From a virus: a stretch of 64,000 nucleotides of DNA. Location: the IMG/VR virus record IMGVR_UViG_3300023179_000020. One strand, written 5' to 3'. Positions 1 through 64,000 of this stretch are shown in pieces. The notes beneath the pieces are model-generated. The model was not told the origin of the DNA and searched no databases. It was given only the letters and a program-made list of their open reading frames with translations. A program made the translations under genes and the position numbers. Within the stretch, counting starts at the first letter, position 1. Every line of letters begins with the position of its first letter.

Positions 1-22
1 ATACAGTGCAGAAGCAGACAAT

Positions 23-349
23 GTGGCTAAAGAAATTCAAGAAGCAATTAATCGTCTCCATATGACTCGAGACAGCTGGGAATTTTATGAAGAACCAGCT
101 ATGGAACAACTTGAACAAAAATGGGGCAAAACAACATTTGAACACATACCCTACCAACATACAAAAGATGGTAAAGTGCTTACTTATGAATTAAAATCAA
201 AAACCGAAAAAGTAATTACAGAGGAAGATGAAAAACAGTACAAAGAAGAGTTCCGTAAAACACTCAAAGATGTCAGGAAAAAATACATCAAAGACAAGAT
301 TGCAGCGTATAAGTTTATTGGAAGAAACATGGACAAGTGGTGGGATTAA
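23..349 (+). CDS. hypothetical protein
   Basis: ORF track; co-oriented with neighbours. Confidence 0.6.
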   Translation: MAKEIQEAINRLHMTRDSWEFYEEPAMEQLEQKWGKTTFEHIPYQHTKDGKVLTYELKSKTEKVITEEDEKQYKEEFRKTLKDVRKKYIKDKIAAYKFIGRNMDKWWD

Positions 350-701
350 GTTTTACTGGTTCCGTAAACGTATCCTAAAAAAGATAACTTTATTATGGGA
401 ACGTGTTACTGGGTTTAATCCGTACAACATTCAACCTTCTGGACTATGCCCTGTACAAGCCGATGGATTTACCAAGGATGGAAACTGGTATTATTTTAGA
501 GCAAGAGGAACAAACATCAGTTTAGAAATTTACCCTTCAGAAAATGCTTTTGGAATTGAACCTTATATTTTTTATCGTGAATTAAAATACGGACACACCT
601 ATGAAGCAGGGTATTTGTTACGAAAAGACGCAATACGATTAGCTACAGTATGGTTAAATGAATATTTTGAACATAAACAAACAATAAATTTAAACAAATG
701 A
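228..701 (+). CDS. hypothetical protein (true start probably downstream of 228)
   Basis: ORF; C-terminal part (CPVQADG...YYFRARG) looks globular; 5' part overlaps upstream gene. Confidence 0.55.
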   Translation: MKNSTKKSSVKHSKMSGKNTSKTRLQRISLLEETWTSGGIKFYWFRKRILKKITLLWERVTGFNPYNIQPSGLCPVQADGFTKDGNWYYFRARGTNISLEIYPSENAFGIEPYIFYRELKYGHTYEAGYLLRKDAIRLATVWLNEYFEHKQTINLNK

Positions 702-898
702 ATCCTATTACATTATCACTTTTAGTATCAGCTGCATTTTTTGTTTTAGCAGCACTTATATTTTACAATTTGCATCGTCAAGTAAATAAACAAATTTACG
801 ATCAAAATGGAGAATATATGGGCCAAGCAGATGAACCTAATGACAACAAACAAGTAACAAGTGTACCCGAAAAACAAATTAAAGATTTAGAAAAATGA
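698..898 (+). CDS. small membrane protein
   Basis: N-terminal hydrophobic helix; ATGA overlaps at both ends. Confidence 0.65.
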   Translation: MNPITLSLLVSAAFFVLAALIFYNLHRQVNKQIYDQNGEYMGQADEPNDNKQVTSVPEKQIKDLEK

Positions 899-1197
899 AA
901 AAAATATTGTTATTATTGTTACTCATAAATATGTTTTTTGCTGGTTATCTTTGTAAAAAATACACATTACCATGTTGTTTTGGAAAAATAGTATATGCAG
1001 AATACATATATAAGGAAACAGAAGAAAATGTATATTGGATAGACATTGAAAATTTATGTAACAATGATACTACAAGAACATATGTAAGTGAAGAAGAATA
1101 TTATTTTTATTATAATATAGTTGGTGATACAATTCAATTTGCATATATTGAAAATGAAAAATATCCAATTATTCCTAAACTAAAAAATAAAAAATAA
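895..1197 (+). CDS. secreted/membrane-anchored hypothetical protein
   Basis: MKK plus hydrophobic signal-like N-terminus. Confidence 0.65.
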   Translation: MKKILLLLLLINMFFAGYLCKKYTLPCCFGKIVYAEYIYKETEENVYWIDIENLCNNDTTRTYVSEEEYYFYYNIVGDTIQFAYIENEKYPIIPKLKNKK

Positions 1198-1200
1198 ATT

Positions 1201-1443
1201 ATGGAAAAAACATTTACAAAAGTTACTGAAGAGAAATTAAACGCTATGACTTGCAAGCATTATGGTGCTGGTAAGGAATTACAAATTGATGATGTGATTT
1301 GTAGTGGATTCACAATTAATTATGCAAATCTTTATGGTACACCACCATCTGAATATCGTTCGGATGAAATATCATTATCATTAAAAATGTTTGTTGAAAA
1401 AGATGGAATGTTATATGAATTGTATAAAATAAAAGAAAAATAA
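1201..1443 (+). CDS. hypothetical protein
   Basis: ORF in tightly packed operon. Confidence 0.6.
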   Translation: MEKTFTKVTEEKLNAMTCKHYGAGKELQIDDVICSGFTINYANLYGTPPSEYRSDEISLSLKMFVEKDGMLYELYKIKEK

Positions 1444-1446
1444 TTT

Positions 1447-2805
1447 ATGGCAACACTGCAAACACAATACCAACAATGGTTACAAGAAAACCCTAACCAA
1501 CAACTAACCTACGAACAATGGTTTAGTAAATGGGATAAAATAATTGGTTTACCAATCGTATCAGACGATTTTCAAATTGGACCTAACGGTGCTTATGAGC
1601 ATGTAGGTAATGAGTTAGATTTACAATACCAAGATCTACTCCAACATATCCTAGACAATGGTGTTAAAAAAGAAACTAGAAATGGCGGAACAATCTCAGT
1701 ATTTGGACATCAGATTAGACACAACATGAAAGATGGGTTTCCATTGCTTACAACTAAGAAGATGGCTTGGAAAACTATGGTAACAGAATTAATATGGTTC
1801 CTACGTGGTGATACCAATATCAAATACCTTGTGGATAACGATTGTCATATTTGGGATGGTGATGCTTATAAGAATTACCTAAAGAAAAGAACGTTTGCAA
1901 ATAAGGATAATGTAAGAGAACCGGTTACATTAGAAAATGGTATGACCGGTGAAAGATCGAGACAATTCACACAAGAAGAATTTATCAACAAAATCAAAAT
2001 AGATGATGAGTTTGCTAAAAAGTGGGGTGAGCTCGGGCCCGTGTACGGAAAGCAATGGAGAAGTTGGGGTCCTATGATGAGAGATATTATTCCGTTAGAG
2101 ACTGGCTCATACGTCTATAAAGGACCAATAGACCAAATCGCAAACCTAATCAATGACCTTAAAACAAACCCAGATAGTAGACGATTAATGGTTAATGCTT
2201 GGAATGTTGGAGAATTAGACCAAATGGTTCTTCCTCCTTGTCATTATGGATTTCAAGTTTATACAAGAGAGTTGAGTTTGGAAGAACGATTTAAGATTGC
2301 TTACAAAAATTTAGAACTAAGAAAAAAATTAAAAGCTGAATCTGCTATGCTACATTATCCATCAGGACATAGCAAAGTTATGGATAACGCAAATATCCCA
2401 ACACGAGCAATCTCTTTAATGTGGAATCAACGTTCGGTAGATACATTCTTAGGTTTACCATTCAACATTGCTAGTTATGGATTGTTATTAGAACTTATTG
2501 CTAAGGCAGTTGGTATGGTACCTGATGAGTTGATTGGTAACTTAGGTGATGTACATTTATACAATAACCACATTGAGCAAGCCAAAGAGCAGATCAGTCG
2601 AACCCCTTATGAGCTACCTAAGCTAAATATCAATACTGAGTTTTGGCCTACAGAGAATGGTTCATGTGGTGAAGGACCTTTAGATGCAACGGCAGTGTTC
2701 AATAGCTTTAAGAAAGATGACTTCTGTAAGTGTTTACTAGAAGAGGACATTCAGTTAGGCAACTATCAATCACACCCAACAATTAAAGCACCTTTATCAA
2801 ATTGA
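1447..2805 (+). CDS. thyA: thymidylate synthase with N-terminal extension and insertions
   Basis: FPLLTTKK, ELIWFLRG, GPVYGKQWR, NPDSRR, catalytic LPPCH, QRSVD, LGLPFNIASY, HLYNNH. Confidence 0.97.
   Translation: MATLQTQYQQWLQENPNQQLTYEQWFSKWDKIIGLPIVSDDFQIGPNGAYEHVGNELDLQYQDLLQHILDNGVKKETRNGGTISVFGHQIRHNMKDGFPLLTTKKMAWKTMVTELIWFLRGDTNIKYLVDNDCHIWDGDAYKNYLKKRTFANKDNVREPVTLENGMTGERSRQFTQEEFINKIKIDDEFAKKWGELGPVYGKQWRSWGPMMRDIIPLETGSYVYKGPIDQIANLINDLKTNPDSRRLMVNAWNVGELDQMVLPPCHYGFQVYTRELSLEERFKIAYKNLELRKKLKAESAMLHYPSGHSKVMDNANIPTRAISLMWNQRSVDTFLGLPFNIASYGLLLELIAKAVGMVPDELIGNLGDVHLYNNHIEQAKEQISRTPYELPKLNINTEFWPTENGSCGEGPLDATAVFNSFKKDDFCKCLLEEDIQLGNYQSHPTIKAPLSN
2767..2803 (+). repeat. 37-bp direct repeat, copy 1 (thyA 3' end)
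   Basis: caatcacacccaacaattaaagcacctttatcaaatt; 36/37 identical to 3724-3760. Confidence 0.95.
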
Positions 2806-2808
2806 TCG

Positions 2809-2816
2809 ATATTTAT
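2809..2816 (+). promoter_or_regulatory. putative late promoter ATATTTAT (representative of about 20 copies)
   Basis: also at 4399, 5331, 6072, 6815, 21303, 24960, 27450, 30704, 33406, 41420, 44572, 44655, 46962, 47004, 51583, 52214, 55721, 60905, 63576, at or next to gene boundaries upstream of + strand ATGs. Confidence 0.75.
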
Positions 2817-2820
2817 TAAT

Positions 2821-3270
2821 ATGATACGATTAATGGATTTATTGAAAGAGGCTCCTAAGAAAGCTGCTAAATCTTTAGAGAGCTTTATTGTAAATGGTAG
2901 TGAGTTCAAAACAAAATATGCTACCGATTTCAAAGGTAAAATAGCAAAGGTCCTATATAAAAATAACCTGAATATCGGATCTAATATGGGTAAAGGATCC
3001 TATTGGTGCGTAACACAAGACTGCCTTGACATATACTCAGGAGAAAGGGATCAGGAGTTTGGATCCAAATATGCTATGTACGTAAAGGATATCGTATACA
3101 AACCAGTACCTAACAACATAAAAATTCTTGTAAAAGAAGGTATTGCATGGGATTTATGGCAGGGGAAGAGTAAAGATAAGTTGTATCTAGAAATAACAAA
3201 GATAGCAGACGGAGTATATGATCCGGATCAAGATGATTTTGGATTATTATTATTTAAGAATATAAAATGA
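2821..3270 (+). CDS. leader-bearing (MIRLMDLLKE) putative internal virion protein, possibly ART-like
   Basis: 10-aa leader shared with 5 other ORFs; GKGSYW...Y and DGVYD segments weakly ART-like. Confidence 0.65.
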   Translation: MIRLMDLLKEAPKKAAKSLESFIVNGSEFKTKYATDFKGKIAKVLYKNNLNIGSNMGKGSYWCVTQDCLDIYSGERDQEFGSKYAMYVKDIVYKPVPNNIKILVKEGIAWDLWQGKSKDKLYLEITKIADGVYDPDQDDFGLLLFKNIK

Positions 3271-3743
3271 TACGATTAAAGGATTTATTGAAAGAAGTAA
3301 CTGGTTTAGATTATTTACAATCCGTTCAGTCCGATGAACCTTTTAATACCAATCAACCTTTATACCACTTAGTTCTGCAATCTAATTTAGATAAAGTTGT
3401 GATGGAAGGATTAAAACCTTCGCAACCAAAAGCTTCTATGAAAGGAGGATCTATAAAAGGAGAATCATTCAAAGGAGTTTGGCTCACATCCTTAGATGAC
3501 CCCGCTGCTATTGTGGATATTCATATGTTACCACGTAAATACGAATACGAAGGAGTGATATTGGAAATAGATGGTAGTAAATTAGATCCTAAGTTGTTTA
3601 GTATAGGAATTGAAATACCGCCTAATTTATTATTAAAAGTTAATAAAGGCGAGAAAATATCTCGTAATGATTATTATGAACAATCAGAAGAGATTGTTTA
3701 TTTAGGAGTGATACCTCCAACAGCAATCACACCCATCAATTAA
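3267..3743 (+). CDS. leader-bearing (MIRLKDLLKE) ADP-ribosyltransferase/Tpt1(KptA)-like protein
   Basis: LYH..L..V..EGLKP...GVWLT...VILEID...E.VY...IPP pattern of the Tpt1/ART fold. Confidence 0.65.
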   Translation: MIRLKDLLKEVTGLDYLQSVQSDEPFNTNQPLYHLVLQSNLDKVVMEGLKPSQPKASMKGGSIKGESFKGVWLTSLDDPAAIVDIHMLPRKYEYEGVILEIDGSKLDPKLFSIGIEIPPNLLLKVNKGEKISRNDYYEQSEEIVYLGVIPPTAITPIN

Positions 3744-3760
3744 AGCACCTTTATCAAATT
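3724..3760 (+). repeat. 37-bp direct repeat, copy 2 (duplicate thyA 3' end)
   Basis: matches 2767-2803; reads QSHPSIKAPLSN-stop in the thyA frame. Confidence 0.95.
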
Positions 3761-3767
3761 AAATACT

Positions 3768-3795
3768 AAAAGGCTTGGATTTCCAAGCTTTTTTT
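3768..3795 (+). terminator. intrinsic terminator overlapping a TTGG..TATATT promoter
   Basis: ggcttgga-ttt-ccaagc hairpin followed by T run. Confidence 0.65.
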
Positions 3796-3809
3796 ATTAT
3801 ATTCAAAGT

Positions 3810-4064
3810 ATGAAACATCCTTATGACTTACAAGAAGAGTTAGATGATACTCATTCGGCGTATGTACAACTAATGCAAAACAGATTGGATTGGTGTGTAG
3901 AGACTGAGCGATACGAAATGGCTGCTCGATTAAGAGACTTAGTCAAATACGAGACAACAACCGATGAACAATATAAACACCAGTACTACTTAGAGTTGCT
4001 TAAAAAATATGCTCCTGAGTGCCCAGAATTTTATGAACGAATGAAAGAAAAATATAAGTTATGA
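3810..4064 (+). CDS. UVR (UvrB/UvrC motif) coiled-coil protein
   Basis: ERYEMAARLRD matches the UVR consensus. Confidence 0.65.
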   Translation: MKHPYDLQEELDDTHSAYVQLMQNRLDWCVETERYEMAARLRDLVKYETTTDEQYKHQYYLELLKKYAPECPEFYERMKEKYKL

Positions 4065-4384
4065 CATACGAAACATTTTTAAAATTAACGCTTGAGTTAC
4101 AAAAACAAGAGCGCATTATAGACAACTTGTATGAAAACAAGATTGACCTAAATGAGTTTATAGATCCGTATCACGGTTTAATCACTTTACTGATTAAAGA
4201 AATTTATGGTGAGGAAGGTGTTGATTGGTGGTCTTGGTTCTGCTATGAGAATAACTTTGGTCAAGGCACATTAGAGGCATGGGATAAAGATGGAAAACGA
4301 ATCTGTTATAGTCTTGAATCACTTTGGCAGTATTTAGAGGCAATTAGAGTAAAGAATCATTTTAGTTTTGTTAAAACTAAATAG
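4061..4384 (+). CDS. hypothetical phage protein
   Basis: ORF; DWWSWFCYENNFG aromatic motif. Confidence 0.7.
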   Translation: MTYETFLKLTLELQKQERIIDNLYENKIDLNEFIDPYHGLITLLIKEIYGEEGVDWWSWFCYENNFGQGTLEAWDKDGKRICYSLESLWQYLEAIRVKNHFSFVKTK

Positions 4385-4410
4385 CATACTTTGGTACCAT
4401 ATTTATTAGT

Positions 4411-5307
4411 ATGGTACTGTTGAGTATTTTTTTTGTAATTATTCTTAGTATTGTATTTTTTTTACATAAAAAGAAAACTCAATCTGTTGTCTCTCAACTT
4501 TCAACTATACAACTTGAATTAGAAAACAAAAACCAAACACTTGAGTCTCAAAAACAAGAATTGGTTTCAAGTCTAAATTACGCTCACGAAATTCAAAAAG
4601 CATTATTACCAGGAGAGGAATTTATCAAAAGATATCTTCCTCTTTCATTTTTCTTTTATAAACCAAAAGACATTGTGGGTGGTGACTTTTTTTGGTTCCA
4701 CAAAATAAATGAACACACATACATTATTGTTTGTGCTGACTGTACAGGACATGGCATACCAGGAGCATTTATGACTATGCTTGGGAATAGTTTTTTAAAC
4801 CAAATTATAGTTGAAAATAAAACATATGATTTGTCTCAAATACTGTTTGAAATGGATAGATTGGTGAAAACAACGCTAAAACAAAACAGAATCAATCAGT
4901 CAATACAAGACGGTATGGATATGGCTATAATTAAAATTAACAAACAAAATAAACAATTACAATTTGCTGGAGCAAAACACAAATCTGTTTTATTCAAAAA
5001 AGACCAAATATGTGAATTAAAGGGTAATCGATTTGGAATTGGAGGCAATGCTGAAAAAAAATTTGATCAAATCACTGTTGAATATGAAGAGGATGATACA
5101 CTGTATTTGTATACAGATGGATATGTAGATCAATTTGGTGGTCCTGATGATAAAAAATTTTCAACAAAACAATTCCATGAATTGTTACAAATAATCCATT
5201 ATAAACCTATAATTGAACAGTATGAAAAAATAAAATCCACAATTAATAATTGGAAACATGGATTTGAACAAACAGATGACATTACTGTTATAGGAATAAA
5301 ATTTTAG
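4411..5307 (+). CDS. membrane-anchored SpoIIE/RsbU-type PP2C phosphatase
   Basis: TM + coiled coil + IQ.ALLP, VGGDFF, ADCTGHGIPGA, DGMD, YTDGYVDQFGG, QTDDIT. Confidence 0.92.
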   Translation: MVLLSIFFVIILSIVFFLHKKKTQSVVSQLSTIQLELENKNQTLESQKQELVSSLNYAHEIQKALLPGEEFIKRYLPLSFFFYKPKDIVGGDFFWFHKINEHTYIIVCADCTGHGIPGAFMTMLGNSFLNQIIVENKTYDLSQILFEMDRLVKTTLKQNRINQSIQDGMDMAIIKINKQNKQLQFAGAKHKSVLFKKDQICELKGNRFGIGGNAEKKFDQITVEYEEDDTLYLYTDGYVDQFGGPDDKKFSTKQFHELLQIIHYKPIIEQYEKIKSTINNWKHGFEQTDDITVIGIKF

Positions 5308-5368
5308 TAAGACTTTTCCTTTGGTTGAACATATTTATACCTGTATAACAAAACAAGTAAAAATATAA

Positions 5369-6043
5369 ATGGACAGTATTATTACAACTGTAATCACATC
5401 AATTACATCAATAATAGTTACATTAATAACGGCGGGGTATTTTAAGAAATGGTTAGATGAAAAATATCAGTCTCATTCTAAAAGAAAACTAATGAATCAA
5501 ATCAACAAAGATGAATTGGTTCATCTTACAGTTGAAGAAATTAAAAACGAATACGAGGCAGATAGAGTATACTTAATACAATTCCATAATGGTGGAACGT
5601 TTTATACTAATTCTCCGATGCAAAAAGCATCTGTTACTTATGAAAGAACGTCTGATGGTTTAGAACCATTATCAAACAACATGGTAAATTTCTTTGTAAG
5701 CCACTACACGTCACTTATCAAATCCACAATTGAAAATAAATTTTTCTATACAAACATAGAAAAAATTGAAGACATAACAACCAAAGCGTTACTTAGAAAA
5801 ACAAGCACCCAAGCATCAGCTTCTATTCCAATTTATGATAAGGGCAGTTCTAAATTTGGGTCACCAAATGGTAACCTAATAGGAATACTAGTAATTGACT
5901 GGGTATTCAGTGATGTGCCTAAAAGATTTGTAAAAAGCAATGCTAGCACTATTGCATCGGGTTGTTGTTTTACAGAAGAATTTAAAGAACATTTGTTACA
6001 GAATGGTGAATCAGTTGCTAATTTGATTAAGCAAAATCAATAA
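5369..6043 (+). CDS. TM + GAF-like domain protein (candidate T4 gpT-like holin)
   Basis: N-terminal TM; ADRVYLIQFHNGG...SIPI...LIGILVIDW GAF pattern; near lysis genes. Confidence 0.55.
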   Translation: MDSIITTVITSITSIIVTLITAGYFKKWLDEKYQSHSKRKLMNQINKDELVHLTVEEIKNEYEADRVYLIQFHNGGTFYTNSPMQKASVTYERTSDGLEPLSNNMVNFFVSHYTSLIKSTIENKFFYTNIEKIEDITTKALLRKTSTQASASIPIYDKGSSKFGSPNGNLIGILVIDWVFSDVPKRFVKSNASTIASGCCFTEEFKEHLLQNGESVANLIKQNQ

Positions 6044-6094
6044 TAACTTGTGTAATTAACTTTATTTTCATATATTTATAACAAATAAACAATT

Positions 6095-6394
6095 ATGAAA
6101 GACAATTTTAACATATACAAGTGGAGACGTGATCATTTGACGGAAAATGAAAATCCAAAACAAACTGTATCTCCAGAAGAACTGTTTAAGGCTTTTAAAG
6201 AAAAATTTGATACTGGAAGCCATCGTCCTGACCAAAATAGAATCAAAACTGTAAGTAAATTAATGGATGATAAAAAGGTAGATGCTGCTATAAAACTTTT
6301 TAATGAAAAGGGATACAATGTTAAAATAGAGTATATAGATCACGATTCTAAAGAAAGACCAGAAGAAATATATTTTGATTACACGAAAAAATAA
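6095..6394 (+). CDS. late hypothetical protein (leader ending LTE)
   Basis: ATATTTAT upstream; MKDNFNIYKWRRDHLTE. Confidence 0.65.
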   Translation: MKDNFNIYKWRRDHLTENENPKQTVSPEELFKAFKEKFDTGSHRPDQNRIKTVSKLMDDKKVDAAIKLFNEKGYNVKIEYIDHDSKERPEEIYFDYTKK

Positions 6395-6418
6395 TTTCCT
6401 TTTTTATAAAATAAATTT

Positions 6419-6437
6419 GGCCTTCGGGCCTTTTTTT
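6419..6437 (+). terminator. intrinsic terminator overlapping promoter
   Basis: ggcc-ttcg-ggcc followed by T7. Confidence 0.7.
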
Positions 6438-6463
6438 ATTATATTTACGTAAAATAAAAAGTT

Positions 6464-6796
6464 ATGACAAACACAATTGCACTTAAAGACAACTATTCGT
6501 TGCAAATCATTGCTGACAACTGGGACAAAGTTATTTATGTATGGTTAGCAGACGACCGTGTTAACAAAAACACTCTATTATCAACATGGAGACATGGAAA
6601 ATGGGAAACCAATAATTTTAACAGTGGACAGTTTTTTGAATTGGCTAAAAGGTATTCTAAAGTAAAAAGATGTATACGCAATGCTTTTGAACATATTCAC
6701 AATACTGAATATGAAACTACTGTTAAAAAAACATGGGTTAAATTTAACTGTCTTAAGCGTCGTGTTAGAATGAAATTTTATAAAATAATTCACTAA
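6464..6796 (+). CDS. hypothetical protein
   Basis: ORF after TTTGG..TATATTT promoter. Confidence 0.65.
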   Translation: MTNTIALKDNYSLQIIADNWDKVIYVWLADDRVNKNTLLSTWRHGKWETNNFNSGQFFELAKRYSKVKRCIRNAFEHIHNTEYETTVKKTWVKFNCLKRRVRMKFYKIIH

Positions 6797-6837
6797 TCTA
6801 TTTTTAGTCTGTTGATATTTATGATAAACAACAGGCT

Positions 6838-7383
6838 ATGCGATTATACAGTTATTCTGAATTAAAAGACCAATTTGATAGACTCGGGTACCAATTCCCG
6901 AGTTTTCATATCGTTGGAATACGCTCAAATGCTAATAAACCAAATGAATTTGATGATTTGATTGGTTTAATAAACAATTCTAATGTATCATGGTTTACAG
7001 GCACAACCAACCCAGGCACCCATTGGCTTAAAAACCTGATGAATCCTAAAGGCACAGCATTGCTAAAGCCAGGCCAATACAAAGACAGTTGGAAATTAGG
7101 ATTACACCGCAACCAATACAAAGCACTTGTACAATGTGCCCCAATTACTGTCTTTAGAGACAAAGACAAAGATGCAATTGCTGAAGAAACAGCAGTTACT
7201 GATACTGGTATTTTTGGTATCAACATTCACAGAGCAAATCCAAATGCTGTTAGTAAATTTATTGACAAATGGTCTGCTGGTTGTCAAGTGTTGAATAATC
7301 CTACTGACTTTAAGAAACTTATTGATGCTTGTGATGCGTCAGGATTGTCTCGATTTACTTACACATTACTAAAAGAATTTTAA
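6838..7383 (+). CDS. putative endolysin (YkuD/L,D-transpeptidase-like His-Cys motif)
   Basis: GINIH...WSAGCQV; followed by holin- and spanin-like genes; late motif upstream. Confidence 0.6.
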   Translation: MRLYSYSELKDQFDRLGYQFPSFHIVGIRSNANKPNEFDDLIGLINNSNVSWFTGTTNPGTHWLKNLMNPKGTALLKPGQYKDSWKLGLHRNQYKALVQCAPITVFRDKDKDAIAEETAVTDTGIFGINIHRANPNAVSKFIDKWSAGCQVLNNPTDFKKLIDACDASGLSRFTYTLLKEF

Positions 7384-7384
7384 T

Positions 7385-7657
7385 ATGAAAACTAAAAAGT
7401 ATTGGATTGACAAGGTAGTATCATCAAACAGTGGTGTATCATCAAAACGTGTTGCTGGTATTTTTACACTAGTAAACATAATTGTGTTTTGTTATGCTGC
7501 ACTATTAAGAGACATGGAATTACCTGAATACATGTTTGAAGCAATTTGTTTATTGGCTGGTAGTTTACTTGGTATTACTACATTTGAAAACATATTCAGA
7601 AAACCTACTCCACCACCTACTGATACAACTAACACAACAAACGAATCTGGACAATGA
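7385..7657 (+). CDS. putative holin (2 TM)
   Basis: SSKR followed by two hydrophobic helices; adjacent to endolysin candidate. Confidence 0.6.
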   Translation: MKTKKYWIDKVVSSNSGVSSKRVAGIFTLVNIIVFCYAALLRDMELPEYMFEAICLLAGSLLGITTFENIFRKPTPPPTDTTNTTNESGQ

Positions 7658-8022
7658 AAAAATTTATTGAAAAAAGTTGGTATTACTTTATAATGATAGC
7701 AATGATAATTGTTATTGTTAAGCTTTATTACAAACCTGCTACTACAATTGTAGTTGAGGATACAAAAGCAATTGAACGATTAAGATTTACTGTAGACAGT
7801 TTAACAAACGCACACCTTGCTTTTCAAGAAGATATAGCCAACCAACAAGCTGTTTTAATAGAAAACATTACAAAACAAAATAAAAAGTATGCTAAAAAAA
7901 TTAATGATATTCCTAAGCTTAGTGACCCTGAGCGTGACAATATTTGGTCAGACCTTAACACCAGTGAGGATAGTTTACCAGGGAGATACTGGGATATTCT
8001 TGAACAGAAAACAGGAAAATGA
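7654..8022 (+). CDS. putative i-spanin-like protein
   Basis: N-terminal TM + coiled coil; overlaps next gene. Confidence 0.5.
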   Translation: MKKFIEKSWYYFIMIAMIIVIVKLYYKPATTIVVEDTKAIERLRFTVDSLTNAHLAFQEDIANQQAVLIENITKQNKKYAKKINDIPKLSDPERDNIWSDLNTSEDSLPGRYWDILEQKTGK

Positions 8023-8332
8023 AGTTATAAAAACCTATAAATACAAAGAAATTTATAAGGTTAATCTTGATTCAATGTTTAAGTATGCTAATAGGTGTGC
8101 TGATGCTGTATTAGAATGTAATCGTGCTTACGGTGACTTAAAAGTATCATACAATAAACTTGAAGCAAAAGCCACTGAGTATAAGAACGATGCTATAGAA
8201 TGTGCTGCATTGAATAAAAAAGCACTATCGGATTTGAATACAGAAAACAATAGAAAAAGAATTTGGAGAAGAATTGCTATTGGTGAAGGTGTGTTTATAT
8301 TGGGGGTAGGAGCATTATTTTATTTTCTATGA
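7889..8332 (+). CDS. putative spanin-like protein (signal peptide, coiled coil, C-terminal TM)
   Basis: overlapping frame with 7654..8022, as in spanin pairs. Confidence 0.5.
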   Translation: MLKKLMIFLSLVTLSVTIFGQTLTPVRIVYQGDTGIFLNRKQENEVIKTYKYKEIYKVNLDSMFKYANRCADAVLECNRAYGDLKVSYNKLEAKATEYKNDAIECAALNKKALSDLNTENNRKRIWRRIAIGEGVFILGVGALFYFL

Positions 8333-8658
8333 AACACTGTTTATTAGCATTACTATTATTCTTCAGTTTTAACATTTATTCTCAAGTATACGTTCCCAAT
8401 GCGTTTTCACCTAACGGGGATGGACACAATGATGTGTTTATAGTTTCATCTCAAGACACATTAAGTCGTTATCACCTTAGAATTTATAATTGTTATGGTG
8501 AATTGATTTTTGAATCACAAAACCAAAACGAACCATGGCTAGGAGGCAATGAATACTACGCCATGTCCAGCAGATACATATACTTGTTAACCTGGTTAGA
8601 AACAGAACCAGCATTGGTTGAAATGAAAGTTAAGGGTTGTGTAACACTTTTGCGATAA
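8329..8658 (+). CDS. signal peptide + T9SS type-B (gliding-motility-associated, CHU_C) C-terminal domain
   Basis: VPNAFSPNGDGHND.F...IYN..GELIF...W.G...Y.Y...KG.VTLLR. Confidence 0.88.
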   Translation: MKHCLLALLLFFSFNIYSQVYVPNAFSPNGDGHNDVFIVSSQDTLSRYHLRIYNCYGELIFESQNQNEPWLGGNEYYAMSSRYIYLLTWLETEPALVEMKVKGCVTLLR

Positions 8659-8707
8659 AATTTGGCTGTTCACAAATTTGTTCGTATATTTAATTAAAAT
8701 TAAGGTT

Positions 8708-9265
8708 ATGACAACATTAGTAATTCATCCTAAAGACAGAACAACAGATTTCTTAAAACAAATCTACAAAAACATTCCTAATAAAACAGTTATTACTGGT
8801 GGAACAGATAAACAATCCATCATTCAACTAATCGGAATGCATGATAGGGTTTTACTTATGGGCCATGGCTCGCCTAATGGTTTATTTTCAGTAGGACAAT
8901 TCAATTTGGATATGTATTCTTCATCCTACATTGTAGGAGATGGATGTGTTGAAGCATTAAGAAAAAAGGATAATGTATTGTATTTGTGGTGTAATGCTGA
9001 TCGATTTGTAAATTATCATAAACTAAAAGGTTTGTATTCAGGTATGTTTATCAGTGAAACTGGTGAAGCACATTACTGTAGAGTAAGAACAAGCCGAACA
9101 CAAGTTACAGAATCAAATGACTTGTTTGCTTATTTGTTAGGCGAACAATTAACCACAGATAAACCACTAACCCAAATTCATCAAACAGTAAAATCACTTT
9201 ACAGTGAAATGGCTGAATACAATCCAGTAGCAGAGTATAATAATGAAAGATGGTATCATGCATAA
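8708..9265 (+). CDS. putative clan CD (caspase/CHAT/gingipain-like) peptidase
   Basis: VLLMGHG and VLYLWC His/Cys motifs; start moved to ATG 8708 after promoter. Confidence 0.5.
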   Translation: MTTLVIHPKDRTTDFLKQIYKNIPNKTVITGGTDKQSIIQLIGMHDRVLLMGHGSPNGLFSVGQFNLDMYSSSYIVGDGCVEALRKKDNVLYLWCNADRFVNYHKLKGLYSGMFISETGEAHYCRVRTSRTQVTESNDLFAYLLGEQLTTDKPLTQIHQTVKSLYSEMAEYNPVAEYNNERWYHA

Positions 9266-9980
9266 ATTAGTAGCCATAGGAGACATTCATGGACTCACTA
9301 TTTGGAAGGATATTCTTGAAAAAGAACAACCAACCACAGCAGTGTTTATAGGAGACTACTTTGATAGTTTTGACATTCCAGGTATAGACCAAATCTATAA
9401 TTTCAAAAACATTATACAATGGAAACTTGACAACCCACAATGCCAAGTAATAATGTTGATTGGTAATCATGATTATCATTACTTCTCATCTGTGATGGGA
9501 AAGACTAATACAAGTGGATTTCAAAGAGCATTATATCCTGAAATTAATAGAGTATTAGAGGATAATAAGCATTATTTACAAATGGCTTTTCAATATGATG
9601 ATTTATTATTCAGTCATGCAGGTATTAGTCCTGAGTTTTTAATTGATTGTAAGTATAATAGTGGAAACATAGTTGATACAATAAATGATCTTTGGAATTA
9701 TAAACCACTAATATTCAATTTTGCTGATACAGGATGGGGGCATAGTGATCCTTATGGTGATAACACATACCAAACACCAATTTGGATTCGACCTAAGAGT
9801 CTAATGAAGGCAGGGAAAAGTATTAAAAAACAATTTATTCAAGTAGTAGGACATACCAAAGTAAAAGAAATTGATCCTGGTAAAGCAACAGGTGGACGTT
9901 ATTACTTTATTGATTGTTTGGATACTAGTGGTGAATATTTAGTATACGAAAACAAACAAATAAAAATAAACAAACTATGA
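9258..9980 (+). CDS. calcineurin-like metallophosphoesterase
   Basis: GDIHG, GDYFD, GNHD, SHAG, VGHT. Confidence 0.93.
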   Translation: MHKLVAIGDIHGLTIWKDILEKEQPTTAVFIGDYFDSFDIPGIDQIYNFKNIIQWKLDNPQCQVIMLIGNHDYHYFSSVMGKTNTSGFQRALYPEINRVLEDNKHYLQMAFQYDDLLFSHAGISPEFLIDCKYNSGNIVDTINDLWNYKPLIFNFADTGWGHSDPYGDNTYQTPIWIRPKSLMKAGKSIKKQFIQVVGHTKVKEIDPGKATGGRYYFIDCLDTSGEYLVYENKQIKINKL

Positions 9981-10114
9981 AAACATTACTTAAACTTATT
10001 TTAATTTCAATTTTGTTTTATTCATGTGTAGCCCAAAAACCAGCATGGTACAGGCCTGGAAGCGTTTCTAGAACAAATGTTTATCAAAATGGTGGATGTG
10101 GCTGGTCAAAATAA
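9977..10114 (+). CDS. small lipoprotein (45 aa, not in ORF track)
   Basis: MKTLLKLILISILFYSC lipobox-like; ATGA overlap. Confidence 0.55.
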   Translation: MKTLLKLILISILFYSCVAQKPAWYRPGSVSRTNVYQNGGCGWSK

Positions 10115-10201
10115 AAAAATCTTCAACTTCTCATGCAAAAGACTTGGATTTCCAGGTCTTTTGTCGTATATTTAATCAAATAATTAAAAACAATAAAAGT
10201 T

Positions 10202-10468
10202 ATGGCAGTAGATTTTGAAATGTTTACAGAAGAAGGTAATGAGGCATGTACTCAAGCTTACCAAAACATCTATGATGTTATTTTTGGGAGTAAATTTATT
10301 CCTGAAGCAGAATTAAAAGCAGTTGTAAAAGCAGAAATCAAACAAGTATCCCTGACACATGGAGAAGTGTATGACACAGAACCTGAATGGCATTTTGTTG
10401 ATAGAATCAACATGGCTTTAGAAACTAGAGGATATAGCTACAGAGTAACTAGAAACGATTTATACTAA
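10202..10468 (+). CDS. early hypothetical protein
   Basis: ORF after CTTGG..TCGTATATTT promoter. Confidence 0.75.
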   Translation: MAVDFEMFTEEGNEACTQAYQNIYDVIFGSKFIPEAELKAVVKAEIKQVSLTHGEVYDTEPEWHFVDRINMALETRGYSYRVTRNDLY

Positions 10469-10475
10469 AAATACC

Positions 10476-10784
10476 ATGACAAAAGATCAAAAAGACAACA
10501 ACATTCTTACAGAAATGTATCGTAGGGCATTTGCTGCCAGTACACCAAAAGGTGATTTTGATGAATTAATGGCAAATGCTGCAATCAACGAATTTGGACA
10601 ATTCGTAATTCCATATAACGACTATACTTGTGATCATAGTGTTATGGAACAAATTGTTGAAGATGTGTTAAAAGAAAATAAAGTACCAAAATGGAGACGT
10701 CAAGGATTCAAAAATGCATTTATGCTTGGTTGTTCACCAACTTCATTTCCTTTTATTGCCACAAATGTCCAAAAACAGAAATAA
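10476..10784 (+). CDS. hypothetical protein
   Basis: ORF. Confidence 0.7.
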   Translation: MTKDQKDNNILTEMYRRAFAASTPKGDFDELMANAAINEFGQFVIPYNDYTCDHSVMEQIVEDVLKENKVPKWRRQGFKNAFMLGCSPTSFPFIATNVQKQK

Positions 10785-10785
10785 A

Positions 10786-11013
10786 ATGACAGTACAACAA
10801 TTAATAGAAATCCTACAAACAAAGGATCCTAAATTACGAATATTTGTGCCTGGTTATGAGGATGGATTAAACGACATTTCTAATGATTTGGTAACAATAG
10901 ATGTAGAACTTGATAAGAATATTGAATGGTATTATGGACAACATGACCAAGTAACTAAACCTACAGATACATCTATAAAAGGATTATTGTTGTGGGGAAA
11001 AAATAAATTTTAA
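10786..11013 (+). CDS. hypothetical protein
   Basis: start moved to ATG 10786 (MTVQQLIE.L, a common phage N-terminus). Confidence 0.7.
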   Translation: MTVQQLIEILQTKDPKLRIFVPGYEDGLNDISNDLVTIDVELDKNIEWYYGQHDQVTKPTDTSIKGLLLWGKNKF

Positions 11014-11022
11014 TTAAAAACA

Positions 11023-11292
11023 ATGGAAAAAAAGGAAAAAAACGAAATAGACATATTTGTAGAACGCCTTAAAAAAATAGGTATCACAATTGAATTAGCA
11101 GGCAACATACCTTGGATTTACCTTAATAAAGTAAATGGTAATAAAATTCAAAGAGAAGATTTTATCAATGCTAATCATGGTTATACAGTTGCTTGGTATG
11201 GTATTAGCCGTGATTCCAAGACTCATTTAAATTGGGATGATATGAAAATTACATTTAAGCTAATCAGAAAATATAAAGATATCAAACAATGA
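11023..11292 (+). CDS. hypothetical protein
   Basis: ORF. Confidence 0.7.
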   Translation: MEKKEKNEIDIFVERLKKIGITIELAGNIPWIYLNKVNGNKIQREDFINANHGYTVAWYGISRDSKTHLNWDDMKITFKLIRKYKDIKQ

Positions 11293-11528
11293 GTAACAAA
11301 CCAAAATTAGAAAATTGTTCTTTTACCTTTGTTCAGGAAGGAAATTGTAATGGGACAACAAGTGAGTACGAAGAACTAACAATACAGTGTGAATCATCAC
11401 TAGGAATCGACAATGATGGAGGATGCTATTACGTTTTAAAAACCGAAACAGGTTGGAGTATAGACAATGTTAATGACTTACAAGACTTACTTGATAGGAT
11501 TAACCCAATAATTAAAAACGATAAATGA
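11289..11528 (+). CDS. hypothetical protein
   Basis: ORF, ATGA overlaps. Confidence 0.7.
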   Translation: MSNKPKLENCSFTFVQEGNCNGTTSEYEELTIQCESSLGIDNDGGCYYVLKTETGWSIDNVNDLQDLLDRINPIIKNDK

Positions 11529-11749
11529 AACAAACAGCAGTAGAGTGGTTTGCAGAACAATTACCAATTCGAATTCAAAATTCGTATCGCGATGAAATTG
11601 AACAGGCTATAGCAATGGAGAAAGAACAGATTGAACTTGCATATGATGAGGGTTCAGAATATGAATACCAATACCATATAAATAGTGATTATCGCAAGGA
11701 AGCATCAACTTATTACAACGAAACATATGGAGGTGACAAACAACATTAA
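11525..11749 (+). CDS. hypothetical protein (MKQTAVEW...MEKEQI type)
   Basis: ORF; motif I recognise from Bacteroidota phage proteins. Confidence 0.7.
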   Translation: MKQTAVEWFAEQLPIRIQNSYRDEIEQAIAMEKEQIELAYDEGSEYEYQYHINSDYRKEASTYYNETYGGDKQH

Positions 11750-11794
11750 ACAATTAAAAAAACACATAGAATCACTCCATAAAAAATAAAAAAT

Positions 11795-12055
11795 ATGAGA
11801 ACACTAATGAATTTATTCACACAAACAGATAAACTACAACACTTTATAGTAGGAACATATCTGTACATGTTAACATCAATTGACTTTGGCTTTGCATGGC
11901 CGTGGTTAATAGTAACAGTGGCTGCATTTGGAAAAGAAGTGGTTGATCGTTATGTATTTAAAAAGAAATTTAGTTGGCAAGACATATTCATGACTATGTT
12001 TGGAGCAGTATGTATTTATTTGTTGCTAGGAAACCATTACTTGAAATTTGCTTAA
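11795..12055 (+). CDS. membrane protein (DKxxH...KE..D...D, VanZ/YfiM-like)
   Basis: DKLQHF, GKEVVD, SWQDI and TM helices. Confidence 0.65.
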   Translation: MRTLMNLFTQTDKLQHFIVGTYLYMLTSIDFGFAWPWLIVTVAAFGKEVVDRYVFKKKFSWQDIFMTMFGAVCIYLLLGNHYLKFA

Positions 12056-12192
12056 TGACACCACTTCAAGAATTACAACAGCAAATCAAAAAGTTAGATG
12101 AAAAGGGTATAATGATAACCAATAAAGGTTTTCTCACCCTAATAGAAACATTCATTGACAAAGAACAACTACAAAACAAAAGAATAAAATGA
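12055..12192 (+). CDS. small hypothetical protein
   Basis: ATG 12055 coupled to upstream stop. Confidence 0.5.
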   Translation: MTPLQELQQQIKKLDEKGIMITNKGFLTLIETFIDKEQLQNKRIK

Positions 12193-12336
12193 ACACCACT
12201 GATTTAATTATTTTAGAACAACTACTTATAAAGTATTTAGTATTTGCTGAAGCTGCAGATGAAATTTCAATTATTAAACCTTGCTTAAAATTAGTTAAAA
12301 CAAAGTTGGAATTAATACAAGAAGGTTATATATTAG

Positions 12337-12633
12337 ATGAAAATGAAAAACCAAAACGATAACACAAGTATACATTTTACCACAACACTGTTAACTATAT
12401 TTGTAGTACTTAAACTAACAGACAACATAGATTGGAGTTGGTGGTGGGTAACAAGCCCATTGTGGATTCCAATTGGTTTAGCGTTATTAACAATAGTACT
12501 TGTAGGCATAAACAATTTTATAACCAACATAAATAAACTAAATCAAAAACATAAACATGAAAACAACAAAAGAAATAATGTTGCTACTTGGAATCCTTTT
12601 ACTGACGATAATGATAACAGTATTAGTAGATAA
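12337..12633 (+). CDS. membrane protein (TM fragile-X-F-associated-like)
   Basis: FVVLKLT..IDWSWWWV.SPLW. Confidence 0.7.
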   Translation: MKMKNQNDNTSIHFTTTLLTIFVVLKLTDNIDWSWWWVTSPLWIPIGLALLTIVLVGINNFITNINKLNQKHKHENNKRNNVATWNPFTDDNDNSISR

Positions 12634-12751
12634 AAACCAAAACATAAATACTACTAATAATCCAGTTACAACACCAACTGATACGATTACAACGACGTGT
12701 TGTCCGGTAGATGGGACGTACGTTGATACTGTTACTCAATTACCAAAGTGA
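12557..12751 (+). CDS. small Thr-rich membrane protein
   Basis: TM + Thr-rich tail. Confidence 0.5.
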   Translation: MKTTKEIMLLLGILLLTIMITVLVDKNQNINTTNNPVTTPTDTITTTCCPVDGTYVDTVTQLPK

Positions 12752-13137
12752 TTGGGTGATAAAAGGATCGGGTATAAATGGATTAGGTGATAAAGAGATC
12801 GGGTGTTAAAGTGATTAGGTGTAAGGTGATTAGGTGTGTAAAGGGATTAAGTGTGGAAAACAAAGTGAGTAGGTGAATGTATATATGGATATAAAGATAT
12901 AAAGATATAAGGATATAAGTATATGTGGAAAACAGAGAACAGGTAGGTGGGGTGAGGAGTTGTGGAAGGTAACCCTCCCGCCCCGCCCCTCCCCGCCTTT
13001 CTCGTATACAAGAGATATACGTATATATTACCTTCCGCGAAAAAATCAAGTGTCTTCGCAGAGAGATTGGGTGTACATGGATCAGGTGTACAAAGGGATC
13101 GGGTGTAAATGGATTAGGTGTTCAAAAAAATTAGGTA
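12750..13137 (+). repeat. two clusters of iteron-like GATYRGGTG repeats (candidate origin/terminus)
   Basis: units at 12750, 12766, 12781, 12797, 12813, 12828, 12845 and 13065, 13080, 13097, 13112, (13129); 15-17 bp period. Confidence 0.85.
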
Positions 13138-13194
13138 AAAACAATTTGGCTCCCCAAAAATTTGTGCGTATATTTAGGCATAAAATTAAAACAC

Positions 13195-13365
13195 ATGTTT
13201 TGGATAATAGCACTTATTTTAGTATTTGGGATGATTGTTTTAGGACAAATCCATGAACTATTCCAGTCAATGAAAACAAGTGAATTTGAAATTGTTCGGA
13301 AAATTTATTGGGTTATTGTGGTGGGAGTTTGGGTTACCGTAATTGTTTGGCTTATGAAAATCTAG
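13195..13365 (+). CDS. small 2-TM membrane protein
   Basis: ATG after promoter at 13145-13175. Confidence 0.65.
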   Translation: MFWIIALILVFGMIVLGQIHELFQSMKTSEFEIVRKIYWVIVVGVWVTVIVWLMKI

Positions 13366-13375
13366 ACACAGTGGT

Positions 13376-13402
13376 GGGCGCCGGGGCGCCTGTTCTTTTT
13401 TT
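13376..13402 (+). terminator. intrinsic terminator
   Basis: gggcgcc/ggcgcct hairpin followed by T run. Confidence 0.65.
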
Positions 13403-13674
13403 ATGGTATGTTTAAAACTAAACTTTTATTCTACTTGTCAGTGACTTTCCGCATCGAGCGAGTGTGAATCTGAGAATAATTGTTTACTTGTTTTTGATAC
13501 GTTTTTAAACCTGCATCTTGGTTTGTGCGTTCGACCTGCATCTCGGTAATAATTGTTTAATCAGTTTTAACCCGCTATGGGTGAGTAGGTGGCTCAAATA
13601 AAACGCAGTCTATCGGTGCGAAACGGACTTGGTCGGTCTATTATACATATTAATGAGAATAAGAAAAACGCAAC

Positions 13675-13738
13675 TGTTCACACCTCTTATTTGGAGAAGC
13701 AAAAAATTAGTCGTATATTTAGCTATAATTAAAAACAC
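13675..13738 (+). promoter_or_regulatory. early promoter/leader repeat TGTTCAC-N-TTTGG-N17-18-TCGTATATT-N-ATAATTAAAA (representative copy)
   Basis: copies near 8660, 10143, 13145, 14003, 14383, 15295, 15682, 16641, 16913, 17226, 17694, 18234, 18597, 18951, 19634, 20108, 22224, 22795; resembles Bacteroidota -33 TTTG / -7 TAnnTTTG. Confidence 0.85.
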
Positions 13739-13999
13739 ATGAAACAAAAACACAACATCAAATTAATTCCAAACACTAATATTACAGTTAAAGAATTCAA
13801 AGAATTGATTTTTGAAAAATTCAAAGCGTATCCTTTAATGTATACAGATTATAAAAAAAATCGATTTATTATTTCAAATACTTTTTATGAAAATATTTCT
13901 ATAACTCAACGTAAGTTAAGTTTATTTTGTAAAAAACTAAATATTAAACATGAATTGAGTTGTGAATATTCTCGTTGTATTATTATTGATTTGAATTAA
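13739..13999 (+). CDS. early cassette hypothetical protein
   Basis: own promoter repeat. Confidence 0.7.
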   Translation: MKQKHNIKLIPNTNITVKEFKELIFEKFKAYPLMYTDYKKNRFIISNTFYENISITQRKLSLFCKKLNIKHELSCEYSRCIIIDLN

Positions 14000-14072
14000 A
14001 ATTGTTCACAACTAGATTTGGAGAAGCAAACTAGTTGTCGTATATTTAACTATAATTAAAACACATAAACAC

Positions 14073-14381
14073 ATGAACAAGTATTTCAAATTCAGTAAAA
14101 AAGAAAATTATTATGTTGAAGTTAAGTCTGAAGTGAAAAAGTTTTTAGAAAATCAATTCAAATCAGATCAAAACGTTTTAAGTGTAATTCCAAATTATAT
14201 GAGACGTTTAGACGGTTTTACAGAACAAGTCATAGACGGTAACTTTAATGAAACAATGTCTATTAAAGAACTTGAAAAAGTTACTAAATCTTATTTCAAA
14301 GATTGGATGAAACAAGTAATGACTGTAAAAGACGGTGTTGTAGTATTGAAAAAAAACATTTCAGAAAGAGGTGGTTGGTAA
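14073..14381 (+). CDS. early cassette hypothetical protein
   Basis: own promoter repeat. Confidence 0.75.
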   Translation: MNKYFKFSKKENYYVEVKSEVKKFLENQFKSDQNVLSVIPNYMRRLDGFTEQVIDGNFNETMSIKELEKVTKSYFKDWMKQVMTVKDGVVVLKKNISERGGW

Positions 14382-14435
14382 TATTTGGCTTCTTAAAAAA
14401 TTGGTCGTATATTCAAATTAAATAATTAAACACAC

Positions 14436-15239
14436 ATGAATAATTTAGTAATCAAAAGAGGTAAAGGTCGTCCTAAAAAGACCACATCAGCAGTAGAATT
14501 CAATCCTGCAAGTGTAAAAATTGTAAAAGGCTCAGAATTAAAGTTTGATGAGAGTGTTTTTCGTCCTATGAGTACAAGTACTTTAATGGATAACATTTTG
14601 TCAAGTCAGAAAGGTTTGATGCCAGCAGTTAATATGATCATTTGTGGCGGACCTGGATCAGGTAAAAGTACTGTAGTACTAGACATGTTGAGTCGTCTTG
14701 CACTTAGAGGTAAAAAGGTATTGTTTGTTTCAGGTGAAATGGATGAAATAGGTCACTTCAAATACTGTAAACGAATGCCAAATTTCAAACTTGTACCCAC
14801 ATTGTTTTTGAAAAATTATACTGAAACAGTGCGTGAAACTCTTGAGTATGTTTTTGATCAAGGTTATGATGTGATTGCAGTTGATTCAATTGCTGAAGTG
14901 ATTGAAATGTATAAAGACACTTACCGTACAACAGAATCAGCAGCTGAATTGTGGTTTTTGAATCTACAAAGTATGGTTAAAAAAGGTGAGAACAAGTTGA
15001 AAAAGTACACTACCTTCATCAACATTCAACAGGTAACTAAAGCAGGTGACTTTGCAGGTAGTAACAGGTTGAAGCATATGACTGAAGCAATGTGTCACGT
15101 TGATCGGATTAAAGACAGTGATTCACGTAAAGTGTACTTTAGCAAGAATAGAGATTGTGATACAGAAAGTTTCATCAAATTCAGAATAGGTTTGAATCAG
15201 GTTGAATACAGTTTACCTGATGCTGATGATGAAGAATAA
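14436..15239 (+). CDS. RecA-family (RadA/Sms-like) ATPase with N-terminal AT-hook
   Basis: GGPGSGKST, LFVSGE, AVDSI, QVTKAGDFAGSNRLKHM, SKNR; KRGKGRPKK. Confidence 0.85.
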   Translation: MNNLVIKRGKGRPKKTTSAVEFNPASVKIVKGSELKFDESVFRPMSTSTLMDNILSSQKGLMPAVNMIICGGPGSGKSTVVLDMLSRLALRGKKVLFVSGEMDEIGHFKYCKRMPNFKLVPTLFLKNYTETVRETLEYVFDQGYDVIAVDSIAEVIEMYKDTYRTTESAAELWFLNLQSMVKKGENKLKKYTTFINIQQVTKAGDFAGSNRLKHMTEAMCHVDRIKDSDSRKVYFSKNRDCDTESFIKFRIGLNQVEYSLPDADDEE

Positions 15240-15346
15240 TATTCATGTGTGGACAAATGTGGGGAGGAGGATTCGATCCTTCCCTCACATCTTGTTTGGA
15301 GGAACAAAAAACAGGTCGTATATTTACACATAAATAAAAACATAAC

Positions 15347-15478
15347 ATGGCTAAAAAACAAAAATTAGAGTATTTTGAAGACAAGTACGGTATCAAAACA
15401 CTTAAAACACCAATTAGTGATCACGACAAACAACTGATTGAACAGTTAAAACAAATGCTAATTAAAAAACAAAAATAA
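15347..15478 (+). CDS. small early protein (43 aa, not in track)
   Basis: ATG after promoter repeat; open to TAA 15476-15478. Confidence 0.55.
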   Translation: MAKKQKLEYFEDKYGIKTLKTPISDHDKQLIEQLKQMLIKKQK

Positions 15479-15479
15479 C

Positions 15480-15695
15480 ATGGAACTACTAAATCATCAA
15501 ATCGAAAATCAAGTAATCGAGCACACCTACGTTATCCAGCACCCTACAGAAGGAGTACTGTATTACAAGGAATGGGTGTCAGCTGATAATGGAAATTTTA
15601 TTGACTGCACTCTCCGGAGTAAAGGTGGATATGAAATTGACGATCCAACTATAATGGAACAGGTGCAAGAATTCGTAGATAATTTGGGTTATTAA
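15480..15695 (+). CDS. hypothetical protein
   Basis: ORF. Confidence 0.7.
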   Translation: MELLNHQIENQVIEHTYVIQHPTEGVLYYKEWVSADNGNFIDCTLRSKGGYEIDDPTIMEQVQEFVDNLGY

Positions 15696-15744
15696 AAAAC
15701 CGTTCGTATATTCAAGTATAAATAAACAAATAAAAATAAAGGTT

Positions 15745-15978
15745 ATGAGTAAAAAAACAAACAAATCTGCTAAAGTAGCAGTAGAAGTATCAGGTAAAAA
15801 AGGTCGTCCAGTTGTAGCAGGTTCGGCTCGTCAAGCCAGATTAGCAGCCCGTGCTCAACGTGCAGCCGCCAATGGTGGTGTGATTAAAAGAGGTCGTCCA
15901 GCAACTAAAAAGATCGAGTCTGCTAAAAAGATCGAGTCTGCTAAAAAGATCGAGTCTGCAGGTGCACCTGCGGCTTAA
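15745..15978 (+). CDS. basic AT-hook/histone-like DNA-binding protein
   Basis: KKGRP, KRGRP, 3x KKIESA. Confidence 0.7.
   Translation: MSKKTNKSAKVAVEVSGKKGRPVVAGSARQARLAARAQRAAANGGVIKRGRPATKKIESAKKIESAKKIESAGAPAA
15905..15959 (+). repeat. 18-bp tandem repeat x3
   Basis: ctaaaaagatcgagtctg x3. Confidence 0.9.
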
Positions 15979-16024
15979 AGTGGAGGTTACATATGCTCCC
16001 GAGTGGGTGCGAGGCCCACAAATT

Positions 16025-16110
16025 GCCTGGGTGGCGAAATAGGCAGACGCACAGCACTTAAAATGCTGCTCCTAAAAACAGGAATGCCGGTTCGAGTCCG
16101 GCCCCGGGTA
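16025..16110 (+). tRNA. tRNA-Leu(TAA)
   Basis: cloverleaf; cagca-CTTAAAA-tgctg; long variable arm; GGTTCGAGTCC. Confidence 0.92.
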
Positions 16111-16122
16111 CTAGTTTTATGT

Positions 16123-16197
16123 TGCGGGATGGACTGGAGGTGGTTCCAGCTTGGTCTCATAAGCCAAATGACGTAGGTTCGACTCCTACTCCCGCAC
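16123..16197 (+). tRNA. tRNA-Met(CAT) (Met/fMet/Ile2 not resolved)
   Basis: TGCGGGA/TCCCGCA acceptor; ttggt-CTCATAA-gccaa; GTAGGTTCGACTCCTAC. Confidence 0.85.
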
Positions 16198-16202
16198 CAA
16201 AT

Positions 16203-16273
16203 AGTCAGGTAGCGTAATTGGCAACGCCTTTGATTTTACCAGAGAGACACAGGTTCGAATCCTGTCCTGACTG
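16203..16273 (+). tRNA. atypical tRNA-like RNA, AGTCAGG family (loop ATTTTAC, nominal TTT)
   Basis: AGTCAGG/CCTGACT acceptor; ACAGG-TTCGAAT-CCTGT T arm; weak anticodon arm, no position-26 base. Confidence 0.65.
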
Positions 16274-16362
16274 CAAAAAATAAATTTAAAAATAACTAGG
16301 CCTCTTATAAAGGCCTATTATATTACAGGTATAAGTTAATAAGTTAAATTAAATTAATAATT

Positions 16363-16578
16363 ATGCGTCGTTTAAACTCAACAGCCAAATTGGCTTTTTA
16401 CTCCGCTCGTAAGCGGGAAGGCGATACCAACCGTATCGCAAACATGACAGGTTATTCTACCAGTCACATCTCTAACATTGTCAACGGTAACCGTTCGATC
16501 AATCCAACTGTTGCAGATGCAATGTACAGTATCTCTCGTAGACGTCAGAAGAACTCTGACCGTCAATTAGCCTTTTAA
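16363..16578 (+). CDS. small HTH DNA-binding protein
   Basis: IANMTGYSTSHISNIVNG is an Xre/Cro-like HTH. Confidence 0.75.
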   Translation: MRRLNSTAKLAFYSARKREGDTNRIANMTGYSTSHISNIVNGNRSINPTVADAMYSISRRRQKNSDRQLAF

Positions 16579-16609
16579 TTAGGGCTTTAAGTGCCATGTG
16601 TTTTTAGGG

Positions 16610-16641
16610 GTAGCGGTGCCAACGGGCGCCGCTTCTCTTTT
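16610..16641 (+). terminator. intrinsic terminator
   Basis: agcggtgcc/ggcgccgct hairpin followed by T-rich tail. Confidence 0.7.
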
Positions 16642-16712
16642 GTTCACAACTAAATTTGGTTATGTGAAATTTTAGTCGTATATTTAATCAAATAATTAAA
16701 AAACAAAACAAT

Positions 16713-16907
16713 ATGTCAAACTTATCAAAAGCATTTAACGAAATTGAATTAAACGACTCTGATTATGTTAACATTGATCAACAAGTATCAAATGAATCAG
16801 TAATCGAATTTATTGATGCATGTGAAAAAATTCAGATGCAAATACAAAATGTTGACGCTCAAATGATATATCGATATTTGATCACTGTTATGCTTAATCA
16901 AGCATAA
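16713..16907 (+). CDS. early cassette hypothetical protein
   Basis: own promoter repeat. Confidence 0.65.
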   Translation: MSNLSKAFNEIELNDSDYVNIDQQVSNESVIEFIDACEKIQMQIQNVDAQMIYRYLITVMLNQA

Positions 16908-16980
16908 CAAATTGTTCACAACTAAATTTGGAGATGTGAATTGTTTATCGTATATTTAACTATAATTAAAAAACAAAATT

Positions 16981-17223
16981 ATGATAAAATTAAAAAATGA
17001 AGTTAAAGGTTTTATTTATGACACTTGTTACGGTCATGTTAAAAAAGTATTTAACAGTTTAACTGAACAAGAAATTCAAACAATTAACAAAGTCTTAAAC
17101 GAAGATGACATGTTAATTACTGAAAATGATAATTTGAATGAATTGTTTGAGTTTGAAACTGAAGAAAAATTAAAAAATGATCATGAAAGTTTGAACAAAG
17201 TATTTGAGTGGTGTGAACAGTAA
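16981..17223 (+). CDS. early cassette hypothetical protein
   Basis: own promoter repeat. Confidence 0.7.
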   Translation: MIKLKNEVKGFIYDTCYGHVKKVFNSLTEQEIQTINKVLNEDDMLITENDNLNELFEFETEEKLKNDHESLNKVFEWCEQ

Positions 17224-17296
17224 AATGTTCACACCTCTTATTTGGAGGAGTAAACTAGTTATCGTATATTCAGCCATAATTAAAAACCCAAAACAC

Positions 17297-17533
17297 ATGC
17301 ATTACAATTTATTAAAAGCTTTAGAAATTAAAGTAGAAAACGAAAAATTCTTACAAACCATCTCCAACCAAATTGCTTTGGTGAAAGAAGAAATGAATGG
17401 TTGTTACAGTCAGAATGATTATAATGAATTATCATCTGAAGTAGAACAGTATAAACAAATGAGAAAGATGGCTACAATAGCTTTAGTTCAAATTGATACG
17501 TTTATTGAAGAAAACAAATTTCAACTTAATTAA
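17297..17533 (+). CDS. early cassette hypothetical protein
   Basis: start moved to ATG 17297 after promoter repeat. Confidence 0.7.
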   Translation: MHYNLLKALEIKVENEKFLQTISNQIALVKEEMNGCYSQNDYNELSSEVEQYKQMRKMATIALVQIDTFIEENKFQLN

Positions 17534-17543
17534 ACTTAAAAAA

Positions 17544-17687
17544 ATGAAACGAGTAAAAGAAATGATAGAAACAGCACCATCAAAAAAAATGGCTATGGAT
17601 ATGCTTGAGCAGTGGAGGTTGTTTAATGGATTAAGTGAATCACTGTACAAAAAAGGAAGAAAGTATATTCGAGAGGCTTGGAATTAA
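17544..17687 (+). CDS. small hypothetical protein
   Basis: ATG 17544 with A-rich leader. Confidence 0.55.
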   Translation: MKRVKEMIETAPSKKMAMDMLEQWRLFNGLSESLYKKGRKYIREAWN

Positions 17688-17752
17688 AAACAAATTTGGC
17701 TTTATAAAAATTATATCGTATATTCAATCAAATAATTAAAAAACAAAATAAT

Positions 17753-18187
17753 ATGACAAATCAAAATTTAGCAAACATCGTTATTTCAGTATTAAACGAG
17801 ATGAATGTTGACGGTGAAACAATGGAGTACATCATCAACCAAGTTGGGATGCGTGAGCAGATGATCAATCAACTTTACCTAAACAAGGTACAGTCCCAAA
17901 ATGATGATAACTTCAGAGACGGTATTTACACCTTCACTGAAGGTGAATTATTAAAATACACTAGACAAATTGTAGGTAGGTGTAAAGAGGCTGCTATGGA
18001 AGCGGTTAAAGATGCTGCTGCTGATTTTGAGTATTACACTGAACTTGAATTGAATGATAAAGAAATCAGTTTGTCATTTGATGAACGTGGAATCTACGAT
18101 GAAATAAATAGTAATATAGATAATGTTATAGATGACGACGATGATTCAATTAAGGATGAAATGTCAAGTGTACTAAGAAATATGTAG
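17753..18187 (+). CDS. early cassette acidic hypothetical protein
   Basis: own promoter repeat; very acidic C-terminus. Confidence 0.75.
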   Translation: MTNQNLANIVISVLNEMNVDGETMEYIINQVGMREQMINQLYLNKVQSQNDDNFRDGIYTFTEGELLKYTRQIVGRCKEAAMEAVKDAAADFEYYTELELNDKEISLSFDERGIYDEINSNIDNVIDDDDDSIKDEMSSVLRNM

Positions 18188-18301
18188 TGTGTTTTGTTTT
18201 TAATTATAGAGGAAGGCCCGTAAGGGCCTACCTTGTTCACAATTAAATTTGGATATGTAGAGTCCTAGTCGTATATTTAAGTATAATTAAAATAAACAAA
18301 C

Positions 18302-18619
18302 ATGAAAAAATCAAACAAAGAAACAGGTGGAACATCATTCCACAACACAGTAATTACCTGTACTCAACACCAACTCGAAACCGTATTAGGTAAACCCCAA
18401 TATGGAGTATCAGGTGATGAGAAGTGTCAAATGGAGTGGGTATGTGAGACCAAGGATGGAAACGTGGTTACCATCTATGATTGGAAAGAATACAGACAAT
18501 TCGACCGTAACGAGATGATCGAGTGGCACATTGGTGGATTCAAGTGGGATGACACATTTACAGCCAAACAAGAACTGGTTGAAATGATCACCAAAGAATT
18601 TGGATATGTAGAGTCCTAG
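18302..18619 (+). CDS. early cassette hypothetical protein
   Basis: EW...TIYDWK...WHIGG motif; 3' end runs into the next promoter repeat. Confidence 0.75.
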   Translation: MKKSNKETGGTSFHNTVITCTQHQLETVLGKPQYGVSGDEKCQMEWVCETKDGNVVTIYDWKEYRQFDRNEMIEWHIGGFKWDDTFTAKQELVEMITKEFGYVES

Positions 18620-18654
18620 TCATATATTTAGGTATAATTAAAAAACATAAACAC

Positions 18655-18948
18655 ATGACAAAGAAAGAAATTAGAAACACAATCAACAAAGCAGTTTATC
18701 AGTATGCTGAATCATTAGGTTATCAAATGTCAGATGATAATGATGGCTCATACGTTACGTTCTCAAAACCAAATGAAACATCAGCTGATAATACGATTGA
18801 TTATAGTCGCTCATATCATGAGTGTTGTGTTTGTAATTGGGCCAGTGATGAAGCTAAAGCAGATGCTGCTCGTATAGACGAATTCGCTGCTGCGACCAAA
18901 GCAGACATTGAGTGGAAACAAGCTATTATAGAAGGAAATGTTGAGTGA
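18655..18948 (+). CDS. early cassette hypothetical protein
   Basis: own promoter repeat. Confidence 0.7.
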   Translation: MTKKEIRNTINKAVYQYAESLGYQMSDDNDGSYVTFSKPNETSADNTIDYSRSYHECCVCNWASDEAKADAARIDEFAAATKADIEWKQAIIEGNVE

Positions 18949-19005
18949 TGCTTGGATAAGCAAAAAACAGGTCGTATATTCAACCATAATTAAAACATTA
19001 AACAC

Positions 19006-19176
19006 ATGAAAAAAAGTATCGTATTCAATTTAGCAGTGCTAATCACGTTTGCAGCATCAATGTCAGGTATACTGTTATCAATTGTTGTTGCTGATAAAGA
19101 ATTATTAACGTTGTTTACAGTAACTAGTGTAGCAATTGTAGGTGCAGCTGTAGTTGGTTGGAGTGAAAATCAATAA
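19006..19176 (+). CDS. small 2-TM membrane protein (56 aa, not in track)
   Basis: ATG after promoter; flanked by identical 24-bp leaders. Confidence 0.6.
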   Translation: MKKSIVFNLAVLITFAASMSGILLSIVVADKELLTLFTVTSVAIVGAAVVGWSENQ

Positions 19177-19192
19177 TTAAAACATTAAACAC

Positions 19193-19375
19193 ATGACAAA
19201 GTTTCAAGAAGAACAATTATTAAGAACACTTAAAGCCGCTATTGAACACTCGGAACATATGTGGGATGCAGAGAGAAGCCATGCATACATAGTAGGTTAC
19301 CTTCAAGGTTACATTAAACATACGATTGCAGAATTAGAACGGTTACAGATATATGTAGTTTTAATACAAAATTAA
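19193..19375 (+). CDS. hypothetical protein
   Basis: ORF with repeated leader. Confidence 0.65.
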   Translation: MTKFQEEQLLRTLKAAIEHSEHMWDAERSHAYIVGYLQGYIKHTIAELERLQIYVVLIQN

Positions 19376-19381
19376 ATAGAT

Positions 19382-19627
19382 ATGGAAAACTCAAATAATG
19401 TAGACAAAACTTCGGAGAACGCACAAAAAGAATTGCGTATATCTGATGTTATAAAATCGTTACCGAGTGCTATCATTTTAGCTGAAAAGTTTGCTGAAAG
19501 TAAAAGGGAACACGTTGTAAAATGTAGAATTGAAAAGGGTAGTATAGCAAACTTAGGATTATATCTTGGTTTCATTGAAGGGTATAATTATGTTATTGAA
19601 GAACTTAAACGAGGTAATGTTTTATAA
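19382..19627 (+). CDS. hypothetical protein
   Basis: ORF; KELRISDV N-terminal motif. Confidence 0.6.
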   Translation: MENSNNVDKTSENAQKELRISDVIKSLPSAIILAEKFAESKREHVVKCRIEKGSIANLGLYLGFIEGYNYVIEELKRGNVL

Positions 19628-19690
19628 CAATAGATTTGGCTCCGCAAACATCGTTTCGTATATTCAACCATAATTAAAAACATAAATAAT

Positions 19691-19867
19691 ATGTCAGCTA
19701 AAATCCAAAAATTTATTGACCTGCAAGACAGAGCAAATCGCATGATCGACACTTATGGACAATGCGATGATGAAACCTCCACAGAGCTCGAGCGTGTCGG
19801 AGACTCGTTGACGCCTGATGAGGTAGATGAGGTTTGTAGGATCTATAATGAGCGTAGGGCTATGTAG
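19691..19867 (+). CDS. small early protein (58 aa, not in track)
   Basis: ATG after promoter repeat; open to TAG 19865-19867. Confidence 0.6.
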   Translation: MSAKIQKFIDLQDRANRMIDTYGQCDDETSTELERVGDSLTPDEVDEVCRIYNERRAM

Positions 19868-20010
19868 GGAGTCCTGGCGTACGCGGCACGTATATATATG
19901 TATATATTATAGGTGCCTCCCATGCGCACCGCGGTCCATATGGATGTGTGGGTGGTGAAGGTGCGGAATGGACCACAAAACAGTTCGCAAACGATACTCG
20001 CCCCCCGATT

Positions 20011-20026
20011 GTATATACGTATATAC
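20011..20026. repeat. perfect 16-bp palindrome GTATATACGTATATAC
   Basis: related palindromes at 13015-13026, 20122-20133, 21232-21250. Confidence 0.85.
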
Positions 20027-20165
20027 TCTCCACAACACACCCGCAATTTTCAACTTACCATTTTGGAACACAAACCGCAAAACACAAACTCTTTCTTTTC
20101 AAAAAAAATTTGGCATCGAGCACGTATATACGTATATTTGTATATAATAATTAAAAATATAAAAC

Positions 20166-20633
20166 ATGAGTACATTTAGAAAGTTAAAAAAAGAAATTAA
20201 AGCTTGGGAAATGCATTTCGATACCGAAAGCAAAACCTCTATTACAATGGATTTATTGGGACTTAAAAAAAGAGCTACCCAAATAAATAAAGATGAAGTT
20301 CTAATTGAATTTGTAGAAGATAGAACCGGTTTATTAGAAAATAAAGAAAACTTTATAAGTAGTGATGTAAAAAAACTACTAGAAGCCCTAGCTCCAGTTT
20401 GTGTACAAACCGAAGGTTACTCTGTAGCTCATATGGGTACTCTAATATATTGGGAAGGTTTTCCTATTACAGAAAGTATTAATTATATTAAAGAGTATTT
20501 AGATAATAGAGGAAAAGAAATTAAACCTATAAAAGAAAAATTTAATACCCTCCTACAAAAGAAAGATCTAAATAGAGAAGATTTAAAAACATTTCATACA
20601 TACCTAATTTTAAATAATAAAAGTAATGTATAG
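20166..20633 (+). CDS. hypothetical protein
   Basis: ORF after promoter. Confidence 0.7.
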   Translation: MSTFRKLKKEIKAWEMHFDTESKTSITMDLLGLKKRATQINKDEVLIEFVEDRTGLLENKENFISSDVKKLLEALAPVCVQTEGYSVAHMGTLIYWEGFPITESINYIKEYLDNRGKEIKPIKEKFNTLLQKKDLNREDLKTFHTYLILNNKSNV

Positions 20634-21231
20634 AGACAAAATTACACTTGATGAAGCCTTACATCTTGAAAGTATAGGCGAAATAACAATATTAGATTCT
20701 TCTCCTAATACTCTACCCGATCCTAAATTTCAAGTTTGGAAACACAATTATTCTACACTAAGATCCAAATTTAGGCACATACCAACAGACCGTTTTTTAA
20801 CATTCATCCGTGCACAATACTTAATAGAAGTATCTGTTACCGAAAATGAATGGGTGTATGTGTATGGAATCCAAAACCTAAACATTAAAAACAAAACCAA
20901 AGATAACATAGAATACATTTATGTATTTATAAATCCAGGATACCCAGACTTAGTCAAAATAGGAATGACAGAACGTACTGTTGAGGGACGAGCTCGTTCC
21001 CTTAATGCTTCCTCCACCGTTACCGAATGGGTCCCAAAATTTGCTCTACCCGTCTCTAAGGGTAATGCCTTTAGAATTGAACAACAAATACACAAATGTT
21101 TTTCAGATAAAAGAATATATTCTGATTTGGGTGGTGAACGTGAGTTTTTTCAAATTGACCCATTAGTTGCCTTTGATAAAATACGGGAAATGGGTGCTTT
21201 ATTCCAAGTTGGTAATCCAATTGTATATTAA
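20626..21231 (+). CDS. T5orf172/GIY-YIG-like domain protein
   Basis: YIYVFINP...VKIGMT...R...L...E..IH...REFF. Confidence 0.8.
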   Translation: MYRDKITLDEALHLESIGEITILDSSPNTLPDPKFQVWKHNYSTLRSKFRHIPTDRFLTFIRAQYLIEVSVTENEWVYVYGIQNLNIKNKTKDNIEYIYVFINPGYPDLVKIGMTERTVEGRARSLNASSTVTEWVPKFALPVSKGNAFRIEQQIHKCFSDKRIYSDLGGEREFFQIDPLVAFDKIREMGALFQVGNPIVY

Positions 21232-21314
21232 TATATACGTATATACGTATTAAGGGGCGTGGTGAGAGGGTATGTGCATATGGGGGTTTTCTTGTTTTTT
21301 AAATATTTATAACC

Positions 21315-22199
21315 ATGATTAAACTAACTGACTTACTTAAAGAACTGGACATACGTAAGGGTCAATTACGTGGTGTTATAGATGATGAAATAATGTATAA
21401 CTACTTCGCTGTTGACTTCGGAATTGCTGAAGAAGATTTAGATGATACAGTAGATGAAAGTTTAATAGAAGGAAAATACGACGAATTGATTGAAGTAGAG
21501 GGTTATAGATTAATAGAAGTAACTCAAACTACTGAAAGGACAAAATGGTTAGTAAAACCTGATGCTCCAACCTGGAGACAATACATTGTGGGAAGTGTAG
21601 AAATGGATTTGATTGACACCTATGACAGGTCTGCTGATAAAGCTTATAAAATAAGTGGCGCACAAGTTGTTTTAAGTTATGTTAGTAAGCAGTATAGAGG
21701 AAAAGGGATAGGATCACTCATGTACTACATGATATTTGTTCATTATGGTAACCTGTTTTCTGATAAAATACTGTATGAAGGATCATACAACCTATGGTTA
21801 AGTAAAATTTACCCTATAGCTGACTTTTTTGGAATAGAGGTGTGGGGTACTTTTTACGCACCTATAACTTTAAAAGATGCTTCAAATGTAAAATTAATGC
21901 GTAACCCAGCTGTGTCAGCATTTTTAGCAAGTAATGTTCCTACAGAACAAATGGAAAAATTAAAGGCTGAATTGAATGGTTTATCTTTGGCTAATGGTGA
22001 CTATGGAATTTATTTTTACGGTGGAGACAGCACTAAATTTGTAAATCTAGTAGACCAAAGTGAAGGTATAAATGATTTATTGTCTGATAAAATGATGGAA
22101 GCAATATTTCCAGCCAATATAAACCCTGAAAAAATATTGGTTAATACAACTAATTTGGTATTTGTAGTAGGACAGGACATGGTTCCTATGCCTATTTAA
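21315..22199 (+). CDS. leader-bearing (MIKLTDLLKE) GNAT-like acetyltransferase
   Basis: leader + YVSKQYRGKGIGSLMY acetyl-CoA motif A; late motif upstream. Confidence 0.7.
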   Translation: MIKLTDLLKELDIRKGQLRGVIDDEIMYNYFAVDFGIAEEDLDDTVDESLIEGKYDELIEVEGYRLIEVTQTTERTKWLVKPDAPTWRQYIVGSVEMDLIDTYDRSADKAYKISGAQVVLSYVSKQYRGKGIGSLMYYMIFVHYGNLFSDKILYEGSYNLWLSKIYPIADFFGIEVWGTFYAPITLKDASNVKLMRNPAVSAFLASNVPTEQMEKLKAELNGLSLANGDYGIYFYGGDSTKFVNLVDQSEGINDLLSDKMMEAIFPANINPEKILVNTTNLVFVVGQDMVPMPI

Positions 22200-22481
22200 C
22201 ATATTTCTGTAAGAAAAGCGCACTGTTCACGCCTCTTATTTGGCTCCCCAGGAAATTTGTCGTATATTTAGGTATAAATAAAGAAACAAATGGACACAAC
22301 ACTTACAATCGCAGCGTATATTTGGACTGGATATTGCGCTGTATCACATGTTAAAATTGAAGCTAAAAAGAATAACAAAAGTACTTCATTCAAAAATAAA
22401 AAGTTTGAATATATTATTCAAGTGTTGGTTTATTGGGCATTTACAGCATCTATTGTATAATTAAAAACAAAAATAAAGGTT

Positions 22482-22787
22482 ATGGAACAAAAACGTAGAG
22501 GTCGCCCACCTGGAACGGGTAAAAAAGAACAAACAATTGTGAACATTCCTGTAGGTGAAGGAAAAAAACGAGGCCGTAAACGAATCGAAAAACCACTCAA
22601 CATTCTTCTTCCTAATATGCAAATGGAAGGTGAAATTGAAGGATCTGAAGTTGAAAAACTGAAGGACATGGCTATTAAGATTCAAATAATGGAAGAAACA
22701 CTCAATCATGAACCGTATCGCATTGATTTGAGAATGCAAAAACATGACATGTTGAATAGAATGTGTTACTTGATAAAATTTCTTTAA
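22482..22787 (+). CDS. AT-hook DNA-binding protein
   Basis: KRRGRPPG, KKRGRKR. Confidence 0.65.
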   Translation: MEQKRRGRPPGTGKKEQTIVNIPVGEGKKRGRKRIEKPLNILLPNMQMEGEIEGSEVEKLKDMAIKIQIMEETLNHEPYRIDLRMQKHDMLNRMCYLIKFL

Positions 22788-22859
22788 CAGGAAACTTGGA
22801 TTCACAGGAAAAATTTCGTATATTTAGTTATAAATAAAAACAACAAATAAATAAAAATT

Positions 22860-23663
22860 ATGCCATTAAATTTAGAAACAACAGCATTTTTGACAGAGTC
22901 AGAAATCAAAGAAAAAGCAAAATCAATATTTACAACTACTGGTGCTCCAGGTACTAGTGAAAAGTATGCTCACATTTCAACAAACCAAATCATCCAGGAT
23001 ATGGAAAAATTGGGATGGGGAGTTGTAGATGCTAAAGAAGTACGTGCCCGCAAAGGTGATGGGTATCAAAAGCATTTAGTTGTGTTCCGCAACAATAATT
23101 TGTTTATTGAAGGAACAGATGGTGATAATGTGTTTCCACAGATTCTTCTAACTAATAGCCATGATGGTAAAAATGCATTTACATTTACTGCTGGTTTGTT
23201 CCGTTTGGTTTGTGAAAATGGACTTGTGATTTGTTCTAAAGAATTTGAAAATCTTAAAATTCGCCACTATGGTTACGATTTTGAAGAATTGAGTAGAGTA
23301 ATCAATACTATGGTTCAATCACTCCCATTAACAGTTGAATCAATGAATCGTTTTAAACAGAAAACTCTTCGTACAGAACAGATTACTGAATTTGCTAGAA
23401 GAGCAGCTGAAATTCGTTTTGGTGTTGAGCAACTACAAAACATTACAATTGATTACAATGCATTGATTTTACCAACTCGCCCTGAGGATCGTGGTGATGA
23501 TTTGTGGAGTGTATTCAATGTTATTCAGGAAAAACTAGTACATGGTATGTTCGAATACACATCAGGTAGTAAGTTGCGTAAAGCAAGAAAAATTAGGAAC
23601 TTTAAACAAGACCTTGATTTGAATGCTAAGCTATATGAACTTGCAGTTGAATATGCAGCTTAA
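22860..23663 (+). CDS. DUF932/DUF945 family protein
   Basis: NSHDG, AGLFRLVCENGL, R.ED...DLWSVFNVIQE. Confidence 0.88.
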   Translation: MPLNLETTAFLTESEIKEKAKSIFTTTGAPGTSEKYAHISTNQIIQDMEKLGWGVVDAKEVRARKGDGYQKHLVVFRNNNLFIEGTDGDNVFPQILLTNSHDGKNAFTFTAGLFRLVCENGLVICSKEFENLKIRHYGYDFEELSRVINTMVQSLPLTVESMNRFKQKTLRTEQITEFARRAAEIRFGVEQLQNITIDYNALILPTRPEDRGDDLWSVFNVIQEKLVHGMFEYTSGSKLRKARKIRNFKQDLDLNAKLYELAVEYAA

Positions 23664-23844
23664 TAGTAAAAACGAATTAATACAGTTAATAAATAAAGAG
23701 TTAAAAATCATTCCAAACCCTACCCACATAAACGAATTGTGGGTAGTGGTGATGGAAAGTGTTAACAAACGTGTTAACATTACCAAACAACAGATAATAG
23801 ATTACTACATGTCTTGTTGCAGGTATGATAATTTGAAAGATTAA
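23653..23844 (+). CDS. hypothetical protein
   Basis: ORF; ATG 23653. Confidence 0.5.
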   Translation: MQLNSKNELIQLINKELKIIPNPTHINELWVVVMESVNKRVNITKQQIIDYYMSCCRYDNLKD

Positions 23845-23846
23845 TT

Positions 23847-23965
23847 AGTCAAGTGGCGAAAAGAATGCTAGCCCTGGGGATAGTATTCGTGGTAGACGTA
23901 ATTGTTATTTTGAGAAAATATCAATGCTTACTCATAGCGTACAGGTTCGAATCCTGTCTTGACTA
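23847..23965 (+). tRNA. enlarged Leu-like tRNA-like RNA (AGTCAAG family; loop TTGAGAA)
   Basis: same T arm as 16203 and 24242; hairpin inserted in D loop; 9-bp anticodon stem; variable arm. Confidence 0.65.
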
Positions 23966-24025
23966 CGCAAAAAACACGAAATGGAGTTTCCTTACTCTTC
24001 ACAGAAGAATGGGTTTTTGAAGTTT

Positions 24026-24107
24026 CAATAGGTTAATCGGGACTGCGGTTAGTAATGCCGATTGTAAAAACAGATGTCCACGCACCCATCTTCTGTTTTC
24101 CTATTGG
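24026..24107 (+). ncRNA. putative structured ncRNA
   Basis: caatagg/cctattg closing stem, internal aatcgg/ccgatt and aacaga/tctgtt helices; no ORF. Confidence 0.45.
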
Positions 24108-24111
24108 TAAA

Positions 24112-24241
24112 TGAGCGAGTAAAACATATGATCAGATCGTATGCTGATGCTGGGATGGTTAGAGCTCGAATGCCATCTAGTACCGAGAGCTGACTGTTGG
24201 GAGTCATGACCCAATGACGCAAAAATAAAGGTACTTGCTCA
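24112..24241 (+). ncRNA. putative structured ncRNA
   Basis: tgagcgagta/tacttgctca closing stem with three internal hairpins. Confidence 0.5.
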
Positions 24242-24314
24242 AGTCAGGTGGCGAAATTGGTTAAACGCTATGAGCGGTTGCTCTATTGTACAGGTTCGAA
24301 TCCTGTCCTGACTG
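24242..24314 (+). tRNA. tRNA-like RNA lacking a canonical anticodon loop (AGTCAGG family)
   Basis: canonical acceptor, D and T arms; GAGC-GGTT-GCTC in place of a 7-nt loop. Confidence 0.65.
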
Positions 24315-24409
24315 CAAACACAGAGTGGCGCAGGTTGATGCTACCTTAGCGGGTAGACTGATACAGAGTAAAAAGAGGTGGGGGAAACCACTCATTAACC
24401 CACCCACAT

Positions 24410-24481
24410 GGTCGGTTCATCTAAGGGTTAGGATACAAGATTTTCATTCTTGTCATACGGGTTCGAATCCCGTACCGACTA
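24410..24481 (+). tRNA. tRNA-Glu(TTC)
   Basis: GGTCGGT/ACCGACT; caaga-TTTTCAT-tcttg; ACGGGTTCGAATCCCGT. Confidence 0.92.
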
Positions 24482-24527
24482 CAAGTAGGCGTTCTTTGAC
24501 ATACTAAAAATAAAGGAGAAACAAATT

Positions 24528-24893
24528 ATGGAAACAATGTATTTTGTTTTAGGTATGCTCTCGATCATCGCTGCAGCAATTGTAAGTGTATTGGTTTGGG
24601 GCATAGTTAAGACTAACAAACAACAACTGTGGCTCGATAACATTCAACGCCAAATGGAACAAGCTTCACGTGAAGTGAATGATCGATTTAGTGAAGTGTA
24701 TCGTGATATGGATCAACGAGGTAGCTGGATGCATCAGCGAATAGATCAATACGATGCTAAACTACACGATCGCATAGACCGAGAAAGTGCAGAGGTTAAT
24801 AGACGAATAGATGAAACTCATTCGTATATTGATTCACGCATAGACAAAGCAACATCAGGTAATAATGGTGCTAAACAAGTAATTAAAGGATAA
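24528..24893 (+). CDS. TM + coiled-coil protein
   Basis: N-terminal TM; repeated RID heptads. Confidence 0.75.
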   Translation: METMYFVLGMLSIIAAAIVSVLVWGIVKTNKQQLWLDNIQRQMEQASREVNDRFSEVYRDMDQRGSWMHQRIDQYDAKLHDRIDRESAEVNRRIDETHSYIDSRIDKATSGNNGAKQVIKG

Positions 24894-24972
24894 TAAACAA
24901 TAACCGTTAAAGAACGCCCACTTTTTTAAAGCAGCTTTGGCTGCTTTTTTTATTTGTATATATTTATATACA

Positions 24973-25389
24973 ATGAATATTAATAAAATATTTAATTTAT
25001 TTCTTTCATCTGAAGATGAACCTAAAAATGTAGAACCTCAAAAGGATCTATTTGAAAACCCTATTGTATGGATAGGAATGTTTAAGAAGATGATATTTAA
25101 TCACAATGTTTTTTCTAAACAAATGATTGCTTTTTTTAATACATCTGATCCTCCACTGGATGTGAATGATATTGAAAAGGCTAGTAATTTAATGGTGTAT
25201 GAAAGAGCATTTGAACAATTGGCAAAACTAAACCTTACAGATCCTTCTCATATAGACAGTCTCAGATTATACTCAGACGAAACATTCAAAATGGCTTTAG
25301 ATAGTACCTTAAATTTTTTCTTGAACTTAGAGGAGTACGAAAAATGTGCTTTTGTTAAAAAGGTACAGGATTTAACAAATACTTTTTAA
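24973..25389 (+). CDS. hypothetical protein with C-terminal UVR-like motif
   Basis: EEYEKCAFVKK; start moved to ATG after ATATTTAT. Confidence 0.7.
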   Translation: MNINKIFNLFLSSEDEPKNVEPQKDLFENPIVWIGMFKKMIFNHNVFSKQMIAFFNTSDPPLDVNDIEKASNLMVYERAFEQLAKLNLTDPSHIDSLRLYSDETFKMALDSTLNFFLNLEEYEKCAFVKKVQDLTNTF

Positions 25390-25502
25390 AAATAACTTGG
25401 AGAACATAATTCGTATTAGTATCGTATGAATACGGGTTTGCAAGAAAGTGTATAAATAAGAAAATGTGAAAACGTTACAACGCGTTATAAAAATAAACAA
25501 TT

Positions 25503-25685
25503 ATGAAAAATAAAAACAATGTATTACACGAATTAGACAAAATTGAAGGTGTAACTAGTCAACTCAATTTTATCATTAAACAAGGACAATCCATAGAAGC
25601 ATATATGGACGCTCTAACACGTATTAGAGAATGTGTAGACCAAATTAAATTATACGTAGAATCAGAACAAAACGTTTATAATTAA
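25503..25685 (+). CDS. hypothetical protein
   Basis: ORF. Confidence 0.6.
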   Translation: MKNKNNVLHELDKIEGVTSQLNFIIKQGQSIEAYMDALTRIRECVDQIKLYVESEQNVYN

Positions 25686-25700
25686 AAACCAATAAAAGTT

Positions 25701-26471
25701 ATGAAATTAACAGCAGAACAAATCCAACAAAACTGGATTGATTTTGAAGAAACAATTAAAGCCTATATTAGTGAACCTCGTTGTTCTCAATTATTAGACT
25801 TTTATTATAAATACTCAGACCGTATTATGATGATGCCAGCATCACATAAAAAAGAATATCACAATGCATTCCCAGGAGGATACGTAGACCACGTATTAAG
25901 GGTAGTGGATTGTGCTCTTAAATTAAACAATGTTTGGGTAGAAATGGGAGTAGATTCTTCTACATACACTAAAGAAGAATTGGTATTTGCTGCTCTTAAC
26001 CATGACTTGGGTAAAATGGGTGATGAAAACAATGAATCATACTTATCCCAGGATGACCAATGGAGACGAGAAAAACTAGGGGAAGATTATAAATTCAATA
26101 ATCGCCTTGAATACATGTCAGTACCAGATCGTAGTTTACATTTACTCATGTCTCATGGTATTATGTTTTCTAAAAATGAAATGTTAGCAATTAAATTACA
26201 TGATGGTTTATATGATGATGCTAACAAACCATATTTAATGACTTGGTCACCAGAAACAAAACCACGCACTTCTTTAGTACACATTATCCACCAGGCTGAC
26301 TTAATAGCTGCTAGGATTGAGTTTGAAAAAGAGTGGTTTCCCAAATTTACAGGTGAAAAAGAAAAATCCAATAACTTCACAATCAATGAAAACAAAAAGG
26401 CTTCCGTTAAAACTAAAGCCCTTAGTAGTATTAAAAGTGAAGGATTAAAAAATTTGTTAGACAGCATATGA
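25701..26471 (+). CDS. HD-domain phosphohydrolase
   Basis: HNAFPGGYVDH, HDLGK, HDG, HQAD. Confidence 0.9.
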   Translation: MKLTAEQIQQNWIDFEETIKAYISEPRCSQLLDFYYKYSDRIMMMPASHKKEYHNAFPGGYVDHVLRVVDCALKLNNVWVEMGVDSSTYTKEELVFAALNHDLGKMGDENNESYLSQDDQWRREKLGEDYKFNNRLEYMSVPDRSLHLLMSHGIMFSKNEMLAIKLHDGLYDDANKPYLMTWSPETKPRTSLVHIIHQADLIAARIEFEKEWFPKFTGEKEKSNNFTINENKKASVKTKALSSIKSEGLKNLLDSI

Positions 26472-26743
26472 TAATTGCTATTGCTATTTTAGGATTACTG
26501 GTCGTGGTTTTAGGATACACGACCTTTAATCTTCTTAAGAAAAACGAAAAACAAGAAGATATTCTTGCTGGTTACATGGTTTATTTAAACAAAATCTCAG
26601 ACATTATTGAACATTCTGATAAGCGTTTAAAGGAAGTAGATGCTAGAGAATCGTTTAAGTCTGATGATGAAGTGGGATTCTTTTTTGAATCTATAAAACA
26701 AATCCAAGATGTATTAAACCAGTTTAATATCAAAAACTTATGA
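26468..26743 (+). CDS. membrane-anchored coiled-coil protein
   Basis: TM; F.SDDEVGFFF motif. Confidence 0.7.
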   Translation: MIIAIAILGLLVVVLGYTTFNLLKKNEKQEDILAGYMVYLNKISDIIEHSDKRLKEVDARESFKSDDEVGFFFESIKQIQDVLNQFNIKNL

Positions 26744-27447
26744 ATGTTCAAGTAAAGCCTAAAAGTACAGGAATGTATTTTACTCAAGAAACAGAAAACG
26801 CTATTATAGAATACAACAATACTTTTGATTATGAATTAAAAGACAAAATCTACAGAGAACGTATTCATTATGCTTTTTTTAAATTAACAGAAAACATTAT
26901 TCATACTTTTAAGTTTTATTATACTGAAGTAAATAACATAGAGGATTTACAACACGAAGTGATTTCATTTTTACTCTCTAAAATCCATTTATTCAACCCA
27001 GAAAAAGGAGCAAAAGCATATTCATATTTTGGGACAATTGCTAAACGGTATTTAATCATTTCTAATACTAAAAACTATAAAAAACGTGTTGATAAAGCAC
27101 CTGTTTCAGAATTAGAATCAGATGGAAAATACAGTTATAACATTGATGACATTTCAATTAATGTTAAACTAGCAGCATTTATGGATGAATACGTTGAATA
27201 CTGTTCAAACAACATTTACACTTTGTTTCCAAAAAATGATGATGCTAAAATAGCTGATGCAATTTTGGAATTATTCCGTAAAAGAGAAAGTATAGATATT
27301 TTTAATAAAAAGGCTCTTTACATCTATATTCGTGAAATTATTGATGCTAAAACTCCAAAAATAACAAAAATAGCAAATAAATTATACGACGTGTTTAAAA
27401 CACACTACTATTTTTACCTAGAAAACGGGTATACAAATTTCCCATAA
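26740..27447 (+). CDS. putative late sigma factor (gp55-like)
   Basis: EDLQHE...FNPEKGAKAYSYFGTIAKRYLI resembles sigma region 2. Confidence 0.65.
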   Translation: MNVQVKPKSTGMYFTQETENAIIEYNNTFDYELKDKIYRERIHYAFFKLTENIIHTFKFYYTEVNNIEDLQHEVISFLLSKIHLFNPEKGAKAYSYFGTIAKRYLIISNTKNYKKRVDKAPVSELESDGKYSYNIDDISINVKLAAFMDEYVEYCSNNIYTLFPKNDDAKIADAILELFRKRESIDIFNKKALYIYIREIIDAKTPKITKIANKLYDVFKTHYYFYLENGYTNFP

Positions 27448-27474
27448 CCATATTTATCACTAAATATATGTATT

Positions 27475-27813
27475 ATGAACGGTTTAGAAAACGTAGTATT
27501 TGGTGGTAAAAAATTTTCCGACATACTAGAGGAAATTTATAATAATCAAAAACGTAAGGAAAAACAAATATCTGCTTTAATAGCAGAACTTAAACCCTTA
27601 GTCAATGATCCTGGAGATGCTACTTTAATTGTTCCATTAATTAAAGAATACTTAGAAATAGGTGTTAAAAATGACGAACAACTAATTAAAATGGCTACTA
27701 TCATCCAACGCATCATGAATAACAATACTACAGATGGAGGTTTAGGCATTTCAGACGAAGAAAAAGCTCAATTATTATCTGAAATAGACAAATTTAAAGG
27801 AGAGGATAAATGA
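27475..27813 (+). CDS. conserved late hypothetical protein
   Basis: ORF after ATATTTAT; helical. Confidence 0.7.
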   Translation: MNGLENVVFGGKKFSDILEEIYNNQKRKEKQISALIAELKPLVNDPGDATLIVPLIKEYLEIGVKNDEQLIKMATIIQRIMNNNTTDGGLGISDEEKAQLLSEIDKFKGEDK

Positions 27814-29108
27814 GTACTTCTGCTCTTAGATATGGATTATCAGCTAATTATAACCTTTATGCTCCTAAACAAGGAACTAAATCTTTTACTTCTACCACAT
27901 CAATCATTTCCAGTAGAGTTAGAGACATTATTTTAAATGATACACATCCTCAATTTAATAATTTTGGAGGATGGAATGGTATAGGAACAATTTTTATTGA
28001 AGCTGTTAAAAATCCTATTTTATCTAAAGAAATTCCTCTTATTCCTGCTTCACCTGCTTTTCCAAACATTAAACAATACCCTCTTATAAATGAATTAGTA
28101 CCTGTAGTTTATTTAGCAGACGCAAATGTAGAACAAAATACATCTAATATAACAGCATATTATTTACCTCCTATAAATGTTTGGAATAGTCAAGTTCACA
28201 ACGCTGTGCCTATAGAAAGAACATCTGATACTCAACAAACTGGATATGATTATGCTGAAGCCGGTTCAGTACGAAGATCCCCAGATGCTGATACTGACAT
28301 AACATTAGGAAGTACATTTGATGAAGAAAACACATTATCTAATTATCCTCTCTTACCATATGAGGGAGACGTAATATATGAAGGGCGTTACAGTAATTCT
28401 ATACGTTTAGGTTCTACAGTTAAAACAACAATAAATAGTAAACCTAATGCTTGGTCTGACACTGGAACAAATGGTGATCCTATTACTATAATAAGAAATG
28501 GGCAAGGAGAAGATTCAAAAAATGTAAATAATAATAATGAGTCGTGGGTTCCTACTTTAGAAAACATAAACTTAGATAAATCCTCAGTTTATTTAACAAG
28601 TACTCAAAAATTAAACCTAGAACCCTCTAGTCAACGTTATTCTTCTTTATCCACTCCCCCTACAGGTATTCAACAATATACTAATAACCCCCAAATAATA
28701 TTAAATTCAGGTAGATTAGTTTTTAATTCTAAATCAGATTCAATATTACTTTCATCAAGACAACACATTCATTTATCAACTGAAGATACATTTGGAGTAG
28801 ATGCTGGTGCAAAAATAGTATTATCATCCTCAGATATAAAATTTGGTTCTCTTAATGCTACTGAACCTTTAGTATTAGGTGATACTCTTTCAATTCAATT
28901 AGAAGAAATAGCAGCTACATTAAGTACAATTTCCCAAGCTTTTAAATCAGCTGTAGTTCAAGTAACAGACCCAGTAACAGGACAATTAAAATCTCAACCT
29001 ATTTTATCTTTTCAAAGTTTAGCATCTACTATTTCTACTACTGCTACAAATTTACAAGAAGCTATCGCAGATAAAAGATTTTTATCTAAAACAGTAAAAA
29101 CAGTATAA
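27810..29108 (+). CDS. putative baseplate hub/spike (gp5/GpV-like)
   Basis: YPLINE.V OB-like N-terminus, GD.I.EGR..NSIRLG, beta-repeat C-terminus with EPLVLGD. Confidence 0.55.
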   Translation: MSTSALRYGLSANYNLYAPKQGTKSFTSTTSIISSRVRDIILNDTHPQFNNFGGWNGIGTIFIEAVKNPILSKEIPLIPASPAFPNIKQYPLINELVPVVYLADANVEQNTSNITAYYLPPINVWNSQVHNAVPIERTSDTQQTGYDYAEAGSVRRSPDADTDITLGSTFDEENTLSNYPLLPYEGDVIYEGRYSNSIRLGSTVKTTINSKPNAWSDTGTNGDPITIIRNGQGEDSKNVNNNNESWVPTLENINLDKSSVYLTSTQKLNLEPSSQRYSSLSTPPTGIQQYTNNPQIILNSGRLVFNSKSDSILLSSRQHIHLSTEDTFGVDAGAKIVLSSSDIKFGSLNATEPLVLGDTLSIQLEEIAATLSTISQAFKSAVVQVTDPVTGQLKSQPILSFQSLASTISTTATNLQEAIADKRFLSKTVKTV

Positions 29109-29109
29109 T

Positions 29110-30699
29110 ATGTCTTTATTTAACAAATCACAAGTAATAATTGATGGTAATGTTGTTGATAGTAATACTGGAAAAGGTTTAGGTCGAGTAACAGTTGATA
29201 TTAATTACTTATCAGAAACAATTCCTCCTAAATATAAAACTAATGATGGTGGAAGTGTATCATTTGAATCTGTTCAAACTCAATTAGGGAAAGCATTTAA
29301 AACAGTATATTCTCCTGTATTTGGGATTCCTAAAAAATCATCTGAAGCAATTTTAACTTACATACCATATTCTTCCTCAGTTGAAGAACAATCTCAAGCA
29401 TTCCAAACAGGTGCAGATAATGGACTAGCTGAAATATTTCTTGAAGACATTATTGCAGGAAAAGATTCTCCTTCCATTACTGAAGTTTTAACCCCTCTTG
29501 TTCCTTCAGCTAGAACAACTAAATCTGTTAAAACTAAACCATCAGGGAAGTGGAGTACTAAAATTGACATGGATAAAGTAAGTGCTAATCCAGCTATAAG
29601 TGTTTCATTTGAAAAAGATGAATATGAAGGAGTAACTATTAATAATATCCAAAAATCCCCACCCCCAGAAGATAACCCAGATAATGATGTGTATTATTCT
29701 ATTCCTAGAATAACTTTAACTCCACAACCTACAGAAGAATTAAAAAAAGTAATTATACAAAAAATATTAGCTAAATTAAAGTATCAAGAAATAGAAGTAG
29801 CTGAAAGATCATTACCCCCTATCCCCTTTCCTATTAATTTAGCTCTTAATGCTGATTTAGATAAAGAAAAAATTAAAAAAACTTTAATAGCAGCTGCTTT
29901 ATCTTTAGTTGCAATTTTTGGTCCTATGGCGTTGCAGTATTTACTTTCTCAAGTTCCTTTAGATCAAATTGCAAATAAAATTAAATGCCCAAAAAAAGAT
30001 ATTTTAAAAAATTTAATTCCTAAACGTAATAAACTAGTTAAAGATTTAAATAGACTTTATAAAAAAATTGATACATTAAACAAACAAGTAGGTACAGTTA
30101 ATGGTATAATAACTGGTGTTCGAATAGCGCTTACTGTTTTAAACCAAACAATACCACCACTTCAAACTGCAGCTCAAGCATTGGTTGTAGCAGCACAAGG
30201 TCCACAAGCTGTAACAACAAATGATACAGTAAATAGACTCCAAAAAATACTTAGACAATCAGAACAAATACTAGGAATAATACAACCTGGTGTTACTTTA
30301 GTATCTATAGTTATAGGTAGTATAGCTATATTATTAACACTTGTTATAAAGATATTAGAATTTTTAGATATATTAATTAGAAAATGTTCTGAAGAACAAA
30401 ATATACCTTTTGAAGAAATAAATAATGAATTAAATACTCTTGTAAATACATCTACAGGTATAAGTAATAGTGCTGTAATAGGTGCAACAGAAAGAGACAA
30501 TACTTATAAAGGATTTACTTTAGAAATTAAATTAGATGAAGCTAGTACTAGTAAATATCCTCTTCGTTTTGCTCAAGCATTAAATGTTCAAGGAGTACCT
30601 GTATTAAAAACAGAAAAATCATTTGCATCAGACCCTCAAGTATTACTAAATGAACTAAAATTTATTATAGATTCAAATCCTAATTTAACTGCCAAATAG
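29110..30699 (+). CDS. virion-associated protein with hydrophobic helices
   Basis: position in baseplate cluster. Confidence 0.6.
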   Translation: MSLFNKSQVIIDGNVVDSNTGKGLGRVTVDINYLSETIPPKYKTNDGGSVSFESVQTQLGKAFKTVYSPVFGIPKKSSEAILTYIPYSSSVEEQSQAFQTGADNGLAEIFLEDIIAGKDSPSITEVLTPLVPSARTTKSVKTKPSGKWSTKIDMDKVSANPAISVSFEKDEYEGVTINNIQKSPPPEDNPDNDVYYSIPRITLTPQPTEELKKVIIQKILAKLKYQEIEVAERSLPPIPFPINLALNADLDKEKIKKTLIAAALSLVAIFGPMALQYLLSQVPLDQIANKIKCPKKDILKNLIPKRNKLVKDLNRLYKKIDTLNKQVGTVNGIITGVRIALTVLNQTIPPLQTAAQALVVAAQGPQAVTTNDTVNRLQKILRQSEQILGIIQPGVTLVSIVIGSIAILLTLVIKILEFLDILIRKCSEEQNIPFEEINNELNTLVNTSTGISNSAVIGATERDNTYKGFTLEIKLDEASTSKYPLRFAQALNVQGVPVLKTEKSFASDPQVLLNELKFIIDSNPNLTAK

Positions 30700-30716
30700 T
30701 CAAATATTTATAATAT

Positions 30717-31088
30717 ATGAAAACAGATTTTTTAAAAAAATTAATTAAAGAAGCAGTACGTGAAGCAATTCAAGATGAACTAAAAGATATACTTCTTGAA
30801 GCGGTGCGTGCTCCAAAAACTGTAGTTAGTGAAACATACACTGGGACTAGCCCATTCTTAAACCAACCTGTAATGGTATCCCCATCAACATCAACTGTAA
30901 ATCATGATCTTAAACGTAATTTACGTGCTATGATTGGAGGTGAATTTGATACTACAATTTCTGCTAATTCATCTCATGCTCAACCAGCATATACTCCTCC
31001 ACCTGTAAGCACTATAGGTGAAGGTTCAAGTTTACCTGGTGGAGAAGTAAGTTTAAATCAAATAATGGGGTTAATGAATAATAAGTAA
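30717..31088 (+). CDS. late protein with LKKLIKEAVRE leader
   Basis: ATATTTAT upstream; leader family B. Confidence 0.7.
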   Translation: MKTDFLKKLIKEAVREAIQDELKDILLEAVRAPKTVVSETYTGTSPFLNQPVMVSPSTSTVNHDLKRNLRAMIGGEFDTTISANSSHAQPAYTPPPVSTIGEGSSLPGGEVSLNQIMGLMNNK

Positions 31089-31507
31089 TGGCATATAGAA
31101 TACCAAATAAACATCCTTTAGATTTAAACCAACGTGTAGCGGTTGGGGTGTCTATTCCTTTTTCAAATACTAATGATGTTTTTAATTCAACATATGATGT
31201 TATTGAACAAACAAAATCTAATTTGATTAATTTTATTTTAACTAATAGAGGAGAAAGAAGATTAAATCCAAATTATGGTTCTAATTTAAGACAATATTTA
31301 TTTGAACCTCTTACTCCTAATACTATAAATGCATTAGAAATAAAATTAACCAATGACATAAAAACTAATTTCCCATCAGTCAGAGTAAACCAATTATTGA
31401 TTACTCCTGCTTATCAAAATAATGCTATACAAATAGTAATAAATTATTCTGTTTTGAATAACGCTGCTCAAACTATTAACATTGATGTTCCTGTTATAGG
31501 AACATAA
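31088..31507 (+). CDS. baseplate wedge protein gp25-like
   Basis: KSNLIN.ILT.RGER..NP.YGS.L...LFEP. Confidence 0.88.
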   Translation: MAYRIPNKHPLDLNQRVAVGVSIPFSNTNDVFNSTYDVIEQTKSNLINFILTNRGERRLNPNYGSNLRQYLFEPLTPNTINALEIKLTNDIKTNFPSVRVNQLLITPAYQNNAIQIVINYSVLNNAAQTINIDVPVIGT

Positions 31508-31525
31508 TAATTTTAAATAAAAAAT

Positions 31526-33400
31526 ATGGCTTCTGAAAATAGAGATATAAAATATTTAAATAAAGATTTTGGTGAATTAAGAAATTCTCTTATAGAATTT
31601 GCTAAAACTTATTTCCCAAGCACATACAATGACTTTACTCCTTCCTCTCCAGGAATGATGTTTATGGAAATGTCTGCGTATGTTGGAGATGTTTTATCAT
31701 TTTATCTTGACAACCAAATACAAGAAAATTTTGTACAATTTGCACGTCAAACAAATAATCTCTATACTTTAGCTTATATGCTGGGTTATAGACCAAAAGT
31801 AACTGGAGCCGCAATTACAACAGTAGACGTTTATCAACAAGTACCTTCAAAACTTGTAGGAGGAACATATATACCTGATTATGATTATGCTTTAAACATA
31901 GCAGAAAATACATCTATTAAGTCTAATTTAGCTAATGGGGGAAATTTTTTAGTGCAGGATGCTATTGATTTTTCATTTTCAAGTTCAGCTGATCCTACTA
32001 CTGTAACAATTTTTAGTGTAGATAATACTAATGGGTTTCCTACATTTTTTCTACTTAAAAAATCAAGACAAGCAATTTCAGCCGATATTCAAACAACAAC
32101 TTTTTCATTTGGCCCTCCAGAACGTTTCCAAACAGTTGAAATAAATGATGCTAGTATTATTCAAATATTAGACATTGTTGATAGTGATGGAAATGAATGG
32201 TATGAAGTGCCATATATGGCTCAAGAAACAGTTTTTGATACTATTAAAAACACAAATCCAAATGATCCTAATTTCTATTCAGATCAATCAGAAGTTCCAT
32301 ATTTATTACAATTAAGAAAAGTACCACGTAGATTTGTTTCTAGATTTATAGATAAAGAAACGTTACAACTACAATTTGGTGCAGGAACAACTACTCAAAA
32401 TAATGATGAAGAAGTTATTCCTAATCCTGAAAATGTAGGTTTAGGACTTCCTTATAAACGTTCTTTATTAACAACTGCTTTTTCACCTACTAATTTTTTG
32501 TATACTGACACTTATGGTATTTCTCCTTATAATACAACATTAACTGTTCGTTATTTAACAGGAGGAGGAGTTTCCTCAAATGTATCTGCTGGAACCTTAA
32601 CTACTATTAACAACACAGAAAATATTAGATTTCAAAATAGCAATTTAGATCCGGTTTTATCCCAAACTGTTTTTGATTCAGTATTAGTTAATAACCCCAA
32701 TGCTGCTTCAGGTGGACAAGACGGTGATACAACAGATGAAATAAGATTTAATTCTTTATCAACATTTGCTACTCAATTAAGAAGTGTAACACAAGATGAC
32801 TATTTAGTTAGAGCATTGAGTATACCTTCTCAATATGGTAGTATAGCAAAAGCATATGTTGAACCACAAAAACTAGAAAATTTACTACCAGGTGAAACCC
32901 CTTCAGTTTTAAATTTGTTTGTTTTAGCTTTTGATAATGATAAAAAATTAAAATTTGCTTCTACAGCTTTAAAACAAAATTTATCAACGTATCTTTCTCA
33001 ATATAGAATTGTTAATGATTCTATAAAAATTAAAGATGCCTTTTATATTAATATAGGAATAGATTTTGATATAACAGTTCTCCCAGAATATAATAATAAT
33101 GAAGTTATTTTTAATGGTATCCAAGCATTAAAAGATTATTTTCAAATTGATAAATGGCAAATCAATGAACCTATCTTATTAAAAGATTTATTTATTCTTT
33201 TAGACAAAATAGATGGAGTTCAAACTGTAAAAAATATTAATATTACAAATAAAGTAGGAGCAAATTTAGGATACTCAAATTTTGCTTATGATGTAAAAGG
33301 AGCAACTGTAAACAATGTTGTTTATCCTTCATTAGACCCAATGGTTTTTGAAGTAAGATTTCCTGATACTGATATTAAAGGACGTGTAGTGCCTTTATAA
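31526..33400 (+). CDS. baseplate wedge protein gp6/J-like
   Basis: DF...YNDF..SSPG....E..AYVGDVLSFY, LA..LGY.P, L.FG.G, ASGG.D.....EIR, RSVT.DDY. Confidence 0.88.
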   Translation: MASENRDIKYLNKDFGELRNSLIEFAKTYFPSTYNDFTPSSPGMMFMEMSAYVGDVLSFYLDNQIQENFVQFARQTNNLYTLAYMLGYRPKVTGAAITTVDVYQQVPSKLVGGTYIPDYDYALNIAENTSIKSNLANGGNFLVQDAIDFSFSSSADPTTVTIFSVDNTNGFPTFFLLKKSRQAISADIQTTTFSFGPPERFQTVEINDASIIQILDIVDSDGNEWYEVPYMAQETVFDTIKNTNPNDPNFYSDQSEVPYLLQLRKVPRRFVSRFIDKETLQLQFGAGTTTQNNDEEVIPNPENVGLGLPYKRSLLTTAFSPTNFLYTDTYGISPYNTTLTVRYLTGGGVSSNVSAGTLTTINNTENIRFQNSNLDPVLSQTVFDSVLVNNPNAASGGQDGDTTDEIRFNSLSTFATQLRSVTQDDYLVRALSIPSQYGSIAKAYVEPQKLENLLPGETPSVLNLFVLAFDNDKKLKFASTALKQNLSTYLSQYRIVNDSIKIKDAFYINIGIDFDITVLPEYNNNEVIFNGIQALKDYFQIDKWQINEPILLKDLFILLDKIDGVQTVKNINITNKVGANLGYSNFAYDVKGATVNNVVYPSLDPMVFEVRFPDTDIKGRVVPL

Positions 33401-33421
33401 TTTTTATATTTATAATAAAAA

Positions 33422-34540
33422 ATGGCAGTTTATAAAATATTTCCTGTTAAAGACGCTTCCATTTATTCGCTATACCCTAGTAAAAATACAGGGTTAGATG
33501 AAATATTAGAATCATCTGCTGATATAGATATATCTGGTACCCCCCAATCAAGTAGATTTTTAGTTCAATTTTCTGATACTGAAATAAACGATATTATTAC
33601 TAATAAAATTAGTGGTTCTCAATGGCAAGCCAATTTTAGAGGATTTGTATCTAATTTAGAAGGATTAAACCTTACTACTACTCTTGAATTTTATCCATTA
33701 TCCGGATCATGGGATATGGGTACAGGAAAATATTCATATAATCCTGAATATATCAATGGAGTAAGTTGGGCCTGGAAATCATATTCTGGTAGTAATGCTT
33801 GGTCTACAAGTAATTTTTCAGCATATGTAACTGCTTCATATTCAGGATCAGCGGGAGGAGGAACATGGTATACAGGATCAGCTAATGCTACTGTTTTACC
33901 AATTTATTCAACTCAAAGTTTTGCATATCTTGATTCAGGTGATATTAATGTTAATATTACTAACATGGTTAAGGCATGGTATAGTGGATCTATATCTAAT
34001 AATGGTTTTATAGCTAAACAAGCAGTTGAATTTGTTGATAGTGAAGATTATCAAATTGAGATGAAATTTTTCTCAAGAGATACTCACACTATTTATCCTC
34101 CACAATTAGAATTTAGATGGAGAGATTATGCTTTCAACACAGGATCTTCAACTACTACCATTTTATCAACCCAAACCGCAACAGTAGCTATAGATGAAAA
34201 TCCTGGTTTATTTTACCCTGAAAGTGTAAATAAATTTAGAGTAAACTCAAGACCAACATACCCAGCAAGAACATTTCAAACATCTTCATATTATACAACA
34301 AATTATTATTTACCAACAGCATCATTTTTTGCTGTAAAAGACTTGGATACTAACGAATTTGTTATAGATTTTGATGATCAATATACTCAATTAAGTGCTG
34401 ATGAACAAGGAAATTATTTTACTCTTTATATGAACGGATTAGAACCTGAAAGGTATTATAAAATTTTAATTAAAAGTATTATTAATGGTTCAACTATAGT
34501 TTTTGATAATAATTATTCTTTTAAAGTAGTTAATGGCTAA
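33422..34540 (+). CDS. virion structural protein
   Basis: late motif; KDASIY...N.G.DEILE, W.MGTG, P.LE..W; SGS-rich. Confidence 0.7.
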   Translation: MAVYKIFPVKDASIYSLYPSKNTGLDEILESSADIDISGTPQSSRFLVQFSDTEINDIITNKISGSQWQANFRGFVSNLEGLNLTTTLEFYPLSGSWDMGTGKYSYNPEYINGVSWAWKSYSGSNAWSTSNFSAYVTASYSGSAGGGTWYTGSANATVLPIYSTQSFAYLDSGDINVNITNMVKAWYSGSISNNGFIAKQAVEFVDSEDYQIEMKFFSRDTHTIYPPQLEFRWRDYAFNTGSSTTTILSTQTATVAIDENPGLFYPESVNKFRVNSRPTYPARTFQTSSYYTTNYYLPTASFFAVKDLDTNEFVIDFDDQYTQLSADEQGNYFTLYMNGLEPERYYKILIKSIINGSTIVFDNNYSFKVVNG

Positions 34541-34880
34541 TTATTCTTTAAATAAAACAGTCTATAATAAAGAGGCATATGAAAAAACAATTGATACTTC
34601 ATTTGCTCAAATTCAGACACCTCCTCCTCCTTTAGAGGATACTATAAGTGTTGCTGAGTTTTTTAATCTTTATACAGCTATTTTTTATGATATTCCAACA
34701 GAAGGAGATATAAATTCACATGCTTATTTAGTTAAAACAAGTGGTGATTACATAGGTGGAGAACAAATTAATGCTGATGTTCAAGCGTTACTAGACGAAA
34801 TAACTGCTTTAAGACAAGAAAATTTATCTTTACAACAAGAATTAGTTTCAACAATATCATCTTCTATTACCACAGCATAA
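34533..34880 (+). CDS. virion structural protein
   Basis: in structural operon; C-terminal coiled coil. Confidence 0.7.
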   Translation: MANYSLNKTVYNKEAYEKTIDTSFAQIQTPPPPLEDTISVAEFFNLYTAIFYDIPTEGDINSHAYLVKTSGDYIGGEQINADVQALLDEITALRQENLSLQQELVSTISSSITTA

Positions 34881-34881
34881 A

Positions 34882-37800
34882 ATGGCAGCTACAATAACCA
34901 ATATAGACCCAGTTACTTTAAAAACTCAAACATATTCTTTTCAGGATTTAAACTTGGTTCCTGCTGAATCTGTTCCTTCACAGTTTGATCCTTCTAAAAA
35001 TTATATTGAATATATAATTCAATCCTTAGATGGTGTTTTTTCTATTACAGAACAAAATTATGGTGGTTATAAAGTTATAAATGATACTTCACCTGTTGGT
35101 GAACCTGTTATATATGACATAGATATTAATCCTGAACAAGATGTAATTGATAGAGGTTTTTCTCAAGGTTCATGGAATACAATTTATAATTTTTTAAATA
35201 ATGAATTAAGTTCCTCTTCTGAAACCCAACCATATTATATAAAAGAAATATCTTCGGACAGAACAGAAATTAGAATTGCTTCTAATGTTATTTCTAATGA
35301 AAGTTTAGAACCATTAGTAAATGAATTTTTAGATAAATTAACATCAACTGAATATTTTCAAGATTTTTACCTTAATTTTGGTAGCAATAATCTTATCATA
35401 GCAAATAATTTATTGCTTGATAATACTAAAGAACAATATGAAGTTCTAATTAATTTATACGAACCACTCCCCACACAATTTACAGATAAAAGTACTTTGT
35501 GGGTTGTAACAAAAGTAGCTGATTCATTAGCATTTAATATTACTTTTCAACCTACATTAGTTGTTCCTCAAAGTTTTAGCCCTACAATTAAAGGACCAAA
35601 TTTTGATTTACCTTTAAAAGATCAACTTAATAATTCAAGTTTTTATGTTAATTATGAACAATTATTAACCACTGAAGTAAATGCTTCTTATCAACAAATG
35701 TTATCGTATTTAAACGATAAAAGTATAAATATTGGAATTAACTTTACAGATTTTAGTAATTTTGTTCATTTATCATCAGCTGAAACCAGAATAAATAGGT
35801 TTTTTTATAAAATTCAACTATTAGAACAATATAATGCAGACTTAGGAAGTTTATCAGTAGTAACATCATCTTCACTTAATTCTAGTGTTACTGTTTTAAA
35901 TGAAAAAATTGATAATATATTTAAAAATTTTGATGCTTTTGAATATTATCTTTATTACGAATCTGGTTCAAACACATATCCAAAATCAAACTCAATCCCC
36001 CCATACTCAGTTGTTACTTCAACCAGTCCTCAAGCCATAACATGGTATAATGAACAAATAATAAGTGCATCAGCATATGATAGGAATAATCAAGATTATT
36101 TGGTAAATACAATACCTGATTATTTAAAAGACGATCCTCAAAATGATCCGTATAAAGTATTTGTAGATATGGTTGGTCATTTTTATGATAATATTTATGT
36201 TTATTATAAAGATGTTTCTAATCGTTACAATGGTGATAATAGATTAGAATACGGTATTTCTAAAGACTTAGTAGCAGATGCTTTAAGATCATTTGGTTTA
36301 AAAATTTATCAAAACAATTTTTCAACAGATAATTTATTTGCAGCTTTTACAGGTGTTAGTACTGATACAAATTTACCTCCTGGTGGATATATAATTAGTG
36401 GTAATTTATATGTTACTTCTTCATACATTGTAGAAGATGCTGATCCTCCAACTTTTAATGGTTATTTTGAAGAAGAATATACAGAATTTTTACCAAATCC
36501 TTTTGAATTAATAACAGATGCTATTTCTATTGGTGATCAATATACTCCAACAGATGATTTAATAAAAGAAATTTATAAACGTTTATATCATAACTTACCT
36601 CTTTTATTAAAACAAAAAGGTACAGTTGCTGGTTTAAGAAACCTTATAAACATTTATGGTATTCCTGACACTATTTTACGTATAAGTGAATTTGGAGGAA
36701 GAGATAAAGATGAAACTACTTATGATTATTTTTACGATAAATACAGTTTAGCAGCTACAGTATCTGGTTCTTCACTTGGGTATGTAAATACATTTTTTGA
36801 ATTAAATACAACTTGGAGTGCTCCTGATGATCGTCCAGCGTGTGTGCAATTTAGGTTTAATACTAATCAACAGCCTTCTGCTTCGATGGCTCCATTAGGA
36901 TTATTCCAAACAGATACTGGATTTATTAATCAAATGACCGGTAGTCTAATCTTAACATATACTGGATCAGGATACACAACAGCTTCATATTCATACCCAG
37001 ATTCAGGTTCAAAACTAGCCCCAGATTATCAATATGCTAAACTAGATTTTGTTCCTAACAGTGCTAATCCTAACACTAGTGCTAGTGTATACTTACCATT
37101 TTTTGACCAAAATTGGTGGTCAGTAATGATTAACAGATCTGGAAGTACAAATCCTACATTTACTTTATACGCAGGAAACAAGGTTACTTATAATGGGTAT
37201 GATGGAAACCAAATTGGATTTTTTGCTTCTTCTTCTGTAACTTCTACTTGGAGTTCAGGTTCAAATAGATTTGCACGATTTTTCTTAGCTAGTTCTAGTT
37301 TAGGGTTATTTCCTTTTACAAGTGGTTCTATACAAGAAATAAGATACTGGACTAGAACCCAAAGTGCAGAATCATTTAAGGATTTTATAATGAATCCTAG
37401 TTCTATTGATTTTGTAGGAGAAAATGAAGACTATGCTAATTACTTAGCCTTCAGAGCACCTTTAGGAAATGAATTATACATAGGATCATCTTCCGTTCAT
37501 CCTAAAGTTTCTGGTAGTTGGCCTACTACTGCTTCTCTTTATGACTTTACAATCGGATATATAGGAGAAACAAATGAATTTACTATTAATACTTCATCTA
37601 TAACATTTGTTCCTACCACAGATTCAGTATTATTTAATTCTCCAATTGGTGGTTTAAAAAACAGAGTAACAGATAAAATACAAATAGTATCTTCAAGTTA
37701 CCCTCCAGTTAGTTTGTTTTATACTCAATCTGGTGATACTTTATCACAATACAGAAGTATAGAACAGTTTCCACTTTCTACAAATAGTGAATCGCCTGAC

Positions 37801-38652
37801 GTAAATGCTTTAGAAGTTGCATTTTCACCTCAAAATGAAATTGATGATGACATAATATCTTCTTTAGGATACTTCAACATTGGAGAATACATTGGTGATC
37901 CAAGACAAATATCTTCTTCTGCTACTTCTTATCCTGATCTTGTTAGAATAAGGGACGATTATTTTAAAAAATATTTTGATAATTACGATTTAGTAGATTA
38001 CATCAGATTAATTAAGTTTTTTGACAATTCATTATTTAAAATGATTAAAGATTTTGTTCCTGCAAGAACAAATCTAAGATCAGGAATTGTTATAAAACCA
38101 CACATGTTAGAAAGAAATAAATATCCTCAACCACAAGCAAGTTGGAGAGATGAAGTAATAACAGCATCTGTTTATACTCAACAAGTATGGGATCCTGTTA
38201 CTCAAGACACATACATGTCTTCTTCATTAATAGAAAAAATATATGGTAGTACAGGTGGAACATTTAATGAATTTAATGGTCTAGATACTTCTCCTTATGG
38301 TATTAATACTTTAGGATTATCAAACAGATTCTTTTTAACACAATCCTGGTATGAAACAACAATAGGCCCTTCAGGCTCTACCCAATTATTACATGATGAT
38401 CAAAGTGAATTTTATAATGGAGAATTACAAGGAACAATTATTGAAGCATCAAATGGAGAATTAAATGAAGCTAATGTTTTTAAACATCCTAACACGTTAG
38501 ATATACCTTACTATGATTTAACATTTTATATAAGTACTATAACCTCAGAAACAGAATTTACAGATCCTTTAACTTCACCAAACCAAGGAGAAATGTATTT
38601 ATGGTATGATTCAGGTAGTATAATAAGAGATTCATTTAGTGGAAGAAAATAA
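34882..38652 (+). CDS. large baseplate/tail structural protein
   Basis: EISSDRTEIR; HNLPLLLKQKGT..GL..LI..YG (gp7/tail-I-like); FVPAR. Confidence 0.75.
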   Translation: MAATITNIDPVTLKTQTYSFQDLNLVPAESVPSQFDPSKNYIEYIIQSLDGVFSITEQNYGGYKVINDTSPVGEPVIYDIDINPEQDVIDRGFSQGSWNTIYNFLNNELSSSSETQPYYIKEISSDRTEIRIASNVISNESLEPLVNEFLDKLTSTEYFQDFYLNFGSNNLIIANNLLLDNTKEQYEVLINLYEPLPTQFTDKSTLWVVTKVADSLAFNITFQPTLVVPQSFSPTIKGPNFDLPLKDQLNNSSFYVNYEQLLTTEVNASYQQMLSYLNDKSINIGINFTDFSNFVHLSSAETRINRFFYKIQLLEQYNADLGSLSVVTSSSLNSSVTVLNEKIDNIFKNFDAFEYYLYYESGSNTYPKSNSIPPYSVVTSTSPQAITWYNEQIISASAYDRNNQDYLVNTIPDYLKDDPQNDPYKVFVDMVGHFYDNIYVYYKDVSNRYNGDNRLEYGISKDLVADALRSFGLKIYQNNFSTDNLFAAFTGVSTDTNLPPGGYIISGNLYVTSSYIVEDADPPTFNGYFEEEYTEFLPNPFELITDAISIGDQYTPTDDLIKEIYKRLYHNLPLLLKQKGTVAGLRNLINIYGIPDTILRISEFGGRDKDETTYDYFYDKYSLAATVSGSSLGYVNTFFELNTTWSAPDDRPACVQFRFNTNQQPSASMAPLGLFQTDTGFINQMTGSLILTYTGSGYTTASYSYPDSGSKLAPDYQYAKLDFVPNSANPNTSASVYLPFFDQNWWSVMINRSGSTNPTFTLYAGNKVTYNGYDGNQIGFFASSSVTSTWSSGSNRFARFFLASSSLGLFPFTSGSIQEIRYWTRTQSAESFKDFIMNPSSIDFVGENEDYANYLAFRAPLGNELYIGSSSVHPKVSGSWPTTASLYDFTIGYIGETNEFTINTSSITFVPTTDSVLFNSPIGGLKNRVTDKIQIVSSSYPPVSLFYTQSGDTLSQYRSIEQFPLSTNSESPDVNALEVAFSPQNEIDDDIISSLGYFNIGEYIGDPRQISSSATSYPDLVRIRDDYFKKYFDNYDLVDYIRLIKFFDNSLFKMIKDFVPARTNLRSGIVIKPHMLERNKYPQPQASWRDEVITASVYTQQVWDPVTQDTYMSSSLIEKIYGSTGGTFNEFNGLDTSPYGINTLGLSNRFFLTQSWYETTIGPSGSTQLLHDDQSEFYNGELQGTIIEASNGELNEANVFKHPNTLDIPYYDLTFYISTITSETEFTDPLTSPNQGEMYLWYDSGSIIRDSFSGRK

Positions 38653-38664
38653 TATAAAAATATA

Positions 38665-39672
38665 ATGGCAACTTCAGGAACCCCCGGTTACGGTCAAATA
38701 AAAGCTGACGGAGTTAGATACATAAAAATCAATAAAGCTGATGGTAATGGTGTTGATAGATCATCATATTTAAATCAACTTGAACAGTTAACCATTAAAT
38801 ATACAGATATTGGTACAAAAACGTATCAAATTGTTAATATTCAAGAACAACCAACCTCTTATCTATACTCAGTATATCCATTTGTTGTTCAACCTTCAGG
38901 AGCAAATGATTCTGTAAATTATACAGTATTAGATTATAGTTTTTTAGCAACAAAAAATTCACCCACAGTTAACTCTGGAAAACCCACATTTTCAAATAGA
39001 ATACAATCATATAATAGTGTAACAGGTAATGCTTTAGGATACTTTACCAGCTCTTCAGGTACATACATAGCGGGAAATACACCTAATGTTATACTAAAAG
39101 TCCAAGTAAGTGGTAGTGGAACTGGAAATGCAGGAGGAGATCTTCAATTTTGGGTTGTTAGAAATCCTTTTTCAGAAGATAGGGTAGAATTTACATTAGC
39201 TTCTAGTTATAATGGTGGAACTTTTAATAAAACGTATTATTTTAGTTCTTCTTTTAATATTATAGAAACTGATCAATTTGGATTTCTTTTATATAAAACA
39301 GGTGGAACAATAGGTGTAAATGAAGTACATTTTAGTATGTCTATACATCAAGCTAATGTTAATTCTCCTAGTACTCCTCTTCCTTTAATAGTATTTGAAC
39401 CTGATTTTATTGATTTTACGTATAATGATTATAATGTACTATTAGGAAATGCGGATGGTAATAATACTTCAAATACGTATTTAGAAATAGATTATGTTCC
39501 TAATTCTTTAACACCTATAAATTTTGCTCAAATTATAGATGGAGTAGCAGTTCCTGCTCAAATTCAAGATTCTAATTATGCTTCAAAATCTTGGTCTAAT
39601 ATTCGTTATAATGGATCAAGACAAAGTGCTTATGATTTTAATAAACCTTTTATTAATCCTAATCAAACTTAA
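38665..39672 (+). CDS. tail/baseplate structural protein
   Basis: beta-rich; A.IQDSNY...W...RY.GS. Confidence 0.65.
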   Translation: MATSGTPGYGQIKADGVRYIKINKADGNGVDRSSYLNQLEQLTIKYTDIGTKTYQIVNIQEQPTSYLYSVYPFVVQPSGANDSVNYTVLDYSFLATKNSPTVNSGKPTFSNRIQSYNSVTGNALGYFTSSSGTYIAGNTPNVILKVQVSGSGTGNAGGDLQFWVVRNPFSEDRVEFTLASSYNGGTFNKTYYFSSSFNIIETDQFGFLLYKTGGTIGVNEVHFSMSIHQANVNSPSTPLPLIVFEPDFIDFTYNDYNVLLGNADGNNTSNTYLEIDYVPNSLTPINFAQIIDGVAVPAQIQDSNYASKSWSNIRYNGSRQSAYDFNKPFINPNQT

Positions 39673-39686
39673 TAAAGTTATATTTT

Positions 39687-41420
39687 ATGGTAGATAATTA
39701 TACATACGACTCACTTAATGATCCTGGTTATTACACGGGAGACTTATCAACTACTTCTATAGTAGACCAAAAAGACACATATATGGCGTTTTGTGCTGCT
39801 GTTGGAGGACGCAATGAACCCGAAATTATCAAATCACAAAAATACGAAATAACCACTTTAATAGATGAAAATGGAGAAATTTATACTCCAAATGATACTG
39901 ATATAGTATCTACTTCTATTATAAAAAATGTTTTTGGTCGTGGAAAAAGAACCGAAATCAGAGTAATTTCAAACCCTGGCAACGCAAACCTTAATTATCC
40001 CGGATATAAAGGTACTCATACCAGTCAAGGAGTAGGATATTTTCAAAACATACTAGTAACTACTTATGGTACAGGAGCAGGAGACTGGGTACAAACAATG
40101 AGTTTTGCTAATGCCATATCTCAAGACTTTGTAGTAGAAAATCTTAATGCAAAATGGGGAACAAATACTGGTTTTGATACTTACGGAAGAGTTCCTTTAA
40201 CCCAAAGCTATTGGAAAAGTGCCAGTTATATGTTTTCTCGTGGATTAACAGATATGCCTAACTTTACAACTGGAAGTGCCCCAGGTACGATAAGTAATAA
40301 TTATAAATTAATAAATTATAGTACAGATACAGCTAATACTAGGTTTAAAGTAAAAGTAAAAATGCCTTTTAGTAAAAGAATATATAGGAGTGATAGTGGA
40401 ACCTATTTAGTTGCTGATACTTATCCTCTTATTCAACCTATTAATATTCAATGGAGAGTAAGAAATTTAACCACAAACACTGTTTTATATACTTCCCCAT
40501 ATAGCCAAGTTTTCTACCCAGGAGATGGTGCTGCGTATCAAGGAGTAGAAGGAGAATCTTCATATTTTGATATGAATCAAAATGATACATTTCAAATTGA
40601 ATGGAGATATAATACTACTCTTCCTAATTCTTCTCTTTTTCCCTCTATTTATCAAATTGTTCCATTTTTTGATTTAAGATCATCATCAACTGAATGTTAT
40701 TATCAATTCATTCCTGAAAACCCAGCAGCATCTGTAGTAGGACAAATTACTTATATTAATGGTCAAAATTCATGGTTTGCCCCTTATATAAAAGATGTTT
40801 GGACTATTACTGGTTCTATTCAAAGTACAGATCCTGATACTGGTGATCCATTTGGTTACAATGCTGGTTCTTCACTTTTATTTTGGTCACCTACTGCTTC
40901 TGCTAATGCATTTAGTAGTTATCCTCAACAATTACCTGCTGCATCTGAAACTTTTGGTTTTGGAGGAGTAGAAGTACTTCCATTTAATCAAATAAGAGCT
41001 GGAGACTTTATACGATTTGGTTATTGGAAACCAGATCTTGAATCAGCTGTTCATTTTATTGAAAAAAAGTATATAAATGGCCTTAATTTTGGATTATTAG
41101 TCACACCAGCAGTAACAACTACAGGAACTCCTCTTGGTGGACTTCCTGCACTAGTAGGAACAGGAAGTCAATACCCTTCAGGATCAATTAATAATTTTAA
41201 TATTTACAGAATAGATGAAAATAATAATACTTCAACAGTAAATTTATACATAAATGAACTTTATCCTGCTAGAGGTCCTTTTAGTTATTTAAATCCACTT
41301 CCTGGAGGAAATGGAGTACCTCCATCTGTAATTTTGTTTCCTGAAAATGCTTCTCAAAAACTAAAAGATAATTATAATTCAATAATTAAAAGACTTACGG
41401 CAGAAGGTATAGTATACTAA
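39687..41420 (+). CDS. tail/receptor-binding-like structural protein
   Basis: beta-rich, aromatic; structural operon. Confidence 0.6.
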   Translation: MVDNYTYDSLNDPGYYTGDLSTTSIVDQKDTYMAFCAAVGGRNEPEIIKSQKYEITTLIDENGEIYTPNDTDIVSTSIIKNVFGRGKRTEIRVISNPGNANLNYPGYKGTHTSQGVGYFQNILVTTYGTGAGDWVQTMSFANAISQDFVVENLNAKWGTNTGFDTYGRVPLTQSYWKSASYMFSRGLTDMPNFTTGSAPGTISNNYKLINYSTDTANTRFKVKVKMPFSKRIYRSDSGTYLVADTYPLIQPINIQWRVRNLTTNTVLYTSPYSQVFYPGDGAAYQGVEGESSYFDMNQNDTFQIEWRYNTTLPNSSLFPSIYQIVPFFDLRSSSTECYYQFIPENPAASVVGQITYINGQNSWFAPYIKDVWTITGSIQSTDPDTGDPFGYNAGSSLLFWSPTASANAFSSYPQQLPAASETFGFGGVEVLPFNQIRAGDFIRFGYWKPDLESAVHFIEKKYINGLNFGLLVTPAVTTTGTPLGGLPALVGTGSQYPSGSINNFNIYRIDENNNTSTVNLYINELYPARGPFSYLNPLPGGNGVPPSVILFPENASQKLKDNYNSIIKRLTAEGIVY

Positions 41421-41444
41421 TATTTATAATAAAAATAATATAAA

Positions 41445-42101
41445 ATGGGATTTCTTAACAACTCAGTAGTCACAGTTGATGCTATTTTAACTCGCAAAGG
41501 TAGAGAGTTATTAGCCAAAAATGATGGTTCATTTCGTATAACACAATTTGCTTTAGCAGATGATGAAATTGATTATACACTTTATAATCCAACCCACCCA
41601 TCAGGTTCTGCTTATTATGGACAAGCAATTGATAATATGCCTTTATTAGAAGCATTTCCAGATGAAACACAGGTAATGAAATATTTGTTAACAACTTTAC
41701 CTAGAGGTACTTCTAAACTTCCAATTTTAGCTTTAGGTCAAGCATCTGTTACCTTAAAACAAGGTGAATCTAAAACTATTACTCCTCAAACTTTAAATTA
41801 CTTAGGAGGACTTAACACATTTGAATCATCAGGTTATAATGCTATAGTAGCAGACGTAAGATTATTAAACACATTTACTGGTACAGGTATTAATACAACT
41901 CAAGCAACCGCTTTAAATTCAACAACAACTATAGGAACAAATGTTTCTAAAACGGTTGTAGGAACATCAATAAGTTTTACAGCAACAACTGTTAATGTTT
42001 TATTCCCAACAGGAGTAACTCAAATTTCTACTACTTTAACTGTTATTGGTAGAGACAGTGGTGCTCGAATAACTATACCTCTTATTGTAACTAAATCTTA
42101 A
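41445..42101 (+). CDS. virion structural protein
   Basis: DAILT.KGRELLA, ITQFALADDEIDY.LY. Confidence 0.75.
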   Translation: MGFLNNSVVTVDAILTRKGRELLAKNDGSFRITQFALADDEIDYTLYNPTHPSGSAYYGQAIDNMPLLEAFPDETQVMKYLLTTLPRGTSKLPILALGQASVTLKQGESKTITPQTLNYLGGLNTFESSGYNAIVADVRLLNTFTGTGINTTQATALNSTTTIGTNVSKTVVGTSISFTATTVNVLFPTGVTQISTTLTVIGRDSGARITIPLIVTKS

Positions 42102-42117
42102 TTTAAAAAATAAATAA

Positions 42118-43167
42118 ATGGCTTATAAAAGATTAGACCCAGAAGATTTTGTAGTTAGTGCAGATAGCATAACTGCTCCATGTTGGTCAGACAATATTCC
42201 TACTTTATCTAACTTATATACATCTTCAATACAAGAAGCAGGAAGTACAGGTACATATTATTTAAATGTATACCAAACAGAATCCAATAATTCACAAGCA
42301 GAAATCCAGTTTAACATAGCATATGGTGATGAAACAGGAGGTGGATCTTTATTATACCAAGCTGGTATAAGTGGTTTATCCCCAACTAGAACTATTTATG
42401 GACAATTTAGAAATTTAATATACCCCGATGCTGAGGATGCAAGTTTTATATTTAGTACTATAACAAGTTCTTATTTTTATGCTTTAACAGTAGAAAGAGC
42501 TAGATCAAAACAATCACTTTTCCCGGGTAGTTTAAATTTAACTTTATACAGTGCTTCCAGTCAAATCCAGCTTACTGATAATAGTAATGACTTAACAGTT
42601 GTCCCATTTGTTGGTAATTTAAGAATGTACCAAATAGTTTCAGGTAGTAATGGTAATGCTATTACTTTAGCTAATAGTGCTCCTAGTGCAACTGCTGCTG
42701 GAATGACAAGTCAAGGATCATACGGTTTATTTTTCCCAGACATTAGTACTATTATTTTAAATGGAGCAGCACTTGATTTAACATTTGCTAATGGTGGTAT
42801 TAATTTAGCAACAACTAGATCATCTAATGTTGATGCTAATAATAATTCAAGATTATTTAGTAGAATAACAAGTGGTAGTAATAATAATAGTTCATTTGGT
42901 CTTAATAGTCAAGAAACAATAACCTCAGACTTTGTATTCTGCAGAGCCCGAAACGCAGAATTTAACTACTCAGAAAATCCAAGTTTTATATCTGGTAGTA
43001 CTGGTACAATTTTATATGATGTATTTATTAATAATCCTCAAACATATGTTACAACTATAGGATTATACAATGATACAAATGAATTGTTAGCTGTAGCTAA
43101 ATTGTCAAAACCACTTAAAAAAGATTTTACTAAAGAAACTTTAGTAAGAGTTAAGTTAGATTTTTGA
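42118..43167 (+). CDS. virion structural protein (paralogue of next gene)
   Basis: C-terminal EFNYS.N...YVTTIGLYN...ELLAVAKLS.PL. Confidence 0.75.
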   Translation: MAYKRLDPEDFVVSADSITAPCWSDNIPTLSNLYTSSIQEAGSTGTYYLNVYQTESNNSQAEIQFNIAYGDETGGGSLLYQAGISGLSPTRTIYGQFRNLIYPDAEDASFIFSTITSSYFYALTVERARSKQSLFPGSLNLTLYSASSQIQLTDNSNDLTVVPFVGNLRMYQIVSGSNGNAITLANSAPSATAAGMTSQGSYGLFFPDISTIILNGAALDLTFANGGINLATTRSSNVDANNNSRLFSRITSGSNNNSSFGLNSQETITSDFVFCRARNAEFNYSENPSFISGSTGTILYDVFINNPQTYVTTIGLYNDTNELLAVAKLSKPLKKDFTKETLVRVKLDF

Positions 43168-43170
43168 TGA

Positions 43171-44115
43171 ATGAGCGCCTTCAAATCTCTCACATCACAG
43201 GATGTTATTATAACACCCTTTGTAGTTAACAAAAGTTTTACTTTTGAAGGAAGTGCTTCTTTTGTTAATTCTAATGTTTTTATAGAAAGACTTTTAGGCA
43301 AAAACATTACTGGTTCTTTTAATGTTTTAACTGAACCAACTACTGGCACTACAGGATCAAATGGGTATTCATCTTCTTATTACCAAAGAAACATATACAA
43401 TAGTATTAAACAACTATACTATTCAAATGAATTGCCTAATCCTGAAGGAACATATATTGTAACAGATTATAATAATAACATAGTTGAAAGTAATTTAACA
43501 ACTAATGTTCATAGTAGATTTGATAATTATCTTCAAACTACACTATCACAATCAAGATTTTTTCCTACTGCTTCTAACACAGAAATATATGTGTTATCTA
43601 TTCCTTCTCAATTATTTGGTGATTACATAAACCCAAATTCATTTAGTTTAACAGTAAAAAATCCTGCTTCTCCGTCTACAACAGTTACATATTATGATGA
43701 TGGAGAAGGATCTATATACAAATCAGGTTCATCTGATTTTAGAGGAGTTATTACATACCAACATGGTTTAATAGCATTTACTCAACCTGGAGCAGATAGT
43801 GCTATGAGTTACTTTTTTGGTTCCCAAGTGAGTTGTAGTTTTCAAAGTGCAAGAACCATTTACGAAACCCAAGTTAAATGTACTATTAGAGAAAATGAAT
43901 TTAATTATTCACTAAATGCGAGCCTAATTTCAGGTAGTACACAAGACGGATACGTATATAATTTTGTTACAGGTTCTTCAGGTTTTTCTCCATATGTAAC
44001 AACAGTAGGTTTGTATAATGAAGCACAAGAGTTATTAGCAGTAGCAAAACTTGCTCAACCTCTTCCTACTAGTAGAACAACAGACATGTCAATTTTAGTA
44101 AACATCGATAGATAA
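43171..44115 (+). CDS. virion structural protein
   Basis: C-terminal EFNYS.N...YVTTVGLYN...ELLAVAKLA.PL. Confidence 0.75.
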   Translation: MSAFKSLTSQDVIITPFVVNKSFTFEGSASFVNSNVFIERLLGKNITGSFNVLTEPTTGTTGSNGYSSSYYQRNIYNSIKQLYYSNELPNPEGTYIVTDYNNNIVESNLTTNVHSRFDNYLQTTLSQSRFFPTASNTEIYVLSIPSQLFGDYINPNSFSLTVKNPASPSTTVTYYDDGEGSIYKSGSSDFRGVITYQHGLIAFTQPGADSAMSYFFGSQVSCSFQSARTIYETQVKCTIRENEFNYSLNASLISGSTQDGYVYNFVTGSSGFSPYVTTVGLYNEAQELLAVAKLAQPLPTSRTTDMSILVNIDR

Positions 44116-44119
44116 AAAT

Positions 44120-44560
44120 ATGAGTAATTGGTTGTATCAAAACAAAGTTATAGATAAAATAGAAGATTTTCCTGAAGGGTGTTTTGGTTTTGTTTACAAA
44201 ATTACTAACCTCCAGACTAACCAATTTTACATTGGTAAAAAGTTTTTAACCCATAAAAAAACTAAAAAATTAGGAAAAAAAGCATTATTAACACAAACAG
44301 GCCCTGGTCGTAAAAAAACAAAAGAAATTACATTTTCTGAAAGTGACTGGAAAACATATTGGGGTAGTTGTAAACCTTTATTAGAAGATGTTAAAACTTT
44401 AGGTGAATATTTATTTTATAAAGAAATACTTGAATTTGCCTTTACATCAAAACACTTATCTTATTTAGAGGCTAAACACCAATTTGTTACTAATTGTCTA
44501 GAAATAAACAGCTATAACGATAACATACAAGCTCGTTATTATCGTAAAGATTTGCCCTAA
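44120..44560 (+). CDS. GIY-YIG family endonuclease
   Basis: GFVYKITN...YIGKK, WKTYWGS, E, YNDNI. Confidence 0.85.
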   Translation: MSNWLYQNKVIDKIEDFPEGCFGFVYKITNLQTNQFYIGKKFLTHKKTKKLGKKALLTQTGPGRKKTKEITFSESDWKTYWGSCKPLLEDVKTLGEYLFYKEILEFAFTSKHLSYLEAKHQFVTNCLEINSYNDNIQARYYRKDLP

Positions 44561-44667
44561 GTTTTATTATTATATTTATAATAAAATTAAATAAAAATAT
44601 TTAAAGTTAAACTTGAGAAACTAAGTTTTCTTTGTTATATTATGATTATGTTCAATATTTATAATTA

Positions 44668-45273
44668 ATGGATAAAAAAACTAATATATATTACTTACAT
44701 AATGGTGACAATGTTCCTTTTTATATAGGAAAAACAGTTCAAAAACCATCAAAACGATTAAATAATCATAAAAAAGTTTTTGGAAATAATACATTATTAG
44801 AAGTTATAAATATAGTTGAAAATAATAATTGGTTATTTTGGGAAAAACATTATATTTCTTTATTTAAATTTTGGGGTTTTAATCTAAAAAATAAAAATGA
44901 AGGTGGAGGAGGATGTATAACTCATGAAGTATCAAAATCTGCTAGAGAAAAAATAAGTAAAACTCATAAAAATCTTAAAAAACCATTTACTGAGTCTCAT
45001 AAAATAAACCATAAAAATTCTTATAAGAACAGAAATGTAACTTGGGGAGATAAAATATCAGAAAGATTAAAAGGCAGAAAAATAACATGGGAACAAGGAA
45101 ATGTAGGAAAACCATCTTCACCAATTAACCAGTATGATTTAGAAGGAAATTTTATTAAAAAATGGGATAATATAAAAGATCCTTCTTTAATTTATAAATG
45201 TTATATAAGTGGTTGTCTTAAAGGAAGGCAAAAAACAGCTGGAGGTTATATTTGGGAATATGCAAATAAATGA
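44668..45273 (+). CDS. GIY-YIG homing endonuclease with NUMOD motifs
   Basis: IYYL...YIGKT, EK.YI, N...GG; C-terminal QYDLEG.FIK.W...TAGGYIW. Confidence 0.85.
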   Translation: MDKKTNIYYLHNGDNVPFYIGKTVQKPSKRLNNHKKVFGNNTLLEVINIVENNNWLFWEKHYISLFKFWGFNLKNKNEGGGGCITHEVSKSAREKISKTHKNLKKPFTESHKINHKNSYKNRNVTWGDKISERLKGRKITWEQGNVGKPSSPINQYDLEGNFIKKWDNIKDPSLIYKCYISGCLKGRQKTAGGYIWEYANK

Positions 45274-46195
45274 ATCATTAGTAGCGCTAGTTAATTCAGT
45301 TTTAGGAACAGGTAAATCTGCTGCTAGGGGAAATAAATCATATACCTGTCCAAAATGTAATCATCATAAACCTAAATTAGAAATTAATTTTGATATTACA
45401 TCTTCCCATTATCAAAAATTTGCTTGTTGGGTTTGTGGTTTTAAGGGTAAAAAAATCATTCAGCTATTTAAACAAACCCAAGCATCTCCAGAGGTACTTT
45501 TAAAGTTAAAATCTATTGTTAAAACAGAAATCTCCGATAGAGAATATGCTGTTACAGAAACAGTTACTTTACCTAAAGAATTCATTTCATTATCTGCTAT
45601 TACTCCAAATAATCTTATTGGAAGACGCGCTTTAGCTTACCTAAAACGCCGTGGTATTACTAAACAAGACATTTTAAAATACCAAATCGGATACTGTGAA
45701 GATGGACCATACTCTAATATGATTGTTATACCTTCATATGATGAAAAAGGAGTATTAAACTATTTTACTTCTAGAGGATTTGAAGAATTTTCTAGATCAA
45801 AGTATAAAAACCCAAACGTATCCCGAAACATTGTTCCATTTGAATTTTTTATAAACTGGAATGTTCCTATCATTTTATGTGAAGGCCCATTTGATATGAT
45901 GGCTATTAAACGTAATGTAATACCATTACTAGGCAAAAACATCCAGGACAAGCTAAAGAAAAAACTCGTTACTTCACAAGTACAAAAAATATATATAGCA
46001 TTGGATAAAGACGCAATTAAACAAGCTTTATCTTTTTGCGAAGAATTATTAAATGAGGGTAAAGAGGTTTATTTAGTAGAATTACAAGACAAAGACCCAA
46101 GTGAAATGGGATTTGAAAATTTTACTAAACTAATTCAAACCACTCAACCCCTAACATTCTCAAACCTATTTGAGAAAAAATTAACCTTAGTATGA
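45260..46195 (+). CDS. DNA primase (Zn finger + TOPRIM)
   Basis: CPKC..H...CWVC, YL.RRG, EG.FD, LG, LD.D, KDP; start moved to ATG 45260. Confidence 0.9.
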   Translation: MQINESLVALVNSVLGTGKSAARGNKSYTCPKCNHHKPKLEINFDITSSHYQKFACWVCGFKGKKIIQLFKQTQASPEVLLKLKSIVKTEISDREYAVTETVTLPKEFISLSAITPNNLIGRRALAYLKRRGITKQDILKYQIGYCEDGPYSNMIVIPSYDEKGVLNYFTSRGFEEFSRSKYKNPNVSRNIVPFEFFINWNVPIILCEGPFDMMAIKRNVIPLLGKNIQDKLKKKLVTSQVQKIYIALDKDAIKQALSFCEELLNEGKEVYLVELQDKDPSEMGFENFTKLIQTTQPLTFSNLFEKKLTLV

Positions 46196-46962
46196 GTACA
46201 ATTAAACATTCCTATGATCGAATTTTAGAAATATCTGACGACCATAAACAAATCACATTACCAGATTCTCGTTTTTATAGGAGAAATGGTAATTATTATC
46301 CATCTGTTACTTACATTTTAAGTTATTACCCTAAAGGTAAGTTTTTTGAAGATTGGCTTAAAAAAGTAGGATATGCTTCAGAATACATTGTTAAAAAAGC
46401 AGCTGAAGAAGGAACACAAGTTCATGAAATGATTGAAGAGTATTTAAATGGTGAAGAATTACAGTTCTTAAACAAATTTGGAACACCACAATATAATCCT
46501 GATGTGTGGCAAATGTTTTTACGTTTTGTAGAATTTTGGGAAACCCATAAACCTAAACTTATAGAAACTGAAGTACACCTATTTTCAGATGAATTAAAAG
46601 TAGCTGGTACTTGTGACATGGTTTGTGAGATAAATGATGAATTATGGATTATAGACTTTAAAACATCCAACCAAATCCAAACTACATATGAGTTACAAAC
46701 AGCTGTTTATTCACAGTGTTATAAAGAGTGTTATGGAAAAGATGCTCAACGCAACGGGATACTGTGGTTAAAATCATCTAAGCGTGGTTCTAAAAAAGAT
46801 AAAATGCAAGGTAAAGGATGGGAAATAGTTGAACCGGAACGTACATTTGAGGAAAATATTGAAATATTTAAAACTATACGTAAGTTGTTTGATTTAGAAA
46901 ATCCAACATCTTCTCCTTCATTTGAGTCGTTTCGAACAACTGCAAAACGGGAAGACATTTAA
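46192..46962 (+). CDS. PD-(D/E)XK exonuclease
   Basis: YPSVT, GT.VH..IE, AGTCD, IIDFKTS, Q...Y. Confidence 0.88.
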   Translation: MSTIKHSYDRILEISDDHKQITLPDSRFYRRNGNYYPSVTYILSYYPKGKFFEDWLKKVGYASEYIVKKAAEEGTQVHEMIEEYLNGEELQFLNKFGTPQYNPDVWQMFLRFVEFWETHKPKLIETEVHLFSDELKVAGTCDMVCEINDELWIIDFKTSNQIQTTYELQTAVYSQCYKECYGKDAQRNGILWLKSSKRGSKKDKMQGKGWEIVEPERTFEENIEIFKTIRKLFDLENPTSSPSFESFRTTAKREDI

Positions 46963-47015
46963 TATTTATAATAAGAAATTTGGCTTAGTCAAGTTTTGTT
47001 ATTATATTTATTAGA

Positions 47016-47813
47016 ATGATTAAACTAACTGATTTATTAAGAGAAGTTATAAATAACCCAAAAGCTATAATCATGGCTGGCGGTGCATCAGTTGGTAAAT
47101 CAACAGTACTAAAATCGTTACAACCCGTATTAAAAGGATTTGTAGACTTAAATGCTGACAAATATGTTGAAGATAAAGATTCTCCAATGTATGGTAATTT
47201 ATCTGCTGCCTCTGTTCAAATAAAAAAAACGGATTTACCTAACACTATTGACAACCAACAAAATCTTATTTACGACACTACAGCTTCTAATTTATCAACC
47301 CTTCAACCTACATTAGACATGTTAAATGATAAAGGGTATGAAATAATGATGATAATGGTTTATGCTCACCCCATAGTATCATTTTTAAGAAACTATAAAC
47401 GTGAACGTAAAGTACCAGCAGTTGGTGTTTTAGGAACATGGGTTAATGTTTATAATTTATTAGAAGAATATAAAAATATATTTGGTGATAATTTTGTATT
47501 AGTACATACACCTGCTAGTTCCGAAGAACAAACAGAAATAGATAATTTTGAATCTGCTTATCAACAGGGTACTTTAAAAGAATACTTCTCAGATCTATTA
47601 TCTTCAGGTCAATTTCAATCAACCTTTAGAAAAAGTGATGTTGGTTTATCACCTGAAGAATTAGAAAAACGAGAAAAAGACAGAGCCAAAACTAAAATTG
47701 TTTTAGAAAAAAACATAGATAAAATAGCTGATACATACGAGACTATTCAATCAAATCTAACCCCAGTTGATATGAAAGAATTGCCTAACATTGTTAAAAA
47801 TTTTGTTAGATGA
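47016..47813 (+). CDS. leader-bearing (MIKLTDLLRE) zeta-toxin/AAA_33-like P-loop kinase
   Basis: AGGASVGKS, NAD, IYDTT, RN..RER. Confidence 0.8.
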   Translation: MIKLTDLLREVINNPKAIIMAGGASVGKSTVLKSLQPVLKGFVDLNADKYVEDKDSPMYGNLSAASVQIKKTDLPNTIDNQQNLIYDTTASNLSTLQPTLDMLNDKGYEIMMIMVYAHPIVSFLRNYKRERKVPAVGVLGTWVNVYNLLEEYKNIFGDNFVLVHTPASSEEQTEIDNFESAYQQGTLKEYFSDLLSSGQFQSTFRKSDVGLSPEELEKREKDRAKTKIVLEKNIDKIADTYETIQSNLTPVDMKELPNIVKNFVR

Positions 47814-49618
47814 AATCATTAGTAAAATCACTTATAACACCGTTTTTAGCAGAAGTTGATATTCCTGTTCCAACTAAAACAATAGGTGTATTTGGAGGTG
47901 GGTTTCAACCACCAACAAAAGGCCATTTTGAAGTTGTTAAAAAAGCATTAGAATACCCTAACATAAACGAATTTAACATTTATGTTGGTACAGGTGGAGG
48001 CAGATCAGAAACAATTACCCAAGAACAATCAGTGGCAATTTGGAATATATATAAAAATTATTTACCTAGTATAGTAAATATTATTCCAACAGATAATCCA
48101 ATTACTTCAATTTATTCTTTAGCTAAAAATGAACCTGACACTCAAATCAAATGGTTTTTAGGGTCACGTGAAGGTAAAGAAGAAGATTTTGCTGATTTTG
48201 AAAAACGTACCAAATCTGCTTTAGGCAAAACAAATATTGAACCCATCAACATTATAACTTCAGATGGTATTAGTGGTACTAAAGCTAGAGCAGTATTAGA
48301 CGATAAAGAAAAATTATTTGCCTATTTGCCTGACATTGAAGAAACAGATAAAGAACAAATATACTCTATTCTACACCCAGTAGAAGAAGGAGAAGAAATA
48401 ACAAATTTTCTTGAAGAAAAAATTCAAGGTGATAGTATAGTTTGTGATAATTGTGGTTGGACATGGAAAATAGAGGATGGCGGAAACGATTTATTTATTT
48501 GTCACAAATGTGGACATGATAATACTCCTAAAAAAGAAACAACTAATTTCTTTGAACCATTACAAAACCAAGACATAGACATTAAAATATCTTCAGAACC
48601 TACTAGAGTTGACTATTATAAAGACCATATTAAAAATGTAGTACCATCTGATTTTAAAGTTGAAAAACATAAAGATAAAATAGTAGTTTCTAACATTTCT
48701 AAACCAGGACTAGAACATAACCCTGAATTTAAAGATAAATTAGTATCATTAACATTGTCTATGATAGATAATGGTATAAACATTGAACCGTTACCCGATT
48801 TAGTTTTTATAGAAGATGATAAGAAAAATGCAAACAACATATTAGGACGTACTGCTCATTATGACCCTAATAATAAATGTATTACTTTATACACTTATGG
48901 TCGTCATCCTAAAGACATATTACGTTCATACGCTCATGAAATGATTCATCACATGCAAAATCTTGAGGGTAGAATTCATGGTATTGAAGGACAAAACATA
49001 AATGAAGATGAATATCTAAAAGAATTAGAATTAGAAGCATATAGTAAAGGCAATATGTGTTTTAGAGGATGGGAAAATTCACTTAAAGAAAATATTAATG
49101 AATGGATTATTGATATTCCAAAATTTAATCAACCTAAAACATTTATAGATAATTTACGTGAATCTTTAAATGAAATTGTTTTGTCTAAAGAAAATGCAGT
49201 TGATATAGAGGGAAGTTTAACCGATGGACAATTTGTAGTAGGAGACCAAAAATATATTTATAAAATTAAAGAATTTCCAACACCTCCATATTACGACCCA
49301 GGTGTATTCTACAATATAGAATTTTATCCTGAAGGAAACATAAGTTCAGAACCGCAAGGAGGAAAAGAAAATTATGTAAAAATATTATCTACTATGTATA
49401 AAATAATAGTAGATTTTACTGAACAAGAAAAACCAAAATACATAGGTATTGCTTCTCTTGATAATGAAGGAAGCAAAAGTTACCATACAGTATATGCTAA
49501 TTTAACAGACAATAAATTTAACAGAATACCTGGATACTTTAGAAAAGATGTATCTTTAAAATTTGATGGGCCTAGGGGAAAAGGAAAAATGATAGTACTA
49601 AAAAGAAAAGATGATTAA
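47810..49618 (+). CDS. multidomain protein: (H/T)xGH nucleotidyltransferase + Zn ribbon + HExxH zincin-like + C-terminal domain
   Basis: GGFQPPTKGH, ISGT..R; CDNC/CHKC; HEMIHH. Confidence 0.8.
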   Translation: MKSLVKSLITPFLAEVDIPVPTKTIGVFGGGFQPPTKGHFEVVKKALEYPNINEFNIYVGTGGGRSETITQEQSVAIWNIYKNYLPSIVNIIPTDNPITSIYSLAKNEPDTQIKWFLGSREGKEEDFADFEKRTKSALGKTNIEPINIITSDGISGTKARAVLDDKEKLFAYLPDIEETDKEQIYSILHPVEEGEEITNFLEEKIQGDSIVCDNCGWTWKIEDGGNDLFICHKCGHDNTPKKETTNFFEPLQNQDIDIKISSEPTRVDYYKDHIKNVVPSDFKVEKHKDKIVVSNISKPGLEHNPEFKDKLVSLTLSMIDNGINIEPLPDLVFIEDDKKNANNILGRTAHYDPNNKCITLYTYGRHPKDILRSYAHEMIHHMQNLEGRIHGIEGQNINEDEYLKELELEAYSKGNMCFRGWENSLKENINEWIIDIPKFNQPKTFIDNLRESLNEIVLSKENAVDIEGSLTDGQFVVGDQKYIYKIKEFPTPPYYDPGVFYNIEFYPEGNISSEPQGGKENYVKILSTMYKIIVDFTEQEKPKYIGIASLDNEGSKSYHTVYANLTDNKFNRIPGYFRKDVSLKFDGPRGKGKMIVLKRKDD

Positions 49619-50180
49619 ATTAACTGATTTATTAAAAGAAGTAGAAGATCAAAAATATACTATCTATTGTGACATGGATGGAGTATTAGTAGACTTTGAT
49701 AAGGGTTATAAGGATTTAACAGGAATGTCTACTAAAAAAGCTAATACGTATCCTAAAATGTTTTTTTGGAGATTTTTTAGAAAGAAATTAAAAGAAAAAA
49801 AAATGGATGAAAAAGATTTTTGGGCTAATTTAGAATCTTATCCTGGAAAAGAAGAATTATGGTCCTATATATCACCATACAAACCAAATATACTTTCATC
49901 CCCATCAATAGACTTTAAACTCCCTCCAAATCAACAACTTGACCCAGAGTATAATGAAGCTATTCAGGGTAAAAAAGCATGGATTTCAAATAATTTAAAT
50001 AATGTAAATAAAGAAATTTTTGTTCCTGCCTCTCAAAAACAACAATTTTCTGGCGAAAATAAAATACTTATAGACGATAGAGAAGACAATATAGAACAAT
50101 GGAAAAGTAAGGGAGGAATAGGTATCCTTCACACTTCTGCTTCTGACACAATTAAACAATTAAAAGAATTAAAATTATGA
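49611..50180 (+). CDS. leader-bearing (MIKLTDLLKE) HAD 5'(3')-deoxyribonucleotidase-like phosphatase
   Basis: DMDGVLVDF, ILSS, K..W, LIDD...N...W...GG.GI. Confidence 0.85.
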   Translation: MIKLTDLLKEVEDQKYTIYCDMDGVLVDFDKGYKDLTGMSTKKANTYPKMFFWRFFRKKLKEKKMDEKDFWANLESYPGKEELWSYISPYKPNILSSPSIDFKLPPNQQLDPEYNEAIQGKKAWISNNLNNVNKEIFVPASQKQQFSGENKILIDDREDNIEQWKSKGGIGILHTSASDTIKQLKELKL

Positions 50181-50518
50181 AAAAATCACAATTACAACAG
50201 ATTATTAAAGAAGAAATTCAAAAAGTATTAAATGAAAACAAAGCTAATGATTTAAAAAATTTTATTAAAACAAATAAAGAAGAAGTAATAAACCAATTAA
50301 ATCAAAGAGAAAAAAAGAACAAAGACGCTAAAACCATTGATTTTAACATAATATATACTAAAGGAGACAAGGTTTATGCGGAGAGAGATTATCTTCCTAT
50401 TGGAGAAACAAATAAAGAAAATACAAGTCTAGATGAAATATCATTTAGTAAAACTACAGGTAAATACGAAATAACAGTATATGGACAAATATTGAAATAT
50501 TCAATATATAATATATAA
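50177..50518 (+). CDS. late protein with MKKSQLQQIIKEEIQKVLNE leader
   Basis: leader family B. Confidence 0.7.
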   Translation: MKKSQLQQIIKEEIQKVLNENKANDLKNFIKTNKEEVINQLNQREKKNKDAKTIDFNIIYTKGDKVYAERDYLPIGETNKENTSLDEISFSKTTGKYEITVYGQILKYSIYNI

Positions 50519-50549
50519 ATACTAATACAAGATTAGAAAAATTAGGATT

Positions 50550-51008
50550 ATGAATAAATATAGTTTAGTAAAATTAATGGAGAATGAAGAAGATGGAACA
50601 TCTAAAAGATTAATTCTTAAAAAAAATTTATTATTAATACCTAAAACAAAAACAGCAGAAGAATTTTTAAAAATTATTAATGATCCTAAAAATACAAAAG
50701 GAGTATTTGTAAAAATCAATACTGATTTATATAATGGGTATTTTGGTCCTCCTGGTCCTCCAAATGTAAAACAAAAATTAGAAAGAGAAAGAGGAGAACC
50801 ATTTCCTCCTAAAACCTCAGATAATATAGAAAAATTCAAAACTGGTTCAAAAGATTTAGGAGCCCAAATACAAGGAAAAAATATTATTTTTACTACTAAT
50901 GAATTTACTACTATTAATTCTATTAAAGGAGATTTAGAAAAAATACTTAAAAATGCTAATTTAGAAAAAGGAACAGATTATACTTTATTAGAAAAAGAAG
51001 CCATATAA
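50550..51008 (+). CDS. hypothetical late protein
   Basis: ORF; leader ending LMENEE. Confidence 0.65.
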   Translation: MNKYSLVKLMENEEDGTSKRLILKKNLLLIPKTKTAEEFLKIINDPKNTKGVFVKINTDLYNGYFGPPGPPNVKQKLERERGEPFPPKTSDNIEKFKTGSKDLGAQIQGKNIIFTTNEFTTINSIKGDLEKILKNANLEKGTDYTLLEKEAI

Positions 51009-51009
51009 T

Positions 51010-51579
51010 ATGCCAGAAAATGTTCTAAAAAAAGAGTTCCAACAAAAGGACGTACAACGCCTCCGTAACCTAATGACAGGTAAATATGGTGAAAAAACCA
51101 TTGTTGGAACAGGTTATACTAAACAACAAGAATTTCATGAAGAAGGTGAAATTTGGGAAGAAGATGGAAGACAATGGACCATCAAAAATGGTATCAAACA
51201 AAACATTACTAAACTGGATAAAGCAAAAGAATCAATCCATTTACCAATGTTTTGTCCTTGTTGTAGTAATTTAATGAAACCCCACCTTGATAAACGTTTT
51301 TATTTACAATATAAAAGGTGTTTTAATTGTCAGGTTGATTTTGAAACCGAATTAAAAATTAAAGGTTTATGGAACGATTATGAAAAACATATCATCAATT
51401 CAGACATTGATGGTATAACACAAGAATTTAATATATGGATGGACGAAGAAATAAACGAGTCTAATACATCATACATTACAGAAGCTGGAGACGTAGAACG
51501 TTGGGTAGGTTCTTCAAAACAAAAACTGTTAGAAAGTAAAGAAGAAACAATTAAATACTTACAAAGTTTAAAAAAATAA
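51010..51579 (+). CDS. Zn-finger hypothetical protein
   Basis: EGEIWEE.G..WTIKNG; CPCC...CFNC. Confidence 0.75.
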   Translation: MPENVLKKEFQQKDVQRLRNLMTGKYGEKTIVGTGYTKQQEFHEEGEIWEEDGRQWTIKNGIKQNITKLDKAKESIHLPMFCPCCSNLMKPHLDKRFYLQYKRCFNCQVDFETELKIKGLWNDYEKHIINSDIDGITQEFNIWMDEEINESNTSYITEAGDVERWVGSSKQKLLESKEETIKYLQSLKK

Positions 51580-51601
51580 ACCATATTTATTATAAAAATA
51601 T

Positions 51602-51964
51602 ATGGAATTTTCTAAGTTTATATCTTACCTATTTCATTCAAGAACCCAAACCCACATATTTCATTTACAAACACCTTCATTCGCCGAGCATATTGCTTTA
51701 CAAGCATACTATGAAGGAATTGTTCCTTTAATTGATGGTTTAGTAGAATCATATCAGGGTAAAAACGGTATAATTAATGATTATACCAATTTTAATTTAC
51801 AACAATACCAAGGTAAAGACCAAGTAATAGCATACTTGGATATGTTGTGTAAAGCAGCATACCAAGTGAGAGAAACAATTGAAGATAGTTACTTGCAGAA
51901 CCAAATTGATACTATAACTGAATTAATTAAATCAACTATTTACAAACTAACATACTTACAATAA
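51602..51964 (+). CDS. ferritin/Dps-like four-helix protein
   Basis: H..HLQT.SFAEH.AL..YY...D.LVESYQG...LQN.ID...YKL. Confidence 0.75.
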   Translation: MEFSKFISYLFHSRTQTHIFHLQTPSFAEHIALQAYYEGIVPLIDGLVESYQGKNGIINDYTNFNLQQYQGKDQVIAYLDMLCKAAYQVRETIEDSYLQNQIDTITELIKSTIYKLTYLQ

Positions 51965-51965
51965 C

Positions 51966-52214
51966 ATGGCATACAAATACAAATTAGTAAAAGAATTAGG
52001 GCCTCAAGACTTTGAAAAAGAAGAAGGTTATTATAAGGATCCTAAAACCGGAGAAATCAAACAAGGTTCTTTACAAACATCTTTAAATGCAAGAATGAAA
52101 TCTATGTTTGGTGAACCTAACCCTAATAAAGTTAAAAACACTTTTAAATCACCTGAAGAACAAGGTAAAGAAAAATTAACCCAAGAAGTTTTACGTAGAC
52201 TTAAAAACCGTTAA
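51966..52214 (+). CDS. hypothetical late protein
   Basis: ORF. Confidence 0.6.
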   Translation: MAYKYKLVKELGPQDFEKEEGYYKDPKTGEIKQGSLQTSLNARMKSMFGEPNPNKVKNTFKSPEEQGKEKLTQEVLRRLKNR

Positions 52215-52236
52215 TATTTATCACAAATCATTAATA

Positions 52237-52596
52237 ATGGAAAACAAATTACGTATCCTAATAAATCAACTTGTTAAAGAAGAGTTATCGATTTTTGAAA
52301 AAAAACTTAAAAAAGACGAAGAACCTCCTGTTGACGACGTTGAATTAGACCTTAGTGCTTCTGAAGAAACACCTGCTGAAGCTCCTTCTACCGATATGCC
52401 TTCAGTTGAGCCAAGCATGGACATGGGAGGTGGAGAATCAGTTGAAAAACGTATTGGGCAACACTTACAACAAGCATTAGACGCTGCTCGTGAAATGCCT
52501 GAAAGTGAAAATAAAAATAAATTGATAAGACAAATTGGAAACACAGCTTTATTCTTCCTGAAAACCCAAATTCCGGTTGATGGAGGACAAGCTTAA
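52237..52596 (+). CDS. acidic late protein (scaffold/core-like)
   Basis: leader family B; acidic linker. Confidence 0.65.
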   Translation: MENKLRILINQLVKEELSIFEKKLKKDEEPPVDDVELDLSASEETPAEAPSTDMPSVEPSMDMGGGESVEKRIGQHLQQALDAAREMPESENKNKLIRQIGNTALFFLKTQIPVDGGQA

Positions 52597-52619
52597 TATT
52601 AACTAAATAAATTAAATCT

Positions 52620-52793
52620 ATGAACAGTCAAGAGTTATTTGAACAAATGCAAGGTTTATGGGAAGAGTTTACAACTGAACATGCCAAAGCTTCTAAAGCA
52701 GCTCATAATAGAGCTCGCAAAGCAGCTGGCAATTTAAAAAAGTTGGTAACTGAGTACCGTAAAGCATCGGTTGCTGAAGACAAAGCAAAGTAA
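52620..52793 (+). CDS. Hc1/histone H1-like protein (57 aa, not in track)
   Basis: KAAHNRARKAAGNLKKLVTEYRKAS matches the Hc1 family pattern. Confidence 0.7.
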   Translation: MNSQELFEQMQGLWEEFTTEHAKASKAAHNRARKAAGNLKKLVTEYRKASVAEDKAK

Positions 52794-52813
52794 CCAAAAA
52801 CAACAATAAGTTA

Positions 52814-52834
52814 TAAGGGGGTAAAACCCCTTAT
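52814..52834 (+). terminator. hairpin/terminator
   Basis: taagggg/cccctta. Confidence 0.5.
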
Positions 52835-52854
52835 TCTTATTAAAAACACTTAAT

Positions 52855-53517
52855 ATGCCCTACGAAAGAAAAGGAAAATGCATATACAATAAAAAAACAG
52901 GCGAAAAAAAAGGCTGTTCATCCTCTGTGGGAAAAGCAAAATCTCATATGAGGGCTTTGTATGCTGCTGAAAAGGGTAGTATTAAAGAAGAAACAAGTAA
53001 AATTACACAAGCAATTCTAGACAGAGCAGAAGACATTTACCAGGCTATGAAAGCCTCTTCTGGTAGAAAAGCTGTAAAAAAATATGGAGCGGATGCTGAA
53101 GATGTGTTACGTGGTAGAGCAATGAACATAGCTAAAAAACAAGTCAAAATGAAAAACACAGACAGACTAAAAGAAATTATTAAAGATGCTTTAAGTGAGA
53201 AAAAAAATAAAAAATTTCCTGATTTAACAGGTGATGGTAAAGTAACTAAAGCTGATATTTTAAAGGGAAGAGGCGTTGAGTTAAAAGAAGAAGAACTTGA
53301 TTATGAAGGTGAAATGGCTAAATCTGAACTTCTTCGCATCATGCAAAATGCTCAAATGTTAATGTCTTCACTTGATGATGATACACAATTAGAAGCATGG
53401 GTACAAAGCAAAATTACTAAAGCAGCTGATTACTTAAATTCAGTAACCCAATACTTAACATATCAAAATACAAAACAAGGCCCTGTTGATGAAGAGGCCT
53501 ATTATTTAGACAAATAA
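52855..53517 (+). CDS. modular late protein
   Basis: short modules separated by IKEE/LSE/LKEE; DLTGDGKVT EF-hand-like; EGEMAK...WVQSKIT. Confidence 0.75.
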   Translation: MPYERKGKCIYNKKTGEKKGCSSSVGKAKSHMRALYAAEKGSIKEETSKITQAILDRAEDIYQAMKASSGRKAVKKYGADAEDVLRGRAMNIAKKQVKMKNTDRLKEIIKDALSEKKNKKFPDLTGDGKVTKADILKGRGVELKEEELDYEGEMAKSELLRIMQNAQMLMSSLDDDTQLEAWVQSKITKAADYLNSVTQYLTYQNTKQGPVDEEAYYLDK

Positions 53518-53518
53518 A

Positions 53519-54046
53519 ATGGCAAGTAAACAGGAACTTATAGATAAAATTCAAACAATAGCTAAACGTGTTTATTCTTCTAAAATAAAGGATAACACGT
53601 TAGGTGTTACTCCTAGTGACGTAAATTTTGATAAAGAAACATTTCCTGTTTTATCAAAGTTTCCAACTCTAAAACAAATTATTATAAATCTTTTAACAAA
53701 ACAATACGAAGATTTTATTTCTGACATTCATTGGGTTGCTCCTCGTCCTACTACTTTTAAAATCCTTTTAGCAAATGGACAGTATTTTTACTTAATATAC
53801 ACTGAACGTTCATGGATTGCTCAAGTTGAAGGTAAAAAGTACTATATGTTAAACTTAGACGAGGAAGAAAGAGCAGCTGAATCTATTGCTCGCATACTAA
53901 TGTATGGTAGTAAAAACAAAGAAGAAGAAACACCAGCCGAAGTACCAACAGGAGGAGAAACACCTGCTGACGAAACAGTACCTGAAGCACCCCCAACTGA
54001 AGAAACACCTCCAACAGAAGAAGTACCTGAAGAAGTTCCAGCATAA
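53519..54046 (+). CDS. hypothetical late protein with Glu/Pro tail
   Basis: WVAPRPTTF motif. Confidence 0.75.
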   Translation: MASKQELIDKIQTIAKRVYSSKIKDNTLGVTPSDVNFDKETFPVLSKFPTLKQIIINLLTKQYEDFISDIHWVAPRPTTFKILLANGQYFYLIYTERSWIAQVEGKKYYMLNLDEEERAAESIARILMYGSKNKEEETPAEVPTGGETPADETVPEAPPTEETPPTEEVPEEVPA

Positions 54047-54048
54047 TT

Positions 54049-55026
54049 ATGAATATGTTTGACAAATTTTTAAATAGTATTTCTCATAAATTCCCTAAAG
54101 GATATCCTGACATGAATAATGAACAGGATATTTTATTGTTAGAAACTTTAATAAATAAAGTGTTAGGTGAAAATGTAAAATTAAATGAAATGGGAATTTT
54201 AACTGAAAACGATAATTCATATGATGATTTAATAAAATTATCTTTAAAAGTTAAAACAATCCCAAAATGCCAAACTCCCTTAGTTGTAGGCAAATCATTT
54301 TCTTTAACAGGAAAAGACGCTAAAATATGGGCTAGTCTATACTCAATTAAACCTTTAAAAGCAGATGGTACACCAACCGCAGGTTCAGGAAATGGAGAAG
54401 TGGCTACATATTGGGCTTATCAACATAATATAAAACCAATAAGTACTCAAGATGGTAGAGGAGGAGACAATCCCGATTTAATTATTAGTGGAATTGGAGT
54501 TGAAGTTAAAGCATATGACACTTCAACTATTACTTTAGGTAAATTTAAATCTGATGGAGAAAGTGTAAGTTTATTAAATAGAGTATTTGGAGTTTTAACT
54601 TTATTTGGTGAAGAAGATACTAAAGCTAATGCAGGTGGATTTAAACCTCAAGATTTATTAAACAGTTTTACTATAATATCAAGTGTGTATAATAATAAAG
54701 AATTAAGATCTTTATCTGTTACTCAACCATTTTTTGTTAAAATAGATAATTTGTATAAAGAATTAGGATTAGAATCTAATCCCACCCCAAAACAAGCTAC
54801 TGTTGCTTTGTTACGTAAACTTTTATGGAGTAAATTAATTAAAAAACCTAATAAAAATCAAGAAGTAGGATACATTTTAAATGTTGCTCTTAACGGAGCA
54901 GGAGAATATACTAAAATTACTAAACAAATAATAGATAGTATACCTGATGATAGTTTTATAAACAACGGAGTTACAGTTAAATCTTCTGAAATACAAATGA
55001 ATTTTAATCAATTATTCAAATCATGA
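54049..55026 (+). CDS. leader module + PD-(D/E)XK nuclease-like domain
   Basis: FPKGYPDM module ending LNE/LTE; GNGE...PDL....VEVK. Confidence 0.55.
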   Translation: MNMFDKFLNSISHKFPKGYPDMNNEQDILLLETLINKVLGENVKLNEMGILTENDNSYDDLIKLSLKVKTIPKCQTPLVVGKSFSLTGKDAKIWASLYSIKPLKADGTPTAGSGNGEVATYWAYQHNIKPISTQDGRGGDNPDLIISGIGVEVKAYDTSTITLGKFKSDGESVSLLNRVFGVLTLFGEEDTKANAGGFKPQDLLNSFTIISSVYNNKELRSLSVTQPFFVKIDNLYKELGLESNPTPKQATVALLRKLLWSKLIKKPNKNQEVGYILNVALNGAGEYTKITKQIIDSIPDDSFINNGVTVKSSEIQMNFNQLFKS

Positions 55027-55703
55027 AACAACGCCTCCTAGAAATAATAAAAAAAGCATTAACAGAACAACCCAAAAAGAAAAAATGCGATTGTGGTTGT
55101 AATGAATGTACTAGTGCTCCTTTATTAAACGAATCTAAACAATACAACATGGCTATTTCTGAAAACATGAGATACCATTTAGACAACAAGATTCAAATCC
55201 ATGACAACATTTTCAGACCAGGCTCAAAATCACACATTGAACTGATTCATGAAGCTCGTTTGTTATGGAAAAAAGAAATTATTGAATTAAAAGAAACTGA
55301 TAAACATTTATTTGAAAACACAGATTTAGGTCGTTTTGGAATGTATGAAGGTGAGGTGGTTCCACTTGATTATCCAATGATGGAAATTGAAACTTTAACA
55401 GAAGCTGAATTAGAAGAAGAAAAGAAACAACCTGCTTTAGGTAAACCAAAACGTGGTGGTTCTAAAAAGTTTTATGTTTATGTTAAAGATCCTAAAACCA
55501 AGCGTATTAAAAAAGTATCATTTGGTATGGCAGGTGGTGGATTAAGAGCAAAACTTAATAATCCTAAAGCACGTCAAGCGTTTTCAAAAAGACATGATTG
55601 TCCTAATAAAAAAGACAGAACAAAGGCGTCGTACTGGAGTTGTGCATTGCCCCGTATGGCTAAGCTACTAGGGTTCAAAACCACTTACACAGGGTATTGG
55701 TAA
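55023..55703 (+). CDS. modular late protein
   Basis: LTE/LNE/LEE-separated modules; KKFYVYV...KVSFG...F..RH.C...YWSC. Confidence 0.75.
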   Translation: MKQRLLEIIKKALTEQPKKKKCDCGCNECTSAPLLNESKQYNMAISENMRYHLDNKIQIHDNIFRPGSKSHIELIHEARLLWKKEIIELKETDKHLFENTDLGRFGMYEGEVVPLDYPMMEIETLTEAELEEEKKQPALGKPKRGGSKKFYVYVKDPKTKRIKKVSFGMAGGGLRAKLNNPKARQAFSKRHDCPNKKDRTKASYWSCALPRMAKLLGFKTTYTGYW

Positions 55704-55745
55704 GGGAAGCTACACCCCCAATATTTATAATAAATTGGAGGGAAT

Positions 55746-56372
55746 ATGGCTTATGTTTATCTTATAACTAATGTCATCAACAATAAAAAATATATTGGAT
55801 CTTCTAGAAAGACTCAAGTTGATGAAAACTATTATGGTAGTGGAAAAGCATTAAAAAATGCTTTAAAAAAACATGGTAAAGAAAATTTCACTAGAGAAAT
55901 ATTATGGGAAGGTGAGGGAGATGCTCGAGTTATGGAAACATATTATTTGACAAAATTTAACGCAGCTGGAAATTCAATGTTTTATAATATGACTAATGAT
56001 GCTAGAGGAAATAATCTTCATAAAGAAGAAACTAAAAAGACAGTTAGTGAAAAACTAACAGGACGTAAATTCTCAAAAGAAACTTGCGAAAAAATATCTA
56101 AAGCCAAAACAGGTTCAACAACATCTAAAAAAGGTAAACCCGATGGCCCTAAACCTAATGTATCTAAAGCTCATAAAGGCAGAATAAGTCCTAATAAAGG
56201 AAAAGGTAACCCTGTAGCTTTATATAAAACATCAGGTGAATACATCCAAACATATCCTAGCTATCATGATTTAGCTCTTGATCTTCAAATTAACCCAGAA
56301 ACAGTAAGATGTCAACTTATTGGGAAAGCTCAAACTATTAAGAATAAGCAATATAGGGCTCAATATGTATAA
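55746..56372 (+). CDS. GIY-YIG homing endonuclease (SegA-like, NUMOD3)
   Basis: YVYLITN...KYIG, YYGSG, F.REIL, YN; ETKK.VSE and ETCEKISKA repeats. Confidence 0.88.
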   Translation: MAYVYLITNVINNKKYIGSSRKTQVDENYYGSGKALKNALKKHGKENFTREILWEGEGDARVMETYYLTKFNAAGNSMFYNMTNDARGNNLHKEETKKTVSEKLTGRKFSKETCEKISKAKTGSTTSKKGKPDGPKPNVSKAHKGRISPNKGKGNPVALYKTSGEYIQTYPSYHDLALDLQINPETVRCQLIGKAQTIKNKQYRAQYV

Positions 56373-56376
56373 TCAT

Positions 56377-56760
56377 ATGAAACTAACACACATACTCCTT
56401 CAACTTCTTTTAGAAAAAAAAGAAGACAGATGTAAACGTATTGCTGATCGCAAATACGATAAACCATCTGCTTATAAATCAGGTGCAATTGTTAGATGCC
56501 GTAAGGGTGAAATTTGGAAAGATTTAAAAGAGGATGAATTAACTGAAAAACAAAAAGAAACCCTCCGCACCTGGTTCAAACGTAAAGGTGCTCCTGGTAA
56601 AACAGGTGGGTGGGTAGACTGTAATACTTGTAGAGACGGTAAATGTAAGCCTTGTGGTAGAAAAGAAGGAGAAAAACGTGCTAAATACCCTTCATGTCGC
56701 CCCACACCATCTCAATGTAAAACACCTGGCAAAGGCAAAAAATGGGGAAAAACAAAATGA
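56377..56760 (+). CDS. Cys/Lys-rich modular late protein
   Basis: MKLTHILLQLLLE leader; SAYKSG and L..WF...WVD...CGR...YP.CRP modules split by LKE/LTE. Confidence 0.7.
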   Translation: MKLTHILLQLLLEKKEDRCKRIADRKYDKPSAYKSGAIVRCRKGEIWKDLKEDELTEKQKETLRTWFKRKGAPGKTGGWVDCNTCRDGKCKPCGRKEGEKRAKYPSCRPTPSQCKTPGKGKKWGKTK

Positions 56761-58052
56761 TTAAACTAACTAACATATTAAAAGAAATATTATTAACTGA
56801 ACTTAACAAGCAACAGTTAGATAGTATAGCTAAAGCATTAGGTGCTGAACGTACTAGTGAATTTGATAGTAAATTAAATTCATTAAATGCTAAGGGTATG
56901 ACTTACCCTGATATTTTAAAACAAGTTAAAGATGGTGTATCTCAAGGAAAATCTCCTGAAGAAATTTTTAGTAGCTTATCATCAACAGTAGGTAAATCTT
57001 CTAAAGATCTAGAATCAGATTTTGAAACTATAATTGATAATGAAAATATTATAGTACAAGTACCTCATACCCACGCTGCATCTCGCAAATTAGGCTTATC
57101 TACCTACGCTTATAGAGTATGTAAAGATGGCAGCAAAGATTCAGCCTGGTGTACCACTTATAAAATCCCAGATCATTTTAGAATTTATTACCATGATCAA
57201 AACAAAACTCTCTATTATATAAAAGTTAAATCTCCTGAAATAATACAACAATTAAAAGACAAGGGTTTGGCATCTTTAGTTGTATCAGCAGTTGTTGTTA
57301 ATGACAAAAATAATATAAGTGTTATATTTGATGGAAAAGATAAAGATATCCCATCTAATTGGTATCCCGCGTATCTAAAAATATTAGGACTTGATAAATC
57401 AATATTTGTTAATAAACGCTCTAAAAAAGAACGAGATTTAGCATTAAGTAGCGCTCAACTTGAACAGATGAAATATTATATTAAAAATGGAAGTAAAGGT
57501 CCACTAGAGATAGTAAAACTAGACTCTGAACTTCCTAGTGATTTAACTTTAGTTGGAGGTGATTTAAAATTAATTGCTTCTAAAATAACTAAATTACCTG
57601 ATAATTTAGTAGTTAAAGGTAAACTTATTATATCCCAATGTCCAAATATAACAACCATTCCTGAGGGTATAAAATATAAATCTCTAGCGTTATTTAGATG
57701 TCCTGCTATAACCTCTATTTCTAAACCTAAAAATAAAATAGAAGATTTAACTATAGATGATTGTCCCTCATTTACTGAACTTCCAAAAGGTATAAAAGCA
57801 AAATATATAAGAATTCAACAATGCCCACAATTCTCTAAATTACCTGATAATCTTACAAGTTCAACTGTAGATATTCGAAGTTTAAAAGTAAGTGAGATGC
57901 CTAATAATCTTAAAGTATATAGATTTCTATTAGCTGATACTCCTTTAGCTAAAAAATATGAATATGATGGGAATCAAATTATTAAGGCAATTCAAGATAA
58001 AGGTGGTGAAATAGTAAATTTTTCTTCTTTTAAACTTAATATAGTGATGTAA
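56757..58052 (+). CDS. leader-bearing (MIKLTNILKE) protein with WCT module and LRR-like repeats
   Basis: SAWCT; LP..L.V.G.L repeats; start moved to ATG 56757. Confidence 0.75.
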   Translation: MIKLTNILKEILLTELNKQQLDSIAKALGAERTSEFDSKLNSLNAKGMTYPDILKQVKDGVSQGKSPEEIFSSLSSTVGKSSKDLESDFETIIDNENIIVQVPHTHAASRKLGLSTYAYRVCKDGSKDSAWCTTYKIPDHFRIYYHDQNKTLYYIKVKSPEIIQQLKDKGLASLVVSAVVVNDKNNISVIFDGKDKDIPSNWYPAYLKILGLDKSIFVNKRSKKERDLALSSAQLEQMKYYIKNGSKGPLEIVKLDSELPSDLTLVGGDLKLIASKITKLPDNLVVKGKLIISQCPNITTIPEGIKYKSLALFRCPAITSISKPKNKIEDLTIDDCPSFTELPKGIKAKYIRIQQCPQFSKLPDNLTSSTVDIRSLKVSEMPNNLKVYRFLLADTPLAKKYEYDGNQIIKAIQDKGGEIVNFSSFKLNIVM

Positions 58053-58309
58053 TGCTCCCTTATAAAGATCTTGAGATAACAGATAAATATATTATTCGTG
58101 AATTTAGCGAAAATATAGATCCTATTGAACTAAAATGGCATCGTGATAGAGAAGATCGTTTAATAGAAATAATAGGAGAAACAGATTGGATGGTACAACT
58201 TGAAAATCAACTACCAACTTCTTTAAATCAACCCATATTTATACCAAAAGGTGAATGGCATATAGTTATTAAAGGAAATGGTACTTTAATTCTTAAAATT
58301 AATAAGTAG
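58052..58309 (+). CDS. cupin-like protein
   Basis: WHRD.E.R...IPKGEWH..IKG. Confidence 0.75.
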   Translation: MLPYKDLEITDKYIIREFSENIDPIELKWHRDREDRLIEIIGETDWMVQLENQLPTSLNQPIFIPKGEWHIVIKGNGTLILKINK

Positions 58310-60930
58310 TGAAAAATATACATAAGTTTATAGCATACGTTGTTTATAATTGGGGTTATCCTTTAAATGAAGATGAAATAAAGCTTGATAGAAACAGACA
58401 AAAGTTTTTTGATAAATTTAAAGTAGATGCTAATGATTTAAACATTAATATTACAGATGAACAATTAAAAACATACATTCAACGTTTTGACCAGTTAAAA
58501 AATTCATCTAAAGTTACTGAAAAGGACTTACATAAATACTCTTTATCTAAATTAATACAATTAGTTACTTCATCTGCTGGAGCAGACATGCCTGAACAAG
58601 CAGATATTACTCCTGACGTTGTTTATAATAATGATAATAATACTATTGTAATTTATAATGGTAGTAAAGAAGGCAACTGTATTAATTTTGGTCAAGGTGA
58701 AAGATGGTGCATAACTAGAGGCTCTTATGGTAATTACAGGTACGATGCTGATAGAGGCTTTCCTACATTTTATCTTGCTAAAAATACTAATTTACCTAAT
58801 ACTGATAAATTAAGTTTTGTTGCTATACAGGTTAGAGATACATCTGATGAAAATAAAAGGTACGTTTATACTAATAGACAGAATAGCCCATATGAGTCTA
58901 ATGCTATGTCTTTTAATAAATTAGTATCTGAGGTTCCTTGGCTTAGTGAAGTGCCTAATCTTAGTAATGTTTTAAGATATATCCCTTTAACTAGTAATGA
59001 GAAAATAACTCAAACATATAAAAACAAAGCTGCTACTTATAGAGAATGGACTCAATTCTCATTTGAAATGAAAAAACAATATCTAGTAGCCAGAAAAAAC
59101 CAATCAGAATTTTTTTCAGATATTAGTGATAATGAATTTGTAAGTACTTACCTTCCAGATTATCCACAAATAGCTGAATTTATTGCTTTAAACAATGATA
59201 TTATTGAAGATGAAGTTTTATTAAAATATTTAGATAAATTCTCTAACCAAGATAGAAGATCTATCATGGCTAACATGAGAACAAATGTGTCTTTAAAATA
59301 TTTAGATAAACAAACATTTTCATTTGACATTAAAAAATTATTAGTTAAATTAAATAAATGGAATCTTAGTAACAACGAAAGAATATATGTTACTAAAAAT
59401 GGTGAAGCTATAATTTTATTAACTTTAGACGACGATTTAAAAGTAGGAGTATACACAGAAGATGCTGATTATCCAAATATTAAACTTAATAAACGTACTT
59501 CTAAATTTTTAGCAGACTATCCCGAAATAGACACTATTCCTTTTAGGTATCTTTTAAAATTAGCATCTCAAGAAGCTATTGATAAATTAATTATCAATAA
59601 GGTTATAGAAAAAGCTAAAGAAGACCCAAACTCGGCTATAATAGTAAAAGACACAGAAGATGGACAAATATTAGTTGATTCTAATAGTTTTAATTCTTAT
59701 AAAATTAAAGATGATTCTATAACACCTATACCTTTTGATAGTGAAGAAGTTCAAAGAGTCCTTAATTCTGAAGGATCAGAAGAAAATGAAGGTATTCAAA
59801 ACAACATTTTACAATTATTTGGAAGTGGTATTCCTAACACTATAGACAAAACTACATTTGTTAATCTATTAAAAAATATTCCAATTAACAATAGAATAAC
59901 AACTGTAAGAAATATAGATTATGTAGTTATGTTAGATGATGAAAATGAAGAAATATTATTAATAGATAATAGGGAATTATCAACATCATTTAGAGCTCAA
60001 TTTCATTATAATCTTAATAGAACAAATTGGAGAGAATCACCGGGTTTAACTAATTTTGCTAGTAGTCTTGAAGTTCTTAGAGAATATTTTGAATATGCAA
60101 GAACAAAAGGATGGGCATATCAAGGTGATGAAATTATAGGTGCTATAAATAGTCAATATAATCGAAGTTATAAACAAAACATAATAGCCGCTAATCCACC
60201 ATTAGGTGAAAGATGGATGGCTGTAGTAGTAGAAGACAAATACATTTTATTAAACCGAATTAACCCTAGAAACAGTAAATTTATATCCAACACTTCAGGT
60301 AGATTAATCAATTATAATTTTCCTCCACGTGCTGCTGCTCAATACATTGGAGGACAAGCAAATGCTGCAACAACACCACCTGGTGCTGAAGAAAGAGAAT
60401 TAGCCCCTCTTAGAAGACCAGGAAGACCAGCTGGTGGTGGAACACCTAGACAAGCTCCAGCCGCCGCCGCGGCAAATCCAGATGTTACAGCCATGATTGA
60501 ACAATTTGGATTAACAGCAGGCTTTAATACCTTACCCCAAAATGTACGAAATGTAATATCTTCAGGACAAATCCTTGGTAGATTTGCAGGTGATAGAGGT
60601 GCATCTCGTAGAAACAATTTATTAAGACAATATGGAGGACAAGTTTCAAATACAATTGAATCAGGTAATTCTAAACTTTATATTATTCGTTTAAGAAGTG
60701 GAGCATACATAGGATCAGCAGTTTTTCAACCTGGTAATCAACATTACATAGTTACTACAAATTCTTCCTTTAGAATACCAAGTCCCGATGATCTTGTAAC
60801 ACAACTAAGAACACGTAACATAAACGAAAATGCAAAAGTAATGTTAGCGTTGCATGCTGAAGCAGATCCTGAATCAATGAATGAATTGAGACAAAAATTA
60901 ACTAATATTTATAAAAAACCAACATCATGA
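58309..60930 (+). CDS. large late protein with WCI module
   Basis: ERWCIT; N-terminal LNE, C-terminal INE; RRPGRP. Confidence 0.75.
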   Translation: MKNIHKFIAYVVYNWGYPLNEDEIKLDRNRQKFFDKFKVDANDLNINITDEQLKTYIQRFDQLKNSSKVTEKDLHKYSLSKLIQLVTSSAGADMPEQADITPDVVYNNDNNTIVIYNGSKEGNCINFGQGERWCITRGSYGNYRYDADRGFPTFYLAKNTNLPNTDKLSFVAIQVRDTSDENKRYVYTNRQNSPYESNAMSFNKLVSEVPWLSEVPNLSNVLRYIPLTSNEKITQTYKNKAATYREWTQFSFEMKKQYLVARKNQSEFFSDISDNEFVSTYLPDYPQIAEFIALNNDIIEDEVLLKYLDKFSNQDRRSIMANMRTNVSLKYLDKQTFSFDIKKLLVKLNKWNLSNNERIYVTKNGEAIILLTLDDDLKVGVYTEDADYPNIKLNKRTSKFLADYPEIDTIPFRYLLKLASQEAIDKLIINKVIEKAKEDPNSAIIVKDTEDGQILVDSNSFNSYKIKDDSITPIPFDSEEVQRVLNSEGSEENEGIQNNILQLFGSGIPNTIDKTTFVNLLKNIPINNRITTVRNIDYVVMLDDENEEILLIDNRELSTSFRAQFHYNLNRTNWRESPGLTNFASSLEVLREYFEYARTKGWAYQGDEIIGAINSQYNRSYKQNIIAANPPLGERWMAVVVEDKYILLNRINPRNSKFISNTSGRLINYNFPPRAAAQYIGGQANAATTPPGAEERELAPLRRPGRPAGGGTPRQAPAAAAANPDVTAMIEQFGLTAGFNTLPQNVRNVISSGQILGRFAGDRGASRRNNLLRQYGGQVSNTIESGNSKLYIIRLRSGAYIGSAVFQPGNQHYIVTTNSSFRIPSPDDLVTQLRTRNINENAKVMLALHAEADPESMNELRQKLTNIYKKPTS

Positions 60931-61196
60931 AAATTAACGAACTAAAACAAATCATCAGAGAAGAAATTGAAAAAGTATTAGCTGAAGCACCAATACGTGA
61001 AGAGGAAACACCAACACGTAAAAAGGAAGCACCAGTAAAACCAACAACTACACCTTCTCAACCAACAACTACACCTTCTCGAACAAAAAGACCTGGACCT
61101 GGTATAAAAGAAAAACCAAAAGCTGAAAAAACAGCTGAAAAAATAGCTGAAAAAATAGGAAATAGGTATAGCAAAATGCTTAAAAATAAAAAGTAA
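60927..61196 (+). CDS. late protein with MKINELKQIIREEIEKVLAE leader, Pro/Thr-rich
   Basis: leader family B; PTTTPS x2. Confidence 0.7.
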   Translation: MKINELKQIIREEIEKVLAEAPIREEETPTRKKEAPVKPTTTPSQPTTTPSRTKRPGPGIKEKPKAEKTAEKIAEKIGNRYSKMLKNKK

Positions 61197-62779
61197 TGCC
61201 TAAGTATCAAGACATATTTGATCCTGAAATCATAGCTAAGTTAAAGGCTAAATCCTCTGAAAAAATTAGAGGAAAAAGTCTTATGCAAATGATGAGATCT
61301 TCTCAAGAATTATTAAGTCTTGTAGTTTCAATTGAAGCCCCATATAAATCTCAATTATCACAATTAGCTATTGATATAGTTAAAGATCATTATCCTACTT
61401 TAGTAGAGGATAATATTGATGTAGAAGCTAGAATAGTTAGTAATGTTACTCTTGAAGAATATAACCCATATGAAAAACAAAGACGCATCTCTAATGCTTT
61501 AGTACAAGGAGCGTCAGTTGAAGAACTATATTCTTTATTTGAAAAAGAAAGTGTTATTCAACAAATACGTTCTATTAATTCAACATTATATGACAAGTAT
61601 AATGAATTAATGAAACAAGTTTTTGACATATATAATGATGATCAAGCCATAAACATGATGCTTGCTGCCATAGCTTCAGGCCAAAATTTAGCTGGTGGTA
61701 AATCTCAAATTGTAACTGAAAATGAAGGTCCTAAAATCATTGCTGAAGCAATTTGTTTCCCAATGTTGGTCCATGAAATTTTAAAAGGTTATTGGAGTAT
61801 TTTAGCACAAACTGGATTAAAAGGTAGTGATGAAGAAGCACAAGCTACAGTTGATAGAGTTGATAGATTAGAATATGAACCTGAAGATATTCGTTATGGT
61901 CCAATAATATTTAATAAATTAAAAACCATATATAAAGCATTTACTTCCCCAGATGTTGATGTAAGAACACTTGTTGTTTTTTATACAGCTATTCTTCAAA
62001 TGGAACCAGATGAATTTTTTTCATTTATAAGTAATGTTGTAGGTGATAGACCTTTAAGTGAAGACCAAATTGCTTGGATTGAAAATGAATTAGAAGACAT
62101 ACAAGTGTATTTGCAAACTATAGATGCTGAAAGAGCTATGAGTTCTTTTTCTAATAATGATGAAGATAATATAGACGATGTAGATTTGTCTGATTTAGGA
62201 TTAAATGAAAAAAAACGTCCATACAAAGACCTTGAAACAACCGACAAATACATTCTTCGTGAATTCAACGAAAACATTGACCCAATCGAATTAAAGTGGC
62301 ATCGTGATAAAGAAAACCGTATAATAGAAATTGTAGGTAAAACAAATTGGAAAATTCAACTTGAAAACCAGTTACCAGTTTCTATAAATCAACCCATTAG
62401 AATACCTAAAGGTGAATGGCACCGTTTAATTAAAGGTGACGGAACCTTAACTTTAAAAATATTAAAAGAAGAATCAACCCAATACAACATGGAAGGTATT
62501 CTATACACAGATACTAGAGAACGTCCTCAAAAAGATATTCTTTCAGACATTCGTTCTTTACCTGGTGTAACAATTGTGTCTTCTAAAGACATAAACCCAA
62601 ATGTGTATGCTACTAATAACCCAAATTACGGTACTATTATAAAAATTAAAGTTGATCCACACCCATATCCTTCTGGATTTAAAGATGAAGATTTACAACA
62701 ATTATTACAAGACATTAGAGCTGTTAAAGGTGTAAGAAATTTCAAATTAAACCAAAAAGTTGAAAAGAAAACAGTATAA
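61196..62779 (+). CDS. multidomain protein with internal cupin copy
   Basis: FPMLVHEILKG domain + LNE + cupin + LKEE + C-terminal domain. Confidence 0.8.
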   Translation: MPKYQDIFDPEIIAKLKAKSSEKIRGKSLMQMMRSSQELLSLVVSIEAPYKSQLSQLAIDIVKDHYPTLVEDNIDVEARIVSNVTLEEYNPYEKQRRISNALVQGASVEELYSLFEKESVIQQIRSINSTLYDKYNELMKQVFDIYNDDQAINMMLAAIASGQNLAGGKSQIVTENEGPKIIAEAICFPMLVHEILKGYWSILAQTGLKGSDEEAQATVDRVDRLEYEPEDIRYGPIIFNKLKTIYKAFTSPDVDVRTLVVFYTAILQMEPDEFFSFISNVVGDRPLSEDQIAWIENELEDIQVYLQTIDAERAMSSFSNNDEDNIDDVDLSDLGLNEKKRPYKDLETTDKYILREFNENIDPIELKWHRDKENRIIEIVGKTNWKIQLENQLPVSINQPIRIPKGEWHRLIKGDGTLTLKILKEESTQYNMEGILYTDTRERPQKDILSDIRSLPGVTIVSSKDINPNVYATNNPNYGTIIKIKVDPHPYPSGFKDEDLQQLLQDIRAVKGVRNFKLNQKVEKKTV

Positions 62780-62781
62780 CT

Positions 62782-63564
62782 ATGAATAAAGAATTTTTAA
62801 GAATGCAACAATTAGCTGGTATTATTACTGAAAGTGAGTATAAAACTAATACTTTATTTGAAGGAGAAGAAGCTGAAACTATTGATCAAGTCCCTAACAA
62901 TATATTAAACATCATATCTAAAGCTACTGCCCAACCAGTTGAAAAAATTAAACAATTAGCTAAACAAGAAACTTCCACCCCTGAGGATAAAGTTGATGAA
63001 TCAGCTGTTTTAACTGCTGTTACAATAGCTGGATTAATTCCTTTAGCTATGGATGCTATAGGAGGTGTATCAAATTGGGTTTCTCGTAACACTGGAAAAA
63101 ATGAAGCTGAAATAGCACAATTAAAAAAATTTAATGAAAAAATTAAAGAAAAAGAAGAATTAATAAAGAATTTAGATAAAAAAGATGCTAAAAGTGAAAT
63201 GAGAGAAAGAGAACTTTTAAATAAATTAAAAAAACAAAGAGATGATATGTGGGGTTCTGATTTTGGGCAATGGATGAAAAAAAAAGCTCATGGGTTACAT
63301 CATGCTTATACTTGGCCTATTAGAACCTTATTAAAATGGGTTGGATTTATAACAGGAAATAAAAAATTAAAAAATAAAGAATTTAGAGAAAAATTAGCTA
63401 ATATACTATATGCTATTACGATGACTGGAATAGCTGGGGTTGGTATTCTTTCCCATTTAGGACATCTTACAGGAGTAGCCCCAGTAGCTATGACTATAGC
63501 AGATGGAGTTAAAGGAGGAAAAAGTATAGGTGAAATAGTTAATTCTATTGGTTTAGCAATTTAA
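62782..63564 (+). CDS. late protein with RMQQLAGIITE leader and hydrophobic helices
   Basis: leader family C. Confidence 0.75.
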   Translation: MNKEFLRMQQLAGIITESEYKTNTLFEGEEAETIDQVPNNILNIISKATAQPVEKIKQLAKQETSTPEDKVDESAVLTAVTIAGLIPLAMDAIGGVSNWVSRNTGKNEAEIAQLKKFNEKIKEKEELIKNLDKKDAKSEMRERELLNKLKKQRDDMWGSDFGQWMKKKAHGLHHAYTWPIRTLLKWVGFITGNKKLKNKEFREKLANILYAITMTGIAGVGILSHLGHLTGVAPVAMTIADGVKGGKSIGEIVNSIGLAI

Positions 63565-63597
63565 TAAAAAACAACATATTTATAAACAAAATTAAAA

Positions 63598-64000
63598 ATG
63601 AATATACTTGAAATTAAAAAAATGCAAAAAATTGCCGGAGTAATAACTGAAGGTGAATATAGAATGTTTATTGAGGCAATTCATGATGAAACTTTAGATG
63701 AAGGGTGGAAAAACTGGTTGTTAGGTGGTTTAATTACATTATCAACTTTAGGAGGAATAGGTAAAGTATATCAAATGGATCAACAAGCAAAAGCTGATAA
63801 AGCTAAACAAGTTGAATATTACAATAATGTTCTTAGTAACGAAGTTACTAAAATGAATGATGATGATCTTTTTAAACTAGGATCAGACATTAGTGATAAA
63901 ACAGGTGAAATGAAAGGTAATTCCAATGCTGACTCAGATACATATAAAAAAATGATGATAAATTACGCTAAGGATTATATTAAGAATCATCCAAACAAAT
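63598..64000 (+). CDS. late protein with KMQKIAGVITE leader (3' truncated by window)
   Basis: ATG 63598 after ATATTTAT; open to window end. Confidence 0.7.
   Translation, partial: MNILEIKKMQKIAGVITEGEYRMFIEAIHDETLDEGWKNWLLGGLITLSTLGGIGKVYQMDQQAKADKAKQVEYYNNVLSNEVTKMNDDDLFKLGSDISDKTGEMKGNSNADSDTYKKMMINYAKDYIKNHPNK

Follow-up and report, generated by a model that had tools for sequence, protein, structure and literature searches.

A 64,000-nt stretch of DNA (hereafter, the window) from an uncultured T4-like phage carries six open reading frames that begin with the same 10-residue peptide, MI(K/R)Lx(D/N)(L/I)L(K/R)E, and continue into unrelated proteins. This leader, whose general form is MIKLx(D/N)(I/L)LxE, is probably a T4-type, lineage-specific capsid-targeting propeptide that would be cut after Glu10. 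The tagged genes lie on the + strand and start at positions 2821, 3267, 21315, 47016, 49611 and 56757; all six starts read as a preliminary description of this DNA had reported. A six-frame scan confined the leader motif to these six ORF starts and placed each copy 3-12 codons downstream of a stop, and the degenerate DNA pattern of the leader matched 6 times, where 100 dinucleotide-preserving shuffles led to an expectation of 0.01. The same description had noted a late promoter motif 12 nt before three of the start codons and an overlap with the upstream stop codon at the other three, and both observations were confirmed: ATATTTAT stands 12 nt 5′ of the ATG at 2821, 21315 and 47016, and the upstream stop is overlapped by ATGA at 3267 and 56757 and by 8 nt at 49611. 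None of the tail, baseplate and identified replication proteins in the window carries the tag.

What follows the leader changes from gene to gene. The first tagged gene (2821..3270, + strand, 149 aa, ATATTTAT at 2809-2816) joins MIRLMDLLKE to a cargo without family assignment, and its stop codon is overlapped by the start of the second (3267..3743, + strand, 158 aa), where MIRLKDLLKE precedes an ADP-ribosyltransferase-superfamily (ART) cargo with a KptA/Tpt1-like fold. The AF2 model of the latter protein reached a mean pLDDT of 86.8, with residues 1-10 below 50, the tag being the sole terminal segment with such values. The top Foldseek matches of this cargo all belonged to the ART superfamily (KptA, with E 1.9e-4 and TM ~0.45, Tpt1, DarT, pertussis S1 and Arr), and its modelled fold is that of an ART, nearest to KptA/Tpt1. 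Invariant residues of the family include H34, within an LYH motif, and E116/E142. In the third gene (21315..22199, + strand, 294 aa, ATATTTAT at 21303-21310) MIKLTDLLKE is followed by a GNAT-like cargo that scored 14.5 bits with Pfam Acetyltransf_7, below the cut-off of 27, and 0.97 in Atlas to Acetyltransf_1 clusters (211/256 features; Acetyltransf_1 in 63% of members). We treat the GNAT assignment as a lead only. An orthologue bearing the identical tag is present in L083.

The fourth and fifth tagged genes share one unit. The fourth (47016..47813, + strand, 265 aa, ATATTTAT at 47004..47011 on the + strand) fuses MIKLTDLLRE to a Zeta-toxin-type P-loop kinase (Zeta_toxin, PF06414; 51.1 bits against a Pfam gathering cut-off of 22.3, E 1.5e-13, residues 13-133), homologues of which start with MIPFILKE in HTVC008M and with MKTFAELQE in Melnitz. 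The fifth (49611..50180, + strand, 189 aa) overlaps the 3′ end of a 602-aa gene at 47810-49618 and couples MIKLTDLLKE to a 5′-deoxynucleotidase of the HAD superfamily (NT5C, PF06941; 28.7 bits against a Pfam gathering cut-off of 24.8), which also matches the 5′-3′ deoxyribonucleotidase family phrog_2643 in PHROGs (8.7e-27). Finally, the sixth (56757..58052, + strand, 431 aa) carries MIKLTNILKE in front of a domain of unknown function and a C-terminal half that forms an LRR solenoid, for which the matches were consistent though their E-values were weak. Thus, the cargo families named in the preliminary description mostly hold, namely the kinase (here of the Zeta type), the HAD phosphatase (NT5C), the ART/Tpt1-like fold and the LRR, while its GNAT stays below the Pfam cut-off.

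The tag is not restricted to the window. A scan of uncultured viral contigs with a catalogue of the cargos, a check that the preliminary description had proposed, found the tag on at least 150 different cargos (153 after removal of redundancy). Their consensus is M-I-K-L-x-(D/N)-(I/L)-L-x-E, and conservation ends past E10. Position 4 is Leu in 152 of the 153, position 7 is Ile or Leu in all of them, position 8 is Leu in 148 (Ile in the rest) and position 10 is Glu in all 153, counts that are partly circular because the retrieval pattern itself fixed several positions; position 9 is free (K/R/N/S/L/H). Five complete tag-bearing genomes contain 4-5 tagged genes each, a load near that of T4. No cultured phage bearing the tag was found, and the strict tag is absent from HTVC008M, Melnitz, Mel-JY01 and immuto.

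Variation at the codon level indicates what is being conserved. The six window copies of the leader differ by synonymous changes (ATA/ATT, CGA/AAA/AGA, TTA/CTA/CTT/TTG, GAT/GAC, GAA/GAG), and therefore the peptide, not the DNA, is the conserved entity. Across the tagged genes, all six Leu codons are in use at L4, six Leu codons plus two Ile codons are in use at position 8, and there is free variation among the codons for Ile, Lys, Asp, Asn and Glu, with no change in the residues encoded. These data bear on the idea that the element acts as a nucleic acid, either in the mRNA, where it would serve translation initiation or form an operator comparable to the targets of T4 RegA, or as a recombination linker through which cassettes are exchanged, with a functionless peptide. 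The leader is AU-rich and located at the start codon, translational coupling affects three of the six starts, and cassette exchange falls exactly at the leader boundary, all of which such an element would accommodate. We nevertheless regard it as very improbable, given that residues are fixed where codons vary, that third codon positions in the window copies are less conserved (0.73) than first and second positions (0.82), and that very different peptide tags replace each other on the same cargo.

This replacement is seen in several cargo families, which carry as alternatives the MIKL tag, MDRLEKLINE, a tag beginning with MKKSQLKQLIKEEI or MDNFDLxKYLAEGKLxE. Orthologues of the NT5C at 49611 exist in tagged, degenerate-tag and untagged forms, and the family of the ART cargo at 3267 also occurs with a T4 IP-like tag (..VKTYESFLDE) and with a tandemly duplicated MIKL tag. 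Exchange in the other direction, of cargos behind a retained tag, is apparent around 56757, a hypervariable cassette site. Its conserved left flank (56365..56760, + strand) encodes a basic 'DRCxRIAxRKYDKPSAY' protein whose own tag has decayed to MKLTHILLQ and which in relatives carries MIKLxDILxE or MDRLEKLINE, and its conserved right flank (58052..58309, + strand) encodes an 85-aa protein. Between these flanks, 1-4 different tagged genes were found in 11 contigs. The site resembles the polymorphic ip loci of T-even phages, where the cargo is swapped and the capsid-targeting sequence (CTS) alone is conserved (PMC3012670).

The closest sequence matches to MIKLTDLLKE are T4 propeptides. In the T4 record (cleavage marked by an arrow), gp24 begins MAKINELLRE↓S, Alt begins MELITELFDE↓D, and ipII and ipIII begin MKTYQEFIAE↓A; those of gp24 and Alt come nearest, and the tag agrees with the T4 propeptides in its length of 10 residues, in being hydrophobic at positions 4, 7 and 8 and acidic at position 6, and in ending with Glu10. 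The CTS of IPI, IPII and IPIII is likewise a 10-residue N-terminal peptide on unrelated proteins that ends in (L/I)-x-E, in a lineage with a gp21-type protease. Fusions and suppressor genetics have proven the T4 CTS, in which targeting is directed by residues 4 and 7 and processing by residues 8 and 10, with gp21 cutting after L/I-x-E; on ejection, the DNA is accompanied by the internal proteins and by Alt (PMC9026906). The two systems also differ. The MIKL tag, a predicted signal, is distinct in sequence from the T4 IP CTS, and its cargos include sizeable enzymes scattered along the genome, whereas T4 IPs are small basic proteins. T4 gp24 is a structural vertex protein, while the MIKL tag is found on accessory cargos and was not seen on any capsid paralogue. 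T4 Alt, an ADP-ribosyltransferase, is packaged and injected; the cargo at 3267 also has an ART fold, but a KptA/Tpt1-like one, and is no Alt homologue. In a sister lineage the tag itself is T4 IP-like. On a 238-kb contig, ~25 of 37 consecutive genes begin with MKxVKTFESFLNE, nearly identical to MKTYQEFIAE and MKTFKEFIKE of T4; loci with this tag contain zero MIKL tags, and four of five such partial contigs encode an S77 protease.

Processing after Glu by a T4-related protease is also known from the giant phages phiKZ, 201phi2-1 and SPN3US, in which gp21 homologues cleave the propeptides of ejection and inner-body proteins at S/A-x-E; as with the MIKL tag, many head-internal proteins would be served by one protease, and the SPN3US paralogues gp53 and gp54 have conserved N-termini in common (PMC5694885). 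Giant-phage propeptides are mostly at least 100 residues long with a small residue at P3, whereas the MIKL tag has 10 residues and Leu at P3.

A candidate processing enzyme is encoded by the relatives of the window. Locating the prohead protease had been another suggestion of the preliminary description, and a Peptidase_S77 gene was identified in all five complete tag-bearing genomes of 170-183 kb (E 1e-24 to 4e-37), located within a TerL-portal-protease-scaffold-MCP module that recurs in phage immuto, the nearest relative with a name; the window itself contains neither a protease nor a head module, and no protease was found in the contigs closest to it, all of them fragments. Capsid targeting of this type requires S77, but its presence in large T4-like genomes discriminates poorly. 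In the tag-bearing genomes, the protease N-termini retain the LLIE-like motif of T4, and the capsid proteins show QLVTE↓A in alignment with the T4 gp23 site FLTE↓AEIGG; P3 of this predicted capsid-protein site is Val, not Leu.

The timing of expression was read from gene context. The window contains 26 copies of ATATTTAT on the + strand and 6 on the - strand, with none between 6815 and 21303. The motif sits before structural genes at 27450, 30704, 33406 and 41420, and, in five complete genomes of relatives, before the genes for TerL, portal and head completion, a distribution that points to a late-type promoter of this lineage. All six tagged genes lie within units headed by it. It stands directly upstream of 32 of 143 tagged genes (22%) and of 186 of 1236 others (15%), a modest enrichment (odds ratio 1.6, p = 0.03). 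The modular, T4-type address tag that the preliminary description had put forward is favoured by the likeness to T4 propeptides, the S77 protease of complete genomes, tag swapping, the cassette locus, the late-type promoters and the position of the tag outside the folded domain, and is weakened by the absence of protease and head genes from the window and by the weak enrichment of ATATTTAT.

On the capsid-targeting reading, tag-bearing proteins would be produced late, and the short amphipathic peptide at the N-terminus, with its hydrophobic positions 2, 4, 7 and 8, would bring the cargo into the prohead scaffolding core. A gp21-type (Peptidase_S77) prohead protease would then clip the tag after Glu10 at (I/L)-x-E, and the freed cargo would remain in the head and reach the host together with the DNA. 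The separability of tag and cargo as modules would let cargos be exchanged fast at plastic loci.

A short N-terminal peptide common to unrelated proteins would also be expected if the tag were a docking or recognition peptide for a non-capsid partner, such as a modifying enzyme (for instance of the radical-SAM type), a chaperone, a protease of the host or a degradation system, as in RiPP-like or chaperone recognition, and immuto-type phages do encode GroEL/GroES. We consider such a partner unlikely. No radical-SAM family was detected by Pfam among 46 window proteins (ten more were scanned with PHROGs only), and no rSAM-like CxxxCxxC protein was present in 1878 ORFs of MIKL loci, where the sole matches belonged to a small CxCGCxxC family. 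A consistent co-occurrence of another gene was not found either, and a non-capsid partner does not predict several tags that resemble T4 CTS and propeptides and whose terminal (I/L/V)-x-E marks a sharp boundary between modules.

Another possibility accepts the tag as a prohead-protease propeptide and places the action of the cargos in the producing cell or the maturing head, as DNA- or nucleotide-handling proteins or core/scaffold accessories, rather than as injected effectors. The NT5C nucleotidase and the P-loop kinase are nucleotide-metabolism-type enzymes that maintain conserved synteny adjoining primase and exonuclease in a replication neighbourhood. This synteny and the untagged NT5C of a relative also weigh against the capsid-targeting reading itself, as both could be plain cytoplasmic metabolic enzymes. 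Small basic proteins such as the left-flank family look like DNA-associated internal proteins, and related tags occur on small proteins adjoining the protease in head modules. We hold this alternative to be improbable as well: T4 offers the precedent of internal proteins and Alt leaving the head along with the DNA (PMC9026906), cargos of the ART-fold, Zeta-kinase and LRR kinds are typical of effectors acting on another cell's components, and the rapid turnover of the cassettes fits arms-race genes. The cargos may include an immediate host-takeover or anti-defence payload, as the preliminary description had suggested.

Since the principle has already been proposed for T4-like phages generally (PMC9026906), the MIKL tag extends a known mechanism and does not constitute a new one. 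A broader and more tentative idea, to which we give rather less than even odds, is that lineage-specific tags act as 'zip codes' in co-evolution with the protease and core of the prohead, so that MIKLxDLLxE, MKxVKTFESFLNE and others would address a large shared pool of hundreds of cargo families that pass between lineages by swapping tags. If so, the proteins injected at time zero by uncultured aquatic phages could be listed from the tag alone, including ART-fold proteins, GNATs, Zeta-type kinases and deoxynucleotidases for host takeover or anti-defence. In T4, proteins that counter restriction and an enzyme that modifies RNA polymerase belong to the head-delivered class. With its diversity and fast turnover, the tagged set would be a good hunting ground for functions in anti-defence and host takeover that are new. 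Like the T4 CTS, the tag could also be used to load foreign proteins into phages that infect non-model hosts. Head-carried proteins are otherwise found only through virion proteomics of cultured phages; if the tag is truly capsid-loading, those of uncultured T4-like phages, co-delivered with the DNA, could be listed directly from sequence.

Six ORFs on the + strand of the window, named here by their start coordinates, open with the 10-residue peptide MI(K/R)Lx(D/N)(L/I)L(K/R)E (MIKL tag). The N-termini read from the ORFs, MIRLMDLLKE (2821), MIRLKDLLKE (3267), MIKLTDLLKE (21315 and 49611), MIKLTDLLRE (47016) and MIKLTNILKE (56757), are those of the preliminary description, which had also correctly placed the motif ATATTTAT, the putative late-type promoter motif of the lineage, 12 nt ahead of the ATG in three ORFs (2821, 21315 and 47016), and the starts of the other three (3267, 49611 and 56757) in overlap with the upstream stop codon. 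A six-frame scan of the window revealed no copy beyond the six and located a stop codon 3-12 codons ahead of each. The degenerate DNA pattern of the tag matched the window 6 times, against 0.01 matches expected from dinucleotide-preserving shuffles. The window has a GC content of 31%, bears nearly all its genes on the + strand and contains five tRNAs and the baseplate/tail module of a divergent myovirus. At 24242-24315 ARAGORN called a tRNA-His whose anticodon, ATG, is atypical of this tRNA.

The proteins downstream of the tag (cargos) had been described as unrelated enzymes, and most of these assignments held. By Pfam score, 47016 encodes a P-loop kinase of the Zeta-toxin type (51 bits, cut-off 22.3) and 49611 an NT5C deoxynucleotidase (28.7 bits, cut-off 24.8), the latter also matching phrog_2643 (9e-27). 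The 56757 cargo is a domain without assigned function fused to an LRR solenoid, the two being encoded by separate genes in other contigs. The AF2 model of 3267 (pLDDT 86.8) has an ADP-ribosyltransferase (ART) superfamily fold, all strong Foldseek matches belonging to this superfamily (KptA/Tpt1, DarT, pertussis S1 and Arr). For 21315, GNAT is no more than a lead, with an Atlas score of 0.97 and a Pfam score under the cut-off, and the 2821 cargo is without family assignment. Since residues 1-10 are the sole terminal segment of the 3267 model with a pLDDT below 50, the tag is predicted to be an appendage outside the fold.

Beyond the window, the degenerate pattern found the MIKL tag in at least 120 IMG/VR loci. 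Among the matches listed, all 133 in viral contigs mark the start of an ORF that is 60 aa or longer, and 124 of them have a stop codon no more than 25 codons away; collapsing similar cargos among the matches listed left 153 different cargos with M-I-K-L-x-(D/N)-(I/L)-L-x-E. Across these 153 cargos position 9 varies freely, L8 and E10 are fixed, and the residues past E10 are not conserved. These frequencies are partly circular, several positions being already fixed by the retrieval pattern. In cellular genomes, a much larger collection, just 65 of 122 matches start an ORF of this length. Many of the cellular matches are unrelated N-termini, for example of FtsE-like ATPases, and those with the same cargos as the viral ones lie on phage-like MAG or SAG contigs; the scan of these 122 matches gave no evidence of cellular use of the tag. 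Complete tag-bearing genomes contain only 4-5 tagged genes each. The strict tag was not found in the cultured relatives HTVC008M, Melnitz and Mel-JY01, and Flavobacterium phage immuto, the nearest named relative (45% identity in the baseplate wedge; immuto 77-116 kb syntenic with the window), has only relics of it, namely MISIYNILKE, MIKLIDLLTE and, within its NT5C, NLADLLLEE. Flavobacterium is the host of the closest cultured relatives of the lineage.

Because the tag codons differ synonymously, the constraint operates at the peptide level. In the window and related loci together, 159 non-redundant tags use all six Leu codons at L4, and six Leu and two Ile codons at L8, a pattern indicating that selection acts on the tag peptide and not on DNA or RNA. 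Different tags also substitute for one another on the same cargos: the same families carry MIKL-type, MDRLEKLINE, MKKSQLKQLIKEEI.. or MDNFDLxKYLAEGKLxE tags, the NT5C family is also found without a tag, and cargo homology begins 1-6 residues past the Glu of the tag. A DNA- or RNA-level element, which we hold to be highly improbable, was rejected on this codon diversity and tag substitution. The 3267 cargo family occurs with a ..VKT(Y/F)ESFL(D/L)E tag and with a tandemly duplicated MIKL tag, the homologue P0010 reading MIRLKNLLKE-ESGNT-IRLKNLLKE. In another lineage, represented by the 238-kb JGI contig L143, ∼25 of 37 consecutive genes (2500-20400) begin with MKx(V/I/L)(K/H)T(F/Y)ESFL(N/D)E (KTF tag), and their cargos carry the MIKL tag elsewhere. 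This tagged set is far larger than in the MIKL lineage. Nineteen more viral loci contain 43 KTF-tagged genes and none has the MIKL tag. The window itself holds further recurrent N-terminal tags, MKKSQLQQIIKEEIQKVLNE and MKINELKQIIREEIEKVLAE, MNKEFLRMQQLAGIITE and MKDNFNIYKW, on the genes at 50177-50518, 60927-61196, 62782-63564 and 6095-6394. Some cargos carry these in place of MIKL, and small protease-adjacent proteins in the head modules of relatives (immuto_198, immuto_201 and ORFs of the viral locus L136) have related N-termini.

In the T4 record (NC_000866), gp24 begins with MAKINELLRE|STTT, Alt with MELITELFDE|D, ipII and ipIII with MKTYQEFIAE|A and ipI with MKTFKEF... MIKLTDLLKE has the same length as the gp24 and Alt propeptides and agrees with them at positions 4, 6, 7, 8 and 10, and the KTF tag is a match of the internal-protein type, close to MKTYQEFIAE and MKTFKEFIKE. 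The latter opens a 54-aa ORF on the minus strand of T4 (ATG ending at 19130), an N-terminus resembling the capsid targeting sequence (CTS) that is additional to ipI, ipII and ipIII. Packaging of T4 IPIII needs no more than the first 10 residues; targeting by the CTS depends on residues 4 and 7, processing depends on residues 8 and 10, and gp21 cleaves after L/I-x-E (PMC9026906). The internal proteins of T-even phages are diverse and share the CTS as their sole conserved part (PMC3012670). A capsid-targeting propeptide system of the T4 type is the best-supported mechanism for the MIKL tag, and we consider it probable. The tagged protein would be made late, its amphipathic tag would dock it to the prohead core, a protease of the gp21-type family S77 would cut after Glu10 and the cargo would stay in the head for delivery with the DNA. 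We infer targeting, cleavage and injection of the tagged proteins.

The five complete 170-183 kb tag-bearing genomes all encode a Peptidase_S77 inside a TerL-portal-protease-scaffold-MCP module. One example of a cognate Peptidase_S77 protease gene is L134:10981-11601. No protease was found in the closest contigs (L084, L094, L083 and L086), fragments that are 24-61% complete. In these five genomes QLVTE|A of the capsid proteins aligns with T4 FLTE|AEIGG, and the protease N-termini have the QLLIE of T4 in two (G002 and G003) and LLID in the others. S77 is also present in 4 of 5 partial KTF-tag contigs, and immuto has a gp20/gp21/gp23-type head module. The window itself is without a head module. 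Candidates for the large terminase (61196-62779) and the portal (63598 onward) were rejected, as neither matched its immuto counterpart. A Megablast search with 20 kb of the window matched no cultured phage, and the baseplate wedge was the sole match when most of its structural proteins were compared with PHROGs and Pfam. No virion proteome was found for any phage that bears the tag. Recognition of the tag by a different partner common to the tagged proteins, a modifying enzyme for example, seems unlikely; its radical-SAM version was rejected, no such enzyme being found among the scanned window proteins and MIKL loci.

All six tagged genes belong to units headed by ATATTTAT, with a modest enrichment of the motif directly upstream of tagged genes. 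In the window ATATTTAT is strongly strand-biased (26 sites, for example 2809, 21303, 30704 and 47004, vs 6), precedes structural genes and is not found in the block that small ORFs and tRNAs occupy; in the five relatives it precedes TerL, portal and head-completion genes. In related loci this conserved promoter-like motif precedes the ATG by exactly 12 nt in 10 of 32 cases, a frequent spacing that implies very short 5′ untranslated regions. A SpoIIE/PP2C-type phosphatase gene with a hydrophobic N-terminus (4411-5307; Pfam 8e-25) likewise has ATATTTAT 12 nt before its ATG. No identified replication protein of the window carries the tag, nor does any tail or baseplate protein. The nucleotide-metabolism cargos sit in the replication neighbourhood, which favours an alternative to which we assign a small probability, namely that the tag is a genuine propeptide but its cargos do not act as injected effectors.

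A cassette site lies between 56365-56760 and 58052-58309. In 11 contigs these two flanks are conserved around an interior of 0.8-2.6 kb that accommodates between one and four different genes, almost all of them tagged. The left flank encodes a basic 'DRCxRIAxRKYDKPSAY' protein, which in relatives carries MIKLxDILxE or MDRLEKLINE and in the window begins with MKLTHILLQ (Gln for Glu10), directly downstream of an inserted homing endonuclease. The 85-aa right-flank protein is a paralogue of residues ∼341-422 (window 62219-62461) of the 527-aa ORF 61196-62779. GIY-YIG homing endonucleases are encoded at 44120-44560 and 55746-56372 (SegE_GIY-YIG, 7e-26; phrog_314, 1.5e-33); both adjoin plastic regions with tagged cassettes and may promote the exchange of these cassettes.

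The capsid-targeting principle is established for T4 and has been explicitly suggested for T4-like phages in general (PMC9026906); neither the MIKL nor the KTFESFLNE tag was found described in the literature searched. If the capsid-targeting reading is true, the tag would mainly be useful as a sequence handle on the head-delivered proteins of uncultured phages.

Follow-up and report, generated by a model that had tools for sequence, protein, structure and literature searches.

A tRNA body shared by three RNA genes of an uncultured lake phage, two of them without an anticodon arm

Three loci of an uncultured lake phage are genuine RNA genes that share a single phage tRNA chassis, and two of them cannot decode. 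They lie in the window, the 64,000-nucleotide stretch of DNA (IMG/VR record IMGVR_UViG_3300023179_000020) that was analyzed as a whole, and an earlier note made from its letters had correctly placed three tRNA-like RNAs there, at 16203-16273, 23847-23965 and 24242-24314 (copies 1, 2 and 3; Table 1). Copy 1 is probably a decoding tRNA-Lys(UUU), as judged from its sequence, while the chassis itself belongs to an uncatalogued and very large family of phage tRNA-shaped RNAs. The explanation that covers all three genes is that copy 1 decodes, copies 2 and 3 are matured into tRNA-shaped RNAs, and the constant halves of the chassis act as joints for exchange; we give this reading as a whole about an even chance of being right.

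Table 1. RNA genes and associated features of the two clusters, in positions of the window.
Feature	Position	Strand	Basis
tRNA-Leu(UAA), canonical, first gene of RNA cluster 1	16025..16111	+	ARAGORN; Rfam tRNA 52.6 bits
tRNA-Met(CAU)	16123..16198	+	ARAGORN; Rfam 42.3 bits
Copy 1, 71 nt, class I D arm, UUU, discriminator G	16203..16273	+	ARAGORN, Rfam, fold, R1
Terminator-like hairpin, end of cluster 1	16297..16317	+	
DUF932 gene, upstream of cluster 2	22860..23663	+	Pfam PF06067, 105.9 bits
Copy 2, 119 nt, no anticodon, A6-U67, Leu-type D arm, discriminator A	23847..23965	+	Rfam, R1, orthologues
Copy 2, D-loop insert hairpin, 8+2 bp (26 nt)	23863..23888	+	Fold; helix 3 of orthologue alignment
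Copy 2, 11-pair hairpin with GAG triloop at anticodon-arm site	23901..23925	+	Alignment A3; helix 4; lower part by eye
Copy 2, 3-bp hairpin with 7-nt loop at class II variable-arm site	23926..23938	+	Fold; swap by eye
ORF-free spacer between copies 2 and 3, with structured RNAs X1 (about 24018-24110) and X2	23966..24241	+	
Copy 3, 73 nt, bare chassis, Leu-type D arm, discriminator G	24242..24314	+	Rfam, fold, R1, L113
Spacer RNA Y, between copy 3 and tRNA-Glu	24316..24409	+	RNA-library contig 24319-24401
tRNA-Glu(UUC), canonical, last RNA gene of cluster 2	24410..24482	+	ARAGORN, Rfam, R1

The Shared tRNA Body

The chassis comprises a 7-bp acceptor stem, the U8-G9 linker, a D arm with G18G19, a T arm and a discriminator that is followed by C. 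A 24-nt string made up of the T arm and the 3′ acceptor strand occurs exactly three times in the 64 kb, even when three mismatches are allowed, with 0 occurrences expected by chance (100 shuffles), which bears out the claim that the three copies have this string in common. The compensatory acceptor change ascribed to copy 2 is likewise present, as its A6-U67 pair. All three copies score above the gathering cut-off of 29 bits with the Rfam tRNA model (RF00005; 51.6, 31.0 and 43.2 bits for copies 1, 2 and 3). With R1, a chassis model built in this analysis from the acceptor, D and T pairs and matched at full length, copy 1 reaches 74.2 bits, copy 3 70.1 and copy 2 47.6. The ordinary tRNAs of the window score 30.8 (Leu), 21.5 (Met) and 45.8 bits (Glu) with the same model, and because tRNA-Glu comes so near to copy 2, the latter is borderline on its R1 score alone. 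The top half had been said not to be shared with the nearby tRNAs, which is so for tRNA-Leu and tRNA-Met, whereas tRNA-Glu is a near relative by this score. ARAGORN, which the earlier note had expected to return undetermined or pseudogene calls, missed copy 2 and miscalled copy 3 but called copy 1 a tRNA-Lys(ttt).

Apart from tRNAs, no known RNA family was recognized in this region: an Rfam search of positions 15500-25000 with E values up to 1 matched tRNAs alone, leaving the spacer RNAs without a hit. Megablast of 15900-24600 found no match among 50,697 phage records. Neither ARAGORN nor Rfam reported a tmRNA in the window, and the 3-70 pair of the copies is U-A rather than G3-U70.

Copy 1 and the Lysine Codon AAA

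Copy 1 folds into a clean cloverleaf in which base 26 is the sole missing element. The absence of this base had been noticed before, but the anticodon stem, then thought to be weak, has five base pairs, one of them G-U, and carries a 7-nt loop with U33, the anticodon UUU and A37. AAA is the most frequent codon of the phage (69 per 1000), and the phage tRNA-Glu(UUC) and tRNA-Leu(UAA) serve the second and fourth most used codons. Because the arm is regular and carries UUU, and because AAA is the commonest phage codon, copy 1 is probably a decoding tRNA-Lys(UUU) for AAA. Its counterpart in phage T5, tRNA-Lys, has the same anticodon and an almost identical T arm and is the best R1 match within the T5 tRNA cluster (43 bits). 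Copy 1 differs from such phage tRNA-Lys(UUU) species in lacking base 26 and in having G73, A32/C38 and the chassis acceptor. tRNA-Lys(UUU) is a favored target of anti-phage nucleases (PMC13056530).

A possible, though clearly less probable, reading is that copy 1 does not decode either, its short hairpin resembling a UUU arm by chance, so that none of the three copies would decode. The slot that it occupies follows tRNA-Leu(UAA), which is kept at the same place in all relatives, and in every close relative sampled this slot holds anticodon-less members and no UUU arm. A near twin of copy 1 (L064:14215-14283) has the same D arm and variable loop, yet a tetraloop hairpin takes the place of the anticodon arm, and copy 1 has G73, A32/C38 and an A15-C48 combination, which are odd for a tRNA-Lys, besides lacking base 26. 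Against this, few members of the family combine a perfect 5-bp stem and a 7-nt loop with U33, A37 and the right length, and UUU fits the codon that the phage uses most. Moreover, an independent lineage (L036) includes six more 71-nt UUU tRNAs on the chassis, likewise without base 26, in which a U-A pair of the anticodon stem has given way to C-G, a compensated change. Other canonical members of the family are few, namely the Lys tRNAs of this lineage and a tRNA-Ile in L067.

Copies 2 and 3

In copy 2, the site of the anticodon arm is taken by a long stem. Previously described as 9 bp, it is better read as 11 pairs with one U-U mismatch beneath a GAG triloop; the alternative of nine pairs and a 7-nt loop would place U33 at a position that is C in the orthologues. 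These syntenic orthologues (L136:1005-1126 and L137:3488-3609) preserve the fold of copy 2, with 99% of cells paired and five double-sided changes against 0-1 in slid controls in a comparison of three sequences. The D-loop hairpin (helix 3), which the earlier note does not mention, shows one compensatory and two one-sided changes and no broken pair, and the same insertion site is occupied in L037, L046, L063 and L095. The long hairpin (helix 4) has two compensatory pairs and an invariant GAG triloop, and the variable-arm hairpin shows, by eye, a U-A to C-G swap in both orthologues. Decoding as a tRNA-Leu(GAG) was considered for copy 2 and rejected on the grounds of a stem of 9-11 pairs, C for U33 in both orthologues and the rarity of the CUC and CUU codons.

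Copy 3 has the 4-nt loop previously reported for it, on a 4-bp stem, and two pairs of this stem are compensated in its relative L113:10668-10739. An alternative fold as tRNA-Asn (7-nt loop, GUU, G73) was discarded, since its stem would contain a mismatch and two wobbles, position 33 would be G, and L113 places a different loop on the compensated 4-bp stem. Copies 2 and 3 have loops of 3-7 nt, which is too short for them to act as antisense RNAs.

According to the earlier note, the acceptor/T half is maintained by selection and decoding is not; a normal decoding fold, or a lack of expression with no covariation among homologues, would speak against this. The proposal has support in copies 2 and 3, which have no anticodon arm, and in the family at large, but it does not extend to copy 1 with its clean cloverleaf and canonical UUU arm. 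Covariation is present: the helices of the scaffold, in loci retrieved by synteny, and those of copy 2 vary by compensation.

A Family With Exchangeable Middles

Members of the family occur in at least 120 phage contigs of IMG/VR. Its acceptor, T arm and Leu-type D arm are constant. There are 183 unique elements with 158 unrelated middles. The discriminator is A in 170 of the 183 (93%) and G in 12, and the next base is C in 178; copy 2 has A then C, and in copies 1 and 3 the C follows a G. Ordinary tRNAs of the same phages also have C after the discriminator (180/195). A15 and a U preceding the T stem are kept in the family, hundreds of whose members have an intact elbow. An anticodon-like arm is found in nine of 153 members, as compared with 4.7 expected by chance. 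Middles other than that of copy 2 have constant loops on covarying stems, and the middles as a whole are modestly more stable than shuffled sequences (mean z -0.59). The chassis string is not that of a host tRNA, since a set of 185,579 species genomes yields no more than 14 MAG contigs that contain it.

The middles appear to be swapped like cassettes, because close relatives carry different middles between near-identical flanks. For instance, L189 has a 109-nt anticodon-less member at the position of copy 1, L219 is 94.3% identical to 23944-24260 of the window and has a different middle beyond, and L137 is without a block of ~380 nt that holds copy 3, X2 and Y. The commonest protein neighbor of the family is DUF932, found on the same strand at 17 of 135 loci, an adjacency that looks like lineage synteny; no other gene recurs beside the family at these 135 loci, and no partner protein was found. 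In 16 family-bearing phage records, which may be fragments, searches for a CCA-adding enzyme, RtcB and class I aaRS were negative, while TROVE/Ro60 genes are present in two.

Comparison With Known RNAs

The nearest described analogues of the chassis RNAs are RNA1 and RNA2 of phage T5 and species 1 RNA of phage T4. The T5 genes (NC_005859, 30501-30644 and 32959-33083) are annotated as "tRNA-like stable RNA with unknown functions". They are part of the phage tRNA cluster and place an acceptor and a T arm around a long, hairpin-bearing middle that is not an anticodon arm. Both have a D-arm-like hairpin, which in RNA1 is Leu-type with the same loop as in the chassis family, and the T arm of RNA2 is identical to a common family variant. 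They differ in having other acceptor sequences and R1 scores of 13.8 and 29 bits, as opposed to 47-77 for members, and in being single coliphage genes without a family of exchangeable middles. In T4, the tRNA cluster closes with two stable small RNAs, species 1 RNA (rnaC) and species 2 RNA (rnaD). The former has a T arm and an acceptor-like stem at its end but is matched by R1 in the T arm only (15.2 bits) and has no Leu-type D arm; in the latter a T arm is absent by eye.

Class II tRNA-Leu (RF00005) resembles the chassis in its 7-bp acceptor, U8-G9, 3-bp D stem with a 13-22 mismatch, D-loop layout and T arm, and the D arm of the window's own tRNA-Leu(UAA) is nearly that of the chassis. Copy 2 alone among the three adds A73 and a small variable hairpin. 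However, copies 2 and 3 lack the normal 5-bp, 7-nt anticodon arm, copies 1 and 3 have G73, and copy 1 combines a class I D arm with a Lys anticodon. A tRNA top half that frames a non-decoding RNA is also seen in the tRNA-like domain of tmRNA, in bacterial Y RNA (YrlA) and in engineered tRNA scaffolds. Unlike tmRNA, the chassis RNAs have no G3-U70, tag reading frame or pseudoknots; YrlA, which has no match in the window, has its ends within the Ro-binding stem. A full-text literature search found no description of the chassis family. A 2026 preprint on bacterial tRNA mimics appears to concern other RNAs.

The tRNA-like stable RNAs of T4 and T5 have gone without explanation for decades, with only single examples known. 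The same design is now seen as a very large family, in which a constant body carries hundreds of conserved, unrelated middles that are swapped between relatives, and which thus offers many natural variants for probing the function of such RNAs. It is a natural counterpart of the tRNA scaffolds engineered for RNA expression and indicates an unannotated layer of phage small RNAs, whose members gene callers miss or label as odd tRNAs. A tRNA call in these phages therefore need not mean decoding, even if copy 1 probably does decode.

Possible Roles of the Anticodon-Less RNAs

Copies 2 and 3 lie on the coding strand, within operons and beside real tRNAs, and they retain the acceptor/T minihelix, the elbow and the same 3′ trailer, features read by tRNA maturation enzymes. 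From this placement and these features, we infer that they would be matured like tRNAs: host RNase P would cut their 5′ ends, the 3′ ends would be trimmed and CCA completed, and the products would then persist as stable tRNA-shaped RNAs with the middle as payload. In copy 2, the working parts would be the hairpin in the D loop, which is conserved, and the long one capped by GAG; our guess is that they form a module that binds a protein or acts as a decoy. Copy 3, which lacks a payload, is probably, in the main, a processing point that would release the spacer RNAs on both sides, although the argument is weak because an ordinary tRNA would do for punctuation alone. At the DNA level, the constant halves may be the joints at which related phages trade middles and neighboring RNA modules.

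That copies 2 and 3 are purely processing signals, freeing neighboring mRNAs and spacer RNAs and having no function of their own, is an unlikely but not negligible alternative. The payload-free copy 3 between X and Y fits this, as does the start of family members 8-10 nt past the DUF932 stop codon in L002, L087 and L108. Behind the widespread X1 motif, 27 of 94 cases have a tRNA or tRNA-like gene at a constant distance of 13-18 nt. A mere cutting signal would not, however, need the D-loop and long hairpins of copy 2, which are kept by compensation with an invariant loop, nor the preserved loops and covarying stems of other middles. In a decoy or sponge role, the RNAs would occupy host anti-phage factors that recognize tRNA bodies, and their middles would diversify in an arms race. 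In favor of this, middles turn over very fast between near-identical flanks, the genes sit among small early-type ORFs, and defenses that target tRNA are common (PMC13056530). The anti-phage tRNases known so far cleave the anticodon arm (PMC13056530), which is the very part absent from these RNAs, and no defense or counter-defense gene is linked to them, so that we consider decoys improbable.

Slightly less probable still is a role in aminoacylation, in which the anticodon-less RNAs would be leucylated, or would bind LeuRS, EF-Tu or the CCA enzyme, and serve as non-ribosomal aminoacyl donors or factor sinks. E. coli LeuRS recognizes its tRNA by A73 and tertiary shape, irrespective of the anticodon, and the family has the Leu-type D arm, A15, the U before the T stem and, in most members, A73. 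G73 in copies 1 and 3 speaks against leucylation, as does the lack of a phage class I aaRS or CCA enzyme in the 16 records, and the hypervariable middles would be left unexplained. As for decaying tRNA pseudogenes or att-site remnants, the miscall of copy 3 and the omission of copy 2 by ARAGORN would suit them, but both halves are complete, the covariation of the helices contradicts decay, and the many intact elbows and the near-absence of the string from cellular genomes make this reading very improbable indeed.

Returning to matured tRNA-shaped RNAs, a broader and rather doubtful extension can be considered. Freshwater Bacteroidota phages might use a single constant tRNA top half, which host enzymes would excise, tag with CCA and perhaps leucylate, to present hundreds of swappable payloads, each a small structured RNA, for host takeover or counter-defense. 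The constant halves would also be recombination joints through which co-infecting phages trade payloads and neighboring RNA modules as cassettes, and decoding tRNAs such as copy 1 could be rebuilt on this chassis.

Spacer RNAs and Transcripts

Contigs from four metatranscriptome runs (Logan) cover copy 2, the spacers and tRNA-Glu, and an RNA-library contig spans 23977-24260 of the spacer region; this evidence consists of contigs only, which may derive from DNA and from which levels and RNA ends are not readable. The contigs show uncovered stretches, depth differences and an adapter joined at 23977, features that give no basis for levels or ends. The core motif of X1 is itself found in at least 120 IMG/VR contigs.

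A Common tRNA Body in Three Genes

A search of the whole window places a 24-nt string, made up of the T arm and the 3' acceptor strand, at starts 16249, 23941, and 24290, within the three tRNA-bodied RNA genes of this phage (copies 1-3), all of which also carry the matching 5' acceptor strand. With up to three mismatches tolerated, the window contains no fourth such string, and 100 shuffles give an expectation of 0. The acceptor/T arm that the earlier note held to be common to the three loci is thus confirmed, as is its compensatory acceptor change in copy 2, seen here as an A6-U67 pair. On the Rfam tRNA model (cut-off 29 bits), copies 1, 2, and 3 score 51.6, 31.0, and 43.2 bits, respectively. 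ARAGORN had been expected to return undetermined or pseudo calls; it placed an anticodon wrongly in copy 3 and missed copy 2, but called copy 1 as tRNA-Lys(ttt).

Copies 2 and 3 have no anticodon arm. At that site, copy 2 carries a long hairpin, as first described, although we read 11 pairs rather than a 9-bp stem. The 4-nt loop reported for copy 3 is borne out by the fold, and its stem is bordered on each side by a symmetric U-A-U motif.

Coordinates of features in the window and of TROVE proteins in related phages
Feature	Coordinates	Description
Cluster 1, terminator-like hairpin at end	16297-16317	Cluster of Leu, Met, copy 1
Copy 1	16203-16273	Class I D arm, 4-bp stem; 4-nt variable loop; shared T arm
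Copy 2	23847-23965	Class II-like body, Leu-type D arm, A73
Copy 2 D-loop insert	23863-23888	26-nt hairpin
Copy 2 hairpin at anticodon-arm site	23901-23925	11 pairs, GAG triloop
Copy 2 hairpin at long-variable-arm site	23926-23938	3 bp, 7-nt loop
Spacer RNA X1	24018-24110	Between copies 2 and 3
Spacer RNA X2	24112-24241	Between copies 2 and 3
Copy 3	24242-24314	Chassis with 4-bp stem and 4-nt loop only; G73
Spacer RNA Y	24316-24409	Between copy 3 and tRNA-Glu
DUF932 gene	22860-23663	
tRNA-Met(CAU)	16123-16198	
CHU_C gene	8329-8658	Type IX secretion signal
Trailer sites	16111, 16198, 16274, 23966, 24315, 24482	
TROVE (Ro60) domain proteins	G006:C1:197310-197546 (L053), G008:C1:122228-122440 (L077)	544-558 aa, close to tRNA arrays

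A Phage-Borne Family With Exchangeable Middles

At least 120 IMG/VR contigs contain the exact 24-mer, with as many as six copies at one locus. In 185,579 species genomes it was found in just 14 MAG contigs, which are assigned to various taxa, indicating that it is phage-borne and not a host tRNA. For the covariance-model search suggested by the earlier note, a model (R1) built only on the pairs of the constant body, or chassis (acceptor, D arm, and T arm), gives 230 matches in the first 100 loci and 1-11 matches per record in 11 phage records of 99-246 kb. The 183 unique elements span 53-259 nt, with U8-G9 in 160, a GCGG D stem in 98, a discriminator A in 170, and C as the following base in 178. 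The same C follows the discriminator in 180 of 195 real tRNAs of these phages, so the 3' context of family members matches that of tRNAs. The apparent invariance of the chassis sequence is in part an artefact of searching by the 24-mer, which is intact in only 8 of the 36 members from loci fetched by protein synteny. In these, compensatory variation is seen at acceptor pairs 1-72 and 6-67 and at T-stem pairs one to three, and the discriminator is A in 35/36.

In place of the anticodon arm, members carry diverse middles, which sort into 158 clusters, of which 142 are singletons. An anticodon-like arm is present in only 9/153 members (4.7 expected from shuffles); the typical middle is one or two hairpins, with stability modestly above shuffles (mean z -0.59). 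Within clusters, compensatory changes replace entire helices and leave the loops as they are (e.g., locus L011 vs L039). The tRNA top half and elbow are conserved, the genomic and 3' context is tRNA-like, and the middles are conserved as well.

Relatives carry different members at each of the three slots. In the closest IMG/VR relative (loci L137 and L189), whose DUF932 and ATPase proteins share 93% identity with those of the window, a 109-nt anticodon-less member occupies the copy 1 slot, and homology restarts within the 3' half of the chassis; further relatives carry yet other members after tRNA-Leu. At the copy 2 site, more distant relatives have a member with a different middle, and in others the acceptor pair A6-U67 becomes U6-A67. 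Locus L219 is 94.3% identical to window 23944-24260, a stretch that runs from the 3' half of the upstream tRNA-like gene across the spacer RNAs to nucleotide 19 of the next chassis; beyond it, a 109-nt member replaces copy 3, and the sequences match again only in the 3' half of the chassis. In L137, tRNA-Glu lies 63 nt after the copy 2 orthologue, and a block of ~380 nt with copy 3 and most of the spacer RNAs is missing; one RNA-library contig has this junction too (23976 to 24408). These breakpoints place module borders inside the chassis, with middles swapped like cassettes between related phages.

A tRNA-Ile(UAU) body (D, anticodon, and T arms) was also observed with three acceptor stems (L067:4958-5030, L010:8-81, and L056:3673-3746). 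One of these is the family acceptor, which suggests that acceptor stems are exchanged among phage tRNAs too.

Copy 1 as a Probable tRNA-Lys

Folded alone, copy 1 gives a clean cloverleaf (-21.9 kcal/mol, z -2.6). Its anticodon arm, previously described as a weak stem with no base 26, does lack that base but is not weak: a 5-bp stem (one G-U) closes a 7-nt loop with U33, UUU, and A37. G73 and A32/C38 are also unusual. AAA ranks first in phage codon usage (69 per 1000), and GAA and UUA, ranking second and fourth, are read by the phage's own tRNAs Glu(UUC) and Leu(UAA). A pattern scan that included the UUUUA string and left stems free found seven 71-nt UUU tRNAs built on the chassis in other contigs; one is L036, six are new, and base 26 is missing from all of them. 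Their anticodon stems have the first pair alone in common with that of copy 1, and within this lineage a U-A to C-G change in the anticodon stem is compensated. Against decoding stand G73 and the A15-C48 combination. None of the close relatives sampled has a UUU arm at the copy 1 slot, and locus L064 holds a near twin of copy 1, but with a tetraloop hairpin in place of the UUU arm. On balance, copy 1 is probably a decoding tRNA-Lys. tRNA-Lys(UUU) is a main target for anti-phage anticodon-arm nucleases (PMC13056530), and it is tempting to speculate that an odd-bodied spare tRNA-Lys would make sense in that light.

Spacer RNAs, Processing, and Possible Function

Cluster 2 lies within an operon in the order DUF932, small ORF, copy 2, spacer RNAs, copy 3, Y, tRNA-Glu, and a 121-aa ORF, with the first terminator-like site 3' of tRNA-Glu at 24928. 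Contigs from four metatranscriptome runs (90-99% identity), which may contain DNA, cover 23727-23964, 23856-23976, 23977-24260, 24319-24401, and tRNA-Glu, and weakly support transcription of the cluster. X1, also found in L012, L040, L082, and L209-L285, has two covarying helices and a 23-nt core that is invariant, is present a single time in each of at least 120 IMG/VR contigs, and has no match in Rfam; it seems to be a phage RNA in its own right, with a wide distribution. X2 and Y are ORF-free, lie between tRNA-like genes, and are represented in RNA-library contigs, and neither could be placed in a family; L219 retains X2 at 94% identity but has no Y, which is missing from L137 too.

We propose that RNase P would cut the 5' ends of copies 2 and 3, that 3' trimming and then CCA addition would follow, and that the processed RNAs would persist as stable RNAs. 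The conserved hairpins of copy 2 would be the payload, and copy 3 would be mainly a processing point for neighboring RNAs. The rivals are that these RNAs are pseudogenes, decoys, substrates for leucine charging, or pure punctuation. Against the pseudogene reading, two orthologues of copy 2 (L136:1005-1126 and L137:3488-3609) keep every helix; across the three sequences, pairing holds in 99% of cells, five changes are double-sided (0-1 in slid controls), and the GAG loop is invariant. Leucine charging would fit the Leu-type D loop found in most members. In favor of punctuation, a tRNA or chassis RNA begins 13-18 nt past the X1 core in 27/94 unique cases, and the 3' end of X1 might then be set by the RNase P cut of the next tRNA; a conserved ORF start follows in 16 cases.

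None of 16 family-bearing phage records yielded a phage-encoded CCA enzyme, RtcB, or class I aaRS, and two of the 16 (G006 and G008) encode a TROVE/Ro60 protein. Ro60 binds Y RNAs, which have tRNA-like domains, making a link between TROVE and chassis RNAs in these phages worth testing.

The nearest described analogues are T5 RNA1 and RNA2, annotated as "tRNA-like stable RNA with unknown functions," which share the family layout and score 13.8 and 29 bits on the chassis model; this kind of RNA is therefore already known. T4 species 1 RNA scores 15.2 bits, through its T arm alone. Rfam contains no large family that combines a constant chassis with exchangeable middles, and we found no description of one in the literature. 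To this the window adds a chassis-based tRNA-Lys that probably decodes, a member that is bare chassis (copy 3), clear breakpoints within the chassis, and a connection to a second motif, a spacer RNA that is likewise widespread.

Neighboring Genes and Host

DUF932 is the commonest protein neighbor of the family (17/135 loci, always on the same strand), and in L002, L087, and L108 the RNA gene begins 8-10 nt past its stop codon. The CHU_C gene (58 bits), a 109-aa ORF with little beyond the CHU_C domain, suggests that the host belongs to Bacteroidota. Nearly all tRNA and tRNA-like genes in these phages have a trailer of C, then A/T, then A, and not CCA; this partial resemblance to CCA may stem from the route by which the host processes 3' ends. 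In the Rfam alignment, tRNA-Met(CAU) shows two additional bases separating its acceptor and D stems; its discriminator is C.

Follow-up and report, generated by a model that had tools for sequence, protein, structure and literature searches.

What use does a phage make of proteins in which unrelated enzymes are strung together via L/I-x-E joints? The question is raised by an uncultured water phage of the T4-like type, related to Flavobacterium phage vB_FspM_immuto; it builds such strings in the 64,000-nucleotide stretch of DNA analysed here (the window; IMG/VR record IMGVR_UViG_3300023179_000020). These joints look like the signal cut by the T4 head-maturation protease, and the phage therefore probably fills its capsid with cargo that can be cleaved apart and readily exchanged. 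Judged from sequence, it is reasonably likely that cluster 47016-63564 as a whole is the capsid cargo of a T4-like phage, cut at L/I-x-E by a gp21-type protease. The parts of the cluster whose spans are given below lie on the + strand.

ORF 47810 encodes a 602-aa polyprotein whose N-terminal leader (47810..47854) ends in LAE at aa 13-15; across the family, an [LIV]xE ends at residues 7-22 in 103/148 members, versus 33+-5 in random windows. Domain 1 (aa 22-192, 47873..48385) is, by modelled fold and by motif, an NMNAT/PPAT-fold nucleotidyltransferase (Foldseek E 6e-7, TMt 0.79; VIA Z 16.2 over 22..192, rmsd 2.6 across 154 aa), with a TKGH within residues 30-40 that fits the (T/H)xGH motif of this fold. 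It is followed by junction 1 (48380..48418), which combines VEE 191-193 and LEE 201-203 within AF2 linker 193-203 (pLDDT <50); [LIV]xE occupies this position in 79/87 distinct family junctions (z 16.4). Domain 2 (aa 204-241, 48419..48532) is a putative CxxC...CxxC zinc ribbon, found across the family as a separate, movable module, and domain 3 (aa 300-426, 48707..49087) is an HExxH zincin-like domain with nearly invariant H376, E377 and H380; each is named from its sequence motif alone, the Pfam matches of the zincin to Peptidase_M91 and MPTase-PolyVal (E 0.23) being faint. No motif occurs at AF2 linker 241-264 or at the zincin start near 300. Junction 3 (49082..49102) pairs LKE 425-427 with INE 429-431, where AF2 linker 428-442 begins; a pile-up of 120 homology ends marks residue 427, and [LI]xE follows 54/62 distinct zincin ends in the family. 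The C-terminal alpha/beta domain 4 (aa 445-601, 49142..49612), which contains a further motif, LNE 453-455, is GNAT-like (VIA Z 8.3 to the RimI N-domain) and takes other positions elsewhere in the family. The domains of ORF 47810 recur in permuted order in ~3,000 protein clusters, in proteins of 175-1421 aa, with architectures that include D1-D4-D3-D2, D1-D3-D2 and D4-D3.

ORF 61196 begins with a conserved carrier of ~335 aa, present at 187 related viral loci, whose helical domain (aa 1-317, 61196..62146) has no fold match in the PDB. Within it, LEE 86-88 lies in a low-pLDDT AF2 loop and is a candidate extra site, with E88 invariant. Junction LNE 336-338 (62201..62209) closes the disordered linker 318-339; E338 is invariant in 36 sequences, the linker around it is hypervariable and of low pLDDT, and [LIV]xE at this position is retained in 34/35. 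The joint carries [LIV]xE in every one of the 23 distinct homologues that extend further at the C-terminus, versus 5/15 of those that do not (Fisher 6e-6), and minimal homologues end at LDE or just short of it. The module bracketed by LNE 336-338 and LKE 423-425 (aa 339-422, 62210..62461) is a cupin according to its modelled small beta-barrel fold, which matches BFVD cupins at TMt 0.88 (40% identity) and 0.81, and PDB cupins at ~0.5 at most. It is present in some architectures and absent from others, has a stand-alone homologue at 58052..58309, and occurs in related phages as a standalone, terminal or internal unit. Junction LKE 423-425 (62462..62470) is retained by all homologues possessing the C-domain, and close to it homology ends in 78 cases and begins in 58. 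Behind it lies a C-terminal ferredoxin-like alpha/beta domain (aa 426-527, 62471..62776) with weak Foldseek matches to EF1B-alpha, S6 and NikR-C (TMt 0.6-0.68).

Leaders ending in L/I-x-E open ORFs 47016, 47810, 49611, 50177, 50550, 55023, 56377, 56757 and 60927. The Zeta-toxin-family kinase ORF (47016..47813; Pfam Zeta_toxin E 1.5e-13) starts with a leader of 10 aa whose last residues are LRE (nt 47037-47045), and the leader of the NT5C-type 5'-nucleotidase ORF (49611..50180; Pfam NT5C E 1.5e-6) ends in LKE at aa 8-10. The NT5C module is C-terminally fused in 42/150 polyproteins, mostly with an internal L-x-E in front. In the 220-aa ORF 52855 (52855..53517), IKE 43-45, LSE 113-115 and LKE 143-145 lie near module breakpoints: in homologues, aa 1-49 are missing or a ~75-aa insert follows the LKE/LSE region, and in phage immuto the homologues of 52855 and 53519 are fused into an 841-aa protein. 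ORF 54049 starts with a 53-aa leader module (54049..54207) ending in LGE41, LNE47 and LTE53, which is shared by related loci L007, L008, L010 and L012 before unrelated C-terminal domains and stands in L053 as a lone 57-aa ORF. Its homology breaks at 41, 47 and 53-54, exactly on the three motifs. The C-domain of this ORF has no Pfam or PHROG match; it contains a PD...ExK-like motif, and its nearest named Atlas clusters, those of restriction enzymes, score 0.85, a value at chance level.

The 226-aa ORF 55023 (55023..55703) carries a leader to LTE15, an additional LNE 37, and a junction (LTE125-127/LEE130-132) in front of a basic phrog_7595 module; it has 10 motifs against 2.9 expected. The leader is missing from L019, L022 and L029, the junction is widened in L010 by an insert of ~70 aa, and the phrog_7595 module is joined to the carrier in L035. 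The DUF5872-like basic protein (56377..56760) has a leader to LLE13 and internal LKE50-52/LTE55-57 motifs, between which L029 and immuto gp084 carry a spacer peptide; in L045 and L048 its module is joined to the carrier behind LDE. Cupin, NT5C, DUF5872-like and phrog_7595 modules thus occur either as leader-bearing separate ORFs or as fusions behind an internal L-x-E. The ORF and motif positions that an earlier note had listed for ORFs 47810, 52855, 54049, 55023, 56377 and 61196, working from the letters of the window, are all correct; of its domain labels, nucleotidyltransferase and cupin are borne out by structural comparison (Z 16.2 and TM-score 0.88), while zinc ribbon and zincin stand on motifs only, and the label nuclease for ORF 54049 on the PD...ExK-like motif and the chance-level Atlas matches only.

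It is the position of the motif, not its number, that departs from expectation. The [LI]xE count is at the shuffled level in ORF 47810 (11 vs 9.1 expected) and ORF 61196 (9 vs 8.8), just as the earlier note had cautioned that L-x-E is common by chance in such proteins; about half of the instances sit inside folded domains, and therefore not every L-x-E is a site. At junctions, [LI]xE occurs in 56-57% of 265-305 distinct windows versus 19-20% of random windows (z ~16-16.5), with HSP-based boundaries accurate to ~10 aa and family representatives that are not phylogenetically independent. The enrichment is seen in every domain type (family-level z 11-16.5). Among the controls, [LI]xD is depleted, [LI]xK, [LI]xQ and [KR]xE are flat, [AGS]xE stands at 0.7-0.9x background (z about -2), and Ex[LI] is mildly enriched (z ~6); a broad unsupervised fusion test, noisy from ORF-start errors, gives z 3.9 only. 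AF2 linkers coincide with LEE203, LKE427/INE431 and LNE338. Both computational checks proposed in the earlier note, motif enrichment at boundaries versus interiors and domain gain or loss breakpoints in orthologues, came out positive for its claim that L/I-x-E coincides with domain boundaries: the breaks fall exactly at LGE41/LNE47/LTE53 in ORF 54049 and LKE427 in ORF 47810, and near LKE425 in ORF 61196. Comparison likewise supports its reading of these ORFs as polyproteins that would be cut by the prohead protease inside the capsid.

At junctions the motif reads L-N/K/T-E by consensus, with N, G, S or K as the next residue; in interior motifs the next residue is I, L or F. Codons at the joints vary, so DNA microhomology does not explain their conservation. 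Because Glu is preferred over Asp, P1' is polar and codons vary, these features argue for a protein-level recognition site. It is unlikely, though the likeliest of the alternatives, that L-x-E instead marks uncleaved helical linkers or module-end caps that tolerate recombination, leaving intact multidomain enzymes, possibly cytoplasmic. Such linkers would suit NMNAT and NT5C, common cytoplasmic phage auxiliary enzymes, and those 47810-family members that lack a leader and open directly with the transferase domain, two observations that also count against capsid cargo; the mild Ex[LI] enrichment hints at a general helical E/L bias. They accord poorly, however, with the strict preference for Glu over Asp alongside flat [LI]xK and [LI]xQ controls, with the free permutation of domain order and the codon variation at joints, with the same motif closing N-terminal leaders, and with a carrier motif that accompanies the C-terminal extension and is mostly missing where there is none.

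A gp21-type Peptidase_S77 gene (PF03420) is encoded on the same contig (L005 12841-13449) between the T4 portal and Gp23, adjoined by the T4-type portal, scaffold and Gp23 capsid genes, and one S77 gene is present in each of 4/4 complete related genomes. The putative cargo cluster is located between baseplate and head genes. T4 gp21 is reported to cleave behind the Glu of I/LxE motifs (PMC12991175), and the junction motif found here equals that specificity. The scaffold (z 3.5), a 284-aa protein (z 6.3), the protease (z 3.4) and a 493-aa core protein (z 2.9) contain more [LI]xE than their shuffles; TerL (z 0.1) and the portal (z 0.6) show no such excess.

Under the capsid-cargo reading, a protein would enter the prohead either by means of a short helical leader at its N-terminus, closed by L/I-x-E, or by fusion behind the N-domain carrier of ORF 61196 or another cargo domain. 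Every joint would bear L/I(V)-x-E, to be recognised by the gp21-type prohead protease of the phage (Peptidase_S77), which would cleave behind Glu within the prohead, removing leaders and spacer peptides and freeing the individual domains. The NMNAT-fold transferase, Zn ribbon, zincin, GNAT-like domain, cupin, NT5C nucleotidase and small basic DNA-binding-like proteins would then be delivered together with the DNA. We propose that modules can be gained, lost, permuted, fused or split into separate ORFs because an in-frame L-x-E joint is the sole requirement.

The embedded HExxH zincin, acting in cis or in trans, might cut the polyprotein junctions in place of the prohead protease, but this is rather improbable. 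This domain, with nearly invariant H, E and H, sits in most 47810-family members, and release of domains by embedded peptidases such as MPTase is predicted in the sections of Iyer et al. 2017 (PMC5512222) drawn on here. Yet zincin-free proteins, namely the 61196 carrier family and the leaders of single-domain ORFs, conserve the same junction motif, the enrichment extends to scaffold and core proteins, and the match to MPTase-PolyVal is just the faint one given above. Zincins usually select a hydrophobic P1'. Gp21-type proteases fit Glu at P1 with a polar P1' (PMC12991175). Chance alone, for which one could cite a 30% GC genome with Lys/Glu/Leu/Ile-rich proteins, per-protein counts at shuffle expectation and a weak within-window linker test (6/20 motifs in linkers vs ~2.4 expected), is refuted as the source of the coincidence with boundaries by the junction statistics (family-level z 11-16.5 with matched controls), the invariant E338 and breakpoints exactly on the motif, and is next to impossible.

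The capsid-cargo reading combines features of known systems. The 10-20 aa leaders ending in the motif compare with the T4 capsid-targeting sequence (PMC9026906, PMC3012670), a likeness to the internal-protein leader that is by pattern only. As in T4 IPI-III and Alt, a short N-terminal propeptide ends in L/I-x-E, hypervariable cargo follows a conserved leader, the genes lie among late and structural genes, and the genome encodes a gp21-family prohead protease. What differs is that many of the putative cargoes here string several domains together, in permuted order and with internal sites and recurrent spacer peptides, that a conserved ~335-aa carrier takes C-terminal cargo, and that the cargo consists largely of enzymes (NMNAT fold, NT5C, zincin, Zeta-type kinase).

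The polyvalent proteins, as described in the same sections of PMC5512222, string 2 to 15 unrelated effector domains in mosaic architectures near virion genes and are predicted to be packaged and then released by proteolysis. The chains of the present cluster likewise hold several unrelated domains in variable order near virion genes, and the two sets have zincin, GNAT-like, Zeta-kinase and, weakly, ART-PolyVal domains in common. The polyvalent hallmark Pfam models score low (ART-PolyVal 25.7 bits, in a range of 21-26, vs a cut-off of 31.2; MPTase-PolyVal E 0.23), and the Zeta_toxin match falls in the separate ORF 47016. Those sections propose release by embedded peptidases and define no inter-domain site, whereas the joints here carry a defined motif matching a trans-acting gp21-type protease. 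In phiKZ, 201phi2-1 and SPN3US, head, inner-body and ejection proteins are cut after the Glu of a 3-residue motif, at several sites per protein, by a distant gp21 homologue; however, that motif, S/A/G-x-E, shows no enrichment at the junctions here, and the cuts mostly remove long propeptides and are not described as parting shuffled enzyme modules. The proposed combination is new: T4 capsid targeting and gp21 processing would be joined with polyvalent proteins.

More tentatively, and with slightly less than an even chance of holding in full, a large clade of aquatic T4-like phages of Bacteroidota may use a sequence-readable capsid-cargo code of leader or carrier plus L-x-E joints, by which any enzyme could be loaded, co-packaged stoichiometrically as a string and injected as separate proteins. 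Under this joint reading, ~3,000 protein clusters would obey the grammar, and pre-packaged NAD-pathway-like enzymes could counter host defences from the very first second of infection. Should the joints prove to be genuine cleavage sites, it would become possible to predict from sequence alone, among thousands of proteins of uncultured phages, which ones the capsid delivers, with the NMNAT-fold transferase, NT5C nucleotidase, zincin, Zeta-type kinase and cupin as candidate injected enzymes for early counter-defence. Flavobacterium phage vB_FspM_immuto, a cultured relative sharing the architecture, offers a ready test system. For the polyvalent proteins, which are defined computationally, this would supply a concrete mechanism of processing, and the 'expression-packaging-processing' principle of T4 would turn out to be an evolutionary mechanism that is natural and in wide use.

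The window (30% GC, coding on a single strand) belongs to an uncultured T4-like phage, with baseplate and tail genes 5' of the cargo cluster (ORF 31526-33400 matches a baseplate wedge). Beyond the window, the same ENA contig (86 kb) encodes TerL, a T4-type portal, ORFs of 284, 167 and 493 aa, a Peptidase_S77 of the gp21 prohead-protease type (12841-13449 in L005, the head-gene region of this phage), a 365-aa acidic scaffold-like protein and a Gp23-family capsid protein. A single S77 protease is found per genome in 4/4 complete related genomes. The closest cultured phage is Flavobacterium phage vB_FspM_immuto (hereafter immuto; capsid protein 53% identity), for which a virion proteome was not found in the literature searched. 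Megablast of the region against phage records returned no match, and Pfam and PHROGs annotated almost nothing among the large window ORFs. The head-core ORF adjoining the protease (L005 11357-12838) measures 493 aa here; its counterpart in L006, a close relative, has 421 aa, and there the cluster upstream of an oxidoreductase is swapped for a 708-aa ORF. The T4 late-promoter motif TATAAATA has 28 matches vs 17 expected, scattered over both strands; as these are not placed before cargo genes, it was dropped as a guide to them.

T4 gp21 is reported to cleave I/LxE motifs behind the Glu, with weaker cleavage at other xxE sites (PMC12991175), and T4 internal proteins, otherwise highly diverse, are targeted by ∼10-residue propeptides that gp21 removes (PMC9026906, PMC3012670). 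In this phage, the scaffold carries 22 [LI]xE motifs vs 12 in shuffles, and the 284-aa protein, the protease itself and the 493-aa core protein also exceed their shuffles; TerL and the portal show no such excess. The cargo ORFs and motifs listed in the earlier note, which had read them as polyproteins cut at L/I-x-E by the prohead protease, were all located, and its caveat that L-x-E is common by chance proved justified, the window signal being weak when taken alone. ORF 47810 (ORFs are named by their window start), a 602-aa polyprotein, contains 11 [LI]xE motifs vs 9.1 expected from shuffles, and ORF 61196 contains 9 vs 8.8; the excess is clear in ORFs 55023, 56377 and 60927 only. Raw BLAST breakpoints in window proteins fall near a motif in 22 of 67 cases vs 14.4 expected, a weak clustering, since HSPs that stop within diverged domains blur the signal. 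In the AlphaFold model of ORF 47810 (pLDDT 81.7), linkers with pLDDT <50 occupy residues 193-203, 241-264, 296-298 and 428-442. LEE 201-203 and LKE 425-427/INE 429-431 lie in or at two of these, linker 241-264 has no motif, and five motifs fall within domains; the leader ends in LAE 13-15. The model of ORF 61196 has one long disordered linker, 318-339, ending at LNE 336-338.

A full HMMER search with ORF 47810 yielded a family of 2,967 cluster representatives. Structure comparison assigns D1 to the NMNAT/PPAT-fold transferases (Z 16.2) and D4 to a GNAT-like domain (Z 8.3), flanking a zinc ribbon (D2) and an HExxH zincin (D3); a profile search against PDB sequences found the transferase domain alone. 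Domain order is permuted across the family (e.g. D1-D4-D3-D2, D1-D3-D2, D4-D3), with other domains intermixed and lengths from 175 to 1,421 aa. At projected internal junctions, [LI]xE occurs at 3.1-4.3 times background, as against 0.3-0.9 for [LI]xD, ∼1 for [LI]xK, 0.7-0.9 for [AGS]xE and 1.2-1.4 for any Glu. With similar junctions removed, 56-57% of 265-305 junction windows of 18 aa contain [LI]xE vs 19-20% of random windows drawn from the same proteins (z ∼16.5), and the enrichment persists when novel adjacencies alone are counted. It is found at the start and end of the zincin (z 11.6 and 14.0), for D4 (z 4.0 and 5.7), at the zinc ribbon start (z 6.9) and, as [LIV]xE, at the D1 end when the boundary is placed at the end of the last D1 helix (z 16.4). 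Junction motifs open with L (76%) or I and have N, K, T or E in the middle; the residue after the final E is N, G, S or K, vs I, L or F for interior motifs. Among 148 members, 103 begin with a leader whose closing [LIV]xE falls at residues 7-22, vs 33 expected. Some NMNAT-fold members are leaderless, beginning right at the transferase domain, and others open with a different domain of ∼300 aa, as does immuto gp088; such versions may stay out of the capsid or be targeted by another route. When fusion and fission were tested unsupervised on every ORF in 80 loci, z was 3.9-5.2, a signal diluted by wrong ORF starts. Column-wise motif conservation in alignment A2 was set aside as unreliable because permuted architectures misalign.

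ORF 61196 represents a second family, in which an N-terminal carrier of ∼335 aa occurs in four architectures: carrier + cupin + C-domain, carrier + C-domain, carrier + cupin, and carrier + other insert + C-domain. Homologue alignment places the breaks exactly at G-[LIV]-x-E ahead of the module and I-[LI]-x-E ahead of the C-domain. In a set of 38 distinct homologues on viral contigs, the shortest carriers (∼335 aa) terminate at or just before L-D-E. Where a homologue extends by 20 aa or more, the joint has [LIV]xE in 23/23 cases, vs 5/15 without such an extension (Fisher 6e-6, not corrected for phylogeny). The Glu of LNE, residue 338, is unchanged in 36 sequences despite a hypervariable linker. 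Joint codons vary (TTA, CTA, TTG, ATT, GTA; GAA, GAG), so conservation acts at the protein level. Among the cargo behind the joint are the cupin; a DUF5872-like module, which the window encodes separately as ORF 56377; a phrog_7595 module, found in the window at the C-terminus of ORF 55023; a tag of the RMQQLAG type; and a hydrophobic segment. The carrier domain itself has no convincing fold match in the PDB, and its Atlas matches to restriction endonucleases, at 0.83, are at noise level. In a low-pLDDT loop of variable length (84-95), LEE 86-88 (window 61451-61459) has an invariant Glu, possibly an additional processing site removing the 88-aa N-terminal part of the carrier.

NT5C (ORF 49611) has its own 10-aa leader in this phage and is the last module in 42 of 150 polyproteins, there mostly behind an internal peptide ending in L-x-E; in immuto, gp088 ends just where other polyproteins go on, and NT5C is encoded next, as gp087, behind a leader of its own. 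The first 41-53 residues of ORF 54049, whose 'nuclease' label was not confirmed, are common to four unrelated C-terminal domains and also occur standalone, with breaks at LGE41, LNE47 and LTE53. In three phages ORF 55023 has lost its leader, with the break at LTE15, and in another it has gained a 70-aa module at the LTE/LEE joint, ORF 56377 has a spacer peptide inserted between LKE and the next site in locus L029 and immuto gp084, and ORFs 52855 and 53519 are one fused 841-aa protein in immuto.

Two short spacer peptides, with a DPFGLNAYA-type and a PYGSGF/Y core, are found repeatedly between modules that are unrelated, and both end in [LIV]xE (family representatives; L087 15181-15651; L029 6056-6523); they may act as docking signals or as helices that the protease recognizes. 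The leaders of ORFs 62782 (window 62782-62832) and 63598 (63598-63650) carry an RMQ/KMQ-x-LAG/IAG motif followed by ITE; the motif also forms the C-terminal end of the 365-aa scaffold-like protein (L005 14794-15891) and is internal in L050, behind the carrier's LDE. A 431-aa ORF (window 56757-58052) has an MIKLT-type leader (LKE 8-10, LTE 13-15) and leucine-rich-repeat-like periodic motifs in its C-terminal half; comparison of related loci yielded nothing beyond weak relatives. The 873-aa ORF at 58309-60930 (GTG start) is kept in >50 related loci; LNE occupies residues 19-21, and a stretch near residue 700 is of low complexity and rich in Pro, Ala and Gly. A basic 57-aa ORF (52620-52793; Pfam Hc1, histone H1-like), kept in 15 loci, is a candidate DNA-condensing internal protein. 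Between two cargo genes, a GIY-YIG/NUMOD homing endonuclease (55746-56372) looks recently mobile, since near-identical copies (97-99%) are confined to a few related loci (L015, L022).

Cleavage at the joints could instead be performed by the embedded zincin on its own polyprotein; self-processing by an embedded peptidase is the mechanism proposed for polyvalent proteins (PMC5512222). This cannot account for the same joints in families without a zincin. If the L-x-E elements were uncleaved linkers, both the discrimination of Glu over Asp and the presence of the motif specifically at cargo attachment would be left unexplained. Chance placement at junctions is excluded at the family level.

The component ideas are known: the T4 capsid-targeting sequence with gp21 processing, polyvalent proteins, and multi-site processing in phiKZ-like phages. 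A literature search found no paper joining capsid targeting with polyvalent proteins; nor did it turn up any account in which shuffled cargo modules are joined at a defined protease motif, or in which a carrier protein bears cargo at its C-terminus. We infer that the cargo strings enter the capsid and are cleaved there. A leader or carrier would take the string into the prohead, where the protease would cleave every L-x-E and leaders and spacers would be discarded; the released enzymes would remain with the DNA and be delivered at infection. With a single targeting element, several domains would thus go in together at a fixed ratio, and new cargo could arise by any in-frame fusion at a joint.
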